This document shows positions 1 through 64,000 of a DNA stretch of 64,000 nt, in pieces; position 1 is the first letter of the stretch, and every line of letters begins with the position of its first letter. The stretch lies in IMG/VR virus record IMGVR_UViG_3300037541_000827, one strand, 5' to 3'. The position numbers were made by a program, and so were the translations under genes. The notes under the pieces are model-generated. The model was not told where the DNA came from, did not search any database, and saw only the letters and a list, made by a program, of their open reading frames with translations. The DNA is from an uncultured virus (IMG/VR IMGVR_UViG_3300037541_000827) (lineage: Duplodnaviria; Heunggongvirae; Uroviricota; Caudoviricetes).

Positions 1-141
1 CTTATCGCGCAATTTGGTGCCTTCGGTTGCAAGGTTCTTGTCGCTGTCATCCGCCTTTTTGGCGCGATCGGCAACCATCGCGCCTATCCATTGCAGGATG
101 GCGCCCCCAACGAGGAGTGCTACTTGCTCTAGGGAGAACAC
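1..141 (-). CDS. Partial membrane protein, possibly holin-like (runs off window)
   Basis: GTG at 141 opens VFSLEQVALLVGGAILQWIGAMVADRAKK...; hydrophobic N-terminus; TAGCCT -10 upstream. Confidence 0.4.
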   Translation of the reverse strand, partial: MFSLEQVALLVGGAILQWIGAMVADRAKKADDSDKNLATEGTKLRDK

Positions 142-181
142 GAATCCTCTGGTTCTGGGTATCCAAAGGCTAGGCCGGCCG

Positions 182-592
182 TCACAGATCAAATACCTCG
201 TCCAGCCCAGCCGTGGTAAGAATTGCCCGAATCCCGGCCAACTCAGTTGGGGTAAATCCGCCCACGGAAAGCACGGACGCCAATGCCGCTTGCAGGGCCG
301 GTACGATCGGAGTTCCAAACCGGGCCTGTGTTAAGGCGTCTGACAGTTCCGTCATCGCAACGCCCATTGCTGGTGGAGCATCAGCGGCTTTTGCTCGGGC
401 CAGAAAGCCCGCATACGCCGGGGAGGTGAGCAGCAGCATGTAAAGGGTGTGATAAGGAACCCGGATTGCCGGATCAACCGGCCTGTCGATGACCTCCCAT
501 TGCTGGGTAAGGCGACCGCCAACAAGGGCCGGCAGGGCAGGGATTGCCTCTTGATTGGGGCCGACTGGGGGGGCGGGGGTGGGGTAGATCAT
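182..592 (-). CDS. Tail fibre-associated/assembly protein
   Basis: 136-aa ORF coupled directly downstream of the tail fibre gene. Confidence 0.55.
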   Translation of the reverse strand: MIYPTPAPPVGPNQEAIPALPALVGGRLTQQWEVIDRPVDPAIRVPYHTLYMLLLTSPAYAGFLARAKAADAPPAMGVAMTELSDALTQARFGTPIVPALQAALASVLSVGGFTPTELAGIRAILTTAGLDEVFDL

Positions 593-3500
593 CAGGCAAA
601 AAAGCGGTTGGAGAAGAGGGCGCCGCCAACGGTTACATTGATGTTGACGTTGACGCCCCTAAAGAACGCCTGCGCTCTTATGTTATGAGGATTAGAGCTT
701 GATAGCGTGTAGGATTCCTGTGCTCCACCAGGGGAAGGGCTAAGGGTTACATCAGAAGTTACCAACGCGCCTGTAATCGCAGATCGCCATACTGCGTTAT
801 CGATGCTTGCGGGGCGAAGCAGCAGGGCATCGCTGGAAATCGGACTAAGCCCCCAAGGCCCTTTTGTTTGCCCCGGCGCATTACCAAAGACTCCGGCTAC
901 GCCAGCGAACTGGTTTGCTTTTGAAAACGCCTCAGCGCTCCTGCTGAATCCGTCCAGGTTCAACGTTGTACCGGGATTGAAGTCGCCAATAATAGCCTCT
1001 AGCGTAGCGCCTCTATTGGATGTAGTGGAAGCCCGGTTTGCCATTAAGCCGTACTCTCCGTTGTCATCCAACACATGTAAGGTGTTGGTATCGTAGTTGG
1101 CCTGCCACTCATTGTTGGCGTTTACGTTCGTCCTGTACCGCGGAAGAAACGTTATAGAAGCCTCCAAACCTTTGCTAGCCCTTGAGTCGTATCCTCCGAC
1201 AAGGTTTTGGCTGTGCTGCGTGCCCAGTACCCCACTACTGCTGATTGTGACCCCTTTCGCTGTTGAAAGCGGAAGGTCGCCCGAGGTGAGGCGAACATTT
1301 CCGATTAAATAAAGACCGGATATTGTTACACCACCATCGCCGCTAATTTTAACCAAGGCATAGGGATCCAGGAATCCCTTTGTCGCCCTACCTGGAGACT
1401 GTGCGCCAATAAAAGTATCAGCAATACTGACCACGCCATTCCTTGCGTCTGTAAACGCAAAGGTTCCAAACGTTCTCAGCTCATTACCAGTAGGGATCAG
1501 TCCATCGATACAAGCGTCCATAAAGGCTGCAAAAGTGATGCCGCTGCTTCGGTAACCAGCTAACGGTCCGTATATGGAATTGGGGTAGTTGGTTGTATCG
1601 CTTAGTGTTTTCCCTGTTGACAGCCAGCCAACACCTCGAACCGACCCGGTTTGATTGAACGTCAGCTTGGTAGGGCGAGCAAAAGCGACCCAGACGCCTG
1701 CGCCGACCGGCCCCATTTCGATAATAGAGGCAAAGCACGGACACCTAAACGGAGCATTTGCATCATGCAAGGCTTTAACATTAGTAGTGGGCTTAGTCTC
1801 GGGGGTTGTCCAGCTTGCAATTGTATTAGCCTCAGGGAACTCATCTAAAGCGCCGACTACGTTGGCAATGTGATCAAAGGAAACATCGTTCCAATAGGGG
1901 CCGTCAGCTAGTCGGTATTCAACTGTTTCCCCTGGGCTGAAAATTGCGTTGGCGTATTCGGCGGCACGCGAGAAAAGGACTGCATTCGTCCTTGTTGTTG
2001 GAGGATTGTCAAACAGGTCCGCGCCTGTTCGGTTAGGCTCCACCTGCAGCGTGGCGTTGACTCCGCTAAAGCTGTAGGTCTGGCCATTAACGGCGTTATC
2101 TGGAATCACGTAGAGAATCGCAACCCCGCTCCTGCGGGTGACGACGCCTGCCTGCCTAGCCCAGTAAATCAGCCCCGGCAGGGTGACAAGCTCCGGTCTG
2201 GTATCAAGGCTTGCATCAAGCTCGGCATCACTGGCGCCCGTGATTGTGCTGCTGCTGCGAAGGGCGGCGGCATTGGCTAGCACGCCAAAGCCGTAGCGCG
2301 TGGTCCGCATCGCAATCGCTTCTCCACCCTGCAATGCAGCGACGCCCCCCACGTCCAAGCTGCCGGTGAGGGTGAGATTTTCGACCGCAAGGTCTGTGAG
2401 CTGGGTGGGCAGCGACTGATCGCCTTCTAGGCCGATCCCCTCCACAGCAACCACCTCACCGGTGTCGGTGTTGATCAACCCCTGGTTGGTGACCTCAAAG
2501 CCGTCTTTGTTGATCCCCCTCACCTCGACGCGGCCGCCCTGCTCGGGGGCAAAGTTGGCGTTGAACTCATTCAGCGCAGACATCTGCCGGCGGGCACGGG
2601 GCAAAGCGCGGGAATAGTTCCAGAAACCCACCCCGTTGAGGTTTTGGCCCAGCAGCTGCACAAACGACGGTTCGCGGAACTCGATCGCCCAGTTGGCGAG
2701 CCCGCTGGCGGCGCCGCCGCTGGGGGCGGTGGGGAAGTTAGTGGCCGAGGCAGGATCAAGATCACGTCCGGCCTCAGTTCGTGGGATCAGGGCGTTGTGA
2801 GCGGCCGTGTTGTTGAAGCCCAGGGCCAGCAGCAGTGCCAGCGCGCCGCGATAGTCGGTGGCGCTGCGGAGCTGGTCCCGCACGCTGCCGCTGGCGGTGT
2901 AGACGGTGCTCCAGTTGATCCCGCAGGTGGCGGTCACATCAGTGGCCGCGTCGGTGTCCGTGTCAAAGATCAGGACCGGCGCTTCCAGCGTGGTGGGGTC
3001 TTCTGCGTTGTAGGAGCTTTCCTGCTGCACGTAGCTTTCCTGCCACTTGCCCTCCTCTGGCGTGCTGCCGCTCGAGGTGAAGGTGGCCATCGCGGTGATG
3101 TGTTTGCCGCCAAACTTCACCGTCTGCCCCGGGCGGTAGAAGACGCCGGAGGCGTAGCTCTCATCGGGGCAGCAACGGCGGATGGAGATCTCGGCCGAAA
3201 GCACCACACCGGCACCTTCCGGCGGGATGCCATTGGTCTGGGTGACAGCCAGCACTTCAGCACCGCCGGGGGCAAGCGCACGATCGATGCCACCACCACT
3301 CACACCCGGGCGGGTCTGCACGATCGAGTTGCGCACCGGCACGCGGGCGCTGCTCGTGTTGGCCAGCTTTAGGGTCACGCGCCGTTGTTGCTTCGTGCGG
3401 GTGTCGATGAGGCGGCGAACGTAGACGCGCTTGCCGATTGCATTGGAGGCACCACCACCACCCGTACCGATCGCATCACCGGTATCGGCCTGCACCGCAG

Positions 3501-5196
3501 CGCCGGTGATGGCAATGGCGGTGGCGGCGCTGCTGCTCCAGGCGTTGGCGGCGAGAGTGGCGCGCCAGTCCATCCCGTTGGGGTTTTCGATCCAGATCAG
3601 GGTGCCCGCGGCCAGGCTGTAACCGCCAGCCGCCAGCACCGCCGGCACCGCCGGATCGGCGCCCACGGCCAGGGGGGCCGTCAGGGTGATGCTGCTGCCG
3701 GAAATGGCCGAGACAATGCCCAGTGGGATGCGGCGGATGTTGCCGGTCTGATCGGCCACACTGCGGGCCACCCTGAGGCGCCGCAGGTTCCAGTTGCTAT
3801 CCAGGGCCACGCTGGCGCTCTGGTAACCCTTGGCCACCGCAACGCAGCCGCCGAAATTGGAGGTGGAGTTGGAGAACTCCATCTGCGCGCCGCTGTCGGC
3901 GAAGAGGTGGCGCCCTGCACCAATGGCGAAGGTCGACACCAACTGGCCAAACGCACCGCGTATCAACGTGATGTGCCGGCTCATGCGGCTTGGCTTCATG
4001 CGAACGTCGTCGGATTCGCTGTCGATCAGCTCCTGGTAGTTCACCGGGGCCCGCCAGGCGCCGGAGCGGTAGATCTCCCAGCAGCTCAGGTCGCGTTGCT
4101 GGCTGATGCCGGTGAATTGCGCCGCCACCAGGCTCTTGAGGCCAGCCAGGCGAGCACCATCCCAGAACACGCCCGACATGCCCCATTCGGTGCGCAGGGA
4201 GCAGTTGTAGATGTACGGGCTCGCTCCTTTGACCGTGTCCCAGGCCTCGGATGGGTTGCCGCTGATCGGTCCCACCGTCTGCCATTCGGACAGCCGGGTG
4301 ACCGCCAGGGCATTCGAGAGGTTGCCGGTGTTGTTGGCCCCGCCCATGGCGGTGCGCACCTTGGTGTACAGCTGATCCAGATCCGCCTGGCTGGCGTTGT
4401 GAAAGCAGTCCAGCAGGTGGTGACTGCTGCTGGCACGGAACTGATCCCGGAATGTGAACCCGTAAACGTAGCTGGTTGAGGTGATTTTGAGGATCGCCAC
4501 CCGGTTGCTGTAGTCGGCGGCCTCATCCGCCGCGGCCGGCACGTAGGAGGGGCGGACGGTGGTTTGCCGCAGGCTGAGGGGAGCGCTCGCCGTGGCGTAG
4601 CGCGGCAACACGATGCCGCCGCTGTTGGGATTGAAGGCGATCAGGTGGTTGGGGGTTGGATCGAAGCCGCCTGCTGGCCATTCCGTCACCGGGATGGCGT
4701 AGCTGGAATTGCCAGGGTCGTTATAGAAAATGTGCGTCCCCGGGCTCAGCTCCACCGATGGGCAATCGACGTTCGCCTCTTCTGAGTTGATCGTGAAGAA
4801 GTTCTTGCTGGTCATCGCAACGATCTCGATCGCTGCTCGGTTGATGGTGCGGAAGGGCCTCTTTTTGCTGTAGCCGCAGGTGAGCCGCTGATTTTCCAAC
4901 CGCTTCAGCTTCGCGGCGATCTTGGCCTCATCGGTGGCCCCGCCGGGCTCTTCGAACCAGTTGTAGGAACCACCAACGAACCGATCGCTGCCGGTGTACG
5001 GGTTGATGTAGATCGTGAACGGACTGTTGAGCGGATCGGCCGGCTCGCTGTTGCCCGGGGCGATGTTGGCGTTGCCCGCCATCTGCAGCAGGGCATCCAC
5101 CACCGCGGCCATCTGGTCCTTGGCGCGGAGCTGCCCGCCGGGTCCGAATGCGTTACGGATGCCGGCGAGGGCATTCGCAAAACTGATCCGGGCCAT
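592..5196 (-). CDS. Large tail fibre / receptor-binding protein
   Basis: 1534 aa, Gly/Ala/Ser/Thr-rich, cyanophage fibre-like N-terminus (IYINPYTGSD...PFRTINRA), end of tail module. Confidence 0.8.
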   Translation of the reverse strand: MARISFANALAGIRNAFGPGGQLRAKDQMAAVVDALLQMAGNANIAPGNSEPADPLNSPFTIYINPYTGSDRFVGGSYNWFEEPGGATDEAKIAAKLKRLENQRLTCGYSKKRPFRTINRAAIEIVAMTSKNFFTINSEEANVDCPSVELSPGTHIFYNDPGNSSYAIPVTEWPAGGFDPTPNHLIAFNPNSGGIVLPRYATASAPLSLRQTTVRPSYVPAAADEAADYSNRVAILKITSTSYVYGFTFRDQFRASSSHHLLDCFHNASQADLDQLYTKVRTAMGGANNTGNLSNALAVTRLSEWQTVGPISGNPSEAWDTVKGASPYIYNCSLRTEWGMSGVFWDGARLAGLKSLVAAQFTGISQQRDLSCWEIYRSGAWRAPVNYQELIDSESDDVRMKPSRMSRHITLIRGAFGQLVSTFAIGAGRHLFADSGAQMEFSNSTSNFGGCVAVAKGYQSASVALDSNWNLRRLRVARSVADQTGNIRRIPLGIVSAISGSSITLTAPLAVGADPAVPAVLAAGGYSLAAGTLIWIENPNGMDWRATLAANAWSSSAATAIAITGAAVQADTGDAIGTGGGGASNAIGKRVYVRRLIDTRTKQQRRVTLKLANTSSARVPVRNSIVQTRPGVSGGGIDRALAPGGAEVLAVTQTNGIPPEGAGVVLSAEISIRRCCPDESYASGVFYRPGQTVKFGGKHITAMATFTSSGSTPEEGKWQESYVQQESSYNAEDPTTLEAPVLIFDTDTDAATDVTATCGINWSTVYTASGSVRDQLRSATDYRGALALLLALGFNNTAAHNALIPRTEAGRDLDPASATNFPTAPSGGAASGLANWAIEFREPSFVQLLGQNLNGVGFWNYSRALPRARRQMSALNEFNANFAPEQGGRVEVRGINKDGFEVTNQGLINTDTGEVVAVEGIGLEGDQSLPTQLTDLAVENLTLTGSLDVGGVAALQGGEAIAMRTTRYGFGVLANAAALRSSSTITGASDAELDASLDTRPELVTLPGLIYWARQAGVVTRRSGVAILYVIPDNAVNGQTYSFSGVNATLQVEPNRTGADLFDNPPTTRTNAVLFSRAAEYANAIFSPGETVEYRLADGPYWNDVSFDHIANVVGALDEFPEANTIASWTTPETKPTTNVKALHDANAPFRCPCFASIIEMGPVGAGVWVAFARPTKLTFNQTGSVRGVGWLSTGKTLSDTTNYPNSIYGPLAGYRSSGITFAAFMDACIDGLIPTGNELRTFGTFAFTDARNGVVSIADTFIGAQSPGRATKGFLDPYALVKISGDGGVTISGLYLIGNVRLTSGDLPLSTAKGVTISSSGVLGTQHSQNLVGGYDSRASKGLEASITFLPRYRTNVNANNEWQANYDTNTLHVLDDNGEYGLMANRASTTSNRGATLEAIIGDFNPGTTLNLDGFSRSAEAFSKANQFAGVAGVFGNAPGQTKGPWGLSPISSDALLLRPASIDNAVWRSAITGALVTSDVTLSPSPGGAQESYTLSSSNPHNIRAQAFFRGVNVNINVTVGGALFSNRFFA

Positions 5197-5219
5197 GTGC
5201 TGCTGCTGCTGCCGTCAGG

Positions 5220-6302
5220 CTAGGGCTGGCTCATTGCTGCCAATGGATGTTCCCGATCAGCGATGACAAAGCGGACGTCGCCGATCGAAGCGAACTGGCC
5301 ACGGATCTTCTTGGTTTCGCCGGCCTGGGTGGAGAGGCGCACGTTGGTCAGGAGGATGTCCAGCTCATAGAACAGGCACTCCTCCCGGATGAAACCGTGG
5401 CCGTTGGAATGGCCCCGGGGCCCGTCGGCCACCAACAGGCGGATGGTGCCGGTGGCCCCCTTCTTGGTGAGCGTGTCGAGGCGGAGCATGGCCGAGCTGG
5501 GGCTGACGCCAGGGTCGTAGGTGTTGCTGAGCTCTCCGGAGAAGCTCCCGGCACCTCGCACCTGGCCGGCGAGGACCGCCCCGAAGGCCTCGCCGATCGC
5601 CCCCTGGTCGAGGGCCGTGGTGTCGGTCTCCACCTCCCAGCCGGAAAGATCCGCCTGCCGCTTCCAGCCCCGCTCATCCGCCGCGGCCCCCGCGTCCCGG
5701 ATCACCGGCGGCAGGGCCGGCACGATGTCTTCCAGCCCCGCCTCAGCCTCCTCAGGGCGGGGGATGGTGAGGGCCAGGGCCAGCAGGGCCTCGGCATAGC
5801 CGGCGCGATCGCTGGCCACGCTGAGGATGAGCCGATCGAATCCCACCAGGCGAAGGGGCAGGCGGCTGAGCTCGCCGCCGTTCACCGCACCCACCTCGAG
5901 GCTGTAGAAGGTGGCGCGCTCCAGGGCATCCTGGTGGATGTAGACCGTGGCCTGCTGGGTCAGGCCGACGGTGCCTGAGTGCTCCCAGAAGGTGGCGTTG
6001 TCGTCAGGCCCCCAGAAGGGCGCATCGTCACCGACGCGGTGGAGGGTGGCCGGCCCACTGGAGGCGGCATCCCCCCAGAAGCTGTGGCCGTCGGGACAGT
6101 TGGCGTACCCGGTGCCGAGCACGTCGAACGGCACGCCCAAGGGAGCGGTGAGGAGCACCTGGTCGCCGTTATGAAAGCAGGGCTCCTCCAGCCGCAGCCG
6201 CACCACGCTGCCGGGAGCATCAAGCAGGTCATCGCTGAGTACTACCGGCCGCGGCCAGCTGCGGCTGAGGGTGAGGGTGCCGATCTCGCCATCGATCGCC
6301 AT
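5220..6302 (-). CDS. Tail/baseplate structural protein with tail-tube-like C-terminal half
   Basis: 360 aa in tail operon; WEVETDTTALDQGAIGEAF...GAGSFSG resembles tube-fold proteins. Confidence 0.55.
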   Translation of the reverse strand: MAIDGEIGTLTLSRSWPRPVVLSDDLLDAPGSVVRLRLEEPCFHNGDQVLLTAPLGVPFDVLGTGYANCPDGHSFWGDAASSGPATLHRVGDDAPFWGPDDNATFWEHSGTVGLTQQATVYIHQDALERATFYSLEVGAVNGGELSRLPLRLVGFDRLILSVASDRAGYAEALLALALTIPRPEEAEAGLEDIVPALPPVIRDAGAAADERGWKRQADLSGWEVETDTTALDQGAIGEAFGAVLAGQVRGAGSFSGELSNTYDPGVSPSSAMLRLDTLTKKGATGTIRLLVADGPRGHSNGHGFIREECLFYELDILLTNVRLSTQAGETKKIRGQFASIGDVRFVIADREHPLAAMSQP

Positions 6303-6305
6303 GGG

Positions 6306-6704
6306 TCAGAACCGCCCGCTCATGTCGCCGTTGACCGTGAGGGAGAGGGAGCAGGAGATCAGCTCACGCACCCGCACCGGGGTGCCGAGGGAGGCGCTGA
6401 GGACCTCCATGGTGAAGTCGCCGCGGGTCGACCCCCGGCGGGTGACAACGCGGAGGGTGTCGACATCGTCGCTGTCGTCCCAAATGCTGTTCGCCATCGA
6501 CACCGCTGGGGCGTTGTCCGGGTCGTAGAGCAGGGTGCAGCTGATCTGCGATTCGCGCATCCCCTTGGTGCTGGTGCTGGCGACCTGGCCCACTCCGGTG
6601 GTGGGCAGGATGTCGCGGGAGACGGAGACACTGACGTCCGTGATCTTGCCCACCAGCGAGCCGTTCCAATACACGTCGCTCTGGGTGGTATTCCTGACGG
6701 ACAT
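6306..6704 (-). CDS. Tail-tube-like minor tail protein
   Basis: 132 aa, beta-rich (VGKITDVSVSVSRDILPTT...), tail operon position. Confidence 0.55.
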   Translation of the reverse strand: MSVRNTTQSDVYWNGSLVGKITDVSVSVSRDILPTTGVGQVASTSTKGMRESQISCTLLYDPDNAPAVSMANSIWDDSDDVDTLRVVTRRGSTRGDFTMEVLSASLGTPVRVRELISCSLSLTVNGDMSGRF

Positions 6705-6760
6705 CCCTGATTCAGCTCATAGCCACACCAGGAGGCTAGGCAGGGGGATCGGCCCAGGAT

Positions 6761-7180
6761 CTAGGGGCTGTTCTGCAGCCTGGCCTGCAGTTGCACCGGC
6801 AGGGTGCAGCGGTGGCGGTAGGTGAGCGAGGTTTTTGGGGTGGGGGCGCCCTGGCCGAGGGGCCAGAACCAGCGCAGGCCGGCGCCGGTGGTGACCGATT
6901 CGATGAAGGTCTTGTCAGCTGCCGTCACCCCCGCAAACAGGATGCTGGGCAGCTCCAGCTCCAGCAGGCCGGAGTAGCTCTCATGGAAGGTGGTGAGGAT
7001 CTCTGTTGCCTGGGAGGTGCGGATGTTCCCGAACTCCAGCTCCAGGGCCCCGTTGACCGCCACCGTGCCCCACAGCCGCTGATCCTCGATCCCGGCTTCC
7101 GACACCGCGCTGGTGATCGGGTGGCGGGGCATGACGAACGCAAATGCGGTCGGCTCGATGGCAGGGAAGAGGATCGTCAT
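6761..7180 (-). CDS. Minor tail protein
   Basis: 139-aa ORF overlapping the stop of the tail-tip gene. Confidence 0.55.
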   Translation of the reverse strand: MTILFPAIEPTAFAFVMPRHPITSAVSEAGIEDQRLWGTVAVNGALELEFGNIRTSQATEILTTFHESYSGLLELELPSILFAGVTAADKTFIESVTTGAGLRWFWPLGQGAPTPKTSLTYRHRCTLPVQLQARLQNSP

Positions 7181-10100
7181 CCCCGGATCACCCAGGCGGT
7201 GGGCTCATCCCAGTCTAGGGAAAGCAGCAAGCGGCCATCTTCAGCGGTTGGCATCAGCACCGCCTCGATCTTCTGCCGCCCGTCATCGGTGGGGGTGACG
7301 CGCATCACCCGGTAGGTGCGCACCTGGGGCGCGGCAAGGCGGGTCCATTGGGAGCCCAACAGGTTGCCCCTGGTGCCGCCGCCGCTGACCACCAGCGACT
7401 GGATCGTGGGGCCCGGCGGGGTGGTGCCATTCCAGGCCAGCACCTCATAGGAGCCATCGGCCAGGGGCTCAGAGGCCACCAGGGTGCCGTCGGGCATCAC
7501 GGCCCCGTTGCTGTAGAGGTCCTCCAGCGTCTCGTCGTAGGCCACAGCGATGTGGTCCTCCGGCGCGATCGGCCGCAGCATGCCGGCATAGGTGGTCTCG
7601 AAGGAAATCGGATCGCCCACCAGCCGTCGCCAGCGGATCAGGTACTTGGCCGCATCGATCAGGTGCCAGCGGTTGGTGCAGCTCTTCGCCATATCCAGCT
7701 GCTCCACCGGATCGCTGTCGCTGGCCGAGGCCTCGCGGATCGTGATCTCCCGCACGGTCGAGAACACACCGGGAGAGAGGAGGTCGTCGTTGCTGCGCTC
7801 CTCCCGATAGAGCCCGCTAACCTGGATCGGCCGCCGCTGGTCGTCGTCGCTGGTGGTGCTCTGAAAGGTTCCCTGCTTGATGTTGGCCGCGGTGAACAGA
7901 TCGACGATCGGCACCGGATCGAACGACAGGGCCGGCTTGAAATAGAACTGGCCATTGAGCTCGTAGAAGGCGAGCAAGTGCAGCCCCGCCTGATCGGCCG
8001 CCCACTGCCGCAGGTTTTCCGGCTGCGGCAGGGTGCTATCGAAGAAGTAGCGACGGTCGAAACACCACTGCGCCGATGCCAGGAAGCTGGCGGCATTGAT
8101 CTGCTCGGCGCTCACGTCCTGCCCGGCGCCAAAGACAGGGCTCAGCGCCAGCCGGGTGAAGATGTCTGGCAGCAGATGGGTCGGCCCTTCGTTGGCCTCG
8201 ATGTAGCGGGGACACATGTGGCCGCCAATCACCTGCGCTGACAGCTGGTTGACGCTCTGAAGCTCCAGGGCTGAGCGGATGTTTATGCCTACCCCGGCAA
8301 TGCCGTCGTAGGTGGGCGCGGTGGCGTTGGTCTGGATGATGTTGATGTAGGCGATTTCGTGCTCAGGCCGTTGGCTGGCCGTGCTCTGGATCTCCTCGTA
8401 GACGAAGGCTTCCGCCACCTTCCCCCAGGGGTCGGTCATTGCCGTGCCATCGGTCCAGCCAAGGCCCAGATCCTGTTCAGGCTCAATCGACTTCAGAGCG
8501 AAGCGATCGGCCGATCTGGTGAAGGGGGCCTCGCCGGCATAGCGAACGCTGCAGGCGCCATCCACCACGGTCTGCAGGCTCGCCGTGCGGCTATCGAGCA
8601 CCACCAGCTGACCAGCAGCGGTGCCCGAGCGGATCTCCCAGCCACTGAGCGGTTCCAGCCGCAGCTGTGCGCAACGGCTGCCAGCCGGGAGCTCCAGCTG
8701 CAGGCTGTTGTACTGCGCCTGCTGGGTCAGCCCGCGCACGCCGTAGATGGAGGGCAGCTCCACAAATGTGGCGGCACCCTCGGGGCGGTAGCTGATACGG
8801 ATGAAGGAATAGCGCTCTTCCACGAAACTTCTGGCGCCACCCTGATAGATAGCGATACCGATCTTGCTCCCTGACCCAAGCGTCTGCCCTTCTCGTTCAC
8901 CGCCGGCCAGGCGGTTGATCTCGGTCAGCGTTGGCGCCTGCCTGAGGTTGGCAAACCCGCTGCCTCGAATGCCCACCGTGCTGCGCAGACCGATCTCGAT
9001 CACCCTGGCCGGCTTGTTCAGCGTGAAATCAGCCACGGCGCAGCGATGGAGATGCCCTCTGCTGGTGCCGCTGGGATAGCGGGGCCCAGGGTCAACCACA
9101 GACGAAGTCCAGTCCCAGCCGTTGGACACATCCACTCGGGCGGGATAGGCCGTTGTTCCTGTCGTGGATGGATTGATCTCTGCTGCTGATGAGACAGTCA
9201 CAACACCAGCTTTTATGACGCGAAAACGTGCCGTGATCGACTGTCCATTGCCGACCGGTTGATTGTCGGCATCAGACGAGAATGTTTCATCCGCAGGGGT
9301 GCGCTGCTGTAATACTGCCAAGCAACTACCACATTTATAGATTTCACCCTGCACCAAACCATCGTCGATCGATCGTTGACGACCACTGATGGTTGCCGCT
9401 ACATCGCTGCCAGTTTCGACGTGAAAGGCACTGCTACTGCCAATGTCGGTGTTGGTGTTATCAAACCGTAGTTTGGTGTTGGCATCCGTGGTGTTAGAGA
9501 GCAGATAATCAAACGTGGCGCCAGCGCTGAGAGCGATGTTGCCCGGTGTGCTGCCACTGGATGTTGCCACGACGCCACAACGACCCGACCACATCAGGCG
9601 GCCCTTCCACACTGCGCCAAGGGCCACCGGATCGTCGGCCGGATCGATCGTCTGAGCACCACTGCTGCCCTGGGGCTTTGTGGCGAATTGCCTGGTGGGG
9701 CGCAGCTGCGGGTTGGTTCGCAACCCCAGGCCATTGCCCATGGTGGCGTAGAGGCCACAGGTCGTGGAGTTGCTGGGCCGGGAGGCTGCACAGGCGTCGG
9801 GACGGATGACGCCGCCGGTGCTACGCACCTGAAACACATCAGCGCCACCAGCGTTTTCGGCGTTGCCGATGTCGTTGGCCGCCAGGCGACCGGCGATGCG
9901 GTCGCTGGATCGAATCCGTCCCCCGTTCAGGCGGGCGTAGAGGGTGACGCGAGCCGCGGCCTCATTGGCGCCAGCGCTGCCCAGGTCGTAGGAGCGCATC
10001 GGGTTGTTGCCCAGCGCAAAACCGGCCGGATCAATCTCCGCCATCGGCCCTTCCCCGAGCACGTAGACGCCGCTGAACAGCTGCGAACCACCCAGGCTGG

Positions 10101-10563
10101 TCATCCGAGACCAGACCAGGCCGAGATCGACGCGGCAGCCGCCGTACCAACCCTCGGGCCTGCCATTCAGGGCCGGCAGATACTCCCGCCTGGCAAAGGT
10201 GATCGGGATCACGCTGCCCAGCCTCGCCACCTCCTGCAGCGAATCGAAGCCAGGCCGGGGGGCGTAGCGGGCACCATCGATGACGGTCTCGCCCTGTTGC
10301 TGGCTGCTGATGACCCGGCCGGGCTGCCCCTTGGGCGCCATCAGGGCGGAAACGATGGTGTAGCCGGCCGACAGGATGCTGACAGCCAGCGAGATCCCAG
10401 CCACGGTGGCGGGATCACAGGTGGCGATCGGCGGATTCCGCGTCAGCTCGAATGCCGCGGCCTGCTGACGTTTGAGCTGGTAGTGCAGCAGCTGGTCTTC
10501 GCTCCAGCCGAGCAGCTGCGCCAGGTAGGCATCACCTGGCAGGAGGGGGGGGTGTCGCGTCAC
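7177..10563 (-). CDS. Tail tip / host-specificity protein (lambda J-like)
   Basis: ~1128 aa from GTG 10563; follows NlpC/P60 gene; GFDSLQEVARLGSVIPITF motif typical of tail-tip proteins. Confidence 0.7.
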   Translation of the reverse strand: MTRHPPLLPGDAYLAQLLGWSEDQLLHYQLKRQQAAAFELTRNPPIATCDPATVAGISLAVSILSAGYTIVSALMAPKGQPGRVISSQQQGETVIDGARYAPRPGFDSLQEVARLGSVIPITFARREYLPALNGRPEGWYGGCRVDLGLVWSRMTSLGGSQLFSGVYVLGEGPMAEIDPAGFALGNNPMRSYDLGSAGANEAAARVTLYARLNGGRIRSSDRIAGRLAANDIGNAENAGGADVFQVRSTGGVIRPDACAASRPSNSTTCGLYATMGNGLGLRTNPQLRPTRQFATKPQGSSGAQTIDPADDPVALGAVWKGRLMWSGRCGVVATSSGSTPGNIALSAGATFDYLLSNTTDANTKLRFDNTNTDIGSSSAFHVETGSDVAATISGRQRSIDDGLVQGEIYKCGSCLAVLQQRTPADETFSSDADNQPVGNGQSITARFRVIKAGVVTVSSAAEINPSTTGTTAYPARVDVSNGWDWTSSVVDPGPRYPSGTSRGHLHRCAVADFTLNKPARVIEIGLRSTVGIRGSGFANLRQAPTLTEINRLAGGEREGQTLGSGSKIGIAIYQGGARSFVEERYSFIRISYRPEGAATFVELPSIYGVRGLTQQAQYNSLQLELPAGSRCAQLRLEPLSGWEIRSGTAAGQLVVLDSRTASLQTVVDGACSVRYAGEAPFTRSADRFALKSIEPEQDLGLGWTDGTAMTDPWGKVAEAFVYEEIQSTASQRPEHEIAYINIIQTNATAPTYDGIAGVGINIRSALELQSVNQLSAQVIGGHMCPRYIEANEGPTHLLPDIFTRLALSPVFGAGQDVSAEQINAASFLASAQWCFDRRYFFDSTLPQPENLRQWAADQAGLHLLAFYELNGQFYFKPALSFDPVPIVDLFTAANIKQGTFQSTTSDDDQRRPIQVSGLYREERSNDDLLSPGVFSTVREITIREASASDSDPVEQLDMAKSCTNRWHLIDAAKYLIRWRRLVGDPISFETTYAGMLRPIAPEDHIAVAYDETLEDLYSNGAVMPDGTLVASEPLADGSYEVLAWNGTTPPGPTIQSLVVSGGGTRGNLLGSQWTRLAAPQVRTYRVMRVTPTDDGRQKIEAVLMPTAEDGRLLLSLDWDEPTAWVIRG

Positions 10564-11000
10564 AGGATCAGGGTGGGGGGGGGAACGGTGACGGCTGACG
10601 GCAAAAATCGAAACCAGCGGCGCACCCGACAGGCCGCGAGCGGCCGCCAGTGAACGCCCTGCCCTTGGCAGGTGGTGAGGATCCCTCCAGCCACGCACAC
10701 CCCCAGGGCGATCGGGGCGCCGCCAGCCAGCAACGCCACATCCAGCGGCATCGCGCCGGGCACCGTGCTGCTGCCGGCGGCGAGCTCCTCGAGCAGCGGC
10801 TTCCAGCGGCCCCGGCCGGCGGCCTCATACCACTCGCGCTTGATCACCGTTGGCCGGGGCGCGTCGTAGAGATCCAACACGGCCATGGTGAGGCGCAGGC
10901 AATCGGTGCCGCCATGGCGATCCGGATCCCCACCCCACCGGTAGGGCAGCCCCAAATAGCGGATCCAGGGTGCGCTCTGGCTGGCGTGCGGCATGGTCAT
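10560..11000 (-). CDS. NlpC/P60 tail assembly protein (lambda K-like)
   Basis: YLGLPYRWGG...GTDCLRL catalytic-Cys motif; ATG at 11000 coupled to upstream stop. Confidence 0.75.
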   Translation of the reverse strand: MTMPHASQSAPWIRYLGLPYRWGGDPDRHGGTDCLRLTMAVLDLYDAPRPTVIKREWYEAAGRGRWKPLLEELAAGSSTVPGAMPLDVALLAGGAPIALGVCVAGGILTTCQGQGVHWRPLAACRVRRWFRFLPSAVTVPPPTLIL

Positions 11001-11464
11001 CAGGTGAGGAAGATCTGGCCGGTGTCGGGCACCTGCCCCACCAGCTCGGTGGTCAGCCTTCGGCGCGGCGCATCGCCGCCGAGCGCATCCAGGGGAGAGG
11101 TGAGGGTGACGGTGATCCGCTCCCGCCGCTCGATCGGGCCAAGCCGCCATAAGTGCCGCGACAGCAGGCGCACGTCACTGCCGGCGGCAACATCGCAGAG
11201 AACGACATCGGCGCGGATTTTCCACTGGTTGGCACGAGCCTCGGCCAGCACGTTCAGGGCCAGCTGGTTGCGGTTCAGTACCAGCCGGCCCTGGGAGCGG
11301 TCACCGCCGCGGGCACCGGCCGAGTCCGAGATCCGGAAGGCTTGGAACACGTGGGAGCGGCCGTCATAGGTGCGGGTCTGGCCGGTGAACAGGTTCTGCC
11401 AGGCGTAGCCGGGCACCGGCACACCGTCGGCCTGGAAGCTGATGTAGGCGCAGATGGTGATCAT
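11000..11464 (-). CDS. Minor tail protein (lambda L-like position)
   Basis: 154 aa between tape measure and NlpC/P60. Confidence 0.6.
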   Translation of the reverse strand: MITICAYISFQADGVPVPGYAWQNLFTGQTRTYDGRSHVFQAFRISDSAGARGGDRSQGRLVLNRNQLALNVLAEARANQWKIRADVVLCDVAAGSDVRLLSRHLWRLGPIERRERITVTLTSPLDALGGDAPRRRLTTELVGQVPDTGQIFLT

Positions 11465-14400
11465 CAGCGCAGCCCCAGCAAGCGCTGGATGGAGGGGTTG
11501 TTGCGCATGCCGTCGTAGGCCGAATCCCGGCCGGCCTCGGCCGACGCCGCCGAGGCCTCTCGCAGCTGTTCGATGGTGGCGTACTCCACGCCGTTGATGA
11601 CCTGGCTTTCGACGCTGAGGCGGATTGGGGCGGATCGAGGCATGGCCGCAGGGCCGGCCCCAGCACCGCCAAAGGCGCCGGGGGCTCCTCCATTGCCAGC
11701 TGTGGTTTTGAGGAACGGAATCCCAAGGCTTTCACCGCCAGCACCGCCGCCACCGCCGGCACGGGGCATGCTGCCGGCCATGAACGGCACCCCAAGGCTG
11801 TCACCGCCGCCACCATCGGCCACGGTAGCCCCACCGCCTGGGGCCCGCTGGAAGGGCACGCCAAGTGCCTGGGTGAGGGCACGATTGGAGTAGGCCCGGC
11901 CGCCGTCTTTGTTGAACCGCACGATCTCGGCGCCCTTTTCACCCACCAGGTAGTCGAGACCGTACTTCACATCTCCACCGCCGGCCCGGCCTGGAGTGAA
12001 GGCATTGGTGAGGTTCATCCCCGAAGCGAGGTTCGAGGAAAGGCCAAGGCCACTAAAATCCATGTTTGCCCCGTCCATGAAGCTGAACGGCGAATCGGTG
12101 TTGAACGCTCCGGAAAAATCCTGCACGCCATCGAGGCCGGAGAAACCGCTGATCAGGCTCGGGATCTTCATAGCCAAAGAAAAAATGCCGGCATCGCCAC
12201 CGCCGCCACCACCGCCAAGCGCACCGCCGGCGGCCAGCAAGGAAGTGCCGGCCTGGAGGAGCACACCTCCCGCTTGCATCTGAGTGGAGGCCGCGGCCTT
12301 GAGCGCTGCGGCCTCAACATCCACCCCGGTTACGGTCTTGAAGATCCCTTTCTGCAGCTCTGCCAGCAGGGGACTCAGCAGGGCGTCCATGGTGGCCTGC
12401 ATCAGCCCCTGGCCGGCCTGCGCCAGAGCGCCCGACACCGCCTGCTTCACGTCACCGCCGTTCAGCAGGGCCTGCATCGCGCCAGACAGGCTGCCGCTGA
12501 TGCTGCCGCTCACCGCATCGCCAGCCGCCAGCCCCAGCTGGCCCTGGGAGGTCTTCATCACCTCGGCCGTCAACAGGGCCTTCCGCTGCTCGAACTCGAA
12601 CTGGGCCCGCTCCGCCAGCTGCTGCTCGGTGAGGCTCTCCTTTTCCAGCGACTGGGCATTACCCAGCTTCCCCAGCCAGGCCAGCAGATCTTCCAGCGCC
12701 TTGGCAAGGCGAGTCTCCTGCTGGTTCAGGCCCTCCAATCCCTGTTTGAGGGCCTGTTCCTGGTTGGCCGTGCTCGTCACCGTGCCGCTCACGCCAGCTG
12801 CAGCACCTCCACCGCCCAGGTTGGTCGCCCGGATTGCCGACGCAGGCACTGCGGCAGCCGCTGGGCGGCCTCCCGCCGCCATGCCCGCACGGATTGCCGC
12901 ACCTGGGTTGAAGTTCAGCTGGCCCTGAGCGTTCCTCAGCTCGTAATGCAGGTGGCTGTTGTTTCCGTCTGGTGTCACCCTCGCAATGAGCTGACCGGCC
13001 GCCACGCTCTGCCCCTGGGCAACCAGTGGATTCACATGGCCATAGGTGCCTTTGGACCCGTCCTGATATTTGATCACGACAGCACCGCCAGCCTTGCCAA
13101 ACCCCTTGGCGTAGGCCTGCTCGATCACTCCATTCATCCGCGCCGCCACCGGATCGTTGGGATCCGTCCCCAGATCCTGCCCGGCATGCAACCGGCCGCG
13201 GCCGTAGCCCACCCCCTCGTTCCAGTTCGGGCCGCCTTTGGTTCCGGGCAAGATGTTGGCCGTCATCCCAGTCGGCGTTCCAGGCAGCCCCGGCACACTG
13301 CTGGCCCCCGCTAGCTGCGGGCTCAGGGCATCCCGCTTCTGGCTCAGCCCCAGCCGGCCAAGATCCGCAACCAGCCGGGCTTTTTCGATCGCCAGGGTCA
13401 CCTGCTGCCCCCGCAGCTTCAGCTCCTCGATCCGCTTCTCGCTGTTCTCCCGCATGTGCTGCACTTCTAGCTGCCTCTGCTGCAGCGCATGCTCACGGGT
13501 CATCTGCGCGTCCCGAGCGTCATACAGCCGCTTCTGCACCTCGGCCGCGGTCTCCATTCCCGTCACGCCGGCCGCGGCCGCCGCAATCTGGGCCTCGATC
13601 ACCGACGCCGTGCCGCCACCATTGCGGGCGCGATCCTGCGCCGCCTGCACCTCCTCGAGCCGCTGCGCCGCCTGCACCTCAGCCTTGGCCCGGGTGGCGG
13701 CGAGATCGGCCTGGGCCTTCTCCAGCCGGCCCTGCTGATCCTGGAGATTGAGCTGGCGGTTGATCTCTTCGGTTTGCGCTTCCAGCCTCTGCTTCTTCTC
13801 GTTCTGGATGTTGGTGGCCCGGGTGAGCTCGTTGGTGATCTTCTGCTCTGCGGCGCTGATCTGTGCCATCAGGGCCTGCTGCTCCCTGGTGTACTGCGCC
13901 GATTGGCCCTGGATGTCGAGCTGCTGCTCCTGCAGCCCCAGGCGCTGCGCCTCCAGGCCGTTGATGGTGCCCAGTTGGGCCTCGGCCTGGAAGGCCAGGC
14001 GCAGGGCCTCCCTGGAGCCGTTCAGCTTGGCGTTGTTGCGGGTCTGCTCTGCCACCTGAGCGTTCAGCTCCTTGGTGGTCGTGTTGTACTCCGCGCTGCC
14101 GGGCGTCATGTTGCCGCGGATCTTCAGCAACGCTTGCGTGCGTTCTCCCACTTTGCTTTGCTCAAATCGAGCCTCGGCCACCTGGATCTTCAGCTGCTCC
14201 TGCTGGATCTTGATCTGGGTCTGCTGGATCAGCATCTGCCGCTGCTGCAGCTCCTTCTCCGTCTGGAGGATCCCCCGGCGCTCAGCAATGGCCTCCTTCT
14301 CCTGGGAGAGTTTGAGGTCAGCGAGACGGGCCTCAGCAGCAGCTCGCGCCTCAGGGGAGGCGGCCACCTGCACCCCCAGCTCATAGCTGCGGCCCACCAG

Positions 14401-16278
14401 GGCCCGGCGGGCGTTGCCCACGGCGGCCATTGCTTCGGCGATCTCCCGCTGCTTGCTCATCAGGGTCACGCCCTGCTCAAGCGCTTTGATCTCGTTCTGG
14501 TAGGCCTTCTGCTTGATGTCCGACCAGACCTTGGAGATGTTCAGGGCGCGCTGGGCACCGGTGCCCAACCGGTTGTTCATCTCCTCGATCTGGTTGACGA
14601 TGTTCGGCGGCAGCTTGAGGCTGCGCAGCTGCACCTCATCGGTGAGACCTGTTTGGACCTTGTAGCGGTCCCGAATGTCGTTTTCAGCCGCCTGGATCTC
14701 CTCCTCGGACTTGCCGGTCAGCTTCATGTTTGCCCGCACGGCCGCCAGGTTGGTGTTGAGCACCATCGCCGCCCATTTCTGGTTGAACGCATCGATGGCG
14801 CCGCTCACCTTGTCCAGGCCGGTGAACATTTGATCGAAGAAGCTCGACACGGCGGCGGTTTGCGTGTCGCCTCCCACGTTAAAAAGCGCCTTGATCGGGT
14901 TGATTACGGCTCCAATGAGCTCAGCCAGCAGCCCGAATCCGCGAGCGATCAGTTCCGTTGTCCGCGCCACTGCTGTGAGCATTGGCATCAGGCCAGCGCC
15001 CAACACGGCCGTGACCGTCCCGACCACATCCATGATGATCTGCCCGACCGAAGAAGCCGCCGCACCGATCGACACCAGGATCGACACCACCGGGCCGAAG
15101 AGCTTGAGCACCGGGCCCACCGCTTCCGCGATCGACTTGAAGAACCCGGTGAAGCTCCCCTGAAGGTTCTTGAAGGTGACCAGGATCGACTGCATCATCG
15201 TCGCCGTGTCCCGCTCCAGCGGCTGGCCGGCCTCGGAAGAGATCGCTTCATTCACATCATCGAAGTTGGACTTCACGTTGGCCAGGCTCAACGCCAGCAC
15301 CTTCTGGCCGTCGTAGAGCTTCTCCAACTTCTTCATCAGGAAGTCGTAGTAGGTGCCTTGCGCCTGCTGCTGGCGAACGTCATCCCCGGTGATGCCCAGC
15401 TTGGTGGCCATCATCGCGTTGCGGTCGATGTTGCCCATCATCAGGGCATTCACCTCCTGCCGCAGCTGATAGCCAGGAATCCCGAGGGTGTTCATGCCGG
15501 CAGCCAGCCGGGTGGCCAGCTTTGCGCTGTTTTCAGTGGTGCCTTTGGCGCCCAGGCTGCTGATGTTGCTGAGGATGATGTTGAAGCCCTCGTAGATCTC
15601 CCCAGCTGTCGCGCCGGAGATGTTGGCCACCTCCTGCTGGATCCCCTTGTATTCCTTGAGGATGGCGCCGCGCACCATCTGCATCTGGCGGGCGGTGCCC
15701 TCCACCAGCTTCCCGTCCGGGCCGAGGATCGCGAACGATTGCGCCGCAAAAATCCCAGCCTCCGCCACCTGCTTGTTGAGCCGGCCGGCTTCTGCCGATA
15801 GCTGCTGCAGCGGGCCCAGCACGGCATTGATCGCCCCGGCCATCCCCCCGAAGATCGACTGGATGCCGGTGGCCGCCAGGCCCAGCTGGCCCAGCATCGG
15901 GATCGCCTTGCCGGCCATGCCCAGCAGGCCGCCCAGGGCGCCGCTGGCACCGCCGAACCCACCAGCACCACCAGCGGCGCCGGCCGCCTGGCCCGCACCA
16001 CGGAGCTGTTCCGCCAGCGCCTTGAACGCTTCCCCGTCGCCCTGGGCGGCGCCGCGCATCCGCTCCAGGGTCTTGAGGAGCCCCTCGAAGCCGCGCTGTG
16101 TCTCCGGCGGCGGCGGCGGGATGTTAGGGGCAGGGATGTTGGTGCCCCGCCGCTCCATGTCGGCAATCACCTGCCGCATGCGCGCCAGGTCCCGCTCCAG
16201 CGGCTGCATGTCGCCGCGAAGGGTCAGCGTGGCTGTGCCGAGGGAGTATTCGCCGCCGCCGCCGCCGCTCTGGGTCAA
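11464..16278 (-). CDS. Tape measure protein with M23 peptidase domain
   Basis: 1604 aa, Ala/Gln-rich helical; HAGQD...YGH...HLHYE M23 motifs at ~12920-13210; follows tail chaperones. Confidence 0.9.
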   Translation of the reverse strand: MTQSGGGGGEYSLGTATLTLRGDMQPLERDLARMRQVIADMERRGTNIPAPNIPPPPPETQRGFEGLLKTLERMRGAAQGDGEAFKALAEQLRGAGQAAGAAGGAGGFGGASGALGGLLGMAGKAIPMLGQLGLAATGIQSIFGGMAGAINAVLGPLQQLSAEAGRLNKQVAEAGIFAAQSFAILGPDGKLVEGTARQMQMVRGAILKEYKGIQQEVANISGATAGEIYEGFNIILSNISSLGAKGTTENSAKLATRLAAGMNTLGIPGYQLRQEVNALMMGNIDRNAMMATKLGITGDDVRQQQAQGTYYDFLMKKLEKLYDGQKVLALSLANVKSNFDDVNEAISSEAGQPLERDTATMMQSILVTFKNLQGSFTGFFKSIAEAVGPVLKLFGPVVSILVSIGAAASSVGQIIMDVVGTVTAVLGAGLMPMLTAVARTTELIARGFGLLAELIGAVINPIKALFNVGGDTQTAAVSSFFDQMFTGLDKVSGAIDAFNQKWAAMVLNTNLAAVRANMKLTGKSEEEIQAAENDIRDRYKVQTGLTDEVQLRSLKLPPNIVNQIEEMNNRLGTGAQRALNISKVWSDIKQKAYQNEIKALEQGVTLMSKQREIAEAMAAVGNARRALVGRSYELGVQVAASPEARAAAEARLADLKLSQEKEAIAERRGILQTEKELQQRQMLIQQTQIKIQQEQLKIQVAEARFEQSKVGERTQALLKIRGNMTPGSAEYNTTTKELNAQVAEQTRNNAKLNGSREALRLAFQAEAQLGTINGLEAQRLGLQEQQLDIQGQSAQYTREQQALMAQISAAEQKITNELTRATNIQNEKKQRLEAQTEEINRQLNLQDQQGRLEKAQADLAATRAKAEVQAAQRLEEVQAAQDRARNGGGTASVIEAQIAAAAAGVTGMETAAEVQKRLYDARDAQMTREHALQQRQLEVQHMRENSEKRIEELKLRGQQVTLAIEKARLVADLGRLGLSQKRDALSPQLAGASSVPGLPGTPTGMTANILPGTKGGPNWNEGVGYGRGRLHAGQDLGTDPNDPVAARMNGVIEQAYAKGFGKAGGAVVIKYQDGSKGTYGHVNPLVAQGQSVAAGQLIARVTPDGNNSHLHYELRNAQGQLNFNPGAAIRAGMAAGGRPAAAAVPASAIRATNLGGGGAAAGVSGTVTSTANQEQALKQGLEGLNQQETRLAKALEDLLAWLGKLGNAQSLEKESLTEQQLAERAQFEFEQRKALLTAEVMKTSQGQLGLAAGDAVSGSISGSLSGAMQALLNGGDVKQAVSGALAQAGQGLMQATMDALLSPLLAELQKGIFKTVTGVDVEAAALKAAASTQMQAGGVLLQAGTSLLAAGGALGGGGGGGDAGIFSLAMKIPSLISGFSGLDGVQDFSGAFNTDSPFSFMDGANMDFSGLGLSSNLASGMNLTNAFTPGRAGGGDVKYGLDYLVGEKGAEIVRFNKDGGRAYSNRALTQALGVPFQRAPGGGATVADGGGGDSLGVPFMAGSMPRAGGGGGAGGESLGIPFLKTTAGNGGAPGAFGGAGAGPAAMPRSAPIRLSVESQVINGVEYATIEQLREASAASAEAGRDSAYDGMRNNPSIQRLLGLR

Positions 16279-16321
16279 ACCCTGTTCATCCCTGCTTGAG
16301 GTCAGTCTGGGCCCGTGATCT

Positions 16322-16813
16322 TCAGAACCCGCTGCGCTCCAGCTCCGCCAGGGCCAGCACCAGCACCCGCTGGGGCATCTGCCCGTTGCTGATCAGCCAG
16401 CGGATCACCTTGGCCGTCTCCTCAGTGATCCGGGCGTTCTTGCCAGGGGCGTCGATGATCTTGAAGGGCAGGAACGCATCTTGGCCCCGGGCCTTGTTGC
16501 CCAGCCCTGGAAAGGCGGCGATCTCCACCATCTCCGCCAGCCTGGCCATGGTGGTGCTCATCTCGTTGGTGCGTTTGGCCTTCTCCTTCAGGGCCCAGTG
16601 GTAGGCCTTCAGCACGGCATCCACCGGCTGAAACGGCAGCCGCTCGGCATGCCAGCGGGGATCCTGGGTCAGGCCGCTGGTGAGCACCAGCTGGATCTCA
16701 TCCCAGTCGGTTGGCGGTGTCTTGAGGTAGGCCTCTATTCGGTCACGGTGCTCGTTGCGGGTGAGTTCTTCGGCGCTCGACGGGGCGTCTTCGCCGGTGC
16801 CGGAGGCTTTCCC
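16322..16813 (-). CDS. Tail assembly chaperone GT C-terminal extension (-1 frameshift product)
   Basis: -1 frame is open from the GGGAAAG slippery site into the 121-aa ORF. Confidence 0.8.
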   Translation of the reverse strand, partial: GKASGTGEDAPSSAEELTRNEHRDRIEAYLKTPPTDWDEIQLVLTSGLTQDPRWHAERLPFQPVDAVLKAYHWALKEKAKRTNEMSTTMARLAEMVEIAAFPGLGNKARGQDAFLPFKIIDAPGKNARITEETAKVIRWLISNGQMPQRVLVLALAELERSGF

Positions 16814-17352
16814 GCGGCCAGCATCGCCGCCTTCTCTTCGAGGAGGAACTGCTGGATCTCATTGATCAGATCGGTCGGCAGCTGAGCGGTGTCCTCCTCA
16901 CCCCAGAGATCTGGCCCCAGCTTCACCCACTCCAGGCTTTCGGGGTCCATCCCCTCGCCGCGGCCGACCAGCACCCTGTGGACCTGGGCCTTCTTCTGAT
17001 CACCCAGCAGGGTCTGGCTGGCGAGGAAGTTGTGCAGCCGGCCCTGATCGGTGGAGAGCAGCCCAAAGGACTGCAGCGCGCCTTTGACGGAATCAGGATT
17101 GCCTGGATCCACCGCAGCGGTCATGTTCTGGATCAGCTTGTCCACCTCCTCCAGGGGCATCCCCGTGTCCTTGGCGATGCCTTCGGCCAGCTGGTAGAAG
17201 GCACCGACGCTGACGCAGCGCTCCCGATCGTGCTGCTCGAGAAGCTCCGCTTCCCCCTGGAGCACCTTGCCGTAGACCGCGAGGCGGAACTTGCCGCCGA
17301 TGATTTTGTGACCGGTGCGGAACGACGCCAAAAGGCGGCTGCTGAAGGTCAT
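16735..17352 (-). CDS. Tail assembly chaperone (gpG-like)
   Basis: 205 aa upstream of the tape measure, with G GGA AAG near its 3' end. Confidence 0.8.
   Translation of the reverse strand: MTFSSRLLASFRTGHKIIGGKFRLAVYGKVLQGEAELLEQHDRERCVSVGAFYQLAEGIAKDTGMPLEEVDKLIQNMTAAVDPGNPDSVKGALQSFGLLSTDQGRLHNFLASQTLLGDQKKAQVHRVLVGRGEGMDPESLEWVKLGPDLWGEEDTAQLPTDLINEIQQFLLEEKAAMLAAGKPPAPAKTPRRAPKNSPATSTVTE
16807..16813 (-). promoter_or_regulatory. -1 programmed ribosomal frameshift site GGGAAAG
   Basis: In-frame G GGA AAG (Gly-Lys), the same heptamer as lambda G/T. Confidence 0.85.
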
Positions 17353-17597
17353 GAAACAGGCCGAAGGGCTGCACGGATCTTGTACCCAACGTAGCGCTGG
17401 CCTTGATTCAGGACGGCCTCAGGCAGGGTCATCCAGAATTCATCGCCGCCTGTTGGCGGGGTCACCAGTACCTCTGTATCACTGGTGCCGGCTTCGATCA
17501 CCAGCATGCCCACCGACACCTCGCCGCCAGCGTCAGGGGCGCGGCAGTCGATCGCCACCACGTTTTGCATCGGGGTCAGCAGCAGGCGGTGATGCAC
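17349..17597 (-). CDS. Hypothetical tail-region protein
   Basis: 82-aa ORF coupled (ATGA) to the chaperone gene. Confidence 0.55.
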   Translation of the reverse strand: MHHRLLLTPMQNVVAIDCRAPDAGGEVSVGMLVIEAGTSDTEVLVTPPTGGDEFWMTLPEAVLNQGQRYVGYKIRAALRPVS

Positions 17598-17617
17598 AGC
17601 TAGCGATCAGTGGTGTC

Positions 17618-17938
17618 TCAAGTCTGTGCTCCCTCCTGCCGGCGCGGATCATCTGGAGCCGCCGCGGCCTTGCTCACAGCCGCCTGGGCGTAGACGGCCA
17701 CGTCTCGGGTGAGCTGCAGCAGCTGGATGTCGAGCTCCATCATGTTGGCCGTTGTGATGCCCTCGGGATCCTGGTGGGCCAGCAGCTGGAGCCGAAACCG
17801 CTCTTCAGGGGAGCAGGCCATGCCGGCAGCCAGCAGGCCCACCCGCAGGATGGTGGAGCGGAGCACCTTCAGCTCGGCGCGCATGGCGGCCTCCCACTCG
17901 TCAGGAGGAGGGGAAGACCAGAGGGGAAGAACGGGCAT
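17618..17938 (-). CDS. Hypothetical accessory protein
   Basis: 106-aa ORF preceded by a repeated leader element. Confidence 0.55.
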   Translation of the reverse strand: MPVLPLWSSPPPDEWEAAMRAELKVLRSTILRVGLLAAGMACSPEERFRLQLLAHQDPEGITTANMMELDIQLLQLTRDVAVYAQAAVSKAAAAPDDPRRQEGAQT

Positions 17939-17994
17939 GGGGAGCGTGCAAGGGGATGGGGTGGCCCAGGCGCAGGGCCCGGAGGGGCGGCTCA
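17936..17994 (-). repeat. Intergenic cassette repeat copy b (hairpin + CACCCCATCCC + GCACGCTCCCC-ATG)
   Basis: Shares CGGGCCYTGCGCCTGGGCCACCCCATCCC with 18214-18268 and GCACGCTCCCCATG with 39245-39258. Confidence 0.8.
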
Positions 17995-18198
17995 GTCCTC
18001 CCAGTCAGCAGCCCACGCCAGCAGCTCACTCTCGGTGTACCTGGCGAAAGGGGGCGAAACACGGCCTGTGAGGCGGTAAATCTCGTATTGCCACCTGTTT
18101 TGCGCATCTCTTGGAGCGGGACCGCAGTCGACGACACGCATCTCGGGGTGCTTCAGGAAGTGATCGACGACCTGCTGAGCGCTTTGGAATCTGGCCAT
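17992..18198 (-). CDS. Hypothetical accessory protein
   Basis: 68-aa ORF bracketed by the two repeats. Confidence 0.6.
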   Translation of the reverse strand: MARFQSAQQVVDHFLKHPEMRVVDCGPAPRDAQNRWQYEIYRLTGRVSPPFARYTESELLAWAADWED

Positions 18199-18213
18199 GA
18201 GAGGGAATCGATC

Positions 18214-18268
18214 GATGGGATGGGGTGGCCCAGGCGCAAGGCCCGGGCCGTGGTGAGGGTGCGGCTCA
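18214..18268 (-). repeat. Intergenic cassette repeat copy a
   Basis: TGAGCCGCACCCTCACCACGGCCCGGGCCTTGCGCCTGGGCCACCCCATCCC starting at the KilA-N stop. Confidence 0.8.
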
Positions 18269-19216
18269 GAGCTTCATGAACAGCCAGCTGGCACAGCCCG
18301 GGGGATAGGTGCTGCACAGCTTTCCGGCGGAGAGCTTGCCGCGGCCGATGAGGCGCCAGCCGTCGCGTTCTGCTCCGATCGGCTTGGCAGCAGCCCACTT
18401 GTTGATGGTGTGGGCTTCGAGGTGCAGGAGGTGGGCCAGCTCGGGGCCGGTGATCAGGTCGCCGCGATTGAAGCGCTGCTGGGGCATGGCCCAGGCCTGA
18501 TCGTTGCGTGGGGGCTGCGGCGCGGGTGCCGGCGGGGCCGGTGGCCGGGGAGGGCAGGCCACCGCTCCGACAGGGATGCCGATAGGGGCTGGGGAGATCA
18601 CCAGCTGGCCGTGCTCAGCAACGAACCATTCAAGGAAGTGTTTGGCGGCAGGGCGGGGGAAGCGCAGGGAACGGCAGCGCTCAGGTTGGGGGAGTGCCTC
18701 CTGCTCGGCTTCTGTCTGGGTGGTGTAGGCGTCGAGGATCTGGGTCAGCGGCTCAGAGAAGGCGGTGGCGCCGAGGACGTTGATGCCAGGGCCGCCGACC
18801 TGGTACTCCAGCAGCTCCCGCTGCTTCGGGGGCAGGGCCGCCGGGGCCGGGTTGGGATCGGCGGCGAGCTTGGGGGTGAAGCTCTCCAGGAACCAGCCGT
18901 CCATCATCACGGCAAACTCCGGGTGCAGCCACCGGGCCAGGTCCACCGCGATGCGGGGGTGGACCCAGGTGCCGCGCAGATCGTTCGGGCCGGTCGTGAT
19001 CGACTGGGTCAGGAGGTCCCTCGGAATTCCGAGGGACCTCGACAACGCTTGCAGATACTGGGATGTCCGGGCATTCTCCATGTAGTGGGACCACTGCCGT
19101 CCGTAGGCCTTGCACATGGCCGTGGCGTTCACGTAACCGTCGAGGGGCCGACGCAGGATGTCCACACCATTCCAGGTGCGGGATTCCATCCCCTTGGGGG
19201 TGAGGCTGCTGTTCAT
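18266..19216 (-). CDS. KilA-N domain DNA-binding protein (antirepressor-like)
   Basis: DGYVNATAMCKAYG...GTWVHPRIAVDLARWLHPEFAV KilA-N signature; likely start MNSSLT at 19216. Confidence 0.9.
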   Translation of the reverse strand: MNSSLTPKGMESRTWNGVDILRRPLDGYVNATAMCKAYGRQWSHYMENARTSQYLQALSRSLGIPRDLLTQSITTGPNDLRGTWVHPRIAVDLARWLHPEFAVMMDGWFLESFTPKLAADPNPAPAALPPKQRELLEYQVGGPGINVLGATAFSEPLTQILDAYTTQTEAEQEALPQPERCRSLRFPRPAAKHFLEWFVAEHGQLVISPAPIGIPVGAVACPPRPPAPPAPAPQPPRNDQAWAMPQQRFNRGDLITGPELAHLLHLEAHTINKWAAAKPIGAERDGWRLIGRGKLSAGKLCSTYPPGCASWLFMKL

Positions 19217-19277
19217 CAATGGCTCCCGCTCAAAGCGGGCGGATCTGTTGCCCAACGTCGCCGCCGGGTGCAGATAC

Positions 19278-19302
19278 GGTACAACAGTTCGCCTTTTGTC
19301 AA
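19278..19302 (-). promoter_or_regulatory. Cyanobacterial LexA box next to a TTGACA -35 of the KilA-N gene
   Basis: GGTAC-AACA-GTTCG (19278-19291) fits RGTAC-N3-DGTWCB; TTGACA on minus strand at 19297-19302. Confidence 0.7.
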
Positions 19303-19542
19303 GAGGTGGGGGGAGGGCCTCCGATGCCGGAGCCCGAGTGGCGACAGACGACACCACTCCCGGCGCCCAGCCTTGCGGGGAGGGCCGACCCTTCCCCCCG
19401 GTGCAAGCGTACGGGAGGCGAGGGCTGTGGCCCCCAGCCGCGGGCAGGCTCGGCGAGATCAGCTGCTTCACGGCTGCAGGCCTGTACCGCGCAAGATTGA
19501 GTCTTGTGTTAAGTTCCTGGACAATTTTTCCCGCTACGATCG

Positions 19543-19908
19543 ATGGCTTCTTCGACCAAGCTTTATAGAGTTCGTCAGGGGGCAGTCTTCTCAGGCGTTT
19601 GCAAAGGTCTTGAGGCCTGCGGAAGAGGGAATGCTCTGGCCTACAGAATTGTTTTCGTGCTTGGCGGTTTTTATGTCGTAGGAATCATCGTTTACGTCCT
19701 GATGGCAGCATCAACTCCTGTGGCAACTGCGGAGCAGCTTAGAGAAATCCAGGAAGAGAATGAATCAAGCAACTCGCTTGATTTAGTCCAGTCAAGCAGC
19801 CTGGATCAGCTTGAGGCGAAGCTATCCAAGATAGACTCCATGAAAAACCAGAACCTTATAACTTCCGAGGAAGCCGAAAAGCTTAGAGCTAAAGCGTTGG
19901 GGATCTGA
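19543..19908 (+). CDS. PspC-domain membrane protein with C-terminal SHOCT-like tail (moron)
   Basis: KLYRVRQGAVFSGVCKGL...RIVFV...IIVYVLM PspC signature; LITSEEAEKLRAKAL; lower GC, opposite strand. Confidence 0.8.
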   Translation: MASSTKLYRVRQGAVFSGVCKGLEACGRGNALAYRIVFVLGGFYVVGIIVYVLMAASTPVATAEQLREIQEENESSNSLDLVQSSSLDQLEAKLSKIDSMKNQNLITSEEAEKLRAKALGI

Positions 19909-19939
19909 TAACAAAGCCTCAGGAAGGCATGACGCCACG

Positions 19940-19963
19940 AAAAAGGGGCCCCGCAGGCCCCCG
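19940..19963 (-). terminator. Intrinsic terminator of the major tail gene
   Basis: Minus strand GGGGGCC-TGCG-GGGCCCC followed by TTTTT. Confidence 0.65.
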
Positions 19964-19990
19964 ATGTTGCTCCTGTTGCCCTGATCAGGA

Positions 19991-21004
19991 TCAGGCGGTG
20001 CGGAAGGTGGTGGAGAAGCCCGCCAGCGGCCGGCGGATGCCGGCGGCATCGGCCACCAGGGAGGCGTTGACTGCCTGGGTGATCGCCCCATCGCGCACCA
20101 CCAGCCGGTAGATGGTCGCGGCGGCCAGGTCGGCCACCGGGTTGATCGTGACCACGTTGGCGGCCAGGGTGACCACGGCAGGGACGCGCACGCCGCTGGA
20201 GGCCAGCTCAAGGCGGAAGCCGCTGCCATCGGCTGCACCGAGGGCCAGCTGGGTGAGGGCCGCCGTGCCGTCGGAGGTGTAGGTGACGGTCTGGTTGGCG
20301 CCGACCACGATCGCCGTGCCGTTGTCCACGGGCACCACCGCATACCGGCGAGTGCCGCTGGACGGGGCAGTGGTAAGGATCACGGATTGGATGGCCCCGC
20401 TGGCGAGTGGAGAAGCGCCGGCATTGAAGCGACCGAACACGGCCCGACCACGGCTCATGCCGTCAAAGGTCACATTGATCAGGTCCTCAGCCGCCTGGGG
20501 CTCCTTGTAGTTGCGCAGGCAGCAGTTAAACCCGGCGTAGTCGTAGACGTAGTCGCCGGTGCTGCCGCTGGCGCGGCCCAGCTCCTTGAACATCTCCACG
20601 AACACCTCGTAGTCGGTGTCGTAGCGAGCTTTCTCGACGATGGCGAACTCCTCGGAGTAGTCGCCGCGGAACTCGGGGCAGTTGCCGGTGGCCGCCTGGA
20701 CGATGCTCCGGGAAAAGAAGGTGTCGAAGCTGGCGCTGACCTTGGAGCCGGTCGTCACGCTGTCGCTCCAGCCGTCATCACCGATCAGGCGGAACTCCCG
20801 ATCGTTGTTGTCGACGTTGAAGGACACCTGTTTGACGGTCTGGAGCTCCCGGGCCCAGTCGCCGGTGTCCAGGGTGGGGCGGGTGATGAAGCCGGAGCTA
20901 TCCCGGACGGGGAAGTAGCGGCAGGGGGCCCTCAGCGGGGTCATGAGCAGGATGCTGCGATGCGCCTTGATAAAGCCTTGCCCAATCGCAAAATCGGTCG
21001 TCAT
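19991..21004 (-). CDS. Major tail protein with C-terminal Ig-like domain
   Basis: 337 aa; tube-like N-terminus; VVTINPVADLAAATIYRLVV Ig-like tail. Confidence 0.8.
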   Translation of the reverse strand: MTTDFAIGQGFIKAHRSILLMTPLRAPCRYFPVRDSSGFITRPTLDTGDWARELQTVKQVSFNVDNNDREFRLIGDDGWSDSVTTGSKVSASFDTFFSRSIVQAATGNCPEFRGDYSEEFAIVEKARYDTDYEVFVEMFKELGRASGSTGDYVYDYAGFNCCLRNYKEPQAAEDLINVTFDGMSRGRAVFGRFNAGASPLASGAIQSVILTTAPSSGTRRYAVVPVDNGTAIVVGANQTVTYTSDGTAALTQLALGAADGSGFRLELASSGVRVPAVVTLAANVVTINPVADLAAATIYRLVVRDGAITQAVNASLVADAAGIRRPLAGFSTTFRTA

Positions 21005-21061
21005 GTCAATGTCCTGGGAATGTCGGGGGTCGGGTGGGGATGAACAGAGGCGGCTGCTGGA

Positions 21062-21499
21062 TCAACCGGAAGCGGCCAGCGAGGCAATCAGAACCGGATC
21101 GGGCAGCTCGATGATGAGCCGCTCGTAGCTGTCATCAGTCTGGGGCTGGTGACGTTGCTGGGCCGTCGGCCAGGCGCGAAACGCCAGCAGCCGCACAGCC
21201 TCCAGATCGCTGCTGCTGTCGAACTGGGTGAAGGTGAGGGTCCAGGTCCGCATGGTTGCCAGCACCGGGGTGGGGCGGCCGAGGAGCTCGCGCTCCGGGG
21301 CGTTGGTGAGCACCGCCTCGATGCCGGTGGCCGTGTAGCTCGGCCGCACCTGGCCCTTGCCCACCGTCCAGAAGGCCTGGATTGGTGGGCCTTCGGGTCG
21401 CTTGTAGAGGCCTAGAAGCGGGCCGAACAGGGCGCGCAGGTCGTCGGCCACCTGGCGGACGGTGGCGCCCAGCTCCACCTGGCAACGTGTCTGGGTCAC
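21062..21499 (-). CDS. Tail completion protein
   Basis: 145 aa, neck-gene position. Confidence 0.55.
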   Translation of the reverse strand: MTQTRCQVELGATVRQVADDLRALFGPLLGLYKRPEGPPIQAFWTVGKGQVRPSYTATGIEAVLTNAPERELLGRPTPVLATMRTWTLTFTQFDSSSDLEAVRLLAFRAWPTAQQRHQPQTDDSYERLIIELPDPVLIASLAASG

Positions 21500-21951
21500 G
21501 ATGCACCTCCAGCCGGCGGCACGGCCGGGGCCGGGGCCCCGCCGTTGCTGTTGCCGCCAAGGCCCCGGCGCTTGGCCGACAGGGTGAAGTGCAACTTGAA
21601 GGTGCTCTGCAGCCGCTGGCGGTCCTTGAGCAGCTCACGGGTCCATGGGCGGGCCGGCATGGTGCGGGGGTTGCCCTCAGCGTCGGTGGCCTTGAACACC
21701 GCGCCGTCATGCACCGCGGGGGCATAGCCGACCCCCCATTGGTACTTGGTGACCATCACCCCAGGGCGGGGATCGATCGCCATCGTCTGCGAGTTGCGGA
21801 GATCGTTGCTGTCGACGATGTCCCGGGGGCTCTCCCCACGCGGCCAGTCCCACTTCGGTTCAGTGATGTGCCGGGTCAGCTCAGAGTCCACGTGGGCGCT
21901 GAGACGCCCCCAGGCCTCGCTCACCACCTCGCGCAGCAGCTGTTCATTCAT
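21496..21951 (-). CDS. HK97 gp10-like neck protein
   Basis: RDIVDSNDLRNS...YAPAVHDG...MPARPW motifs. Confidence 0.7.
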   Translation of the reverse strand: MNEQLLREVVSEAWGRLSAHVDSELTRHITEPKWDWPRGESPRDIVDSNDLRNSQTMAIDPRPGVMVTKYQWGVGYAPAVHDGAVFKATDAEGNPRTMPARPWTRELLKDRQRLQSTFKLHFTLSAKRRGLGGNSNGGAPAPAVPPAGGAS

Positions 21952-22348
21952 CGCCGCGGCCTCCGGTGACCCTGAAGGTGCCGTTGATCTGCTGGCGGAG
22001 CAGCGGCATGGCGCCCAGGGGAGCCCCCAGGTCCTCCTGCAGCTCGAAGCGGCCTAGGCGGCCATTGATTTTCGCCACCGCCTTGCTGCCGCTCACGATG
22101 CGGGGATCGAGAGTGGCGGGGGAGAGCAGCCGGCCGGTGCAGGGAAAGGTGGATTCGTCCACCCCCACCTGCTTCTCCCAGCGTGAGCGGTTGATCCGCA
22201 GGGCCGCCAGGTAGTTGATCACCTCCGTGGCCGCCACCTGGTTGCCGGTGTCGGCATCCACCGTCAGCACCGCACCAGCCACCTCGAACGCCAGGGTGGC
22301 GTTGGCGAGGTTGCCGTAGGCAGAGGCTGGCTGGGGGGTGGTGGTCAT
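21944..22348 (-). CDS. Head closure / neck protein
   Basis: 134 aa, coupled ORF in neck cluster. Confidence 0.55.
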   Translation of the reverse strand: MTTTPQPASAYGNLANATLAFEVAGAVLTVDADTGNQVAATEVINYLAALRINRSRWEKQVGVDESTFPCTGRLLSPATLDPRIVSGSKAVAKINGRLGRFELQEDLGAPLGAMPLLRQQINGTFRVTGGRGDE

Positions 22349-22656
22349 CAGATCGCGAAGCCGCAGGTGAGCGGGAGACAGGACTGCAGCTCGGCAAACT
22401 GCTGCCCGTAGAGGGTGGCCTCGATGCCACAGCCGGCGGAGGGAACGGCCTGGCCCACCTGGGCCCCCACCTCACGCACCCGGGTGGCGATGAGATGGGC
22501 GGCAAACAGGCCCACACCATCGCTGTGCAGGGTGTCCCACACGGTTTCATCGCAGCGGCGGCCGGCGAGGACCAGCGCCTGCTCGAGCTGAACGTGAGTG
22601 TGAACCGCCAGCTCAGGGAACCGGTCGAGAAACTCAGCCAGGGTGGGGACTGCCAT
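22348..22656 (-). CDS. Head-tail connector (DUF4054-like)
   Basis: EFLDRFPEL...LFAAHLIA...ATLYGQQF motif; start MAVPT at 22656. Confidence 0.75.
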   Translation of the reverse strand: MAVPTLAEFLDRFPELAVHTHVQLEQALVLAGRRCDETVWDTLHSDGVGLFAAHLIATRVREVGAQVGQAVPSAGCGIEATLYGQQFAELQSCLPLTCGFAI

Positions 22657-22661
22657 CGTGC

Positions 22662-23189
22662 TCAGGGCTTGCCGTCGTTGATCTCTTTGATCCGCTCCGC
22701 CAGCCGCTGGCGCAGCTGCTGGCGGTCTTCCTTGCGCAGCCACCGCTCCAGCTGCTCGGTGTTTCGGCAGCCGTAGACCAGGCGGATCGCCACCGGCACC
22801 GGAACGGCGCCGAGGGTCAGCTCACCGTCGGCGTTGGTGGCGCCATCGGTGAGCTCGATCTCCTGGATCAGACCGCGCCCCATGAACACCTGGGTGTCGG
22901 GCCGTTCCTTGGCTTTCTCCCACAGCACGCGATCGATCGGGCCATTGAGGCCCGGGTTGATGCGCAGCGTGGTGGGATTGGCAAGCGGGCCAAACACCCA
23001 GGACAGTGCCCCACCACGGCAGGACTGCAGGCAGGCCTCATTCAGCTCGGGGGTGAAGACCACCGCCAGGGAGCCGGTGATGGCCTCCTGGAGTGCGGGT
23101 TCGGATGCCAGGGAGCCTGTGATGGGCTCTTGGGGTGCGGGCTCGGTGGCGGGCTTGGTGGCGAGCTTGGTGGGATGGGTTGTCGTCAT
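22662..23189 (-). CDS. Hypothetical head-region protein
   Basis: 175 aa downstream of the capsid gene; N-terminal QExITGSLA duplication. Confidence 0.65.
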   Translation of the reverse strand: MTTTHPTKLATKPATEPAPQEPITGSLASEPALQEAITGSLAVVFTPELNEACLQSCRGGALSWVFGPLANPTTLRINPGLNGPIDRVLWEKAKERPDTQVFMGRGLIQEIELTDGATNADGELTLGAVPVPVAIRLVYGCRNTEQLERWLRKEDRQQLRQRLAERIKEINDGKP

Positions 23190-23239
23190 AGGGAGCGGAT
23201 GGGGGAAGGGTGCACGGGAATGAAGCCGATCAGCCCTGA

Positions 23240-24172
23240 TCAGCCGCCGTCCTCGATGTAGAGGAAGGCAAGCGGGAATTCGGGGATGAATCCGCCGAGC
23301 TTGCTCATCGAGGGAACGATGAACTTGAGGTTCTTCGGCTGGGGGGGGAGGAAGGTGAGGGGCAGGGGGATGTGGAACTTCCCCTTGGTCGGGTCCTTCC
23401 GGTAGAAGAGCATCCGGCGGGCGCTGAGGTTGCCGCCGGAGTTGGCCGGGTCGAGCTCGTTAATCGGCTCCACGCTGTTGATGCCGGGGTTCATCTTCCG
23501 GAACAGCTCCAATACCGTCATGTTGTCGGTGGCGCTGCGGCAGGTGGTGGAGACGATCCGGTGATCCGATTCACCCATCAGGATGTCGGTGGGCGACTCC
23601 ACCTGCTTGGAGTTGAGCCGCATTTGCGTGACCCCGAAGTTCATCAGATCGAGCATCTGCTGGGGCGTGGTGTTGGGGTCGTTGAACCAGGCATCAGAGG
23701 AGTTCCCGGTCACCACCACACGGTCGATGGCGGGGTGGTTGAGCATGCCGCGCAAGCCGGTGCCGGCCCGACCGAACAGGCAGGTGAAGTTGTTGCGGCG
23801 CTCGTAGGCGTCGCGCACCGCATCGGCCCGCTCGCTGGTGAGGGCCACGCCAGCCATTTTTGCCGACAGCAGCTCGGACTGGGTGTAGACAAATGATCCA
23901 CCAAATTCTCTCGTCTCGTTGACGATCTCCCCGACCTTCACGCCGGAGACCGGCAGATCGTCGGCAGCATCGGAGATGAGGTCGTAGTTGCCGGTACGGT
24001 CCCAGATCGTGCGCTTGATCGACGTGGCGCCGGGGTCCACCTCGAAGCTGACGGGGCAGATCCTGGGGTAGACAATCTCGGCGTAAGGCTTGCGCAGCAC
24101 ACCAGGGATGATGTGCTGCAGCTGATCGGCGAGGAACGCTCCCTCGCTGTAGTTGTCCTGGCGGTGGCTCAT
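23240..24172 (-). CDS. Major capsid protein (DUF2184 family)
   Basis: AFLADQL, GLRGMLNHP, TVLELF motifs; follows protease and decoration genes. Confidence 0.85.
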   Translation of the reverse strand: MSHRQDNYSEGAFLADQLQHIIPGVLRKPYAEIVYPRICPVSFEVDPGATSIKRTIWDRTGNYDLISDAADDLPVSGVKVGEIVNETREFGGSFVYTQSELLSAKMAGVALTSERADAVRDAYERRNNFTCLFGRAGTGLRGMLNHPAIDRVVVTGNSSDAWFNDPNTTPQQMLDLMNFGVTQMRLNSKQVESPTDILMGESDHRIVSTTCRSATDNMTVLELFRKMNPGINSVEPINELDPANSGGNLSARRMLFYRKDPTKGKFHIPLPLTFLPPQPKNLKFIVPSMSKLGGFIPEFPLAFLYIEDGG

Positions 24173-24227
24173 GGGTCGTCTCCGGGAGGAGGGCAGGGGG
24201 GGATGGGGATCGTGTTAGGGGGAGTGA

Positions 24228-24791
24228 TCAATCAGCGGTGACGACCAGGCCCGCCGGGGTGTTGATGCGCAGGATGGCCAGGCCACCAGCAGCCGCCGGG
24301 CGCTCGATTTCCCAGCCACCGGCGGAAAACAGGAGGCTGTTGCCGGCGCTGGCGGTTTTGCCCCAGCGGCCGGCATTGGTGCCGCTCTTGAAGTAGCGCA
24401 GGGCGTTGCCTGGGGCGAGGGTTTCCCAGCAGTCGATGTAGATCGCGCCGACCTTGAGGAGGTTGACCGCACCGCCGGGCTCGATGCCCTCCTGATACGG
24501 AGTCGCGGCCTCGCGATGGGACACCTCGTGCACATCGGTCAGGACGGTGAGGCCCAGGATCGTGGAGGCGGCCACGGCAGGGGTGACGGAGTTGGGCAGG
24601 ACGCCGGAGCCGTTCCGGATCACCGGAATGCCGAAGGCAATCCGGGCGGTCGTTTCGTTGTTGCCGCTGATGATGGTTCTGTTGCTCATATCGGCGAGCT
24701 CACCGATGCGGCCGATGCCCATCTGCATGGGGTAGTCGCGGCCAACACCGGCGAAGACGGTGCCGGCGTTATTGGTGAAGGTCTGGGCCAT
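24228..24791 (-). CDS. Capsid decoration/cement protein
   Basis: 187 aa between protease and capsid; IAFGIPV motif. Confidence 0.7.
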   Translation of the reverse strand: MAQTFTNNAGTVFAGVGRDYPMQMGIGRIGELADMSNRTIISGNNETTARIAFGIPVIRNGSGVLPNSVTPAVAASTILGLTVLTDVHEVSHREAATPYQEGIEPGGAVNLLKVGAIYIDCWETLAPGNALRYFKSGTNAGRWGKTASAGNSLLFSAGGWEIERPAAAGGLAILRINTPAGLVVTAD

Positions 24792-24837
24792 GGGTCTGAT
24801 GCGAAGGGAAAGGGGTCAGGGAAGGGCGTGAACGGGA

Positions 24838-26124
24838 TCAGGCGGCCGTGGTCTGCCAGGCGTTCGCCACCGACTGCCGGTGCTCCGCCGCGGCCGCGGC
24901 AATGCCGTCGCCGGTGCTGTCGCTGCGGGGGGTGGTGAGGCCATGCAGCTGGCGGGCCAGCAGGTTGGCGGCGCCGGGGTCGTAGGGGATCTTTTCGGCG
25001 CTCTCAAACGCGGCATCGAAACGAGCGGCGATGTATTCATCGCTGCGGTCCTCGATCCCATCGATCCGCACCTCAGCAGCCTCCAGGGCCAGCACCATCA
25101 CCTCGCGGTTGGAGAGGCCGTCATGGCGCTCCCGCTTGCCGGTGAGCTCACCGGCCTTCTCCAGCACGTCGACCCGCTCGGCCACCAGCTGATTGATCAG
25201 CTCAGGATCGGGCTCAGGGGCAGAGTCGGTGCGCTCGGCCACCAGCTGCTCCAGCTCAGCGAGCTGCTCAGAGAGGCTGTCGAAGCGCAGCTCAGCGGCG
25301 GCCAGATCATCGACGGTGGCCTTGTAGACATCCCAGGGCACGCTGCGGCCGGGGGTGGCGGAGTCGCCACGGGTCTTCTTGCCCTTGGCCATGCCGTAGC
25401 CGTCTTCCTTCTCCTGGTCGTCGTCCTCCTCCATTTCCATGTCCTCCTCTTCCATCTCCTTGGGCTTGGCGGCTTTCTTGTCGGCGGGAGGCTTCATGTC
25501 GTTGCGATTGGCGGGCTGGCTGGAAGTGGCCATGGAGGGGTCCTCAAAGGAAGGGATGAGATCGGCAGAAACCGCGACGATCGGCGGGTCGTCGCCGTCG
25601 GCGGAGTCGAAATGCAGGCGCACCTCCGACCCCGCCCGGGCCTTGCGGGTGATGGCGTGGTGGTTGCCAGAGATGGCGCGCTGCACGCCGTCGTAACGGG
25701 TGCCGTCGGGGGCTACTCCGGGGGTGGGGTCGTACTCGCAGCGGTAACCGACCGACAGCTCGGTGGCATCGCCACGCTTGACGGCCTCAATCGCCTCACG
25801 ATCGGTGAGCACGACAGTGCCGTGGACAAACCCGTTGTCGTAGACCACGTGGGTGCCGGAGGCGCCCCGCTGGTACTGACGGGCGGTGTCCGGGGTGAGC
25901 AGCTGGGGCGGATGCTCCAGGGTCACCGGCAGGCCGCCCAGGGACAGGAAACTGTCCTGACGGGCTACCTCCGACTCGGGGCGGTACTCGACACGCTGCG
26001 AACCGTCCGGGTTGCTGTAGGTCTGGCAACCGGTGCGGGCAAAGGTGGCGCGAATGTGCAGGAATCCCTCAGGGGTTTCTGCCCAGTTGCCCGTGATGCT
26101 GGAGCGATCGAAACGAAACTGCAC
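24838..26124 (-). CDS. DUF2213 prohead protease/scaffold
   Basis: TPEGFL...ARTG, PVTLEHP, ELSVGY, NHHAITRKARAG; acidic coiled C-terminus. Confidence 0.85.
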   Translation of the reverse strand: MQFRFDRSSITGNWAETPEGFLHIRATFARTGCQTYSNPDGSQRVEYRPESEVARQDSFLSLGGLPVTLEHPPQLLTPDTARQYQRGASGTHVVYDNGFVHGTVVLTDREAIEAVKRGDATELSVGYRCEYDPTPGVAPDGTRYDGVQRAISGNHHAITRKARAGSEVRLHFDSADGDDPPIVAVSADLIPSFEDPSMATSSQPANRNDMKPPADKKAAKPKEMEEEDMEMEEDDDQEKEDGYGMAKGKKTRGDSATPGRSVPWDVYKATVDDLAAAELRFDSLSEQLAELEQLVAERTDSAPEPDPELINQLVAERVDVLEKAGELTGKRERHDGLSNREVMVLALEAAEVRIDGIEDRSDEYIAARFDAAFESAEKIPYDPGAANLLARQLHGLTTPRSDSTGDGIAAAAAEHRQSVANAWQTTAA

Positions 26125-26199
26125 CGGCAGATAGCAGGAGCTACCAGGAAGATGAAGCCGCCAGCTTTATGCTTATGGGGTTGATGCCATAAACGCACA

Positions 26200-26427
26200 A
26201 TGGCGACACTCCTGCCTGACGCCATGGTGCGGCGCCTGTTGGGTGCACGTTTGGGCGTGATCTTGCAACAGCGAGGCGTCAGCCAGCAGCGGCTGGCGGA
26301 GCAGCTGGAGGTGCACCGCAGCGCCGTCAGCCGGTGGTGCTCAGGCGAGCGTGATCCGAACCCAGGCCAGCTGCGATCGATCTGCCTGCTGCTGGTGATC
26401 GATCCGGCCCTGCTGCTGGGGCTCTGA
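26200..26427 (+). CDS. XRE-family HTH regulator
   Basis: VSQQRLAEQLEVHRSAVSRWCSGERDP. Confidence 0.85.
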   Translation: MATLLPDAMVRRLLGARLGVILQQRGVSQQRLAEQLEVHRSAVSRWCSGERDPNPGQLRSICLLLVIDPALLLGL

Positions 26428-26447
26428 TCAGCTGGCTGGAGCCGCGG

Positions 26448-26756
26448 CTAGAGGATCCGCTGCATCTTCTGCTGGGCCGGGCCTGCCCCTGGGGCCTTTC
26501 GGCAGACCTTGTTCATCGAGATGCAACTGGCCCCGCAGCTGTAGCCCGTGGCGCATTTCCGCTTCACCGCGTCGATCCGTGCAACAAGGGTTGCGGAGTC
26601 CCGCCGCTTGCCCCGCGCCGCGGCCACCGGTGGGGCCTTTTGCAGGCGCAGCATCACGGTGGTCTCCACGGCCACGTTGGCCCAGTCGATGGCCTCGACA
26701 TCGCTGCGGGGGGCCTGGGGGGTGGCGGGGGTGGGCATAGTCGTGGATCGGGGCAT
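26448..26756 (-). CDS. Small protein made of R-x-D motifs plus one Cys4 module
   Basis: RSD, RRD, RIDAVKRKCATGYSCGASCISMNKVCR; TAGCCT upstream. Confidence 0.7.
   Translation of the reverse strand: MPRSTTMPTPATPQAPRSDVEAIDWANVAVETTVMLRLQKAPPVAAARGKRRDSATLVARIDAVKRKCATGYSCGASCISMNKVCRKAPGAGPAQQKMQRIL
26499..26579 (-). repeat. Cys4 module copy (102-aa protein)
   Basis: Highly similar at DNA level to 41579-41659. Confidence 0.9.
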
Positions 26757-26951
26757 CAGGAACAGGCTAGAGATTCCGCCACTTGTTACGGGTGATCAAC
26801 TGACACACATGGACCGCGTTTCCGCGTCCGCCAGACGTTACGATTCGGGAGCGCGGGGGAGACCCGCACCGCCAGCCGGCCATAGGCGTAAAACCGGGCC
26901 GATCCGCTCCCAGCAGTCCGGGAGTGTCAACCCTTGCTCCCCACTTCAGCC

Positions 26952-27257
26952 ATGCCTGTAACGCACACAAAATATCTTGCCTTCATGGAAGGCTACGAAG
27001 AAGTGGTTGCACCTTTTGAGCAAGAGTTTATTCGCTTACGCGAGACGGAAGACAACCCAGACATGGACTTTATGCAGTTTATTGAGAGAATGGCCATGGT
27101 GGAGCGGCACCGTGACATTGCAATCGCCGAGTACGCTGGAATCCCGTCCACCAGACGGGCTCTAGATGAGTTGCACGCCGCCACTTGCGGTAGCCGCAGG
27201 TCCGCTTATGCCTACATAGTTCTTGACGAACTGCCAGATGATTACTGCGCCGACTGA
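26952..27257 (+). CDS. Acidic hypothetical protein (low-GC moron)
   Basis: MPVTHTKY... ~101 aa, lower GC, opposite to late genes. Confidence 0.6.
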   Translation: MPVTHTKYLAFMEGYEEVVAPFEQEFIRLRETEDNPDMDFMQFIERMAMVERHRDIAIAEYAGIPSTRRALDELHAATCGSRRSAYAYIVLDELPDDYCAD

Positions 27258-27307
27258 TCCTCGCTACGACCCGACCATCGCTGCATGGCTTTCGCTGGTT
27301 GATCTCG

Positions 27308-27514
27308 ATGCCTGATCCTTCTGGGGAGCGGGTGAAGAGGCATCGTGCGCGCCTTTCTGGCGACGCACCGCCTTGCCCAGTGTGCCCACAATGCGGCCGC
27401 AAAGTCTGGGGGCAGGTCTTTTTGCCTCTTTGCTCTAGATGCGGAAGGAAAACGCCTGCAGGCAAAGACGCAGATGCCGCTCGCAAAAGAAGTTCCCGCA
27501 ACCCGTCGAAATAA
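27308..27514 (+). CDS. Small zinc-finger protein
   Basis: CPVCPQC...CSRC. Confidence 0.5.
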   Translation: MPDPSGERVKRHRARLSGDAPPCPVCPQCGRKVWGQVFLPLCSRCGRKTPAGKDADAARKRSSRNPSK

Positions 27515-27523
27515 CTGAATGCG

Positions 27524-30500
27524 TCAATAGTTGTATCTAATTCCCCGCGCCTCAAGCGTCTTCGCGCCAAAGTCAGGAGTTATCTTCTGCCGCGTGCTGT
27601 AAATCGGCCTTGAAAGGAACGCACTCTTCCACGCCATATCTTTTTCTTCTTGGGTCGCCTTGTGTTTGGCCCCATGCTTTATTGCCAGCCCTGACACAAA
27701 AGTTAAAAAGGTTTGCCTGCGATGGCTCACTTTTTTGGCCGCGACCTTTTGCGTTTCGGTAAGGCTAGAGAGTTCACGTTCTCGCTTGGACCGACGTGTC
27801 AGCCTGCCCTGAATCGACTCTTTTGTTAATGCAACGCGTCTGTAAGACGGGGTCAATGCCATATTTGCACTCCTCCCCTTCGTTTCGCTGCGGAGCTTAA
27901 CAGCCTCTTGACCAGGCTCAGCAGGCTTGGCTGCAGCCGCTTTCGCCGCGGCCTGCTGGCGAGCACCGCGCAGCTGGCCGGCCTTGGCCCCGCGCTGCTG
28001 GCCGATGCCTGCCGCCAGTCCTGCGGCCTCTTGGGCCCTCACAGGGGCGATACCCCGCTGGGCCACCTTGCCGCCAGCGGCCAGGGCCAGCAGGCGCTTC
28101 ATCCGTTCCTTCCCGATCGCAGAGCTGGGGCTGGTTCGGCACTCCTTCCGCAGGCTGATGCAGGCCGACCCGCAGCCGTAGCCGGTGGTGCATTTCCGCT
28201 TGAGGGCGTCGATCCGGGCTTCGAGGATGTCGGCATCCCGCCGGCGGCTGCCGCCGAGGCGCCGCCGCGGCCGGCCACCACCCAGGGATGGATCTTCGCC
28301 ACCTTCACCACCGAACTGCTCCTCTGCCTGGATGCGCAGGTCGATCGTCTGCTTCTGGAGATCGTTCAGCCGCTTGTCCTGGGCCTTCATGTCCTCGAGC
28401 GCGCTCTTCAGGGCTCCAGAGACGGTGCCGGAGGCGCCGGCACGGTTGCGCATGGCCGCGGATCGAGCGGCAGCTTCAGGGGAGCTGGCCTGGGCCTGCA
28501 TCTTCTGGGCAAACTCGGCCTTGAACTTGTCCCGGGCCTGGTCCTTGCTCATGCCCCGGTAGCGGGTGCGGCGGTCGATTGTCCAGCCGGCCTCGAAGAG
28601 CTGCTCAGCGATCATCCCCATCTGCTTGGCGTCTGCGGCCTTCAGGGCCCCCAGGGTTTGCCTGAGGGCTTCTGTGACGCTGCCGGGTTTGGAGGCAGGG
28701 GCCGTCGTCGTGGGCCGGGCGGCTGCTCCACCGCCGGACTGGACGGCCAGGCTGCCGCCGGTGCTGGGGGTGCTGGCGGGCTGTTCCTTGAACAGCGGCA
28801 TGGTTTCGTCGTATTCGGTCACCCCAAACAGCGATCTCTGGCTCTGCTTGTTGCTGCTGATGGCCGTGGCCAGCCGGCCGCGCTCCACCGCCCTCTCTTC
28901 CTTCCGCCAGGCCTGAGCCCCGGATTGATCCCCGGCGGCCTGGGCGGCCTGCTGCTGCTGCCGGGCGAAGGCGGCCTGTTGCTTGCTGGTGGTCACGTCC
29001 TGGGCGTTTAGGCCCTGCTCCTTGGCCTTGGGTGCCAGGCCGGGATCCTGGCGGCCGGGGTTGGTCAGCACCGGCTGGGGTGAGCCTTCTGATGCGTTCC
29101 CATTTGCAAACGTGCCCTCTCGAATCGGCCTGGAATGCTTGTTGCCACCGATGCGCACGTCTGTTGCGGTCCCCCCTCTTGTTGCTGTGCCGGCAGCTGC
29201 AAAGGACTCAACTGTCTCCAGCACTTCGCGGTCGCTGGTGTCTCGCAGAAGGTTTCGATTGCCCACATAGGAGGCCTTGTACTCGGCCTGCCACTCGTTG
29301 CCACGGCGATTATTGGTGCCCTCCTCGGCATCCGCGTCACTTTTAGCGTTGTGGTCTGCGTACCAGTGCTCTGCTGCCTGGCGATCCCGGAAAAAGTAGT
29401 TTTGCTTGGTGGCTCCTCCACGCTGGGTGCGGTAATACTTCAGGCCACCCGCTGCTTTTCTTTTCTCTACTGCTGGATCGTAGTTTGTATCGCCTCCTGC
29501 AGCGATGCTCATTGGCTTTAAGGTGACGCCCTCCTTAAGTTGCGGAGTTGGCCGGTAGGGATTGGTTTGTTTCTCTTGAGCAGCCTTGGCTCGACGAGCA
29601 GCCTGGCGCTGGAATCGCAGCTCCTGAGCTTGGCCGGTGCGCCGACCCTGCAGATCAGCCGCCATGGTGGCCGCTTCGGCTGCTTTAGGCACACCTATCC
29701 CCTTGGGCTTGATTTCGCCTTGGGCCAGGGCCAGCAGCCGCTTCATGCGCTCCTTCCCGATGGCGCTGCGGGGAGTGGTGCGACATTCCTTCCGCAAGCT
29801 GATGCAAGCCGACCCGCAGCCATAGCCGGTGCTGCATTGCTTCCGCAGGGCATCGATCCGTTCCTGCAGGCTGTCGGCCCGGGGCCGCTTGCGCAGCCCC
29901 ACCGCTTCCAGCTCAGCCTGCACCGCCTCGAAGACATCCCGCTCCAGTTCCTTGCGCACCGTGGCCTCAGCCTCGCCGGCCTCCACCCGATCGGCGGCAC
30001 GGTTGAGGGCGGAGCTGATCGGGCCAGAGGAGCTCTTGAGCCGCTCGAACACCCCCAGGGCCTCGCTGGCCTCGCCGGCCACCTTGGCGCTCTGCTCCTG
30101 GTTGATCGTGTTCCCGCCCTTCTCGGTCAGGCTGGTGGCAGCCTTGGCCTTGCTGACGGTGGTGAAGAGCTTCTTCTCCCTGCTGATCTTGGCCTTCAGT
30201 GCAGCCGAGAGCTTGGCCCGGGTAATCAGGTTGTCCTTGGCCTCCTCGGTCTCGCCAAACAGGCTCATCGTCGTCTGGGTGCGTTGGGAGCTGGCAGCGG
30301 CATGCTCCACCAGCTCCTGCAGGGTCTGATCGGTGATGGCCTTACGGGAGCCAATCATCTTGAACACCTCCCGCTGCTTCGTGTCATCGAGGCCACTGCC
30401 GCCGATGATCGCCCCGCGGTTCACCGTCAGGTCCCCGCGCACCACGGCGTTGAACACGTCGCCGGGGAGCTTGCTGAGGCTCAGCCCCTTCGCGGCCTGG

Positions 30501-31606
30501 CCGCTGCCCAGGGGCAGGCCCCGGGCCTCCACGTCCTGCTGGCTCTTGATGCCGGTGTCGCGGAAGAACTTGGCCGCATCCATGGGGGAGCCCGCCCCCT
30601 CGGCGATGTTCTGCAGGGCCCCGATCGCTCGGGCCTCGGTGGCGGTGGCGGCGTTCAGGAACCGCACGGTGACGGCCTCCGCCCCCAGGCGGTTGGCCAG
30701 GGCCAGCCGGTTATGCCCGTTCACCACATAGACCTTGCCGTCGCCTGGGTCCTTCCAGACAGCCATCACGCCGGAGAGGTTGGCGTCCCACTTGCGCACC
30801 CCCGACAGGCTGCCCACCTCACCGGTGGTGGCGGTGGCGTTGAGCTTGTACTGGAACCGGGAGGGATCGAAGCCGATCTCCCCTGGCTTCATCTCCCGGA
30901 CGGTCCCGGGCTCCGTGGAGCTGTTGGCCCCGGATGGGAGCTTGCCGGTGCGCAGGAACTCGGCGATCTCCGGCCGCTCGAGCAGCTTCTGCACCCGCTG
31001 GGTGGTGCGGTCCTTCTGCAGGGCCGCTGCGGCCGCCCCGCGGGAGGCCATCACCTGGCTGGCGGTGTTGCCGGCCGACTGGTTCCCGGCGGCCGCCAGC
31101 TGCTGGAGGCGCCGCAGGCGGCCCTTGCCGATCGCTGAACGGGGGGCGATCCGGCACTCCTTCTGCAGGGAGATGCAGGCGTTGCCGCAGCCGTAGCCGG
31201 TGGCGCATTTCCGCTTCTGGCCACTGCCGGCCCGGGTGCGGCGGAAGTCCATCCGGGAGCCGGGGGCCCTCAGCTGCAGGAACGAATCCGAGCGCAGCTC
31301 CCAGCCACGCTGGAGCACCCCCTCCCAAGCGGGGCGATAGCCGACGCCTTCGGCATCGACACGGAACCGGTAGACCAGGCCATCGGCGGCCATACGCCCG
31401 GCATGGGCAGCACCCTCCTGCCGCCAGTCGAGCACCAGGGCGCCGGGGAGCACCTCGGCCAGTAGCTGCTGCAGCACCGGGGAGACCCGATCGCCAGCGT
31501 CATGCCGCAGGGCCATGGGCCGCCGGGGCAGGGCCTGCCGGGCCGTCGAGACCAGCTGGGCCTCGATGGCCGAGAGGCGATCTAGCAGGGACTGGTGGCG
31601 ACTCAT
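27524..31606 (-). CDS. Large polyvalent head-accessory protein: three Cys4 modules, ParB/Srx-like domain and other cargo domains
   Basis: 1360 aa; FDPSRFQYK...VYVVNGHNRL...QNIAEG ParB-like domain (~30300-30910); modules at 31151, 29780, 28136. Confidence 0.8.
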   Translation of the reverse strand: MSRHQSLLDRLSAIEAQLVSTARQALPRRPMALRHDAGDRVSPVLQQLLAEVLPGALVLDWRQEGAAHAGRMAADGLVYRFRVDAEGVGYRPAWEGVLQRGWELRSDSFLQLRAPGSRMDFRRTRAGSGQKRKCATGYGCGNACISLQKECRIAPRSAIGKGRLRRLQQLAAAGNQSAGNTASQVMASRGAAAAALQKDRTTQRVQKLLERPEIAEFLRTGKLPSGANSSTEPGTVREMKPGEIGFDPSRFQYKLNATATTGEVGSLSGVRKWDANLSGVMAVWKDPGDGKVYVVNGHNRLALANRLGAEAVTVRFLNAATATEARAIGALQNIAEGAGSPMDAAKFFRDTGIKSQQDVEARGLPLGSGQAAKGLSLSKLPGDVFNAVVRGDLTVNRGAIIGGSGLDDTKQREVFKMIGSRKAITDQTLQELVEHAAASSQRTQTTMSLFGETEEAKDNLITRAKLSAALKAKISREKKLFTTVSKAKAATSLTEKGGNTINQEQSAKVAGEASEALGVFERLKSSSGPISSALNRAADRVEAGEAEATVRKELERDVFEAVQAELEAVGLRKRPRADSLQERIDALRKQCSTGYGCGSACISLRKECRTTPRSAIGKERMKRLLALAQGEIKPKGIGVPKAAEAATMAADLQGRRTGQAQELRFQRQAARRAKAAQEKQTNPYRPTPQLKEGVTLKPMSIAAGGDTNYDPAVEKRKAAGGLKYYRTQRGGATKQNYFFRDRQAAEHWYADHNAKSDADAEEGTNNRRGNEWQAEYKASYVGNRNLLRDTSDREVLETVESFAAAGTATRGGTATDVRIGGNKHSRPIREGTFANGNASEGSPQPVLTNPGRQDPGLAPKAKEQGLNAQDVTTSKQQAAFARQQQQAAQAAGDQSGAQAWRKEERAVERGRLATAISSNKQSQRSLFGVTEYDETMPLFKEQPASTPSTGGSLAVQSGGGAAARPTTTAPASKPGSVTEALRQTLGALKAADAKQMGMIAEQLFEAGWTIDRRTRYRGMSKDQARDKFKAEFAQKMQAQASSPEAAARSAAMRNRAGASGTVSGALKSALEDMKAQDKRLNDLQKQTIDLRIQAEEQFGGEGGEDPSLGGGRPRRRLGGSRRRDADILEARIDALKRKCTTGYGCGSACISLRKECRTSPSSAIGKERMKRLLALAAGGKVAQRGIAPVRAQEAAGLAAGIGQQRGAKAGQLRGARQQAAAKAAAAKPAEPGQEAVKLRSETKGRSANMALTPSYRRVALTKESIQGRLTRRSKRERELSSLTETQKVAAKKVSHRRQTFLTFVSGLAIKHGAKHKATQEEKDMAWKSAFLSRPIYSTRQKITPDFGAKTLEARGIRYNY
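28136..28216 (-). repeat. Cys4 module copy 3 of the 1360-aa protein
   Basis: RIDALKRKCTTGYGCGSACISLRKECR. Confidence 0.9.
29780..29860 (-). repeat. Cys4 module copy 2 of the 1360-aa protein
   Basis: RIDALRKQCSTGYGCGSACISLRKECR. Confidence 0.9.
31151..31216 (-). repeat. Cys4 module copy 1 of the 1360-aa protein
   Basis: KRKCATGYGCGNACISLQKECR. Confidence 0.9.
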
Positions 31607-32013
31607 CGATCAGGGATCTCCTTCCACGGCCGGGGCGGCGTCAAGCGACTGCGCAGGTGGTCCCTTGCGGCAGCACTCGCTGCTGCTGCAAAGCCGATCT
31701 GGGCCTTCACTTCTTTGGCTGGGATCACCCCGACGGCTTCGGCGGCAGCCTGCAGCCGCTCCGGGCCGATGGCCTCGATCTGCTGCTGCAACTGGAAGGC
31801 TGGCCCCAGCGCCACCTTCAGCTCCTCGATGGGCTTTGCGGCCGCTGCCAGCAGCCGTTCCTCCAGCCCTTCGATGGCCGTGTCGATCCGGTCATCTGCT
31901 CGATCGATTGCGGCATCGATCGCACCATCCAGTTGGGCGCGGACCTTGAGCGCCAGCTTCTGGGCGAGGCGATCCAGCAAGGGCTCCAGCAGGCCATCGA
32001 GCCAATTCATCAC
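31603..32013 (-). CDS. Hypothetical helical protein
   Basis: 136 aa, coupled to both neighbours. Confidence 0.6.
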   Translation of the reverse strand: MMNWLDGLLEPLLDRLAQKLALKVRAQLDGAIDAAIDRADDRIDTAIEGLEERLLAAAAKPIEELKVALGPAFQLQQQIEAIGPERLQAAAEAVGVIPAKEVKAQIGFAAAASAAARDHLRSRLTPPRPWKEIPDR

Positions 32014-32306
32014 GATCCCCCCATGCGGGTTTTCATGCGCTCAATCCGGGCCTGGAGATCGTCCGGGGTGGTGCTGTCCTCCCGTCCGCCGCCTCCCTGG
32101 CCCTTGGGCTTGTAGGTGACCACGCCGCCCCTGGTGATCTTGAAGGTGAAGCGCATCTGGTTTGATACGAACTCACCTTGGGGTTCACCGCCGGCATCGG
32201 AGATCGACACGATCCGCACCGGGCGGATCTGTTCACTCAGCAGCTCAGTGGCCAGCTGCACCATCTCGGTTCGTCGATCCACAGGGCCTGCAGCGTTCTG
32301 AGTCAA
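32010..32306 (-). CDS. Small protein resembling the N-terminal domain of the 1360-aa protein
   Basis: FTFKITRGGVVTYKP...REDS...LQARIERM. Confidence 0.6.
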   Translation of the reverse strand: MTQNAAGPVDRRTEMVQLATELLSEQIRPVRIVSISDAGGEPQGEFVSNQMRFTFKITRGGVVTYKPKGQGGGGREDSTTPDDLQARIERMKTRMGGS

Positions 32307-32335
32307 GAATAGGCAGGGTGATCCCCTGGCTAAGT

Positions 32336-32458
32336 TCAGGGGTGATCCTGTTTGCGCTCGGCCATGATCGCCAGGATGCTGTCGATTTTTGCTCCAGGCT
32401 CCGCCAGGCGCACATAAATGTCGCGGGGGCTTACGTCCTCAGGCGGCATGGCAGTCAT
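32336..32458 (-). CDS. Possible 40-aa ORF or gene remnant
   Basis: MTAMPPEDVSPRDIYVRLAEPGAKIDSILAIM...; CAGACT upstream. Confidence 0.3.
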   Translation of the reverse strand: MTAMPPEDVSPRDIYVRLAEPGAKIDSILAIMAERKQDHP

Positions 32459-32503
32459 TGGGGTTACCCCAGTCTGGCGAGGGTGGTGGGGTGGGTTGGT
32501 GGG

Positions 32504-33226
32504 TCATGATGTCGGGAACAGTGTGCTGGGGATTGTAATGGTCCGGGCGACGCCTTTCGTTATACGCAGGGAAGCAATGTAGGCGTTGATGTTTGCGTCT
32601 GGACTTGATCCCGCTTCAGCGGAGCCAATGCCCCACGCATAGCCGCCAATCCACGAATCAGTGCGAGTTGCAGTAGTATTAATTTGAGAAACGCTGCCGC
32701 CAATCGGGCCAACAAATGCTCTAAACTGATTACTGCTTCTTGTAACGGCTGCGTAATACCATGTGTTGATCGACATGCCACTAGGACTGGCAATAGGACC
32801 GCCGCTGTCGCTAATGATGTCAAAGCGCAAGTTTGTGCTTCCAACATACAGCTGGGATCCAGAGGTAGAGTTTGCAGGCCCGGTGCCAAAAATAAACTTT
32901 GCATTTGGATAGCCTTCTCCGGTTGGCATCGCCTTTAGCCTTAAAATTACTTCAAGACTGAAGTCACCAGTCCCCATGTCAAGACTGGTGCTTGCTGGTG
33001 TCCAGAGGCTGTTGCTGCTATTGCCAGGGAAGTCGATGCTAGCGCCGGTGCCAAATGGAGTGAACGTAGTTGTTGGCGCAACCGAAGTGCCGATACGGTT
33101 AATCGTTCTGTTGAAGGAGCTTTTATCAACAACCAATGAATCAGCCGCTGCTGGCTGCAACAGCATCACCACATTCGCCCAATAGGGGTCGCTTGTTGTC
33201 ACCCTCCGCCTAGGAACGATCAGCAT
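32504..33226 (-). CDS. LamG/concanavalin-A-like virion protein
   Basis: SDPYWANVVMLL, GTGDFSLE, WYYAAVTR, LRITKGVAR; lower GC. Confidence 0.8.
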   Translation of the reverse strand: MLIVPRRRVTTSDPYWANVVMLLQPAAADSLVVDKSSFNRTINRIGTSVAPTTTFTPFGTGASIDFPGNSSNSLWTPASTSLDMGTGDFSLEVILRLKAMPTGEGYPNAKFIFGTGPANSTSGSQLYVGSTNLRFDIISDSGGPIASPSGMSINTWYYAAVTRSSNQFRAFVGPIGGSVSQINTTATRTDSWIGGYAWGIGSAEAGSSPDANINAYIASLRITKGVARTITIPSTLFPTS

Positions 33227-33260
33227 CTTGTTGCCTCCGATGTAGGGGCCACGTCTCCAC

Positions 33261-33878
33261 TCACGACGAGAGCCCATCGACCCACCCGGCAGACAGGTCG
33301 AACGCATCGCCCGCTTGGATCTGGGCCCTCAGTTCAGCGGCGCGTTCCATGTTTTGGAAGCCCGCAGCCACCAGCGCCTGGTGACGACTCAGCAGCTCCT
33401 GCATGAAGGGCGTTGCGGTGCCCTCAGCGTCGCGCCGGATCGCCTCAGCCAGCAGCACGCCCAGCATGGGATCCTCGTTGCTCGGATACAAGCGGGCGTT
33501 TGCCTGGAGGCGGGCCGCTTCCACCTGGTTGAGCAACTCCTCCTCTGGCCGCTTCTTCACCTCCAGCGTCTCCTCCCAGGTGCCGGCCGGGCCGCCCACC
33601 TTGGGGTTGGCATACTCAGCAGGGCCCCAGCTCGCCACCTCGAAAAAGATCGCGGGGTCATACTCGCGGACCTTCGGCTCACCGCGCAGGTAGAACTTCA
33701 GCTCGGTGCCGTCGTAAGGCAGGCCGAACAGGTTGGGCCAGCGGGTGCCGCCGGGGTTGGTCGCAAGCTCGCCGCGAAGGGGCACGAACAGGTCCACGCT
33801 CTGCCCCTCCAGCGGGCCGGGGTCGGCGTAGTAGCGCACGCCGGTCTCGGCGTTGGTGGTGATGTTGGGGGTGGTCAT
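33261..33878 (-). CDS. Fibre-associated hypothetical protein
   Basis: MTTPNITTN... ~205 aa between the fibre and LamG genes. Confidence 0.6.
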   Translation of the reverse strand: MTTPNITTNAETGVRYYADPGPLEGQSVDLFVPLRGELATNPGGTRWPNLFGLPYDGTELKFYLRGEPKVREYDPAIFFEVASWGPAEYANPKVGGPAGTWEETLEVKKRPEEELLNQVEAARLQANARLYPSNEDPMLGVLLAEAIRRDAEGTATPFMQELLSRHQALVAAGFQNMERAAELRAQIQAGDAFDLSAGWVDGLSS

Positions 33879-33880
33879 GG

Positions 33881-35494
33881 TCAGGCAGCAGAGCGGGTGT
33901 ACTCGATGATGCACTTGATGCCAGATGCACCAGTGCCAAGGCCGATCAGATCGACCCCGAACCGGTCGCCAGCGGCCAGCGACAGGACGCCAGCCGTCCC
34001 GGATAGTGACCCGGTGGCGACTGAGGCTCCAGAGGCCAGCGTTGCATTGGCAGACAGAAGGGCCGTCTTTGTTCCTGCGGCAGTTCGCTTGTATGCGCTC
34101 AACGTCGTTGTGCTGCTGCCGGTGTTATCAATGTGCGTGATGAACGTGATCTTTGTAATCGTTACCGCAAACGACAGCGGCAGCGATTCGTCATAGTTTG
34201 TGCTCGCCGTTGCGGTCTCGCCACGGTTGGAGATGGTGAACACGATCCCATCGGCGATCGCGCCCAGCTCCGCGTAGGTGCTGCGGGCGTGCGCGTGATC
34301 AGCCCTGGCGGCATCGGTGCTGCTGCCAGCCGCTGCGGTGGCGGCCAGGGCTGCGGGGGCGCTGCTGCTGACTTGCGTTTTCGCGGCAATGTTGCCGACA
34401 ATCTTGTTAATCGCCTGGAGGATTGAATCCGTGGCGGCAACAGTTCCCGCCCCAGCAACAAAGCCCGTTAAGGCCGATCCAATCGCTCGGGATGCGGTAA
34501 AGAACAGATTGCCGCCAGACTCCGAAAGATCTCCGGTTCCCAGCGTGACGGCACCGGTTTGCCCGTTGATTGAGCTGACAGGCGCAATGCCGGTGGGGAG
34601 CTGAATCCAGTCCGCCAGAGATGCGCCGTTATTGGCAACAATCACCCACTCGGTCGCGGTATCAGCCCTGATGCACCAGTCGCCTCCCTGCCCTCTCAGG
34701 GCGAGCATGGCGGATTGGTTGGCCACCGAGCCCAGGTATTCGACCAGGGCAATGGCGGGGATTTGAGAGGTGGGCACCAGGCCGCCGATCAAATCGGCCT
34801 TTCCCGCCAGCCCGGAAGTGAGCGCTGCCGGCTGCACCGCCGTATCGGCCTTGCCCCCCTGCGCCGCCGTGGCGTAGGCGGTTGCATCCGTCGCTGCCGC
34901 CGTGCCGAGGATGGGCCGGCCGCTCAGGTCGCCATAGGCCCCAGATGCCGCCACTGCAGCCAGCTCCAGGCTGGCGCGGCCCGTGGCGGCCACCAACCCA
35001 CCAGCCCCGCCGTCCCACCGCAGCCGCTCGGCGTGGGCGGTGTCCCAGTTGGCCTGGCTGGTGTTGGAGGGCAGGCTGAATCCCGTGGGCAGGCCCAGGG
35101 TGAGGACGACGTTGCCGCCGGTGTAGTTGGTGCTGGAACTCCAGCCGCTGGGAGCCGACAACGACACCGACTGCACCGGTGCCGCTGCTGCTGCCTCTGC
35201 TGGGGTGGTGTAGATGGAGTGCGGGTCCGCCGCTGCGGCGTGGGCCGCCACTGCTGCCGCTGCCGTCCCGGTGGCCTCCGCGCCCACCTGGGCAGCCGTG
35301 GGCATGGCGTGGCGGTGGTCGCTGCGGCTGCCTGTCGAGGCAATGCCAGCGGCTGCAGTGCCCAGGGGCTGGGGGATGGCATCGCTCAGCGATGCGCCGC
35401 CATCGCCACCGACGCCATTCCCTCCCTCAGGCGGTGGGTTCACCGTGGCCTGGAGGGTGGTTTCGTCCAGTACAACAACTGCCGAAATATCCAC
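33881..35494 (-). CDS. Fibre-like virion protein
   Basis: 537 aa, Ala/Gly-rich; AAVAAHAAAADPH, VSSINGQTGAVTL, KADTAVQP fibre motifs. Confidence 0.75.
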   Translation of the reverse strand: MDISAVVVLDETTLQATVNPPPEGGNGVGGDGGASLSDAIPQPLGTAAAGIASTGSRSDHRHAMPTAAQVGAEATGTAAAAVAAHAAAADPHSIYTTPAEAAAAAPVQSVSLSAPSGWSSSTNYTGGNVVLTLGLPTGFSLPSNTSQANWDTAHAERLRWDGGAGGLVAATGRASLELAAVAASGAYGDLSGRPILGTAAATDATAYATAAQGGKADTAVQPAALTSGLAGKADLIGGLVPTSQIPAIALVEYLGSVANQSAMLALRGQGGDWCIRADTATEWVIVANNGASLADWIQLPTGIAPVSSINGQTGAVTLGTGDLSESGGNLFFTASRAIGSALTGFVAGAGTVAATDSILQAINKIVGNIAAKTQVSSSAPAALAATAAAGSSTDAARADHAHARSTYAELGAIADGIVFTISNRGETATASTNYDESLPLSFAVTITKITFITHIDNTGSSTTTLSAYKRTAAGTKTALLSANATLASGASVATGSLSGTAGVLSLAAGDRFGVDLIGLGTGASGIKCIIEYTRSAA

Positions 35495-35847
35495 TACGAC
35501 GCCCTCCCAAGCCTGGTGATCTCCTGTGTGCCAGCGAAAAGCGGGATGATCGTTCCGCTGGCTTGCGTGAGGAAGATCTCCCAGTAATAACTTCCTGCCG
35601 TCAGTGGCAGGATTTGCGGGAGAACTCGAAAGACGCCACCGGTTGCATCGGTGAGCTGAATCCCAGCGTCAACAACAAGATTTAACCTCTCCAGGTTTTC
35701 ACCGACTTGCCGGTAGACCATGCGCAGCTGCGCATTGGTCAAGTTCAGCGGGGTCCCGACCGGCTGCTCCAGCGTTACCGAATTGATCCCCTCCCACGTC
35801 GTGCCTTCATAGACGGCAGGGAGATCGAGGATTTGCGGCTGTGTCAT
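35494..35847 (-). CDS. Small Ig-like adaptor structural protein
   Basis: PLNLTNAQLRM...DATGGVF...AGSYYWEI. Confidence 0.6.
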   Translation of the reverse strand: MTQPQILDLPAVYEGTTWEGINSVTLEQPVGTPLNLTNAQLRMVYRQVGENLERLNLVVDAGIQLTDATGGVFRVLPQILPLTAGSYYWEIFLTQASGTIIPLFAGTQEITRLGRAS

Positions 35848-35884
35848 AGCTGGCGGGCAGCTGGCGTCAGGCTAGGCCTCGCGA

Positions 35885-36178
35885 TCAGCTGGCCTTGCCG
35901 GATTTTTTGGCGGGGGGCTTTGGTGTGAGTTCTTCAGCCAGCAGCGCTTCTCCACCACCGTCTGCTGGCTCGCTGCTGGCAACCTGGGCCAGATCATCAA
36001 ACTCAGTCAGCGCCTCTTCAAAGGCCTTCTCCGCCGCGGCCACGTGGTCAACGTCTTTTGGCAGCTCCATGAGCGTTTCGAGAACCGTGTTCATGGCCCA
36101 TGCCGCCTCGATCGGGCCGACCTGCTTCAGGAAGGCCAGGAAGTGCTGGGCGGCGTAGGCGCATTCGGTACGGTTCAT
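35885..36178 (-). CDS. Hypothetical protein
   Basis: 97-aa ORF with TACCAT -10 upstream. Confidence 0.55.
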   Translation of the reverse strand: MNRTECAYAAQHFLAFLKQVGPIEAAWAMNTVLETLMELPKDVDHVAAAEKAFEEALTEFDDLAQVASSEPADGGGEALLAEELTPKPPAKKSGKAS

Positions 36179-36561
36179 GGATGGCGACTCTGGATGGCTG
36201 GCGACTGTGGATCGCCCTCATGGTAAGCATGGCCCTGGTTGGCAATGCCAATGCAGGGCCTTGCCAACCAAGGCCATGCTCACGGGCGAAGCGGAGCGGC
36301 CATGGGTTGTGCAGGCCCGTAAAGCGCCGACCTGTCCCGCACGATCGAGAAAGCCACCAGCGCCGCGACCAGGGCCACACCAGATAGGCAGATGGCAATC
36401 AGGCCGGCATTGCAGCAAGGGGCAGGGGCTGATCGTTGGGGGCGGCGGGCCCGGAACTGGGGATGCAAAACCCGCGCAGGGGGCCGAGAGGCTGGCTTTG
36501 GCAGAACGGGGAGAAGAAGTGTGGGCATGCTGAGGTCGCTACGTTGTGAACACGTAACAAC

Positions 36562-36591
36562 AATACATCAGTTCGGCTGTAGGGGTATGAT
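36562..36591 (+). promoter_or_regulatory. LexA-box-like site and TATGAT -10 of the excisionase operon
   Basis: AATAC-ATCA-GTTCG (1 mismatch) followed by TATGAT at 36586-36591. Confidence 0.5.
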
Positions 36592-36624
36592 CCGATCATC
36601 CCCGGACTGAGCCGACCCGGATCA

Positions 36625-36927
36625 ATGACATCGTTTTCCCGCTTTGCGATCACAACCGCCCTGCTGACGCTCGGCGCCTGCCATGCGGCGCCGGCCCATG
36701 CCGGCGTGGGCACTGCGGCCTGGGCAACAGCAGGATCGATCTGCCGGGCCCTGGGCGCCGACCTGACCATCCGCGCCGCCGTGCGAGTGGGGCTTTCCGA
36801 CAATGCCTACCTCTGGTTTTCAGAGATGCGCGACCCGTCGTTTCAGCAGCTGATGGTGGCCGAAACCGTCAGGCAATGCCCTGAGCAGCTGATCCGCGCC
36901 GTCAATCAAGGCCGGACGCAGCTATGA
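36625..36927 (+). CDS. Small secreted/membrane protein
   Basis: Signal-peptide-like N-terminus ending APAHA; two further Cys. Confidence 0.6.
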   Translation: MTSFSRFAITTALLTLGACHAAPAHAGVGTAAWATAGSICRALGADLTIRAAVRVGLSDNAYLWFSEMRDPSFQQLMVAETVRQCPEQLIRAVNQGRTQL

Positions 36928-37085
36928 AAGCCCAAATTGACGTCGACGGCGTGTTGACGATCACGCCGGAAAACCAGACTGAGGCTTATGCCCTGCGTCG
37001 CTGGAGTGAAGAGGGCGACGCAGGGGGTGTCCTGCATGCCGACTACAACGCATCCTTACCGCCTCGCGCAAAGGAGCACCAGTGA
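36924..37085 (+). CDS. Small hypothetical protein
   Basis: MKAQIDVDGVLTITPENQTEAYALRRW...; 53 aa, coupled on both sides. Confidence 0.5.
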   Translation: MKAQIDVDGVLTITPENQTEAYALRRWSEEGDAGGVLHADYNASLPPRAKEHQ

Positions 37086-37312
37086 TGGCCGCCCGCGTGC
37101 TGCTGACGGTCACGGAAGCCGCTGAGGTGCTGGGGGTTTCCGATCGCCATATCAAAAGGCTCATTCACGAAGCCGATGCCAACCGCAAGTCCCGCTGGCG
37201 CTGGGGCCGGGAGCTGATCGACCTGGCGCCGGTGGGCAGCAGCAGGCGCTGCGTGCGGGTGAATGTTGCGGCGGTGGCGCCGGGGGCGGGGCAGCCCTCA
37301 GCCTCCCCCTAA
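37082..37312 (+). CDS. Excisionase-like HTH protein
   Basis: LLTVTEAAEVLGVSDRHIKRLI; convergent with the integrase. Confidence 0.75.
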   Translation: MMAARVLLTVTEAAEVLGVSDRHIKRLIHEADANRKSRWRWGRELIDLAPVGSSRRCVRVNVAAVAPGAGQPSASP

Positions 37313-38302
37313 CGCCCTCTCCGCCGCCTCTGCCACCTGATGCGGCTGAATGTGAGCGCGGTAGGTCCGGGAGTGCTGGCCTGGGGTGTGACCCATCAGG
37401 CGAGCAGCGGTGTAGATGTCAAGCCTGCTGCCGCCCTCTCGCCATAGTCTCCCGCCGTAGGCGTGGCGCAGGGAGTAAGGCCGCCACGGCAGCCCCTGCC
37501 GCCGAAGCTCCTTGTGCAACCACTTGCTGACCGCATCCGGCCGATCGGCGCTTCCCTCTAGGCGCAATCGCAACCGCCGATCCCGCAACCCGAACCGCTC
37601 TACCCACTCACGGGGCAGCGGCACAACCGTTCTGAAACCCGTCTTTGTGCCATCCGCCACCTGGCACAGATCCCGACTGATCAGCTCCGCCCCCTCGATC
37701 TCATGGGGCCGGAGCCCGTAGCAAGCCATCATCCCCCAATACCAGCGCACCGGATCGGGCGCCCCCTCCACCCAGGCGATGATCTCGGGGTCAGTGGGCA
37801 CCGCCACCAACTCCGCCTGGCTGTAGGTGGGCAGTGGCACCTCCGGGAACGGCACCCCCACCAACCTGGCCAGATGCCGCAGCAGGTAGAACAGCTCTTT
37901 GTAGCTGCACGTGCTGCGGTCGTAGCGCTCTAGCGCCTTGGCCATGCTGGCGGTGGTGCAGGCGCTGGCCGGCGGGATCTGCCGCAGCCGGCCCAGATAG
38001 TTCACATCCCACGTGGTCTGCCCCGTGCGGCCGAGCACCACCCGAGCCCGGTAGAGCCTGGCGATGGCCTCGCGCCACGTGATCGTCCCTGATGCCTTGT
38101 CCAGCCAGTAGGCCCATTCAAAGGTGCCGCTCTCCAACTGCTGCTCCAGGGTCTTGAGCTGCTTTTCTGCGACCCGGCGGTTGATCGGGGTGTCGTCCAA
38201 CCGAAGGGCGATCCTGGCCTGCCGCAGCCCTGGAGCCCCGTCGCGCCGCGGCAGGTTGGCCAGCAGGTAGAGCCGGCCCCTTTGGCAGTTGATCGAGGCC
38301 AT
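37298..38302 (-). CDS. int: Tyrosine recombinase/integrase (cyanobacterial XisA-like)
   Basis: YGLRPHE, TKTG, YSLRHAY, LMGH...Y catalytic residues; N-terminal arm-binding region ending GTFEW. Confidence 0.9.
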   Translation of the reverse strand: MASINCQRGRLYLLANLPRRDGAPGLRQARIALRLDDTPINRRVAEKQLKTLEQQLESGTFEWAYWLDKASGTITWREAIARLYRARVVLGRTGQTTWDVNYLGRLRQIPPASACTTASMAKALERYDRSTCSYKELFYLLRHLARLVGVPFPEVPLPTYSQAELVAVPTDPEIIAWVEGAPDPVRWYWGMMACYGLRPHEIEGAELISRDLCQVADGTKTGFRTVVPLPREWVERFGLRDRRLRLRLEGSADRPDAVSKWLHKELRRQGLPWRPYSLRHAYGGRLWREGGSRLDIYTAARLMGHTPGQHSRTYRAHIQPHQVAEAAERALGGG

Positions 38303-38344
38303 GGGCGGCGAATACGAAACGTCCGGGGAGCAGACCTGGCAGCG

Positions 38345-38557
38345 ATGCACCGGCCGTGCATAACGTACGCCGTTCTAGTCCCTTGCTGTCCCTTCCTGTC
38401 CCTTAATGCCGTGCCGCCGTGCCGCTCAGATCGCTGTCAGGGCTTGCCATTTGCCCGCGACGACAGGCCAGAACTGCAAGATACAAATCCTCGTCAATCT
38501 CGCGGATGTCGTAGTGCCAAGCCAGTGATAGCAAGGGGTCTTGGGGCTGGTGCATAA
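38345..38557. other. Putative attP
   Basis: Next to int 5' end: GTGCATAA direct repeats (38356, 38550), three 10-bp-phased GTCCCTT (38378-38404), CCCTTGCT/AGCAAGGG inverted pair. Confidence 0.6.
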
Positions 38558-38710
38558 TCCGCGCCTGTCCTGGGCCGTGCCCATGGCACTGCAAAACGTG
38601 GTACGGTTCACGGGTCAGCAGAAGAGCCCTGAGTGGCCCTGCTGGCACCGCCTTACAACCCACCCCGCGCAGGCTCTGAGCAGCCGCCGGGATCCTCATA
38701 GGACCGAACC

Positions 38711-39199
38711 ATGACCACGATCAGCATCACCGTTCCCGCTCTGAAGACCATCACCCGTGGCCTTTCCTCCGACTGGGGCCCGACGCTCCATGCCGCTGCC
38801 CGCCGCCTGGGGGCGGTGGTGGCCCTGATCTACACGCTGGGTTTTATGGCCGGCGAGCGCTGGCATCAGCTGGTGGCCTGGGCCCAGAAGCACCAGCTCC
38901 ACGGCCTGGCCACGCTGGGGTTGTCCGGGGGCAACTTGAAAGCCAGGCTTACAGGTTCAGCTCCAGACCAATTTCCTGGCGCCACGGAAATGGTCACCAC
39001 CTCCGTGGGGCCGAAAACCGTTGCTACCACTAACGGCGCCGAACTTATGCCGGCCCCAGATGCCGCTCCGGTCACCACCCCCGCCAACGTCGCCCCGCCC
39101 TCGATCCGGCACCTCGCCGCTCAGGGCTGCAGCCAGCGGGAGATCGCCGGCACACTGGGGCTCACCCGCTACCAGGTCCGCAAGGCCCTTGTTGCCTGA
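38711..39199 (+). CDS. Membrane-anchored protein with C-terminal HTH
   Basis: Hydrophobic segment; GCSQREIAGTLGLTRYQVRKAL. Confidence 0.7.
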   Translation: MTTISITVPALKTITRGLSSDWGPTLHAAARRLGAVVALIYTLGFMAGERWHQLVAWAQKHQLHGLATLGLSGGNLKARLTGSAPDQFPGATEMVTTSVGPKTVATTNGAELMPAPDAAPVTTPANVAPPSIRHLAAQGCSQREIAGTLGLTRYQVRKALVA

Positions 39200-39258
39200 G
39201 CACCACCACGGCCCGCCGGAGCCCATCCGGCACCCCTTCCCATCGCACGCTCCCCATG
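39197..39258 (+). repeat. Intergenic cassette repeat copy c
   Basis: TGAGCACCACCACGGCCCG-hairpin-CACCCCTTCCCATCGCACGCTCCCCATG. Confidence 0.65.
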
Positions 39259-39549
39259 GCCACATTCCTTTCCATCACCAGCGAGGGCGGCAACTTCGGC
39301 CGCGTGAAGTGGACAAACGCTGCCCCCTTTCCCAAGGGGATTGTCTGGGGCCTGGTGCAGTGGGACATCTGGTGGCCCTTCAGGAACAAGCTCTTTGAGG
39401 CTGATGGCCCGAAGCTGGCTGCCCGGTGCGAAGAGATGGTCGAAGACCTGGCATGGACAGGGACACCCTTCGAGCTGACAGGCGCCTCCCATGGCAGCCA
39501 GGAAGGCCCTGGGGTTGTGTTCTACGTCAAGCGCAAACCGAGCAGCTGA
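39256..39549 (+). CDS. Hypothetical accessory protein
   Basis: 97-aa ORF after the repeated leader. Confidence 0.6.
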   Translation: MATFLSITSEGGNFGRVKWTNAAPFPKGIVWGLVQWDIWWPFRNKLFEADGPKLAARCEEMVEDLAWTGTPFELTGASHGSQEGPGVVFYVKRKPSS

Positions 39550-40935
39550 TCACACCTCCAGCTCCGCCACCTCAGTGACCATGGCCTCGTAGGCCTCGCG
39601 AGCGGCGGCATTGATCCATCCCCTGGAGGGGGTCCACACCGGATCCCCTGATGGCCAGGGTCTGGCGCCGCCGTTTGCCGGGTTGTTGGCCTGGTTCGGC
39701 CGGGGTGTGGTGGCCGGCAGGGCGGTGCGCTCCATCAGCGGGAAGTCGCCCGGGCCGCGGGGCTCACCGGTGCCGCCGATCGGCCGCCAGGGCCTGGTGC
39801 TGGCCTCGTCGTACTTCCTGCGGGTCGCCGCGGCCAGGGCCTGCTGCTGATCCTCCCAGCGCTCGCCGCGGTTGGCCGCCAGCTGGTTCTGGATCACCAG
39901 CGCCTCCAGGGTGATCGGGGAGAGGGCGCATCGGCAGTTCGGATGGATGGGGGTCTTCACGCTGCCGGCGTAGTAGAGGGCCCCCATCCGAGGGGCACAG
40001 AACTCACAGACCCGATCGTCGGCGGTGGCCACGTAGCGGACGAACCCGACGCCAATCCGGCGGAACGTTCTCTCCCTGGCTTCGCCGGCGGCGATGTGGG
40101 TCTCGGTGCGGGCCACGGTCTCGGCCCGGTTCCTGAAGGCGTCGTTGATGTGGGGGAGGCGAGCCTGGAGGTTGCGGGCCAGGGCGCGGCTGTCGACGCC
40201 GGTGGCCATCTGGGTGGCGGTCTCGAACTGCACGGCATCGCCCCAGTCGCGCCACCAGCGGAAGAAGTAATTTTTCGAGGCCCAGACACGATCAGATGTG
40301 GCGGCGTTGCGCTGGCGGCGGTAGTTGGCGCTGAGCGCCTTGAAGTCCCGCTCCGAGGCGGCGATGACGGCCCCCAGGTTCAGGAGCCTGGTGAAGGACT
40401 GCCCCTCCTGGTAGGGGCTGCCCGGGGCCGGGGCGTCGGTGGGGGCCGGTGGTGCCGCAGGTGGCAGCTGGGGATCCTGCAGCGAGGGGTGACGGCTGCT
40501 GAGCACGGCGGCCGGGGGGAGCATGTCCTTCGACAGCTCGAGGGCGTACTCGGTCCCCAGATCCTGGGCCCGGTTGTAGAGCTCCGCCAGCTCACGGTTC
40601 AGGGCTGCATTGGCTGCCCGATCGGCCGGGAAGCGGCTGATGATCGCCTGCAGGTCCTGGGCCAGCTGGCCCTGCAGGTAGAGGCTGGCCTGATTCTTCT
40701 GCAGGGGGGTGATCGGCACCGGGCCATCCGGGTTGCTGCCGAGGAACGCGCCGGGGGTGGTGGCCGGGTCGTAGTCGGGCTGGGCCTCGATCCGCTCCAG
40801 GCGGTCCATCAGGCTGCGGATGGTGCGACGCAGCGCCTCATCGAAGATCCCCCGGAGCTTGCGCAACTGCTGGTCCTCCAGGCCCCGCAGCTCCTGGTCG
40901 AGCTGCTCGATCAGATCCAGGGAGCGGTCAGCCAT
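39550..40935 (-). CDS. MuF/SPP1 gp7-like head morphogenesis protein
   Basis: RAETVARTE, ATADDRVCEFC, PIHPNCRC. Confidence 0.9.
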   Translation of the reverse strand: MADRSLDLIEQLDQELRGLEDQQLRKLRGIFDEALRRTIRSLMDRLERIEAQPDYDPATTPGAFLGSNPDGPVPITPLQKNQASLYLQGQLAQDLQAIISRFPADRAANAALNRELAELYNRAQDLGTEYALELSKDMLPPAAVLSSRHPSLQDPQLPPAAPPAPTDAPAPGSPYQEGQSFTRLLNLGAVIAASERDFKALSANYRRQRNAATSDRVWASKNYFFRWWRDWGDAVQFETATQMATGVDSRALARNLQARLPHINDAFRNRAETVARTETHIAAGEARERTFRRIGVGFVRYVATADDRVCEFCAPRMGALYYAGSVKTPIHPNCRCALSPITLEALVIQNQLAANRGERWEDQQQALAAATRRKYDEASTRPWRPIGGTGEPRGPGDFPLMERTALPATTPRPNQANNPANGGARPWPSGDPVWTPSRGWINAAAREAYEAMVTEVAELEV

Positions 40936-43723
40936 TCAGGCTTACGAACCGCGATCGCAAGCCATGCAGGCGCTGCTGGAGGGCATCCTTCCGCATTGCC
41001 TTGAGGCTGTTTTTCATCGAGACCAGTTTTTCGAAGACCTCACGATCGCCACCGGCATCCGGGTGGTGCTTTATCGCCAGCCTGCGAAATGCCTTGTCCA
41101 CATCGGCCTTTTTGGCCGTCTTGGGGTCCAGCCCGAAGACCACCCAGGGCCGGAAGTTTTTCAGGATGTCGATCCCATTGATGACGCTCCCGCCATCCTT
41201 GAGGCCTCGCTCATCGCGGGGCACCGCGACGAACCGTCGGTAGAGCTGCCGCCACTCCTCCTGGGCGTTCTGGCCCTTGAAGGTGCGGGTCTTATCCCCC
41301 TCGGTGGACATCTGGAAGTCCTGGTTGGCCAGCAGGGCCGAGGTGGTCTTCACGTTGAAGGCCTTGAGCACCGCCGACTGCACCTCCCGGGTGGACATCG
41401 GCTTGGCCCCTCCCCTGCCGCCGGATGCTGGCTGCTCCATGCTGGCCGAGCCTCCACCGCCAGCTGGTGCCGCCTTGGGTCGGGCACCACCGCTGACGGC
41501 GGGGCCGCCCTCATTCCCGGCCGCCAGGGCAAGAATCCGCCTCATCTTCTGCTGCGCCGGGCCTGCTCCCGGGGCCTTTCTGCAGACCTTGCTCATCGAG
41601 ATGCAGCCAGCGCCGCAGCTGTAGCCGGTCGTGCATTTCCGCTTCACGGCGTCGATCCGTTGCTGGAGCGTTGTCGCATGAGCTCGGCGATCGGCGACCG
41701 CGGCCTGGTAGGCCTCCTGGAGCAGCCGCTGGATCCGCTCTTCCCGGCTGTCGGTGCGGTTGTTGGGACCTGGGAACTTCTCCGCTTTGACCCGCGCAAG
41801 CAAAGCATCGAACATCGGCTCCATCTCTTCCGCCTGCTTGCGGGTGGGCCACAGCTCATGTCCAGTAGGTTGGGTCAGGTAGGTGTTAACCCGTTTGGCC
41901 TTATCCAGCTTCAGCTGGACGTGGGCCTCGAATGCCCTGGCAAACATCTCCTCGCGGCTCGTCCAGTAGTCAGCGCTGATGCCTAAGCCGCCCTTCTTCA
42001 TGCTCCGCACTGCCACCTGGACCTGATCTGCAAAGCCTGACTTGATCATCGACCACTGCATCTGGTTCATGGACTCGATCAGCTCGGGGGTGCCTCTGTT
42101 CTGCGAAACGAAACCAGTGCCGCCTGCTGCGTAGTTGTCCAGCGCGTGCGCCCATTCGTGGGCAAAGGTGCCGACGCCGTTCTTGCGGGTGAGGTTGATC
42201 ACCTTCAGGTCAGGCTCGAAGTGCGCCATGGCACCGCCTCGACCACGTGCACCAATAGCCAATCCCAAGGTGCCGTTTAGGCCAACTGCTCGGTCAGGCA
42301 GACCGGTCATGTCTGCCAGATCAACCATGGCTTCAGCGGCTTTCTGGACGTGGTGGCGGCGCTCATCGTCGGTGACCGAGTTGCCGTACTGCAGGCCGCG
42401 GAAGCCGAGCTTGTTGACGATGGTGTCGGTGGCGGCCTGGGCGGTGCTTCCAACCGAGCGGCCACCGACGCGGCGCTCTCCGGCCACGTAGAGGTCGGCG
42501 GCGCTGAATCGCTTCTTGCCACCCCCCTCCTTCCCGAAGGCGCTGCCGACAGTGGCGCCTTCCAGAATTTTCGTGCCGGTTTCCACGGCACGGGCCATAG
42601 ATTTGCCTGCGTCAGATAAACCGGTTTCCGTTTTTAAGAACTTGGCGAACTCATTCATCTGCCCGTAGACAGTTGACGTCGAGCGCCCCGACATCATCAG
42701 TCGTTTCTGCATAGGCACCAGGGCTTTAGCGGCTGGATTGAATGGATCTCTATAGGTCCTTGTATAGCCAGAACCCTCCAGGCCGCGGATGCGGTCGATG
42801 ATGCCCCCAACTCTTTGCCCCAATGCCATGCGGAGCTTCCCGGGTGGCATGTCTTTGTTTTCTTCTACAAATGTACGAACTTCCTGAAAGGCGTCAAAGT
42901 ATTGCTTGCGCACTGTTTTGGCGTCGACAGCTTGCTCGTCAGAAGTTGGTTTGCGGCCCGTGGCGCGGTCATACTCTGCGCTGTTCCGCTTACGCCGAGC
43001 GACGCCTTCGGTGTAGCTCTCAACGTCTTTTGCCGCAAGGTTTGGGAATGTCTTGAGGCTGTAGTGGGCCTCGAGGCGCGCAAGCACGTTCCCCTCATTG
43101 ACACCACTGATCAGGTCCGTCGGGAAGTTCTTCATCAGGATGTCCCTGGTGAGGATCTTCTCCACTTGGCCACTGGCTTCGGCCTCCTCGATCGTTCTGA
43201 AAGCGTTGCGCCTGTGGCGGGCGGAGTCGACGATGTCCTCTCCTGCGTTGCCCACGGCCGAGGCCCGGGCGAACTCGTAATCTGGATCGCCTTCCTTGGC
43301 TGCCCGATCGGCCTCTCCCCTTGGCGTGCCGGCCGGGGCCTTGCCAGTGCTGGAGGGGGGCGTGGCCGCCTTGGCTGCTGCGGCCTCAGCCGCTTGCTTC
43401 TCTGCTGCTGCCTTGGCCTTCTCAGCGGCCACCTGCTGGCGCCCGCTGCGGAGCTGGCCCGCCTTCTCCCCCCGGCGTGCGGCGATCGCCCCGGCCAGCT
43501 CACCGGCCTCCTTCTGCCGCACCTGTGCAATCCCCCGCTGAGAGGAGGCCCCGCCGGCGGCGAGCTCCAGGAGCCGCTTCATGCGCTCCTTCCCGATGGC
43601 GCTGCGGGGAGTGGTGCGGCATTCCTTGCGCAGGCTGATGCAACTGCTGCCGCAGCCATAGCCGGTGGTGCATTTCCGCCTGAGGGCATCAAGCCGGTGC
43701 TGCAGGGAGATCGCCAGGCTCAT
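40928..43723 (-). CDS. Polyvalent protein: two Cys4 modules, zincin/LPD1 domain, C-terminal DnaJ J-domain
   Basis: FRGLQYGN, FAHEWAHALD, EMFARAFE; FRRLAIKHHPDAGGD; lies between portal and MuF. Confidence 0.85.
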   Translation of the reverse strand: MSLAISLQHRLDALRRKCTTGYGCGSSCISLRKECRTTPRSAIGKERMKRLLELAAGGASSQRGIAQVRQKEAGELAGAIAARRGEKAGQLRSGRQQVAAEKAKAAAEKQAAEAAAAKAATPPSSTGKAPAGTPRGEADRAAKEGDPDYEFARASAVGNAGEDIVDSARHRRNAFRTIEEAEASGQVEKILTRDILMKNFPTDLISGVNEGNVLARLEAHYSLKTFPNLAAKDVESYTEGVARRKRNSAEYDRATGRKPTSDEQAVDAKTVRKQYFDAFQEVRTFVEENKDMPPGKLRMALGQRVGGIIDRIRGLEGSGYTRTYRDPFNPAAKALVPMQKRLMMSGRSTSTVYGQMNEFAKFLKTETGLSDAGKSMARAVETGTKILEGATVGSAFGKEGGGKKRFSAADLYVAGERRVGGRSVGSTAQAATDTIVNKLGFRGLQYGNSVTDDERRHHVQKAAEAMVDLADMTGLPDRAVGLNGTLGLAIGARGRGGAMAHFEPDLKVINLTRKNGVGTFAHEWAHALDNYAAGGTGFVSQNRGTPELIESMNQMQWSMIKSGFADQVQVAVRSMKKGGLGISADYWTSREEMFARAFEAHVQLKLDKAKRVNTYLTQPTGHELWPTRKQAEEMEPMFDALLARVKAEKFPGPNNRTDSREERIQRLLQEAYQAAVADRRAHATTLQQRIDAVKRKCTTGYSCGAGCISMSKVCRKAPGAGPAQQKMRRILALAAGNEGGPAVSGGARPKAAPAGGGGSASMEQPASGGRGGAKPMSTREVQSAVLKAFNVKTTSALLANQDFQMSTEGDKTRTFKGQNAQEEWRQLYRRFVAVPRDERGLKDGGSVINGIDILKNFRPWVVFGLDPKTAKKADVDKAFRRLAIKHHPDAGGDREVFEKLVSMKNSLKAMRKDALQQRLHGLRSRFVSLNG
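41579..41659 (-). repeat. Cys4 module copy 2 of the 931-aa protein
   Basis: RIDAVKRKCTTGYSCGAGCISMSKVCR. Confidence 0.9.
43616..43696 (-). repeat. Cys4 module copy 1 of the 931-aa protein
   Basis: RLDALRRKCTTGYGCGSSCISLRKECR. Confidence 0.9.
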
Positions 43724-45684
43724 CCTTCTGCCCCATCCCCGGCAAGGTAGGCATCACACAGGGCGCCCATAGCCACTAGGTCCAGGGCATTGATCCGGCG
43801 AATGGTGGGCTCGGCGCCGATGGCATCACGGATCCCCCGCTGGTGCTGGTGCCCCATGGCCAGCAAGTAGGCGCCGCTGCTGGGCTCGAAAACCTCCCAG
43901 GCGCCGCTCAGATCAGGACCCACCGCCACGGGATAGGGCAGTGTCTGGCCGTAGGGGCCCATCAGGCGGCCAATGCCGGGGCCATCCATGCGGATCGACA
44001 CCCCAAAGATCTGATGGATCTGGCCGGCGGCATCGCTGCGGGGCTCCTCATCCCGTCGGCGCTTGCGCCGGGCCCGGTTGCTGCTGATCTTCTCGGCCAG
44101 CACCTGCGATCGCGTTTCACAGTCGCTGCAGCAGGGTTCGTCGTCGGAATCCGTGCGGGGCGGGGCCTCGGGGATAGCGGGGCCGGTGAGGGCTGGATCC
44201 TCCTCTGCAGGGGCAGCATCAGGGGCCGCCGCAGGATCTCCCTCGAGTGTGCCGCCGAACTCCACCGGGGCCTCCCGCTTCGGCTGCGGGATGGATCCAT
44301 CGGCCTGCCGATTCAGCAGGGTGGTGTCCAGGCTGAAGCGGGGCTTCCCGAAGCGGGCCAGGGCCACCTCGTTGGGCTGCAGCACGCCGGCCTGGATGTA
44401 CTGGCTGTCGGCCGCGGCGACCTTCTGCCGCAGCTCAGCCTGTTCGTCTTCCGTGGGGGTGTAGGTGGGGCGGAAGGTGATCTCCCAGTCGTCGGGGGGC
44501 TTTTGGCCTTTCCATGGGCCCTCGGCGCAGGCCATCACCAGCTCGTAGATCCGCCGCAGGGGCTCTTTGAGGTGCTGGGCCTGCCAGTCGGCCACCTCGT
44601 TGCCAAAGGCGGCCTGTTCACTCCTGCCATCGGCACCCAGGCCGGAGGGCGACTCACCCCAGAGCAGGGTGTGGGGCAGACCGGAGGCGCCAGTGATCTC
44701 GGATTTGAGGGAGGAAATGATGTCGGCGATGCCAGCAGCAGAGCGTGTGAAATTGGTCAGCTCTTCGTTGTCGTTCAGCAGGTAGGCGCCGATGGTGCTG
44801 CGGGCGAGGGCATTGGCCTGCAGCCGCTGGCGCAGCTTGTCTTCCCCCCCGGCCGCGAGCATGTTGGCCAGCCCCGGCAGCTTGTGCACCACCAGGTCGA
44901 AGTCGTGCAAAATGTCAGCCGCCGATTGTTGGCCGGTTTCCCACCTTTTGAAAACATCCCAGACCAGGTCCACCACCGAGACCCCCCACCACTGCCGCTC
45001 CTGCTGTGACCGCCAGGAGCAGGGGAGACCCTCGATGCGGATCACCCGGCTGCTGTGGATCTCAATTTGGGTGGCTTCGGTGAGGCCCAGGCCAGCACTC
45101 GTCACCAGCTTGCTGCCGGCCTGATCGTTGAGCTTCTGCAGGTCGCGATCGGCCTGAGTCCAAAACCAGTAGCTTTCCGGCTCGCCGATGCCGGACCAGC
45201 CGGCGGCGGGGTAGAGGCGCCAACGGTCAATCGGGTAGAAGCCGTGGATGGTCCGCAGCCGCTTGAGGTTCAGAGGCTTGTCGATCGGGGTGCGGTCATC
45301 GGCGATCAACACCAGGGCGCCACCGCCATAGAGGCGGCTGTAGGTGGCGGCCGCGGCCAGGCCCTGGCGCAGGTGGAGCTTTTCGGTCCAACCCACGACA
45401 TCATCGAGCTGGGCCTTCATGCGGCTGGAGGTTTCATCCCCCACCGACAGGTCCCAGCCGCTGCGGGTGCCCTGCTGGGGGAGTTTCTCCACAATCCGGC
45501 GGATCAGCCAGGACTGTTCGTAGAGGGCATCAACAGCAGATTCAGAGAGGATCCGGCTGCGCTTGACGCCGATCGCTTCGTTTCGGTCCTTCGCGGTGCC
45601 CAGGCCGGTGAGGATGTTGACAAGGGCGCCATCAAGCCGCCACTCAGATCGGGAATCAGCGTCTTGGAGGAAACCGATCGTCAC
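43720..45684 (-). CDS. Portal protein (DUF1073/HI1409 family) with C-terminal extension
   Basis: LYEQSWLIRRIVE, SRLYGGG, IHSSRVI, SGLPHTLLWGESPSGL. Confidence 0.9.
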   Translation of the reverse strand: MTIGFLQDADSRSEWRLDGALVNILTGLGTAKDRNEAIGVKRSRILSESAVDALYEQSWLIRRIVEKLPQQGTRSGWDLSVGDETSSRMKAQLDDVVGWTEKLHLRQGLAAAATYSRLYGGGALVLIADDRTPIDKPLNLKRLRTIHGFYPIDRWRLYPAAGWSGIGEPESYWFWTQADRDLQKLNDQAGSKLVTSAGLGLTEATQIEIHSSRVIRIEGLPCSWRSQQERQWWGVSVVDLVWDVFKRWETGQQSAADILHDFDLVVHKLPGLANMLAAGGEDKLRQRLQANALARSTIGAYLLNDNEELTNFTRSAAGIADIISSLKSEITGASGLPHTLLWGESPSGLGADGRSEQAAFGNEVADWQAQHLKEPLRRIYELVMACAEGPWKGQKPPDDWEITFRPTYTPTEDEQAELRQKVAAADSQYIQAGVLQPNEVALARFGKPRFSLDTTLLNRQADGSIPQPKREAPVEFGGTLEGDPAAAPDAAPAEEDPALTGPAIPEAPPRTDSDDEPCCSDCETRSQVLAEKISSNRARRKRRRDEEPRSDAAGQIHQIFGVSIRMDGPGIGRLMGPYGQTLPYPVAVGPDLSGAWEVFEPSSGAYLLAMGHQHQRGIRDAIGAEPTIRRINALDLVAMGALCDAYLAGDGAEG

Positions 45685-45787
45685 TGGTCTTAGCGCTTAG
45701 GCCCAGGGTAGGCCTGGCGAGTTCGCTATATCACTGGCCAACGACGTTACGCGCCATAGGCTGGGGCCGAACATCAGCCCTAGTCCA

Positions 45788-46753
45788 TTGGGCGCCCCGC
45801 TCGATTCGCTGCTCGGTTCGTATGCGCGGCTGCCCATCCCCTCCAGGGAGGAGCAGGTGTTGCTGGGTCGGGCCATCCGGAAGTGGCTGGACTGGGATCC
45901 AGCTCCAGAGAAGGCCCCGCCTGGTGTGCAGCGGGCCGGCCGGCGGGCGCGGGATCGGATGGTGGCCCGCAACATGCTGCTGGTGGCGACACAGGCCCGC
46001 ACGTTTTCGGTGTCCTCGGTGGTGGCCCTGGAGCCGCAGGACCTGATCCAGGAGGGTGCGATCGGGCTCACCAGGGCGGCGGAGAAATTCGACCCCACGC
46101 GAGGCTTCAGTTTCGCGACCTATGCGGTTCCGTGGATCCGGCAGTCGATGACCCGGCTGGTGCACACCAGCGGTTCAATTCGACTCCCAGTGAAGCGGGC
46201 ATCGAAGATGCACCAGCTGCGCCAATGGGTGGAGGCCTTCACAGCTCGTGAGGGCCGCTCACCGACGGATCAGGAGGCGATGAAGGGGATGGATCTGAGC
46301 GCCGCTGACCTGCGGATCCTGCGGCAGGCGGCCGCGGTGCGGCAGGTGGTTTCGCTCGATGCCTTGCATTGCGATCGCGAGGGGCACGGGGAAACCCTCC
46401 TCGCCACCGCGGCGGCACCAACGACAACGACAACAGCGGACACCACGACCACAGAGCGTGCCCAAGTGCTGGAGGCGCTTGAACCCTGGCCTGATCTGCG
46501 GGAGATCATGGAGTGCCGGCTGGACGGGCACACCTGCCAGGAGGCCGGCCTGGCGATGGGGATCACCCGATTGGCCGCCGAACGGCTGTGGGAGCGAGCG
46601 CTGGCGATGGCGCAGCACCTGATGGGCGGCGATCACCAGCACGGCAGGTGCCAGCTGGAGCTGTTTGTGACCGAGATTGAGATCGAGCAGCAGCTGCTCC
46701 TATTCCCCCAGGCCGCGCGGGTGCTGTGGCGAAAGCGTCGGCGTCGCTCCTGA
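45788..46753 (+). CDS. Phage RpoD-like sigma-70 factor
   Basis: DLIQEGAIGLTRAAEKFDPTRGFSFATYAVPWIRQSM region 2; SIRLPV. Confidence 0.9.
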   Translation: MGAPLDSLLGSYARLPIPSREEQVLLGRAIRKWLDWDPAPEKAPPGVQRAGRRARDRMVARNMLLVATQARTFSVSSVVALEPQDLIQEGAIGLTRAAEKFDPTRGFSFATYAVPWIRQSMTRLVHTSGSIRLPVKRASKMHQLRQWVEAFTAREGRSPTDQEAMKGMDLSAADLRILRQAAAVRQVVSLDALHCDREGHGETLLATAAAPTTTTTADTTTTERAQVLEALEPWPDLREIMECRLDGHTCQEAGLAMGITRLAAERLWERALAMAQHLMGGDHQHGRCQLELFVTEIEIEQQLLLFPQAARVLWRKRRRRS

Positions 46754-46818
46754 GATGGGATAGCACTGATGCGCTAGTTGGGAGTAAGTTCATCCCGGTG
46801 TAACGACGTTGTGAATCC

Positions 46819-47106
46819 ATGGCGGAAACGGCCAACGGCCCTGGCCCTGCAGGCAAGCTCCAGACCGAGCGCGGGCTGAGCGAATCTCAGCAGCTCACGC
46901 TGAACGCCGTTAGGCAGTACATCGATCAGCACGGCATCCCGCCGAGCTTCCGCGACGTGATGGTGGTGCGGCAGCTGGCAAGCACCTCCACGATCCAGGC
47001 CCATTTCAAGCACCTCCAGGCAGCCGGAGCCATTGATGTGCGCGATGGCGTCCCGCGGTCGGTGCGGGTGCTGTGGCCCCGGCCGAAGCGCCGGAGGGGC
47101 GGTTGA
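46819..47106 (+). CDS. LexA N-terminal DNA-binding-domain-only protein
   Basis: YIDQHGIPPSFRDV...STSTIQAHFKHLQAAG...PRSVRV; no peptidase domain. Confidence 0.85.
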   Translation: MAETANGPGPAGKLQTERGLSESQQLTLNAVRQYIDQHGIPPSFRDVMVVRQLASTSTIQAHFKHLQAAGAIDVRDGVPRSVRVLWPRPKRRRGG

Positions 47107-47342
47107 TGGGCTGGGGCGACTGGCGGGTGCCGGAGCTCACAGAGGAGGTTGAGTTTCGGCTCAAGGTGCAGGAACTGAAGGTGCGAAGGACGTTCAGGCG
47201 CAATCCTGATGCCGTGCTGCACCAGGCACTGCTGCTGGCCCGGGAGAAGGCAATTCTTGAACGAACCGTGGAGAAAGCCCACCGGCGAATCATGGAGCTG
47301 GAGGTGGAGGCCGCTCTGGGTCCAGCAGGAGGGCGGCATTAG
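47106..47342 (+). CDS. Hypothetical coiled protein
   Basis: MGWGDWRVPELT... 78 aa, coupled. Confidence 0.55.
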   Translation: MGWGDWRVPELTEEVEFRLKVQELKVRRTFRRNPDAVLHQALLLAREKAILERTVEKAHRRIMELEVEAALGPAGGRH

Positions 47343-47853
47343 TGGTGCCGGTGGTTCTGTCTGAAGCGATGATCCAACCCGCCTACCTGGCGAAGCTGCG
47401 CTATGAGCTGCGCGCCGAGCTGGTGATCACGCTGGTGCAGCTCGAGCAGCTGGTGCCCGGGTGGTGGTGCAGCCTGAGCGATCTGGCGGAGCAGCTGGGC
47501 ACCGATCGGGCCAGCCTGAACCGCAGCCTCTCGAAACTGGCGGCCTGGGCCTGCTGCGCAGGGTGAGCAGGGGCAACAGCGGCGGCACCTGGATCTGGTG
47601 GGTGAAACGCTCCGCCGATGACCAACCCAACGACCTTGAGGCGCCGCGGTGGCGGCTGAGAGATGTGGTTAGTTGCCGGGGCAACCTGGAGGTGATCCTG
47701 GGGCAGGAGCGTGCCTTTGCCGCGGCCAAGGGGATCCCGTTGGCCACGGTGCGGGCCTTTCTGGCTGGCCACCGGCCGCTGCTGGCGAAGCGGTGGAAAC
47801 TGCTCAGCTCCCCCCTGCAGCTCGCCGACGAGAGCGAGCAACTCGCTGCCTGA
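47342..47853 (+). pseudogene. Frameshifted winged-HTH protein
   Basis: HTH SLSDLAEQLGTDRASLNRSLSKLA continues in the -1 frame as LGLLRRVSRGNSGGTWIWW. Confidence 0.6.
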
Positions 47854-48264
47854 GGTCTTCCCGGCCGGCTGGCGTGACAGCCCAGCAGCGGGAGCAGATG
47901 CCATCACGGCCCGCACCACGGATCTTTCGGCCGCACGTGGGGCACAGCGGCACCGGGGGAAGCGTGATCCAGTCCCACCTGACCTGGAACCACATCCAGC
48001 ACCACATCCACTCGTAGGGCTCACGCCTTGGAATCAAGGGCAAGCCCCTGAACCTGCCTGCTTCAGGGAAGAACGACACCGAGACCCGAACCGCCATCAC
48101 GGGCTTCCCGTGAAGCTGGGGTCGACGGAACCAACCCCACTGAAGGCCGGAGCCGAAAAGCATGTGCCAGGCAAGGCAGGCCAGCCAGAGCCGCACCACA
48201 ATTCCGGTGTATGCCTGCACCACGGCGCCGGCGGCCATCAATCCGTGGTGAACGTCGAGAAGGG

Positions 48265-48519
48265 TCATGGCTGCCCCTCCAACTCGGCGGCGATGGCGAG
48301 GGCGTCGGCTTCATCGATGACCATCTCGTTGAGCTCGCTGTTCTCGGGGTGGTAGCGGGCGGTGTAGGCGCATTCTTCGACCAGGGCGCGGATGACGGCC
48401 GCGGCCAGGGCACGTCGAGTCTCCTCATGGTCGTAACTCCGGCCCATGGCATCAAGCACTTTCTGGGCGCGAGGGGAGAGGGGTTCAGCGCAGTCTGTGG
48501 AGCGGAAGAGGGGCATCAT
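48265..48519 (-). CDS. Hypothetical protein
   Basis: LSPRAQKVLDA...ALAAAVIRAL...ALAIAAELEG, downstream of terL. Confidence 0.5.
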   Translation of the reverse strand: MMPLFRSTDCAEPLSPRAQKVLDAMGRSYDHEETRRALAAAVIRALVEECAYTARYHPENSELNEMVIDEADALAIAAELEGQP

Positions 48520-48539
48520 CAGGTACTGATGTTCTGGGT

Positions 48540-50099
48540 TCACACCATCTTGACCCATTCGGCCATCATCGGCCGCGTTCGGGCGCCGGCTTCACAAGCT
48601 GCAGCCAGCGACATCACTGCGTCGTCGTGGCAGCCGGCCGCGGCCTCGCGGGTGCCGTCGGCCCCTTGGCGGAAGGTGCGCATTTGCTTGCCAAAGATGT
48701 CGTCCGGGGGGATCCCCAGCTCGCCCTGCTCAAGCAGCAGCAGCACCCGATCGGTCATGCGGATCTTGGAGGGCTTGGAGGTGGCAAACTCCTCGATCGG
48801 CACCCCGGGCCGGAGGATCGACAGGGCCTCCCCCACGTTGGCCCCGACGCCGTTGTTCTCGATCGCCACCATCTCGGGGCTGTACTCGTCGATCAGGCGG
48901 GCGGTGCGCTGCAGGCCGTAGTCCCGGCTGCGCCGGGCGTCGTTGAAACGGGCCACCACCTGCCAGGGGTTGGAGGTGATGTCGAGCACGGTGGTGACCC
49001 ATTCGTCGTCTCCGGAGCCGTTGGGGTCGATGCCGAGCACGTAGGAGTGGCCCCTGGTGGACAGCTGCAGGCCGCCGATGGCCTCGGCCGCTTCGATCAG
49101 GTCGTGGGGATAGACCTCAGCGTCGGTGGCGGCGAAGTCGAGCTCGAACTCCTGCCGGTAGCGCTGCTCAGTGAGCTGTTGCGCCCGACGGGTGTTCTCG
49201 GCGAAGTTCGGATCCTGGGCATAGATCGGGTGTTGGGACCAGTGAATCGCCACCTTGGCGAACTCACGATCAGGGCTGCACTGCAGGGTGGGGATGCCGT
49301 TGACGGTGGCCTCCCCCATCTGCACCTCGCCGTGGTCCGTGCTCCAGTGCTCATGGAAGCGGCCGCTCCGGCCGTTCGGTGTGGTAGCCCAGACGGCACG
49401 GGCCCTGCTGCCGAGCATCTTCAGAGTCGGCATGGCGCCGGTCTCGATGCCCGCGAGCTTCTCGATGTAGCCGCCCTCATCGAAGAACAGCATCGAGGCT
49501 GAGGGGATGCCCCGGGCGGCCCGTTCGGTGGGCGGCAGAAAGTGGAGGCTGCCGCGGCCCTGGAACTGGATTTTTCTAGCGGAGTCTTTCGGAAGTGGCG
49601 GGCAGTAGCGGCCCAGGGAGGCGGCCTGGCCCTTGATCCGTGCCGCCAGCTCGGAGGCGTCCTCCCCGGTTTTGGAGAAGACGATCCCCGTCCAGGCAGG
49701 CCGCTGGATGGCCTGCTGGAGCATGTAGGAAATGATCGTCTCGCTTACGCCGGTTTGCCGGCTCTTGAGCACGTATGTGTTCTGGTAGGCCCGGATCGTG
49801 CGGACCAGGTCCAGCTGGTAGTCCCAGGCCAGGAAGGGGAGGAACTTCCCCTGGGAGGCAATGAAAGTGCGGGCGGCAAACTCAGGCCAGCGCTTCGGGA
49901 GCTGGTCCCATGGCTGAACCGCTTGGGCCTGGGTGAAGATCCCCCGGCGGGGGGCGTACTGCAGCAGGGGGCGAAGAACCGCCTGCTTCCGGGGGATGTG
50001 CAGCCCGGCGGGACCGGTCCGGGGCCAGCTGTAACAGGAGGTCTGGCTGCGGAGCTGGGCGTCGTACTCAGCCCAGGCCTCGTCGTCCCAGTCCATCAT
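48540..50099 (-). CDS. terL: Terminase large subunit
   Basis: VLKSRQTGVS Walker A, LFFDE Walker B, TTPNG, GIDP, HDDAVMSLA nuclease motifs. Confidence 0.92.
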   Translation of the reverse strand: MMDWDDEAWAEYDAQLRSQTSCYSWPRTGPAGLHIPRKQAVLRPLLQYAPRRGIFTQAQAVQPWDQLPKRWPEFAARTFIASQGKFLPFLAWDYQLDLVRTIRAYQNTYVLKSRQTGVSETIISYMLQQAIQRPAWTGIVFSKTGEDASELAARIKGQAASLGRYCPPLPKDSARKIQFQGRGSLHFLPPTERAARGIPSASMLFFDEGGYIEKLAGIETGAMPTLKMLGSRARAVWATTPNGRSGRFHEHWSTDHGEVQMGEATVNGIPTLQCSPDREFAKVAIHWSQHPIYAQDPNFAENTRRAQQLTEQRYRQEFELDFAATDAEVYPHDLIEAAEAIGGLQLSTRGHSYVLGIDPNGSGDDEWVTTVLDITSNPWQVVARFNDARRSRDYGLQRTARLIDEYSPEMVAIENNGVGANVGEALSILRPGVPIEEFATSKPSKIRMTDRVLLLLEQGELGIPPDDIFGKQMRTFRQGADGTREAAAGCHDDAVMSLAAACEAGARTRPMMAEWVKMV

Positions 50100-50587
50100 C
50101 AGAAGTCACCGGCCCGGTCCTCGGCCTCCTGCTCCTCTGGGCTCAGCGGTTCAGCCCCAGCGCCGCCGTCGCCGGCCTCTTCCAGCGCCTTCTCGAACTT
50201 CTCGATGGTGAGGATCAGCTGGTTGATCTCGCGGTTCGTCGCCAGGGCAACGCCCAGCTGCTTGCTGGCCATGGCCTTCTTCAGGAGGTCTTCCATCCGG
50301 CAGAGCTGGATGGAAGACAGGCGCAGCTTGTCGTAGAGGCTGGTGCTGGTGATCGCCAGTTCATAGGCCTCGCCGACCAGCTTCGAGGCAACGGCAGGGC
50401 TGACCCGCCAGCCCCGAATAGCAACGTCCAGCAAATCCTTCGGCCCGAAGCCCTGCCTCACCGCCATGCCCAGCAGGGCATGCACCCGGTAGTTGCGCTC
50501 TGCCGCCCTGGAGAGGGTTCGATCTCGCGCAGGCTTTGGGCTGGCCCCGGCTTTCTTTTTCGCCACCCCGGGGTTCCTCCTGCTCAA
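50099..50587 (-). CDS. Probable terminase small subunit
   Basis: 162 aa, helical, directly upstream of and coupled to terL. Confidence 0.6.
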   Translation of the reverse strand: MSRRNPGVAKKKAGASPKPARDRTLSRAAERNYRVHALLGMAVRQGFGPKDLLDVAIRGWRVSPAVASKLVGEAYELAITSTSLYDKLRLSSIQLCRMEDLLKKAMASKQLGVALATNREINQLILTIEKFEKALEEAGDGGAGAEPLSPEEQEAEDRAGDF

Positions 50588-51438
50588 AGGTTAGGAACCT
50601 GTAACAGCGGCATCCCGCGAGGTGGCAGGGCGGCCGCGGCCTGGCGCAGGCGGTTGGGGTTGGGGCCCCGTTTCACGGGGATCCCAGATCGCTTCAGGGC
50701 ACCGGAAACGATGGCGGATGGGATGGCGAACTCCCGGGCCATGGCGGCAACGGTCTGGCCCTCAATCCAGCCCTTGCGCAGCTGCTCGAGCAGCTCATCT
50801 GATGGCATTTCCTCCGGCAGGAGCTCACCGCGGCGGCGGCGGGCCCGCTCGACCGTCCGGGCCGAATTGTTGGGGCGATCGTGCTCCTGCAGCCAGGAGC
50901 GCACCGCCAGGGTGCTGCGATTGATCATCTGCCCGATGACGGAGGCATCATGGCCCAGCGCCCGCAACCGCAGGCAGGTGGAGCTCTCCTCCGGAGTCCA
51001 CTGCCGGTGGCCGTCGGTGACGCTGCGCCTCTGCGCCCGGATGGTGACGCCGGCCGTCACCAGCAGGCTGCGAATCGCCGCACGGCTCACCTCATAGCTG
51101 CTGGCCAGGGCCTCGATGCTCTCCTCGGCCAAGTAGCGGTGCACCACCACCGCCACCGGGAGCCGGGGCTTCTGGGTGACGATCCCATCTCCACCGGCCT
51201 GGAGGTGGTTGGTGAAGCACCGGAACCTAAGCACCTCCCCACGGCTCCGGCGGGAATCGGCGAGGCTTGCGTAGATGCAGCTAAGGCTCCGCCCCAGCTC
51301 GTCCGCGATTGCACGGGCTGAGACGCCCTGCTGGTGAAGGGCATAGATCCGGGCATGCTCCTTCAGGCTCATGTCGCTGCCGCGGCGAGCACGTGGGGGA
51401 GCGGCGGGCGGAGCAGGCAGGTAGGCGGTGGCTGCCAC
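50584..51438 (-). CDS. Multi-HTH DNA-binding protein
   Basis: Four HTH-like repeats (SARAIADELGRS, SIEALASSYEVS, ASVIGQMINRS, TVAAMAREFAIP). Confidence 0.7.
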   Translation of the reverse strand: MAATAYLPAPPAAPPRARRGSDMSLKEHARIYALHQQGVSARAIADELGRSLSCIYASLADSRRSRGEVLRFRCFTNHLQAGGDGIVTQKPRLPVAVVVHRYLAEESIEALASSYEVSRAAIRSLLVTAGVTIRAQRRSVTDGHRQWTPEESSTCLRLRALGHDASVIGQMINRSTLAVRSWLQEHDRPNNSARTVERARRRRGELLPEEMPSDELLEQLRKGWIEGQTVAAMAREFAIPSAIVSGALKRSGIPVKRGPNPNRLRQAAAALPPRGMPLLQVPNL

Positions 51439-51441
51439 GGC

Positions 51442-52092
51442 TCAGCGGCCCATGTGGGCCAGTAGGGCCTCCGCAGCGCGGGCCAGGCGGGCTTCGGTGC
51501 TCTCCTCCTCCGGCAGCGCCTCCGCCAGGCGGCCCATCAGCTGCTGGAACTCCACCAGGGCCTCCTGGTCAGGAAACACCAGCTGGACCGTCAGGCCCGG
51601 GGAAGTCTCCGGGGGCGCTGGTGGATCGGGCATCTCATCGATCCCGTCGACCAGGGCCTTGAACTCGTCCTCGGTGAACCACGGGCTCAGGTCCAGCTCC
51701 GCATGGCCCTCCAGCAGGGCCGCCAGCGCCGCGCCGTTGAACTCCGAGGTGTCACTTGAGCGGTTGTCCGCCACCCCATATTCCGCCTTTTGTGCTGGGG
51801 AAAGATCTGTGCGCTGCACGGCCACCAGGGTGCGGCCATCGGCCGGGACCACCAACACCTTGTCGATGCCGATGGCGGCGGCCGCCTCGGCGGTGCCGTT
51901 GCCGGCAAGGATCACGCCGTTCTCATCCACCACCAGGGAGCGGGCGGCGCCGAACTCGCGCAGCGAGCGCTCGATCATCCCGGTGCTGCGCTGGGTGCGG
52001 CGCCGGGCGTTCGCGGGGTCCTGCAGCAGGGCCTCCAGCGTGGTCTCGGTCGGGGCGGTGACTGCTGCCAGGGGGGTGCGGCGTTTGGCCAT
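51442..52092 (-). CDS. ParB/Srx N-terminal-domain protein
   Basis: DPANAR...SLREFG...VVDENGVILAGNG...ADNR. Confidence 0.8.
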   Translation of the reverse strand: MAKRRTPLAAVTAPTETTLEALLQDPANARRRTQRSTGMIERSLREFGAARSLVVDENGVILAGNGTAEAAAAIGIDKVLVVPADGRTLVAVQRTDLSPAQKAEYGVADNRSSDTSEFNGAALAALLEGHAELDLSPWFTEDEFKALVDGIDEMPDPPAPPETSPGLTVQLVFPDQEALVEFQQLMGRLAEALPEEESTEARLARAAEALLAHMGR

Positions 52093-52168
52093 GCGTGCAG
52101 AAGCAGAGCTATCGCACAACGTAGCCGAACCAGTACATACTCAGTCATTGAGGCGGCATCACACAGCG

Positions 52169-53038
52169 ATGACTTTCCGCACATCTTGCGGTGAGATCAA
52201 TCCGGGCGGAAAATCACCCGTGGACGCCGCATCACGGCTGCAAACCCTGATGGAGTCAGGATTTCACTGGTCATCTGCAGGTAAAAGACTCGGGCTCACC
52301 AAATGGCAGATGAGGTGGTGGTGGAAGCAGATCGGATCGCACATTGCTGATCCTGTTGATCTGGCGCTGGCTCAGCGACTGATACAAGCGAACTACCAAT
52401 CCAACGGGCCAGAGTTGTTCGATGGCCTGATGCTTTGCCGCTGCGGGCGCAGGATGAAGCGGCCTGACCGTTGCGGGGCCTGTGGCAAACCCCATCGCTG
52501 GTCTTGCCCGGTCTGCCGGCTGCCCTGCGGCAAGCGGAACTGGGTACAGGCCGCGGCCATCAAGCGGGCGGTGTTTGAGGCCTTGCAGCGGCGGCTGCCG
52601 GAGCTGGTCCGGCTATGCGAGCACCGCACGCCGATGCAGCGGCAGCGGGAGCAGCAGTGGCTGCAAAAGCTGGAGGACTTCCTGAAGCTGAGGAGGGAGC
52701 TCCATGAAGCGGGCCTGCCACGGATGGGCTATCCGACGATGGCAGCCCGAATGCAGCTGGTCTGGGACCAGGTTGGGGAGCCGTCTGAGCGCGACTGCTG
52801 GGGGAGGACGTTCAGAAGCTGGGGGGCCTGGGAGGGAGCCACCTCACACCAGTGGCGGATGGTGGCCGTCTACTTCTGCCGCAAGATCGTCTGGGATGGC
52901 GAACGGGTCAGAGTCCAGCTCTTCAAGCGGCGCTTTGTCGATCCACTGCTTATGAATGCCCAGCAGGACCCAGTTGATCGAGGACTGTGGCCAGTTCACT
53001 CCCTCCCCCCGAGTCACCCGGCTCATCGGGACCGCTGA
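52169..53038 (+). CDS. Zinc-ribbon protein resembling the C-terminal half of a large serine recombinase
   Basis: GLMLCRCGRRM...WSC...C, coiled region, KIVWDGERVRVQL; no catalytic Ser domain. Confidence 0.6.
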   Translation: MTFRTSCGEINPGGKSPVDAASRLQTLMESGFHWSSAGKRLGLTKWQMRWWWKQIGSHIADPVDLALAQRLIQANYQSNGPELFDGLMLCRCGRRMKRPDRCGACGKPHRWSCPVCRLPCGKRNWVQAAAIKRAVFEALQRRLPELVRLCEHRTPMQRQREQQWLQKLEDFLKLRRELHEAGLPRMGYPTMAARMQLVWDQVGEPSERDCWGRTFRSWGAWEGATSHQWRMVAVYFCRKIVWDGERVRVQLFKRRFVDPLLMNAQQDPVDRGLWPVHSLPPSHPAHRDR

Positions 53039-53375
53039 CGCCGGAGGCAGGAGAGCTGCGCAAAGCGAGGGGTGGGGCCTCGCCATCGCTGCGGGGGGCC
53101 CACCTCATCGATAACCAGGAAGGGCGGATCCGGCCGCCGGGCGGGATCTGCGCCATCTCCCTCTCCAGCAGGGCCATGGCCCGCACCGTTCCCGTCTGGC
53201 GGCAGGCTTTCAAGAAGGCCAGACTGCAGGATCACCTTCTCCTGCGGGGCGTCCTGCGTGCTGCCGCTGCAGCTCATGGCTTTCACGGTGCCGATGCGAC
53301 GACCCGCAAAGCAAAGATCCCCGTAGCGCAATAGGCCTTCGGCCTTGTAGCTGCACATTTCTTGAGCCCTGTCCA

Positions 53376-53903
53376 TCACCCCCTGACCTCCCGTGCGATT
53401 GGATCTACCCAAGGTATCCCGATCATCCGGAACAGGGCCTCTTCAGTGGGTGTGGGGCAGATAGCCCCGTCGCTGCTCCTCCGCAGCAACCCACCTTCAG
53501 AGCGATAGCAGGCCCGAACCCAAGCCGGTGCCAGCACGGTGCGGCACCAATCGGCCGAACCGGTCCTGATTGCCAGCTGAAGGCCGTAGCCGTCAGGGTG
53601 AGGCATGAACAGATCGAGTTTCATCCCATGCCACGGCAGGACCCGCTGGGTGTAGCGGCAGGGCAGCTCCCCTTTCACCTTCTCCCACTGGTTCACCACG
53701 GTGGCGATGCCAGAGCAGAACAGGGGAGAGGCGTCGTAGGGCTTGGGGATGCAGACAATCTCAAGGTCGCCGATGGTTGGCCGCCGGCGGCGAATGCTGC
53801 CGGCGATGTCGATGCGCTCGCAATGAGGCTTCAGCAGCTCCAGCACCTTGGCGGCGACACCATCGGCGGTAGCCAGGGGCAGGCGGGTGGTGGTGGTGCT
53901 CAT
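53376..53903 (-). CDS. polX: Minimal X-family DNA polymerase (Pol beta-like palm+thumb)
   Basis: IAGSIRRRRPTIGDLEIV, KLDLF, IRTGSA, TEEALFRMIGIPWVDPIARE. Confidence 0.85.
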   Translation of the reverse strand: MSTTTTRLPLATADGVAAKVLELLKPHCERIDIAGSIRRRRPTIGDLEIVCIPKPYDASPLFCSGIATVVNQWEKVKGELPCRYTQRVLPWHGMKLDLFMPHPDGYGLQLAIRTGSADWCRTVLAPAWVRACYRSEGGLLRRSSDGAICPTPTEEALFRMIGIPWVDPIAREVRG

Positions 53904-54262
53904 CCCTTCACGTCCTCCAGCAGGTCGAGCAGGAGCATGCGGCGGGTGTCAGAGGGCCGGGGGTACTGCTCCAGGCGATCTAGCAACAGGGCCATCACGC
54001 GCAGGCGCTCCATCTGCTTGCCCTCGGCCATGGCCTTGCGGAGCAAGACATCACCGCTCAGCTCGGCGGTGGCTGCCTCAAGCAGGCAGGCGACAGCTGC
54101 ATCCTGCTGTTCACGGGCCGCGGCCAGCGGATTGGGCTGCTGCAGCCTCTGCCAGGCGGGGTCTGTGAATCTGTGGCAAGCCACAATTCCCTCAGCCATC
54201 TCCAGGCCTCCCCATCGAAGTGCTGGCCAGGGGAGGTGGGCCGCCATGGCCAGGCCGTTCAC
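53900..54262 (-). CDS. Hypothetical protein
   Basis: 120-aa coupled ORF in the early leftward operon. Confidence 0.45.
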   Translation of the reverse strand: MNGLAMAAHLPWPALRWGGLEMAEGIVACHRFTDPAWQRLQQPNPLAAAREQQDAAVACLLEAATAELSGDVLLRKAMAEGKQMERLRVMALLLDRLEQYPRPSDTRRMLLLDLLEDVKG

Positions 54263-54442
54263 GGGTCACTCGCCAGCCCGGCATGGGCGTGGCAAGGAAC
54301 CCATCGCTCTCCACGGTGATCAGCGCCGTGGGGGAGCCGATCAGGTGGAGATCGATTTCCTGCATCTGCATCCGCTTCCACTCAGCCTGGCCCACAAACC
54401 AGACCCACACCTGCACCATGGGCGGCCGCGGCTTCGAGGGGC

Positions 54443-55117
54443 TCACAGCCGTACCCTCCAGTTCAGGGTTTTGGCCATGAAGCGGTAAGCATCGATCGCA
54501 TCGATCCAGCAGCACAGGGCCTTATCCACATCGATCATTTCCACCGTGGTGCGCTCACTGCAGAACAGGACGAACGCACGCCGCGGCCACCAGGAGCAGC
54601 TGTCGCCCAGCAGGGCGATCGCCGCTCCAACTTCGGCGGCAACTCGTATCGGATCGAGCTGATCGCTGGCAGCGCTCTGGCAGAGGCCAATGCCGATGTC
54701 CCCGCCATTGGAGAAGCGGACGAGGAGCTCGGCGGTGGCGCCCAGGGGCAGGCGACGGTGACGCACATGGATCGGTGCTGCCAGCACCTTCAGGTTGGCC
54801 CAGAACGGATGGCCGATCAGCGGGGCGATGGTGCTGAGCTGATCGGTGAACGGCGCCACAGCGGGCAACCAGGGCCCTGCTGCGCTCACATCCGGGTTGT
54901 GGAGACTGTTGGCATAGGCAACGCAGGCGCGCAGCACCACCGGGTTGCGGGCCAGTTGCAGGGCAGTGTGGGGATAGACCCGATCGAGGATGCCTCGGGC
55001 AGAGAACAGCTCCTCACCGCTGGGGGTGATGTAGCCACCGGCCGCGGCCGGTTGAACGGGCTGGTCCTGTGCCGGTAGCCAGGTGGTGGGTTCAGGTCGG
55101 AACAGGGTGCTCACCAT
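54443..55117 (-). CDS. Degenerate PD-(D/E)XK/Cas4-like nuclease-fold protein
   Basis: YITPSGEELFSARGIL and LGATAELLVRF...GDIGIGLCQS resemble phage exonuclease motifs with catalytic residues altered. Confidence 0.45.
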   Translation of the reverse strand: MVSTLFRPEPTTWLPAQDQPVQPAAAGGYITPSGEELFSARGILDRVYPHTALQLARNPVVLRACVAYANSLHNPDVSAAGPWLPAVAPFTDQLSTIAPLIGHPFWANLKVLAAPIHVRHRRLPLGATAELLVRFSNGGDIGIGLCQSAASDQLDPIRVAAEVGAAIALLGDSCSWWPRRAFVLFCSERTTVEMIDVDKALCCWIDAIDAYRFMAKTLNWRVRL

Positions 55118-55286
55118 GTTGTTCTCTGCCTCCAGCAACCATGACGAGGCACGGCGACAATGGGGCGGTTGGGGCATTGCCAGCGGATCTCCCACCCAAA
55201 GGGGAGCGGCTTGCGCCAACGGGCACCGCAGGGGTGCACCTCTTGGGTTCGGCAGACAATGAGCATGGGGGTGGGGAGCGAGGGGG

Positions 55287-55622
55287 TTACCAGTTCTCGG
55301 TGGGCTCTGGAAGGCCAACCGGTGGCGCGGGGGGCTGCCAGGGGCCCCGAGAAGCCGTGACCCGCTCTGCCTGGAGCTTCTCCAGGGAAGCCTGCTCTTC
55401 AGGGCTGGACAGCCAGACCATGGCCGCGGCCGTGCGCCAGGTGTGGCGGGTGGTGCGCACCACCCAGTCGTCGTAGACGTGGAAGCGGTGACCACCGGCA
55501 AAGAAGTAGCGGCCCAGGTGCCGCTCGACCGTGACGGGATAGGCAGTGGAGCCAAGCTCCAGGCACAGCAGCACGGCGCCGATATCTGGCAGCGGGCGGG
55601 CGGGGGCGATGTGGTTGGCCAT
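55287..55622 (-). CDS. Hypothetical protein
   Basis: 111-aa coupled ORF. Confidence 0.5.
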   Translation of the reverse strand: MANHIAPARPLPDIGAVLLCLELGSTAYPVTVERHLGRYFFAGGHRFHVYDDWVVRTTRHTWRTAAAMVWLSSPEEQASLEKLQAERVTASRGPWQPPAPPVGLPEPTENW

Positions 55623-56113
55623 CAGAGGCTCCCGGGCATGGAGGGCAACAGGCCGGCAACGGCTGCCAGGCTGTTGGCCTTCAGCTGGCGGACCTGCTCA
55701 GCGGTGGCCTGAACACCAGCGAGGGCGCGCTGGCGGCGATTGCGGTGGATGGTCTCGATGGCCTGCTGATCCAGCTCACAGCCCACCCTGCGAGGCCCGG
55801 CCGTGGTCTCGAGACGGCAAGGGCCGGCGGAATCGCGAAAGCCGCCGCGGCCTTCCCTGGGGTAGGCGGCATTGCAGCAGCAGATGATCGCCGGATCAGA
55901 CCCGGGACAGACCTCCCCGGAAGGGAGGACGTCGTAGTCGGGGATGAAGTCGTTGATCGCCCGATCAGAGTTGCCGACGATGCCGGTGTCCGCGCAGGCA
56001 AAACACGCGAAACCAGGCAGGACGAAAGCGGGGCCGGCGGCTGGGCGGCGCTTGTGCGGGGCTAGGGGCCCAGGTGCTGGAGCTGAGGGGAGCAAGGCTG
56101 AGGGGAGCGTCAT
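55622..56113 (-). CDS. Zinc-binding replication-associated protein
   Basis: CFACADTG...CCC, like the N-terminus of phage helicase loaders; follows the initiator. Confidence 0.55.
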   Translation of the reverse strand: MTLPSALLPSAPAPGPLAPHKRRPAAGPAFVLPGFACFACADTGIVGNSDRAINDFIPDYDVLPSGEVCPGSDPAIICCCNAAYPREGRGGFRDSAGPCRLETTAGPRRVGCELDQQAIETIHRNRRQRALAGVQATAEQVRQLKANSLAAVAGLLPSMPGSL

Positions 56114-57393
56114 TGGCCGGTGACGTGACGGTGGTAGGCGAACGGGTCCGGGGCGCCGGTTTCTGGATCGATCGGGGCCTCGAATGCGGCGGAGGCGACG
56201 GGCTGGTTCTGCTGCAGGTAGGCGATGAAGCGCCTCTCCTTCAGCCAGCGAGCGATGTCAGGCAGGGATGGGGCAAAACCCGTGGAGGCGTGCTGCTGGT
56301 CCTGAGCGCGGATTTCAGCGGCCAGGGCCGCTACCAGCTGCTCGGCGGTGTGGCCCTCAGCCAGCACGGCGGAAAACTCTCTCTGGGCAGCGGGCAGAGA
56401 TTGACAGGGGACCCGACGGGGCGCCGCCAGGTAGGAGCTGCGGAGGGTGTCGAAGGCGCCGGCGGCTGCAGGGCCGGCGCGGAACTGCTCACAGCGACGG
56501 CGGTAGCCGGTGACCAGGGTTTTGCAGCCGCTGGCGGCGGCGTGTTCGAGGAACGGCCGGAGGACCCCCAGGGCGTCGGCATGCTGAATGGCCTGGATGT
56601 CGCCAGCGCTGAGCTCGTTGGCCGCGGCGGGGTGCTTGCTGCGGCGCCTGAGCCACCACTCGCGCAGCAGCTGGCGGTATGGGTGGGCGCAGTCGGGAAG
56701 GGCTGAAGCGGTTGCTGGGGGCTGGGTTGCCGGTTGGGCATGGCGCTGGGGAGCGTCGTTGTGAGCTGAGGTTATCACGATCTCGACCGCTGTCGCGACG
56801 GGCTCGGCCGTCGTGACCGTTGGCGCAGCGGCATCGATTTTCTCGACGCGGTGGTGGATATATGTAGTGGAGTAATCAATTAACCCTTCTTGGATTTCTT
56901 CTTCTTCGTTTAGAGGTTTATTGATTGGGTCCCCCCCAGGGGGAGTCCCCTCAGGGGGGAGGGGTCCCCTTCCGGGGGAGTCCCCTCCAGGGGGAGGGGG
57001 GGGGCCCTGGGGGGGAGTCCCCTCTGGGGGGAGGGGGGTTGCTGACTTGCGTTGCACTGCAATGGGTTTCGCGGTTCGCTTTTTGCGGCCTGTTTCCATA
57101 CGGACCCGATACCGGTTTGTCCCGCCGGCTCCGGTGCCCGATTTGATGATCCAACCCTCACTAAGAAGGGTCGAAAGTGCTGTGCGGATGTCCCGTTCCT
57201 TCATGCCGCACTCCAGGGCGAGCCGAGGAACCGAAGGAAATGCGTTATCCGATTGGCCGGCGTAAAACCAGAGCCATCCATATACAAATACTAACCTCCT
57301 GCGTCCTATCTGTGCACAGCTGCTAAGTAAGTCGAGAGGGATTTGTGCAAACAGAGGGCGGTGCAACTCACCGGTAAAATCTTTGGTTGGCAT
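56110..57393 (-). CDS. Replication initiator (lambda O-like, N-terminal wHTH)
   Basis: NAFPSVPRLALECGM...ALSTLLSEGWI...TNRY; internal iterons. Confidence 0.8.
   Translation of the reverse strand: MPTKDFTGELHRPLFAQIPLDLLSSCAQIGRRRLVFVYGWLWFYAGQSDNAFPSVPRLALECGMKERDIRTALSTLLSEGWIIKSGTGAGGTNRYRVRMETGRKKRTAKPIAVQRKSATPLPPEGTPPQGPPPPPGGDSPGRGPLPPEGTPPGGDPINKPLNEEEEIQEGLIDYSTTYIHHRVEKIDAAAPTVTTAEPVATAVEIVITSAHNDAPQRHAQPATQPPATASALPDCAHPYRQLLREWWLRRRSKHPAAANELSAGDIQAIQHADALGVLRPFLEHAAASGCKTLVTGYRRRCEQFRAGPAAAGAFDTLRSSYLAAPRRVPCQSLPAAQREFSAVLAEGHTAEQLVAALAAEIRAQDQQHASTGFAPSLPDIARWLKERRFIAYLQQNQPVASAAFEAPIDPETGAPDPFAYHRHVTGQ
56855..57040. repeat. Putative replication origin: three iterons plus an AT-rich tract
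   Basis: GGGGGAGTCCCCTC repeated three times at ~35-bp spacing (~56939-57024) next to AT-rich 56855-56926. Confidence 0.7.
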
Positions 57394-57464
57394 GTCAGGA
57401 TCTGAGGTGGGTGGTTCCACTCCCTGAAGCCTGCGGATCGCGGCTGTTGCAGTAGGATTGCCCT

Positions 57465-57556
57465 GTTGCGGCCATTGGTCCTGCTGGGGAGCGTGCCCGG
57501 TGGTCGCAGCCCGCGAGGGCAACACTGGCTCCGTTTCGGCGGGGCCTTTGTTGTTT
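57465..57556 (+). ncRNA. Candidate small regulatory RNA
   Basis: TAGGAT -10 at 57453-57458; GCCC-GCGA-GGGC hairpin; GGCTCCGT-TTCG-GCGGGGCC plus T-rich tail. Confidence 0.45.
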
Positions 57557-57772
57557 GCGGGAAACCGACCAACAGATCTGGACCGTAGCGGATTCGAGAT
57601 GGTATGGACCAGTGCTGTCTCAAATCTGCTGCCGCACCGTTCCCTCGCATCTGCTGCATGGCGCTATGTGGTTGTTGCGAGTGCGCTTCGTAGGGTGGCG
57701 GCGTGATCTCGCTTAGCACTTATGTTCGGTTCCAGATGGACCCGTTCCCGGCCCTCGCGGCTCAGAGCACCT

Positions 57773-58696
57773 ATGGATCAGCAGCAGCAACTGTCGCGGC
57801 CGCCAGGGTCAGAGCCCCTCACCTCTGCTGCTCGAGGCCACTGGCTGATCACTGAGCAGAGCGGCCGTGAGGTCTTGCGCTCGTTGATCGAGCAGTGGCT
57901 GGACCACAACGGCTGGAGCCTGGCTGTCACTTCACGGCTGGCTGAGCTGGCCCTGCTGGCGCGATCCTCAGAACCGATCCTGGAGTGGGTCGCTGGCATG
58001 CCTCTGCAAGCCGGCCAATGGGTCAACCACCGCGGCCATGTCTGGGAGGCAATCGGAACACCAGCCTCTGAGCCCGCAGATGACGTCCCAGGTTGGCGTG
58101 ATGTCAGCCTGAGCAGCCGCCTGCATTCCAGTGGGCTCAACCTGTTCCTGCGGCGCAAGAGCCGCATTCTGGCCAGCACGTTTTTTCTGGAGCTTGGGCG
58201 GCTGAATGAATGGGTCGCGGGCGTGCAGGCTGGCAGGCACGCGGCACCGACAGATCAGCGGCTCCGGGACTGCGTCGCCAGCGCACACGTGCTGCGCGAT
58301 CAGCAGGGCGTCTTTGGGCCCGAAGAGCTCCTGTCCATTGCCATCGGTCGCCTCACCCCGGAGCCGCTTGTCAAAAAGCAGGCAGCAGCAGAGCAAGAGA
58401 GGCCTCCGGAGTGCATCTCAGGCCGCACGCTGCGCCAGGCCGCAAGCGCCGCTGGTTTGGACATCGTTGAGGACTGGGCCCAAATCAGCGAGCTCTACCC
58501 AGGCAAGGAGCCCGAGCGGCAGAATTTTCTCCGGCAGGTGCTGCTTGGCCTCGAAACCTGGGGACCTGAGCAGGTAGAGGGTGAGCAGCTCGCCACCCAG
58601 GTGCTGCTGCAGCGCTTGGAAGATCGAAAGGCGCAGCAGCTTGCAAAGGCCTCAGCCAAGCAGAAGGGCGCGGAAACGGCGATCAGTGTCGACTGA
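57773..58696 (+). CDS. Hypothetical protein at the early-region divergence, with a CBM5/12-like insert
   Basis: MDQQQQ... ~307 aa; LexA-box-like site AGCAC-TTAT-GTTCG at 57715. Confidence 0.65.
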   Translation: MDQQQQLSRPPGSEPLTSAARGHWLITEQSGREVLRSLIEQWLDHNGWSLAVTSRLAELALLARSSEPILEWVAGMPLQAGQWVNHRGHVWEAIGTPASEPADDVPGWRDVSLSSRLHSSGLNLFLRRKSRILASTFFLELGRLNEWVAGVQAGRHAAPTDQRLRDCVASAHVLRDQQGVFGPEELLSIAIGRLTPEPLVKKQAAAEQERPPECISGRTLRQAASAAGLDIVEDWAQISELYPGKEPERQNFLRQVLLGLETWGPEQVEGEQLATQVLLQRLEDRKAQQLAKASAKQKGAETAISVD

Positions 58697-59046
58697 TCGG
58701 TGGATCGTTCAGTGGCCTGGCCTCCGGCGGGCGGCTCCATTCCATCTGGATCGGTTCTGCGCTGCTGTTTTCTGGCCTGAGCAGCAGTAGGCGCAGAGCG
58801 CTGCAGCTGAAGGCTTCTGTCAACACCTGCCGCTGTCGCCAGAAATAATCGGCGGCCGTAGCATGAAGAACTGTGACAGAGAGAACCCCCTCGCTGGTAG
58901 CCATGACGCAGCCAGGAGGGCCGTTAGGGACTTGATTCACGACGGCATGAACCGGCGACATTACGAAGTCACAATGGTGCTAGTGTTCGGTGAGTGGGTC
59001 GGTGCAGCGTAACCGATGCACTACCAACCTCTCTCGCAACAGCTCG

Positions 59047-60066
59047 ATGGATCCCAGTACCCAGCCAGGGGCGCCACCGCCGCATCCTCCACCGCCTGCC
59101 TCCGGGGCGCCGGCCGCGGCCAGTCCACAGCTCTCCCACAGGGCACTGGAAGACTTCGCCCACCGCGCCAACCAGCAGATCGGCGTTCACGACCAGCAGA
59201 TTCGCAACCAGGGGGCCGTGATTGCCCAGCTCCGTTCAGAGATCCACGTGCTGGCCGAAGCGCAAGCCCACCACGACCAGACCAGCCGCCAAGAACAAGT
59301 CTTCAAGGACGACCAGCGGCGCCGGCTGATCGAGTTCCTCAACTACGAACCGGAATGCGAACAGCAGATGCAGCTATTTGCTGCATTCGCAGCATGGCAC
59401 GCCACAGAGCCACGTTTGGTGGAAAACCGCCAGGCGGAGTACGCCACCAAGAAAGGCGGGACCATCTCCTACGGCTACGCCGATCTCGCCAGCGTCATCG
59501 CCACCGGCCAGAGCGCCGCCGCCATGGGCCTGTGCGCGGTCACCCGCCAGGAGCTGGATGACAACGGCACTCCGGTGGTTACTGGCTACCTGATCCACTC
59601 CGGCGGCGGTTGCGTCAGCAGCGGTCCCGTCCCCCTCTACATCGGCGAAAGCGATCGCCGCGGCCAGGCCCATGCCGCCGGTCTCACCACCTGCCGCCGG
59701 CTGGCCCTGCAGATGGTCCTTGGCCTTGCCGCTGAGCGTGATGACGATTTTAACGCCCCAGGCGACAGCCAGCCCCGCCATGCGCGCCAGGGCAACGGCC
59801 CACAGCAACAGCCGGTGCGGACGGGCACAACACCCTCCCGCTCCGCTCCAGGCCCAGCAGGCGCCACCCAGCGCGGCCCTGCCGCCGCAGTCCGCCAAGG
59901 CCCACCGCCTGGGTGGATCAGCAAGGACGATCGCCGCGCCCTCGAGCAGGAGTTAGCGGATCCCGCCATCACTCCGCAGCGGTTCCAGGAGATCGAGGCG
60001 AAGCTCTTTGCCGCTGATCAGTTGGCCAATAAGGCCGCGGCAGCATCACAAGGCAACGCGCCATGA
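59047..60066 (+). CDS. erf: ERF-family single-strand annealing protein
   Basis: YGYADLASV, LIHSGG, AAGLTTCRRLAL...GLAAERDDD ERF motif. Confidence 0.8.
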   Translation: MDPSTQPGAPPPHPPPPASGAPAAASPQLSHRALEDFAHRANQQIGVHDQQIRNQGAVIAQLRSEIHVLAEAQAHHDQTSRQEQVFKDDQRRRLIEFLNYEPECEQQMQLFAAFAAWHATEPRLVENRQAEYATKKGGTISYGYADLASVIATGQSAAAMGLCAVTRQELDDNGTPVVTGYLIHSGGGCVSSGPVPLYIGESDRRGQAHAAGLTTCRRLALQMVLGLAAERDDDFNAPGDSQPRHARQGNGPQQQPVRTGTTPSRSAPGPAGATQRGPAAAVRQGPPPGWISKDDRRALEQELADPAITPQRFQEIEAKLFAADQLANKAAAASQGNAP

Positions 60067-60313
60067 CAGGCACCAGGCTTTCCCCAGCACGGGGCCCCTA
60101 GGCCCTGCTGCTGGTGCTGCCGCGCTTGCGCGTGTTGTGGCCTCCCAGGTGACGCCAGCCCACTGCTCGGACCAAGCGGTGGACGCTGCTGGCCTCTCTC
60201 AAGTAACGGGCCCCATCGAGGGATCCGGTTGGCTCCAGGGCGACTGCACCGAACGGGACCGGACCAAGGCCATTTGCAGCAACACAACCTGTTTTCCCTT
60301 TCATTCCATCCCC

Positions 60314-61174
60314 ATGGACCTACCAATCAGAACCGAGGCTGACGCCGTCATCGAGCAGACTCTGCTGGGGGTGCCGCCCGTAGAGCTCACCCCCGGCCAC
60401 TTCTATGCCGTGCGCACCAATGACGGGTTCAGGACCATCAACCTGACCACGCCTGAGATGTTGAAGGTCGCCGGCTTCCCGCGGCTCGAACCTCAGGCCC
60501 ATTACGCCTTCCACGACATCCAAAGCTTCACGTCCTACGTGCTGAGCGTCTTCGACAACGACCCCGAAGGCTTAGATGATGATGCCTACCGGCCCAGGCG
60601 CAGCAGGGCCCTTTGCATCGCTGATGAAGCCAGAGAGACCATCCGGCTGATTTTCGACGCACAGCCCAACGAGTGGGGCAACGTCTACGCCGACCTGAAG
60701 CTCTTAGGCAGCTCCGAGGCGAAGCGGTGGGCGGAAGCCAGCGGCACCTACATGGCGCAGCAAGATTTCGCCGAGTTCTGTGAGATGAGCCTGGAGACCT
60801 TCTCCAGCCCAGATGCCGCCACGATCCTGGAGATCGCCCAGACCTTCCAGGCCAAGTCCACCGTCGATTTCAGCAGCGCCGTTCGGCTTTCCAATGGGGC
60901 TATCAAGTTGAAGCGGGAGGAGCAGATCAACGCCACCGCCGGGGAGCGCGCTGACATCTCCATCCCCGAGGTGCTCACCGTCGCCATGCCGTTGTTCAAG
61001 TACGGCAAGGCCTACGCCGTGAAAGCTCGCCTCCGCTACCGGATTGTGGACTCCGCCGTGAGGCTCTCTGTCCTGCTGGTGGACCCGGAGATGGCGATCG
61101 AGCACGCCTTTAAGGAAGTGGTCGACGAGGTCTCCAGCCTGTTGGGGATGCCCGTCTTCTACGGGAAGGTCTGA
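60314..61174 (+). CDS. DUF2303 (YfdQ-like) protein
   Basis: FHDIQSF...MAQQDFAEF...ILEIAQTFQA...VKARLRYRI. Confidence 0.85.
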   Translation: MDLPIRTEADAVIEQTLLGVPPVELTPGHFYAVRTNDGFRTINLTTPEMLKVAGFPRLEPQAHYAFHDIQSFTSYVLSVFDNDPEGLDDDAYRPRRSRALCIADEARETIRLIFDAQPNEWGNVYADLKLLGSSEAKRWAEASGTYMAQQDFAEFCEMSLETFSSPDAATILEIAQTFQAKSTVDFSSAVRLSNGAIKLKREEQINATAGERADISIPEVLTVAMPLFKYGKAYAVKARLRYRIVDSAVRLSVLLVDPEMAIEHAFKEVVDEVSSLLGMPVFYGKV

Positions 61175-61249
61175 ACTCTCCCAACCACCCCATCAAATCG
61201 AGCTATCCGGGATTTCCGGAGAACTGAACCTGATCCCCCCCATCTCACC

Positions 61250-61726
61250 ATGAACGCCGAGCCCATGGACACCGATATGGAAGAAGCCCTGGAGGCCTCT
61301 CCCTTCGGACAGTTCCTCTTCTCCCAGCGCAATGGCCTCACCCACACCGAGCTGTCTGAGGCCCTGGCAAAGGTCGGTGAGGCGGTGCTGGCCAACGGCG
61401 GCACCGGCACCATCACGTTGAAAATAACGGTGCAACAGCTGGGTCACGAAAACCGCCTGGTCGTAAGGGATCAGGTGAACGTGATTGCCCCCAAGCCGCC
61501 CAGGGAATCCAGCATCTGGTTCTACAACAAGGGCCAGAGAGGCTTCAGCCGCAGGGACCCCAATCAGGGGGAGCTGGAACTGGCCGTCATCCCCATGCGC
61601 CCACGGGGTGGCTCTGCGATTGCGACGGATCGCAGCGACAGCGACGGGGAGCTTCCCCAGTCGCTCAACCCCACCATGCGCCCGCGCGTCTGCACGGTCA
61701 TCGCAAGCGACAAAACCAGCGCGTGA
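61250..61726 (+). CDS. YfdP-like partner of DUF2303
   Basis: ELSEALAKVGEAV...GTITLKITV...SRRDPNQGEL. Confidence 0.7.
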   Translation: MNAEPMDTDMEEALEASPFGQFLFSQRNGLTHTELSEALAKVGEAVLANGGTGTITLKITVQQLGHENRLVVRDQVNVIAPKPPRESSIWFYNKGQRGFSRRDPNQGELELAVIPMRPRGGSAIATDRSDSDGELPQSLNPTMRPRVCTVIASDKTSA

Positions 61727-61759
61727 TCTGCATCAACCCCTCCCCTCCGCATTGCAGCC

Positions 61760-62251
61760 ATGGACTCCTCCACCGATCAGCCCATCACAGGGTTCGCCCT
61801 GTTTGCCGATGGCAGCCTCCACCTGCAGCGTGGCTACGGCCAGCAGCAGTTTCAACCCTGCTGCCCTGACCAGCTCCCGGCCAACGATTTCAAGAACTTG
61901 CTGTGGGTCATCGAGGCCGCCCTCGGCGCCTGCCACAACGAGCTTCAGCAGACCATGCCGGAATCCATCCAGTCGTTGTTGCGTGTGATGGCCCTTTGCC
62001 ACGCCAACTGGCTCTCGCTCATTGCAGGCGATCCCCCTTACCCGATCACCGGCGCGGTGTTGGTTTGGGTTCGCCCCTCTCCTATCGCGATCGATTGCAC
62101 CGAGGCCACCAATGCCAAGCCATCTAGAGGAAGCTTTTGCCAACCAGTGGTTGGTCTCCTTCCCCGGCCTGCCCTTCCACAGGGAGTTCACCCTTCCCGT
62201 GTGGGACACCTGGGCCTCGTACCAAAAGCAGGAAGGGCTGCAGTCGCGTAG
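61760..62251 (+). CDS. Hypothetical protein
   Basis: 163-aa ORF with C-rich leader; 3' end overlaps the next gene. Confidence 0.5.
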   Translation: MDSSTDQPITGFALFADGSLHLQRGYGQQQFQPCCPDQLPANDFKNLLWVIEAALGACHNELQQTMPESIQSLLRVMALCHANWLSLIAGDPPYPITGAVLVWVRPSPIAIDCTEATNAKPSRGSFCQPVVGLLPRPALPQGVHPSRVGHLGLVPKAGRAAVA

Positions 62252-62714
62252 ATCCACCTTCCGCGCTGATTTTGCCTGGCCGGATGCGCAGGTGGCCGTC
62301 GAGATCAACGGCGGCATCTGGCGGCCCGGGGGGCACTCCACAGGCCAAGGCATCACTAGGGACATCACCAAGACCATGCTCGCCCAGCTCTCCGGTTGGG
62401 TCCTCATCCCCCTTTCCGACGCACACATCTTCGATGGCACCCCCTACTGGCTCGCGCTCATTGCAGACATCATCGAGAGTCGCAGATCTGACCGTTTCAG
62501 CGGACACTCCGCCAGTGCTGCAACTAGCTGGTGTGGCCCTGGACCCCAACCAGCACATCCTCAAACCGTGGCTGACCCGTTCGCCGTTGGATCGAAACAG
62601 CATGGGCCGACCGTGCGTCGGAAAGGGCGTGCTCAACGGGATCGAGTGGATCTCCGTCAGGAACTCAAATCCCTCCGAAGCGGGCCAGGACCGGCGACTG
62701 ATTTACAACGGTAG
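62112..62714 (+). CDS. PD-(D/E)XK (DUF559/Vsr-like) endonuclease
   Basis: SHLEEAF...FRADFAWP...VAVEINGG...DITK...GW. Confidence 0.8.
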   Translation: MPSHLEEAFANQWLVSFPGLPFHREFTLPVWDTWASYQKQEGLQSRRSTFRADFAWPDAQVAVEINGGIWRPGGHSTGQGITRDITKTMLAQLSGWVLIPLSDAHIFDGTPYWLALIADIIESRRSDRFSGHSASAATSWCGPGPQPAHPQTVADPFAVGSKQHGPTVRRKGRAQRDRVDLRQELKSLRSGPGPATDLQR

Positions 62715-63132
62715 TTCGGCGCTGCTGATGCGTGCTCCACATGAACCGGAAGCCCTGCAGCAGATCACGATCAACGACGGGGACTTCACCCTCCACGCAC
62801 CCTTCCCAGGCATCAACATTCCCGAGGAGGGCCGGCACTTCCCGCCGGGGTCGCTGCAGCTGATCGTGGATGAGCACGACCGGCAGATCATCGACGTCAC
62901 CACCACCCTGCCGATTCCTGAGCGGGTGGCCACCACACCCTGCAGCGGCTGGTGCCGCAAGCAGCACATCTATTTCGATTTCGGCATGACTGAACTGGCG
63001 GTGATCTTCTTCAACAGCAACGGCTGGCCCATCGCTTGCCGTGAAAATGTCCTCAGCAACGACCTTCGCACTGGTGTTTGCTGGTGGCGCTTTGATTACA
63101 GCCGGCCCGATCCGGCGGTGGTGGTTCGATGA
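62479..63132 (+). CDS. Hypothetical protein (start uncertain)
   Basis: Protein-like frame from VADLTVS to the stop at 63132. Confidence 0.5.
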   Translation, partial: VADLTVSADTPPVLQLAGVALDPNQHILKPWLTRSPLDRNSMGRPCVGKGVLNGIEWISVRNSNPSEAGQDRRLIYNGSSALLMRAPHEPEALQQITINDGDFTLHAPFPGINIPEEGRHFPPGSLQLIVDEHDRQIIDVTTTLPIPERVATTPCSGWCRKQHIYFDFGMTELAVIFFNSNGWPIACRENVLSNDLRTGVCWWRFDYSRPDPAVVVR

Positions 63133-63280
63133 CTGATAAGTAAGTTTATACGCTTTGCGGTGTGATTCTGCTTTCTGCGTCGCTTATTGCATGGTCTCCG
63201 GAAGCCGACATAAATATTCCTTTAGCCATCGTCTCTTTTGCGTTCTTCATTGGTTCAATTGCTAGTAATGCTGACAAACC

Positions 63281-64000
63281 ATGACCACCAACCCCGAACA
63301 CATCAACCAGCTGGCCGCGATCATCCGAGAGGTTGACCGGCGTTTGCCCGCTAACTACATCGACCCCGAGCACCAAGGGGGCGATCTCAAGTTGTTGCAG
63401 ACCTTCTACCAGGCCTGCCATACCGAGGGCGGAACGGCCGATGAGATCCACCTTCGGGGTCTCCGGGCGGTGCTGGCTGCCCGTCCCGCCGCTCCCTCAG
63501 CGCCGGAACCCGTGCCCGACAAACCCGCCGATTCCCTTGCTGCTCGCCCGTTGCTGGAGAAGCTGGCCCGACTGGATGATTTGGTAGGAATAAACGTTGC
63601 CGAGGTGCGCCAGCTAGCCGATCAGGCCGCCGCGTGGCTGCGGGCGAACCCGCCAGGCCAGCCGGTAGCAATTGAGCCGCGAGGCTGCCCGTTGCCGGGG
63701 GCCTGCTCCTGCGTTGTGCCCGGCGCCCGGCCAGCGCCGGAGGTGGAAGACCTAATTCGGTGTCTACAGATTCGTGCCCATTTACTGGGCGCGGAGGGTG
63801 CGAGCCTGAGCCAACGAGGTGATGCGTACTACTTCGACCGCGCCGCCACCCTGCTCCAGCAGCGCTCCGCGCCCGCCCCGGCGGTGGCGCCGGTGGCCAC
63901 GGATAAGGAGCTGCGCAGTGTTTACAGCGGCGGTCAGTGGGGTGCCCATGGCCCCGCCCTCCGCGATGTCTACAATCTGGGCCGCAAGCACGGCCCCCCC
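63281..64000 (+). CDS. Hypothetical protein, partial
   Basis: ATG 63281 MTTNPEHINQLAAIIREVD... open to the window end. Confidence 0.6.
   Translation, partial: MTTNPEHINQLAAIIREVDRRLPANYIDPEHQGGDLKLLQTFYQACHTEGGTADEIHLRGLRAVLAARPAAPSAPEPVPDKPADSLAARPLLEKLARLDDLVGINVAEVRQLADQAAAWLRANPPGQPVAIEPRGCPLPGACSCVVPGARPAPEVEDLIRCLQIRAHLLGAEGASLSQRGDAYYFDRAATLLQQRSAPAPAVAPVATDKELRSVYSGGQWGAHGPALRDVYNLGRKHGPP

What the first reader, a model, noticed from the sequence alone, without database searches (positions are those of the whole stretch)
26448..43723. Repeated Cys4 carrier module links diverse cargo domains in head-region polyproteins: candidate capsid-loaded effector system
Seen: six copies of [RID/RLD]A-x-[KR][RK][KQ]C-x-TGY-x-CG-xx-CIS-xx-K-x-CR (26499, 28136, 29780, 31151, 41579, 43616; the 31151 copy lacks the RIDA lead-in) in three genes. 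They continue into a basic helix (SAIGKERMKRLL or PAQQKM.RIL), up to ~100 aa in total. In the two large proteins each copy precedes a different domain: ParB-like, a low-GC unknown domain (~29100-29580), a low-GC basic C-terminus, zincin/LPD1, and a DnaJ J-domain. The genes sit among portal, MuF and protease genes. Known: polyvalent proteins and P1 Dar/Ddr antirestriction proteins are packaged in heads and injected. Inference: the module is a Zn-binding capsid- or DNA-targeting tag, and its DNA-level similarity lets cargo be swapped by recombination. I do not know of a description of this module.
Basis: partly seen in the sequence, partly recalled or inferred. Interest (0 to 1): 0.9.

Follow-up and report, generated by a model that had tools for sequence, protein, structure and literature searches.

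The report
Swappable cysteine handle on phage-packaged effectors
A cyanophage carries six copies of an undescribed small four-cysteine protein module, each heading a different enzyme-like domain in proteins encoded among its head genes, and related phages have gained, lost and swapped these module-plus-cargo units by recombining within the module.

Summary
Six in-frame copies of a C-x5-C-x3-C-x6-C module with a basic helix lie in three minus-strand genes, between the portal, MuF and prohead-protease genes of a ~67-kb temperate cyanophage.

The module is a real, selected protein domain:
- dN/dS is below 1 in all 15 pairs of copies.
- A profile search found 135 representative proteins among 1.84 billion.
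- It has no Pfam, NCBIfam or PDB match, and I found no description in print.

Its partner domains vary widely: zincins, J-domains, kinases, ADP-ribosyltransferases, a Mu-type portal.

Cargo swapping at the module is shown directly. One relative carries a single chimeric module exactly where the window has module 2, cargo and module 3. Another replaces module B plus DnaJ with module A plus a kinase-like domain. The P0001 copy is a 165-nt insertion.

Virion packaging is supported indirectly. All four module-bearing ORFs of the distant cyanophage CL131 are in its published virion proteome.

Zn binding and the targeting function remain untested, because the complex predictor was unavailable.

New lead: the "RIDA" lead-in matches an R-x-D motif strongly enriched in the protease/scaffold proteins of four phages. 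It may be the prohead-protease cleavage site.

The parts
40928..43723 (-). P0003, 931-aa polyvalent protein: module A, unknown region, LPD1 zincin, module B, J-domain. Its start overlaps the portal stop and its end overlaps the MuF start.
43403..43702 (-). Module copy, type A (100 aa; Cys4 core at 43637-43672), at the N-terminus of P0003
   Evidence: AF2 model with pLDDT 80.9
41774..42472 (-). Zincin region of P0003 (residues ~418-650). The Pfam LPD1 match covers residues 584-648.
   Evidence: LPD1 8.1e-13; phrog_18947; CLCA_X 2.1e-26, below cut-off
41513..41665 (-). Module copy, type B (core alignment), preceding the J-domain
   Evidence: 88% DNA identity to the P0001 copy
41018..41125 (-). 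DnaJ J-domain match (residues 867-902, HPD present)
   Evidence: homologues above cut-off
27524..31606 (-). P0002, 1360-aa polyprotein: N-domain, module 1, ParB-like domain, module 2, cargo 2, module 3, basic C-terminal cargo
31208..31606 (-). Conserved N-terminal domain of P0002 (133 aa; helix plus four-stranded beta-meander in a low-confidence model). It carries three R.D[AGS] sites.
31085..31237 (-). Module copy 1 (no RIDA lead-in), running into the ParB-like domain
29927..30928 (-). ParB/Noc-like domain (residues 227-560)
   Evidence: phrog_21 1.9e-51; Noc 7ng0, E 0.022; Pfam gives nothing
29714..29866 (-). Module copy 2 (core); left recombination partner in the L021 comparison
28223..29713 (-). 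Cargo 2: unknown domain(s), including the low-GC tract ~29100-29600. The segment 28235-29723 is absent from relative L021.
28070..28222 (-). Module copy 3 (core); right recombination partner in the L021 comparison
27524..28069 (-). Cargo 3: helical tail of module 3, then a basic low-GC C-terminus (GC ~0.50 at 27500-27900)
26448..26756 (-). P0001, 102 aa: a small protein ending in a cargo-less module B copy
26437..26602 (-). ~165-nt module insertion in P0001. It is absent from relatives L021 and L006 and resembles the P0003 module B DNA.
24838..26124 (-). DUF2213 prohead protease with an acidic scaffold-like C-terminal half; 10 R.D[AGS] sites against 0.74 expected
43720..45684 (-). Portal (Phage_portal_3) with a C-terminal extension carrying three R.D[AGS] sites
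39550..40935 (-). MuF-domain minor head protein

Best explanation
The six repeats are copies of an undescribed protein module of about 50-100 aa. In order, it has a hydrophobic-R-x-D-A lead-in, a C-x5-C-x3-C-x6-C knuckle on a beta-hairpin, a basic amphipathic helix, a Gly-rich turn and a long helix. The module is the constant 'handle' of cassette-like units, each made of a handle plus a variable effector domain. These units occur singly or strung into polyproteins among the virion genes of a clade of cyanophages.

Proposed mechanism:
1. The handle brings each unit into the assembling particle. This is inferred and the partner is unknown. The acidic scaffold half of the protease protein or the portal are the best candidates.
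2. The DUF2213 prohead protease cuts at the R-x-D-[AGS] lead-ins and so separates the units of a polyprotein. This is inferred from motif statistics.
3. The units leave with the DNA and act on the host through zincin, J-domain, ParB-like, kinase, ART and other cargo. This is inferred from the polyvalent-protein paradigm.
4. Because the handle is repeated and similar at the DNA level, homologous recombination between handles deletes, inserts and exchanges cargo cassettes. This step is shown by comparison with related phages.
For: Real, selected module:
- There are exactly six regex hits.
- dN/dS is below 1 in 15 of 15 copy pairs, for example dN 0.12 against dS 0.80.
- The profile of the six copies finds 135 proteins at E<=1e-3 and 75 at E<=1e-10 among 1.84e9 representatives.
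- Those 135 hold 166 module instances, of which 148 have the C-x5-C-x3-C-x6-C spacing and 82 have an R.D[AGS] lead-in.
- The AF2 model has pLDDT 80.9, with a hairpin and two helices.

Handle plus variable cargo:
- The first module starts within the first 40 residues in 84 of 134 representatives.
- Partner Pfam families include LPD1, M90/ATLF-like zincin, DnaJ, Pkinase, ART, LRAT, DUF676, GNAT and ParB_N. One protein is Portal_Mu followed by two modules.
- In 40 P0002-like proteins the stretch from module 1 to module 2 is 79-95% identical to P0002 in 39 (52% in one). The part after module 2 ranges from 157 to 780 aa, and in 3 of them it shows no detectable similarity to P0002.

Recombination at the handle:
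- L021 has one chimeric module, whose 5' flank matches window module 2 and whose 3' flank matches module 3. It lacks window 28235-29723.
- L016 replaces module B plus DnaJ (window ~40940-41652) with a type-A module plus a kinase-like domain.
- The P0001 module is a 165-nt insertion absent from L021 and L006.

Virion association:
- The genes lie between portal, MuF and protease.
- 52 IMG/VR loci and 4 Cyanobium-MAG loci carry the module, nearly all beside the same head genes.
- In CL131 the module-bearing ORFs 044, 045, 047 and 048 are all in the published virion LC-MS/MS table, with 9, 123, 24 and 175 PSMs against 86 for the capsid protein (PMC6293099, supplementary file 2).

Protease-site idea:
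- R.D[AGS] is enriched in the window protease (10 against 0.74 expected), P0001 (2 against 0.10), P0002 (7 against 1.72), P0003 (4 against 1.18) and the portal (4 against 1.02). It occurs 0-1 times in the TMP, TerL, MuF and tail protein.
- The enrichment replicates in the proteases of PaV-LD (12 against 0.93), CL131 (3 against 0.48) and S-CBS4 (5 against 0.51).
- Among all 400 gapped dipeptides, R.D ranks first in the window and PaV-LD proteases.
- R-x-D lies at residues 4-9 of the capsid protein in all 4 phages.
- The sites are conserved in 12 aligned proteases.
Against: - No binding partner was tested, because complex prediction was never run. Zn binding is only guessed from four invariant Cys. 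The spacing is not a classical ribbon, and no structure or family match supports a metal site.
- The module also occurs internally and fused in cis to a portal (P0181), where a targeting tag would be redundant.
- S-CBS4, the closest cultured phage by capsid protein (44% identity), has no module. The module is therefore accessory to this head type.
- In PaV-LD and CL131 the module genes lie next to the tape-measure gene. CL131 copies are followed by hydrophobic segments, and ORF045 is as abundant per residue as the capsid protein. At least some members may therefore be structural or channel-forming rather than head cargo.
- The CL131 and PaV-LD copies are distant (per-genome E from 7e-9 to 4e-3). 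Two CL131 copies were found only by my relaxed regex.
- I chose the R-x-D motif after seeing the lead-in. In CL131, R.D ranks only 16th. It also recurs with heptad spacing (R.D.L..R.DAL) and could be a helix feature. No cleavage data exist.
Confidence: 0.55

Rival explanations
1. The module is a passive, metal- or disulfide-stabilised spacer or hinge between independently acting domains of polyvalent proteins, with no role in targeting. Cargo exchange at the module is only a by-product of its repetition.
For: The module is often internal: the first copy lies beyond residue 40 in 50 of 134 representatives. It occurs in cis after a Mu portal. No partner has been identified. S-CBS4, which has the same head type, lacks it.
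Against: A mere spacer would not be expected to keep 13 of 51 core positions invariant with dN/dS around 0.15. Nor would it be expected to head so many single-cargo proteins at their extreme N-terminus (84 of 134; four consecutive small genes in L046).
Confidence: 0.2
2. The module is a basic nucleic-acid-binding domain. It attaches the proteins to the packaged genome, neutralising charge or escorting the DNA, so that they leave with the DNA.
For: The module is rich in K and R around the cysteines. CL131 ORFs 044-048 have pI 9.1-10.2. The module is found with two different portal types, which fits a partner as universal as DNA.
Against: Proteins bound to DNA cannot pass the portal during packaging, so DNA binding alone cannot explain incorporation (general knowledge). 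No similarity to any DNA-binding family or fold was found.
Confidence: 0.15
3. The module is a homotypic or heterotypic assembly domain. It bundles the several module proteins of one phage into a single ejected complex, comparable to an ejectosome or trans-envelope conduit (P22 E-proteins, T7 core), with the enzymatic domains as passengers.
For: Several module proteins co-occur in each phage: 3 genes here, 7 copies in PaV-LD, and up to 5 consecutive genes in L045. The model has long helices. CL131 copies are followed by hydrophobic segments and lie next to the tape-measure gene.
Against: No oligomer prediction could be run. The window copies lack hydrophobic segments. Many cargo domains are typical cytoplasm-acting enzymes.
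Confidence: 0.1

Closest known systems
Polyvalent proteins of phages and conjugative elements (Iyer, Burroughs, Anand, de Souza, Aravind 2017; PMC5512222)
   Same: These are large multidomain proteins in virion-gene contexts that combine a zincin (LPD1) with other effector domains. They are predicted to be packaged, delivered with the DNA and processed by proteases. P0003 carries the Pfam LPD1 domain.
   Different: That paper's main text has no occurrence of 'cysteine', 'ribbon', 'ZnR' or 'linker'. None of the Pfam LPD families matches the module. The repeated handle that precedes each cargo, and recombination at it, are not part of the passages I saw.
MuF-type polymorphic toxins of temperate phages (recalled: Jamet et al. 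2017; MuF fusions are also mentioned in PMC5512222)
   Same: A constant head-associated N-terminal domain is joined to a highly variable C-terminal effector, and the effector is exchanged by recombination.
   Different: Here the constant part is the Cys4 module, not MuF. MuF is a separate gene (39550-40935). The handle is repeated within one polypeptide.
T4 capsid targeting sequence and internal proteins; P1 Dar proteins (recalled; named in PMC5512222 passages)
   Same: An N-terminal address directs proteins into the prohead. The prohead protease then processes them, and they are injected to counter host defence.
   Different: There is no sequence similarity. The T4 CTS is a ~10-aa peptide cleaved at LxE, whereas this is a folded Cys4 domain of 50-100 aa that may stay on the cargo. 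The function here is untested.
P22 ejection proteins and T7 internal core proteins (recalled; P22 abstract seen in the listing)
   Same: Their genes follow the head-completion genes, and the proteins are virion-internal and ejected. This matches the gene position of the module proteins in PaV-LD and CL131.
   Different: They share no domain with the module and have no variable enzymatic cargo.
PHROG 33618 (unknown function) and PHROG 16619 ('minor head protein')
   Same: These are the only library families that match the module: phrog_33618 hits all three window proteins at the module.
   Different: They are automatic clusters with no described function or domain definition.

Membership tests
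Polyvalent proteins (Iyer et al. 2017) | One polypeptide combining two or more effector-type domains | tested here: met
   P0003 has LPD1 zincin plus a J-domain. P0002 has a ParB-like domain plus two unknown cargo regions.
Polyvalent proteins (Iyer et al. 2017) | Presence of a large-polyvalent-protein-associated domain or zincin hub | tested here: met
   Pfam LPD1 at 48.7 bits against a cut-off of 27 in P0003. No such domain is detected in P0002 or P0001.
Polyvalent proteins (Iyer et al. 2017) | Encoded among virion or packaging genes of a (pro)phage | tested here: met
   Portal, MuF, protease, cement protein, capsid protein and TerL flank the genes.
Polyvalent proteins (Iyer et al. 2017) | Delivered into the host with the DNA | not testable with these tools
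   Only virion presence of distant homologues in CL131 is documented.
MuF polymorphic toxins | N-terminal MuF (PF04233) domain in the same polypeptide | tested here: not met
   There is no MuF match in P0001, P0002 or P0003. MuF is the separate gene 39550-40935.
MuF polymorphic toxins | Variable C-terminal toxin with an adjacent immunity gene | tested here: inconclusive
   C-termini are variable. A convergent small acidic ORF, 26934-27257, lies in the same low-GC block as cargo 3, but it has no family match.
Classical zinc ribbon or zinc knuckle | Two CxxC (or CxxH) knuckles as metal ligands | tested here: not met
   The spacing is C-x5-C-x3-C-x6-C in 148 of 166 instances. No Pfam Zn-domain matches, apart from one sub-threshold partial AWS hit on a small distant protein.
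Zn-binding domain in general | Four ligands clustered around a metal | not testable with these tools
   There are four invariant Cys on or around a predicted hairpin. No coordinates or metal assay were available.
DnaJ J-domain (PF00226) | Helical J-domain with the HPD motif | tested here: inconclusive
   HPD is present. The score of 23.8-25.5 bits is below the 27.8 cut-off. Homologues score 28-35 bits.
ParB/Srx N-terminal domain | ParB_N profile match with the GxxR box | tested here: inconclusive
   Pfam gives nothing. The Noc structure matches at E 0.022. A 'NGHNR' motif is present. phrog_21 matches at 1.9e-51 but is annotated as portal.

The most novel reading that the evidence does not exclude
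The Cys4 module is a portable encapsidation handle that works with a protease code. Any protein placed behind it would be loaded into the prohead through the acidic scaffold or the portal. The DUF2213 protease would then cut it free at the R-x-D-[AGS] lead-in, and it would be delivered to the host with the DNA. On this reading, a phage lineage has evolved a generic plug-and-play system for exchanging injected effectors, and this head family has a readable cleavage motif.
Probability: 0.3. Interest if true: 0.85.

Novelty: new variant of a known kind. Interest (0 to 1): 0.66.

Why it matters
How polyvalent and other injected phage proteins get into capsids is largely unknown outside T4 and P1. 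A small, recognisable handle domain would help in three ways:
- It marks packaged effectors and so gives a sequence signature for finding new anti-defence or host-takeover cargo. Most cargo behind the module has no known family: 99 of the 135 representatives have no Pfam hit.
- It gives a concrete, testable route of cargo exchange by recombination.
- If the targeting role holds, it offers a tool for loading proteins into phage particles.

The R-x-D motif, if it is the cleavage site of DUF2213 proteases, would allow mature virion proteins to be predicted in a widespread head type that also includes Pam3-like and E217-like phages.

Tried and rejected
Module searches that found nothing useful:
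- Pfam and NCBIfam gave no family for the module.
- The PDB sequence profile gave 0 hits at E<=1.
- Foldseek against PDB gave nothing at E<=1e-3.
- VIA-align wide gave a best Z of 5.1 to generic helical hairpins, which is not meaningful.
- The ESM Atlas gave no usable hit.
- Earlier findings of this scan returned nothing.

Complex prediction. A job with protease/scaffold alignment A7, Zn and module alignment A3 was never accepted. The queue was full, and the tool was then declared unavailable. No binding test exists.

Other attempts:
- N-terminal domain of P0002: the model has low confidence (pLDDT 63.9) and no fold match.
- Cargo 2 (low-GC domain): an alignment with 23 homologues showed the tract is variable, with only one close relative, so I did not fold it.
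- The PaV-LD genome and proteome paper (PMC3255931) is not held, so its virion proteome could not be checked against the seven PaV-LD copies.
- The whole genome of the window is not held.
- Prevalence in cyanobacterial genomes: 2 of 401 sampled genomes matched. One was the Cyanobium MAG used as centre and the other was a weak 27-aa match. The module is therefore not a common prophage feature in those searched.
- S-CBS4: 0 matches.
- The literature search for DUF2213 cleavage specificity returned nothing relevant. The Pam3 paper has no occurrence of 'cleav' or 'protease'.

Chance or a recent duplication without function was rejected on dN/dS and on the breadth of the family.
Full report
**1. 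Setting**

The window has about 65% GC. Most of it is a phage genome.
- On the minus strand lie TerL (48540-50099), the portal (43720-45684, Phage_portal_3), P0003 (40928-43723) and MuF (39550-40935).
- Then comes an ~8-kb block with a tyrosine integrase and tail-like proteins (32504-38350).
- Then come P0002 (27524-31606), P0001 (26448-26756), a DUF2213 prohead protease (24838-26124), a cement protein, the major capsid protein (PF09950), a tape-measure protein with an M23 peptidase, and tail genes.

The window's portal protein occurs on contigs up to 67,421 nt. Related IMG/VR contigs reach 67-70 kb. The closest cultured phage by capsid protein is Synechococcus phage S-CBS4 at 44% identity. 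Four related loci lie in Cyanobium MAGs. No whole genome is held for the window.

**2.

Aligned over 51 residues, the copies share invariant C11, T13, G14, Y15, C17, G18, C21, I22, S23, K26, C28, R29 and P32. Three type-A copies stay alignable for about 100 residues. Two type-B copies, the P0003 internal copy and the P0001 copy, are 88% identical in DNA. The copy before the ParB-like domain lacks the RIDA lead-in.

All 15 pairs of copies have dN below dS. For example, module 2 against module 3 gives dN 0.123 and dS 0.795. The copies are therefore old and held by selection on the protein. They are not just recent DNA repeats.

- The J-domain scores just below Pfam's cut-off. It has the HPD motif, and homologues pass the cut-off.
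- The 'ParB-like' call rests on a PHROG match and a weak Noc hit.

The two low-GC tracts are real.

**3. How wide the family is**

A profile of the six copies, run over 1.84 billion representative proteins, finds 135 at E<=1e-3, 75 at E<=1e-10 and 11 at E<=1e-30.

These 135 proteins hold 166 module instances:
- 148 have the spacing C-x5-C-x3-C-x6-C.
- 82 have an R.D[AGS] lead-in within 16 residues upstream of the first Cys.
- 106 proteins have one copy, 24 have two and 4 have three.
- The first module starts within the first 40 residues in 84 of 134.

A word-based search with P0003 residues 1-110 gave 110 further proteins in two architectures. The P0003-like form has a module at residue ~18, a zincin, and optionally a second module plus cargo. 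The P0002-like form has an N-domain, a module, a ParB-like domain, a module and variable cargo.

Pfam matched 36 of the 135 representatives at E<=1e-3, and never on the module itself. The one exception is a sub-threshold partial AWS hit on a 110-aa protein. The partner families are:
- LPD1 and M90/ATLF-like zincins
- DnaJ
- protein kinase
- ADP-ribosyltransferases
- LRAT
- DUF676 / alpha-beta hydrolase
- GNAT
- ParB_N
- in P0181, a Mu-type portal followed by two modules

The precomputed accessions add PF06414, PF13671 and PF01163. I recall these as Zeta toxin, AAA_33 and RIO1.

Among the weakest hits are small proteins with signal-peptide-like N-termini and tandem copies of the bare Cys motif (P0223, P0225, P0230, P0234, P0236). 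These suggest the Cys core is older than the phage handle.

In cyanobacterial genomes the module is rare. Of 401 genomes sampled from the phylum of a Cyanobium MAG, 2 matched: the MAG itself and one weak 27-residue match.

**4. Not a described family**

- Pfam and NCBIfam give nothing for the module.
- Only the automatic PHROGs 33618 (unknown function) and 16619 ('minor head protein') cover it.
- The PDB holds no sequence relative.
- The AF2 model built from 64 sequences has pLDDT 80.9 and pTM 0.63. It shows a short N-terminal helix, a beta-hairpin at residues 15-22 carrying the middle cysteines, a helix at 34-48 and a long helix at 63-99. It has no meaningful fold match.
- The main text of the polyvalent-protein paper contains no 'cysteine', 'ribbon', 'ZnR' or 'linker' (PMC5512222, passages).
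- Two further full-text searches, of which I saw only listings and abstract starts, turned up no description.

**5. Cargo exchange at the module is shown by comparison**

In 40 P0002-like proteins, the stretch from module 1 to module 2 is 79-95% identical to P0002 over ~497 residues in 39 of them (52% in P0074). The part after module 2 is 157-780 residues long. In three proteins whose constant part is 90-95% identical, the part after module 2 has no detectable similarity to P0002 at all.

The DNA comparisons show the following.
- **L021** aligns to window 29724-32322 at 90% and to 26603-28234 at 95%. The two alignments overlap on one module of L021.
- A three-way alignment shows that this single module matches window module 2 on its 5' flank and window module 3 on its 3' flank. 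The switch lies inside the shared core. This is the footprint of homologous recombination between two handles, removing or adding one [handle + cargo] unit of ~1.5 kb.
- **L016** is 95.6% identical to the window from the portal down to 41652, which is the start of module B. It then carries a type-A module followed by a kinase-like sequence, and rejoins the window at the MuF gene.
- **L005** replaces window 26436-28077 with ~1 kb of other sequence behind its third module.
- **P0001's module** is a ~165-nt insertion. L021 and L006 have the same small gene without it, and the inserted DNA resembles module B of P0003.
- Relatives carry arrays of such units: five consecutive frames with six modules in L045, and four consecutive small genes each with one module in L046.

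**6. Virion association**

In the Cyanobium-phage lineage the units always lie between portal/MuF and protease/capsid genes. These loci are close relatives, so they do not count as independent evidence.

Independent evidence comes from two distant cultured cyanophages.
- **PaV-LD** has seven copies. They lie in an 812-aa frame at 38.8 kb and in ORFs 065R, 078R, 079R, 080R, 081R and 085R. In the three ORFs whose start I checked (080R, 081R, 085R) the copy lies within ~50 residues of the N-terminus.
- **CL131** has copies in gp044, gp045, gp047 and gp048. The gp045 copy and the N-terminal gp048 copy were found only by my relaxed pattern.
- The published LC-MS/MS table of purified CL131 particles lists all four: ORF044 with 9 PSMs, ORF045 with 123, ORF047 with 24 and ORF048 with 175. 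ORF048 has the highest score in the table. For comparison, the capsid protein has 86 PSMs, the portal 107 and the tape measure 110 (PMC6293099, supplementary file 2).

Points to hold against a simple 'head cargo' reading:
- In both these phages the module genes lie between the head-completion genes and the tape-measure gene.
- CL131 copies are followed by hydrophobic segments.
- ORF045 is as abundant per residue as the capsid protein.
- S-CBS4, which has the same head type, has no module.

The PaV-LD proteome paper is not held.

**7. A new lead: the lead-in looks like a protease site**

The R-x-D-A lead-in prompted a count of R.D[AGS] in the window's proteins against 1000 shuffles each.

| Protein | Observed | Expected | p |
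|---|---|---|---|
| Protease/scaffold | 10 | 0.74 | <0.001 |
| P0001 | 2 | 0.10 | 0.002 |
| P0002 | 7 | 1.72 | 0.003 |
| P0003 | 4 | 1.18 | 0.028 |
| Portal (three in its C-terminal extension) | 4 | 1.02 | 0.019 |
| TMP (1604 aa), TerL, MuF, cement | 0 | | |
| Tail J-like protein | 1 | | |

The enrichment recurs in the proteases of PaV-LD (12 against 0.93), CL131 (3 against 0.48, p = 0.002) and S-CBS4 (5 against 0.51).

An unbiased scan of all 400 gapped dipeptides puts R.D first in the window protease (14 against 2.95, z 6.9) and in the PaV-LD protease (15 against 4.08, z 6.1). It ranks 16th in CL131. It is depleted in the TMP, TerL and MuF.

The sites are conserved among 12 aligned proteases of 49-93% identity. 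All four capsid proteins have R-x-D at residues 4-9: RQDN, RLDA, RMDA and RMDE.

The simplest reading is that R-x-D-[small] is the cleavage motif of this protease family. On that reading the polyproteins are cut just upstream of each handle. This is inference. I chose the motif after seeing the module. It also recurs with heptad spacing before the modules (R.D.L..R.DAL). No cleavage data were found.

The scaffold half of the protease protein is very acidic, and the module proteins are basic. This suggests, but does not show, an electrostatic docking of the handle on the scaffold.

**8. What could not be done**

No partner has been tested. Model coordinates are not exposed, so the geometry of the four cysteines could not be checked.

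**9. Verdict**

The module is a real, undescribed, selected domain. Cassette exchange by recombination within it is demonstrated. Its membership in virion proteins is supported by published proteomics of distant relatives.

Its biochemical role is inferred. It may be an encapsidation handle, a DNA binder, an assembly domain or a mere hinge, and whether it binds zinc is unknown. P0003 meets the tested criteria of a polyvalent protein. The handle itself is a new element within that known kind of system.

Noticed in passing
window 24838-26124 (protease); also the MCP N-terminus near 24160 and the portal C-terminus 43720-44200: R-x-D is the most over-represented gapped dipeptide in the DUF2213 protease/scaffold protein. 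It lies at residues 4-9 of the capsid protein in four phages. It is depleted in TerL, MuF and the TMP. This makes it a candidate cleavage code for this head-maturation protease family.
   Followed up: partly
window 26934-27257 (+): A convergent 107-aa acidic ORF lies in the same low-GC block (GC ~0.50-0.55) as the basic C-terminal cargo of P0002. It has no PHROG match. The arrangement is reminiscent of a toxin-immunity pair.
   Followed up: partly
window 26200-26427 (+): A small HTH repressor-like gene (phrog_2328, 1.5e-11) lies on the opposite strand, between P0001 and the protease gene.
   Followed up: no
window 32504-38350: A tyrosine integrase (37298-38350) and tail-like or lectin-like proteins (33881-35494, 32504-33307) sit inside the head-gene cluster, between MuF and P0002. 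The block is conserved in related phage contigs.
   Followed up: no
window 43720-44230 (portal residues ~485-654): The portal C-terminal extension has a conserved CCxxC cluster, a run of basic residues (RRKRRRD) and three R.D[AGS] sites. Related portals instead carry PF20106, and one is named 'anti-CBASS Acb1 family protein' by NCBI.
   Followed up: no
proteins P0223, P0225, P0230, P0234, P0236: These are small (74-110 aa) proteins with hydrophobic, signal-like N-termini and two tandem copies of the bare CxxGxxCGxxCIxxxxxC(H) motif. They may be a secreted relative of the Cys core, which raises the question of disulfides versus metal.
   Followed up: no
L065 (CL131) 39276-48140: In CL131 each module copy is followed, within ~30 residues, by a hydrophobic, membrane-helix-like segment. 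All five ORFs 044-048 upstream of the tape-measure gene are basic virion proteins.
   Followed up: partly
window 45788-46753 (+): A sigma-70-family factor gene (Sigma70_r2, phrog_351) lies divergently next to the portal gene.
   Followed up: no
window 18266-19471 and 11464-16278: A KilA-N domain protein sits among the tail genes. The 1604-aa tape-measure protein has an embedded M23 peptidase.
   Followed up: no
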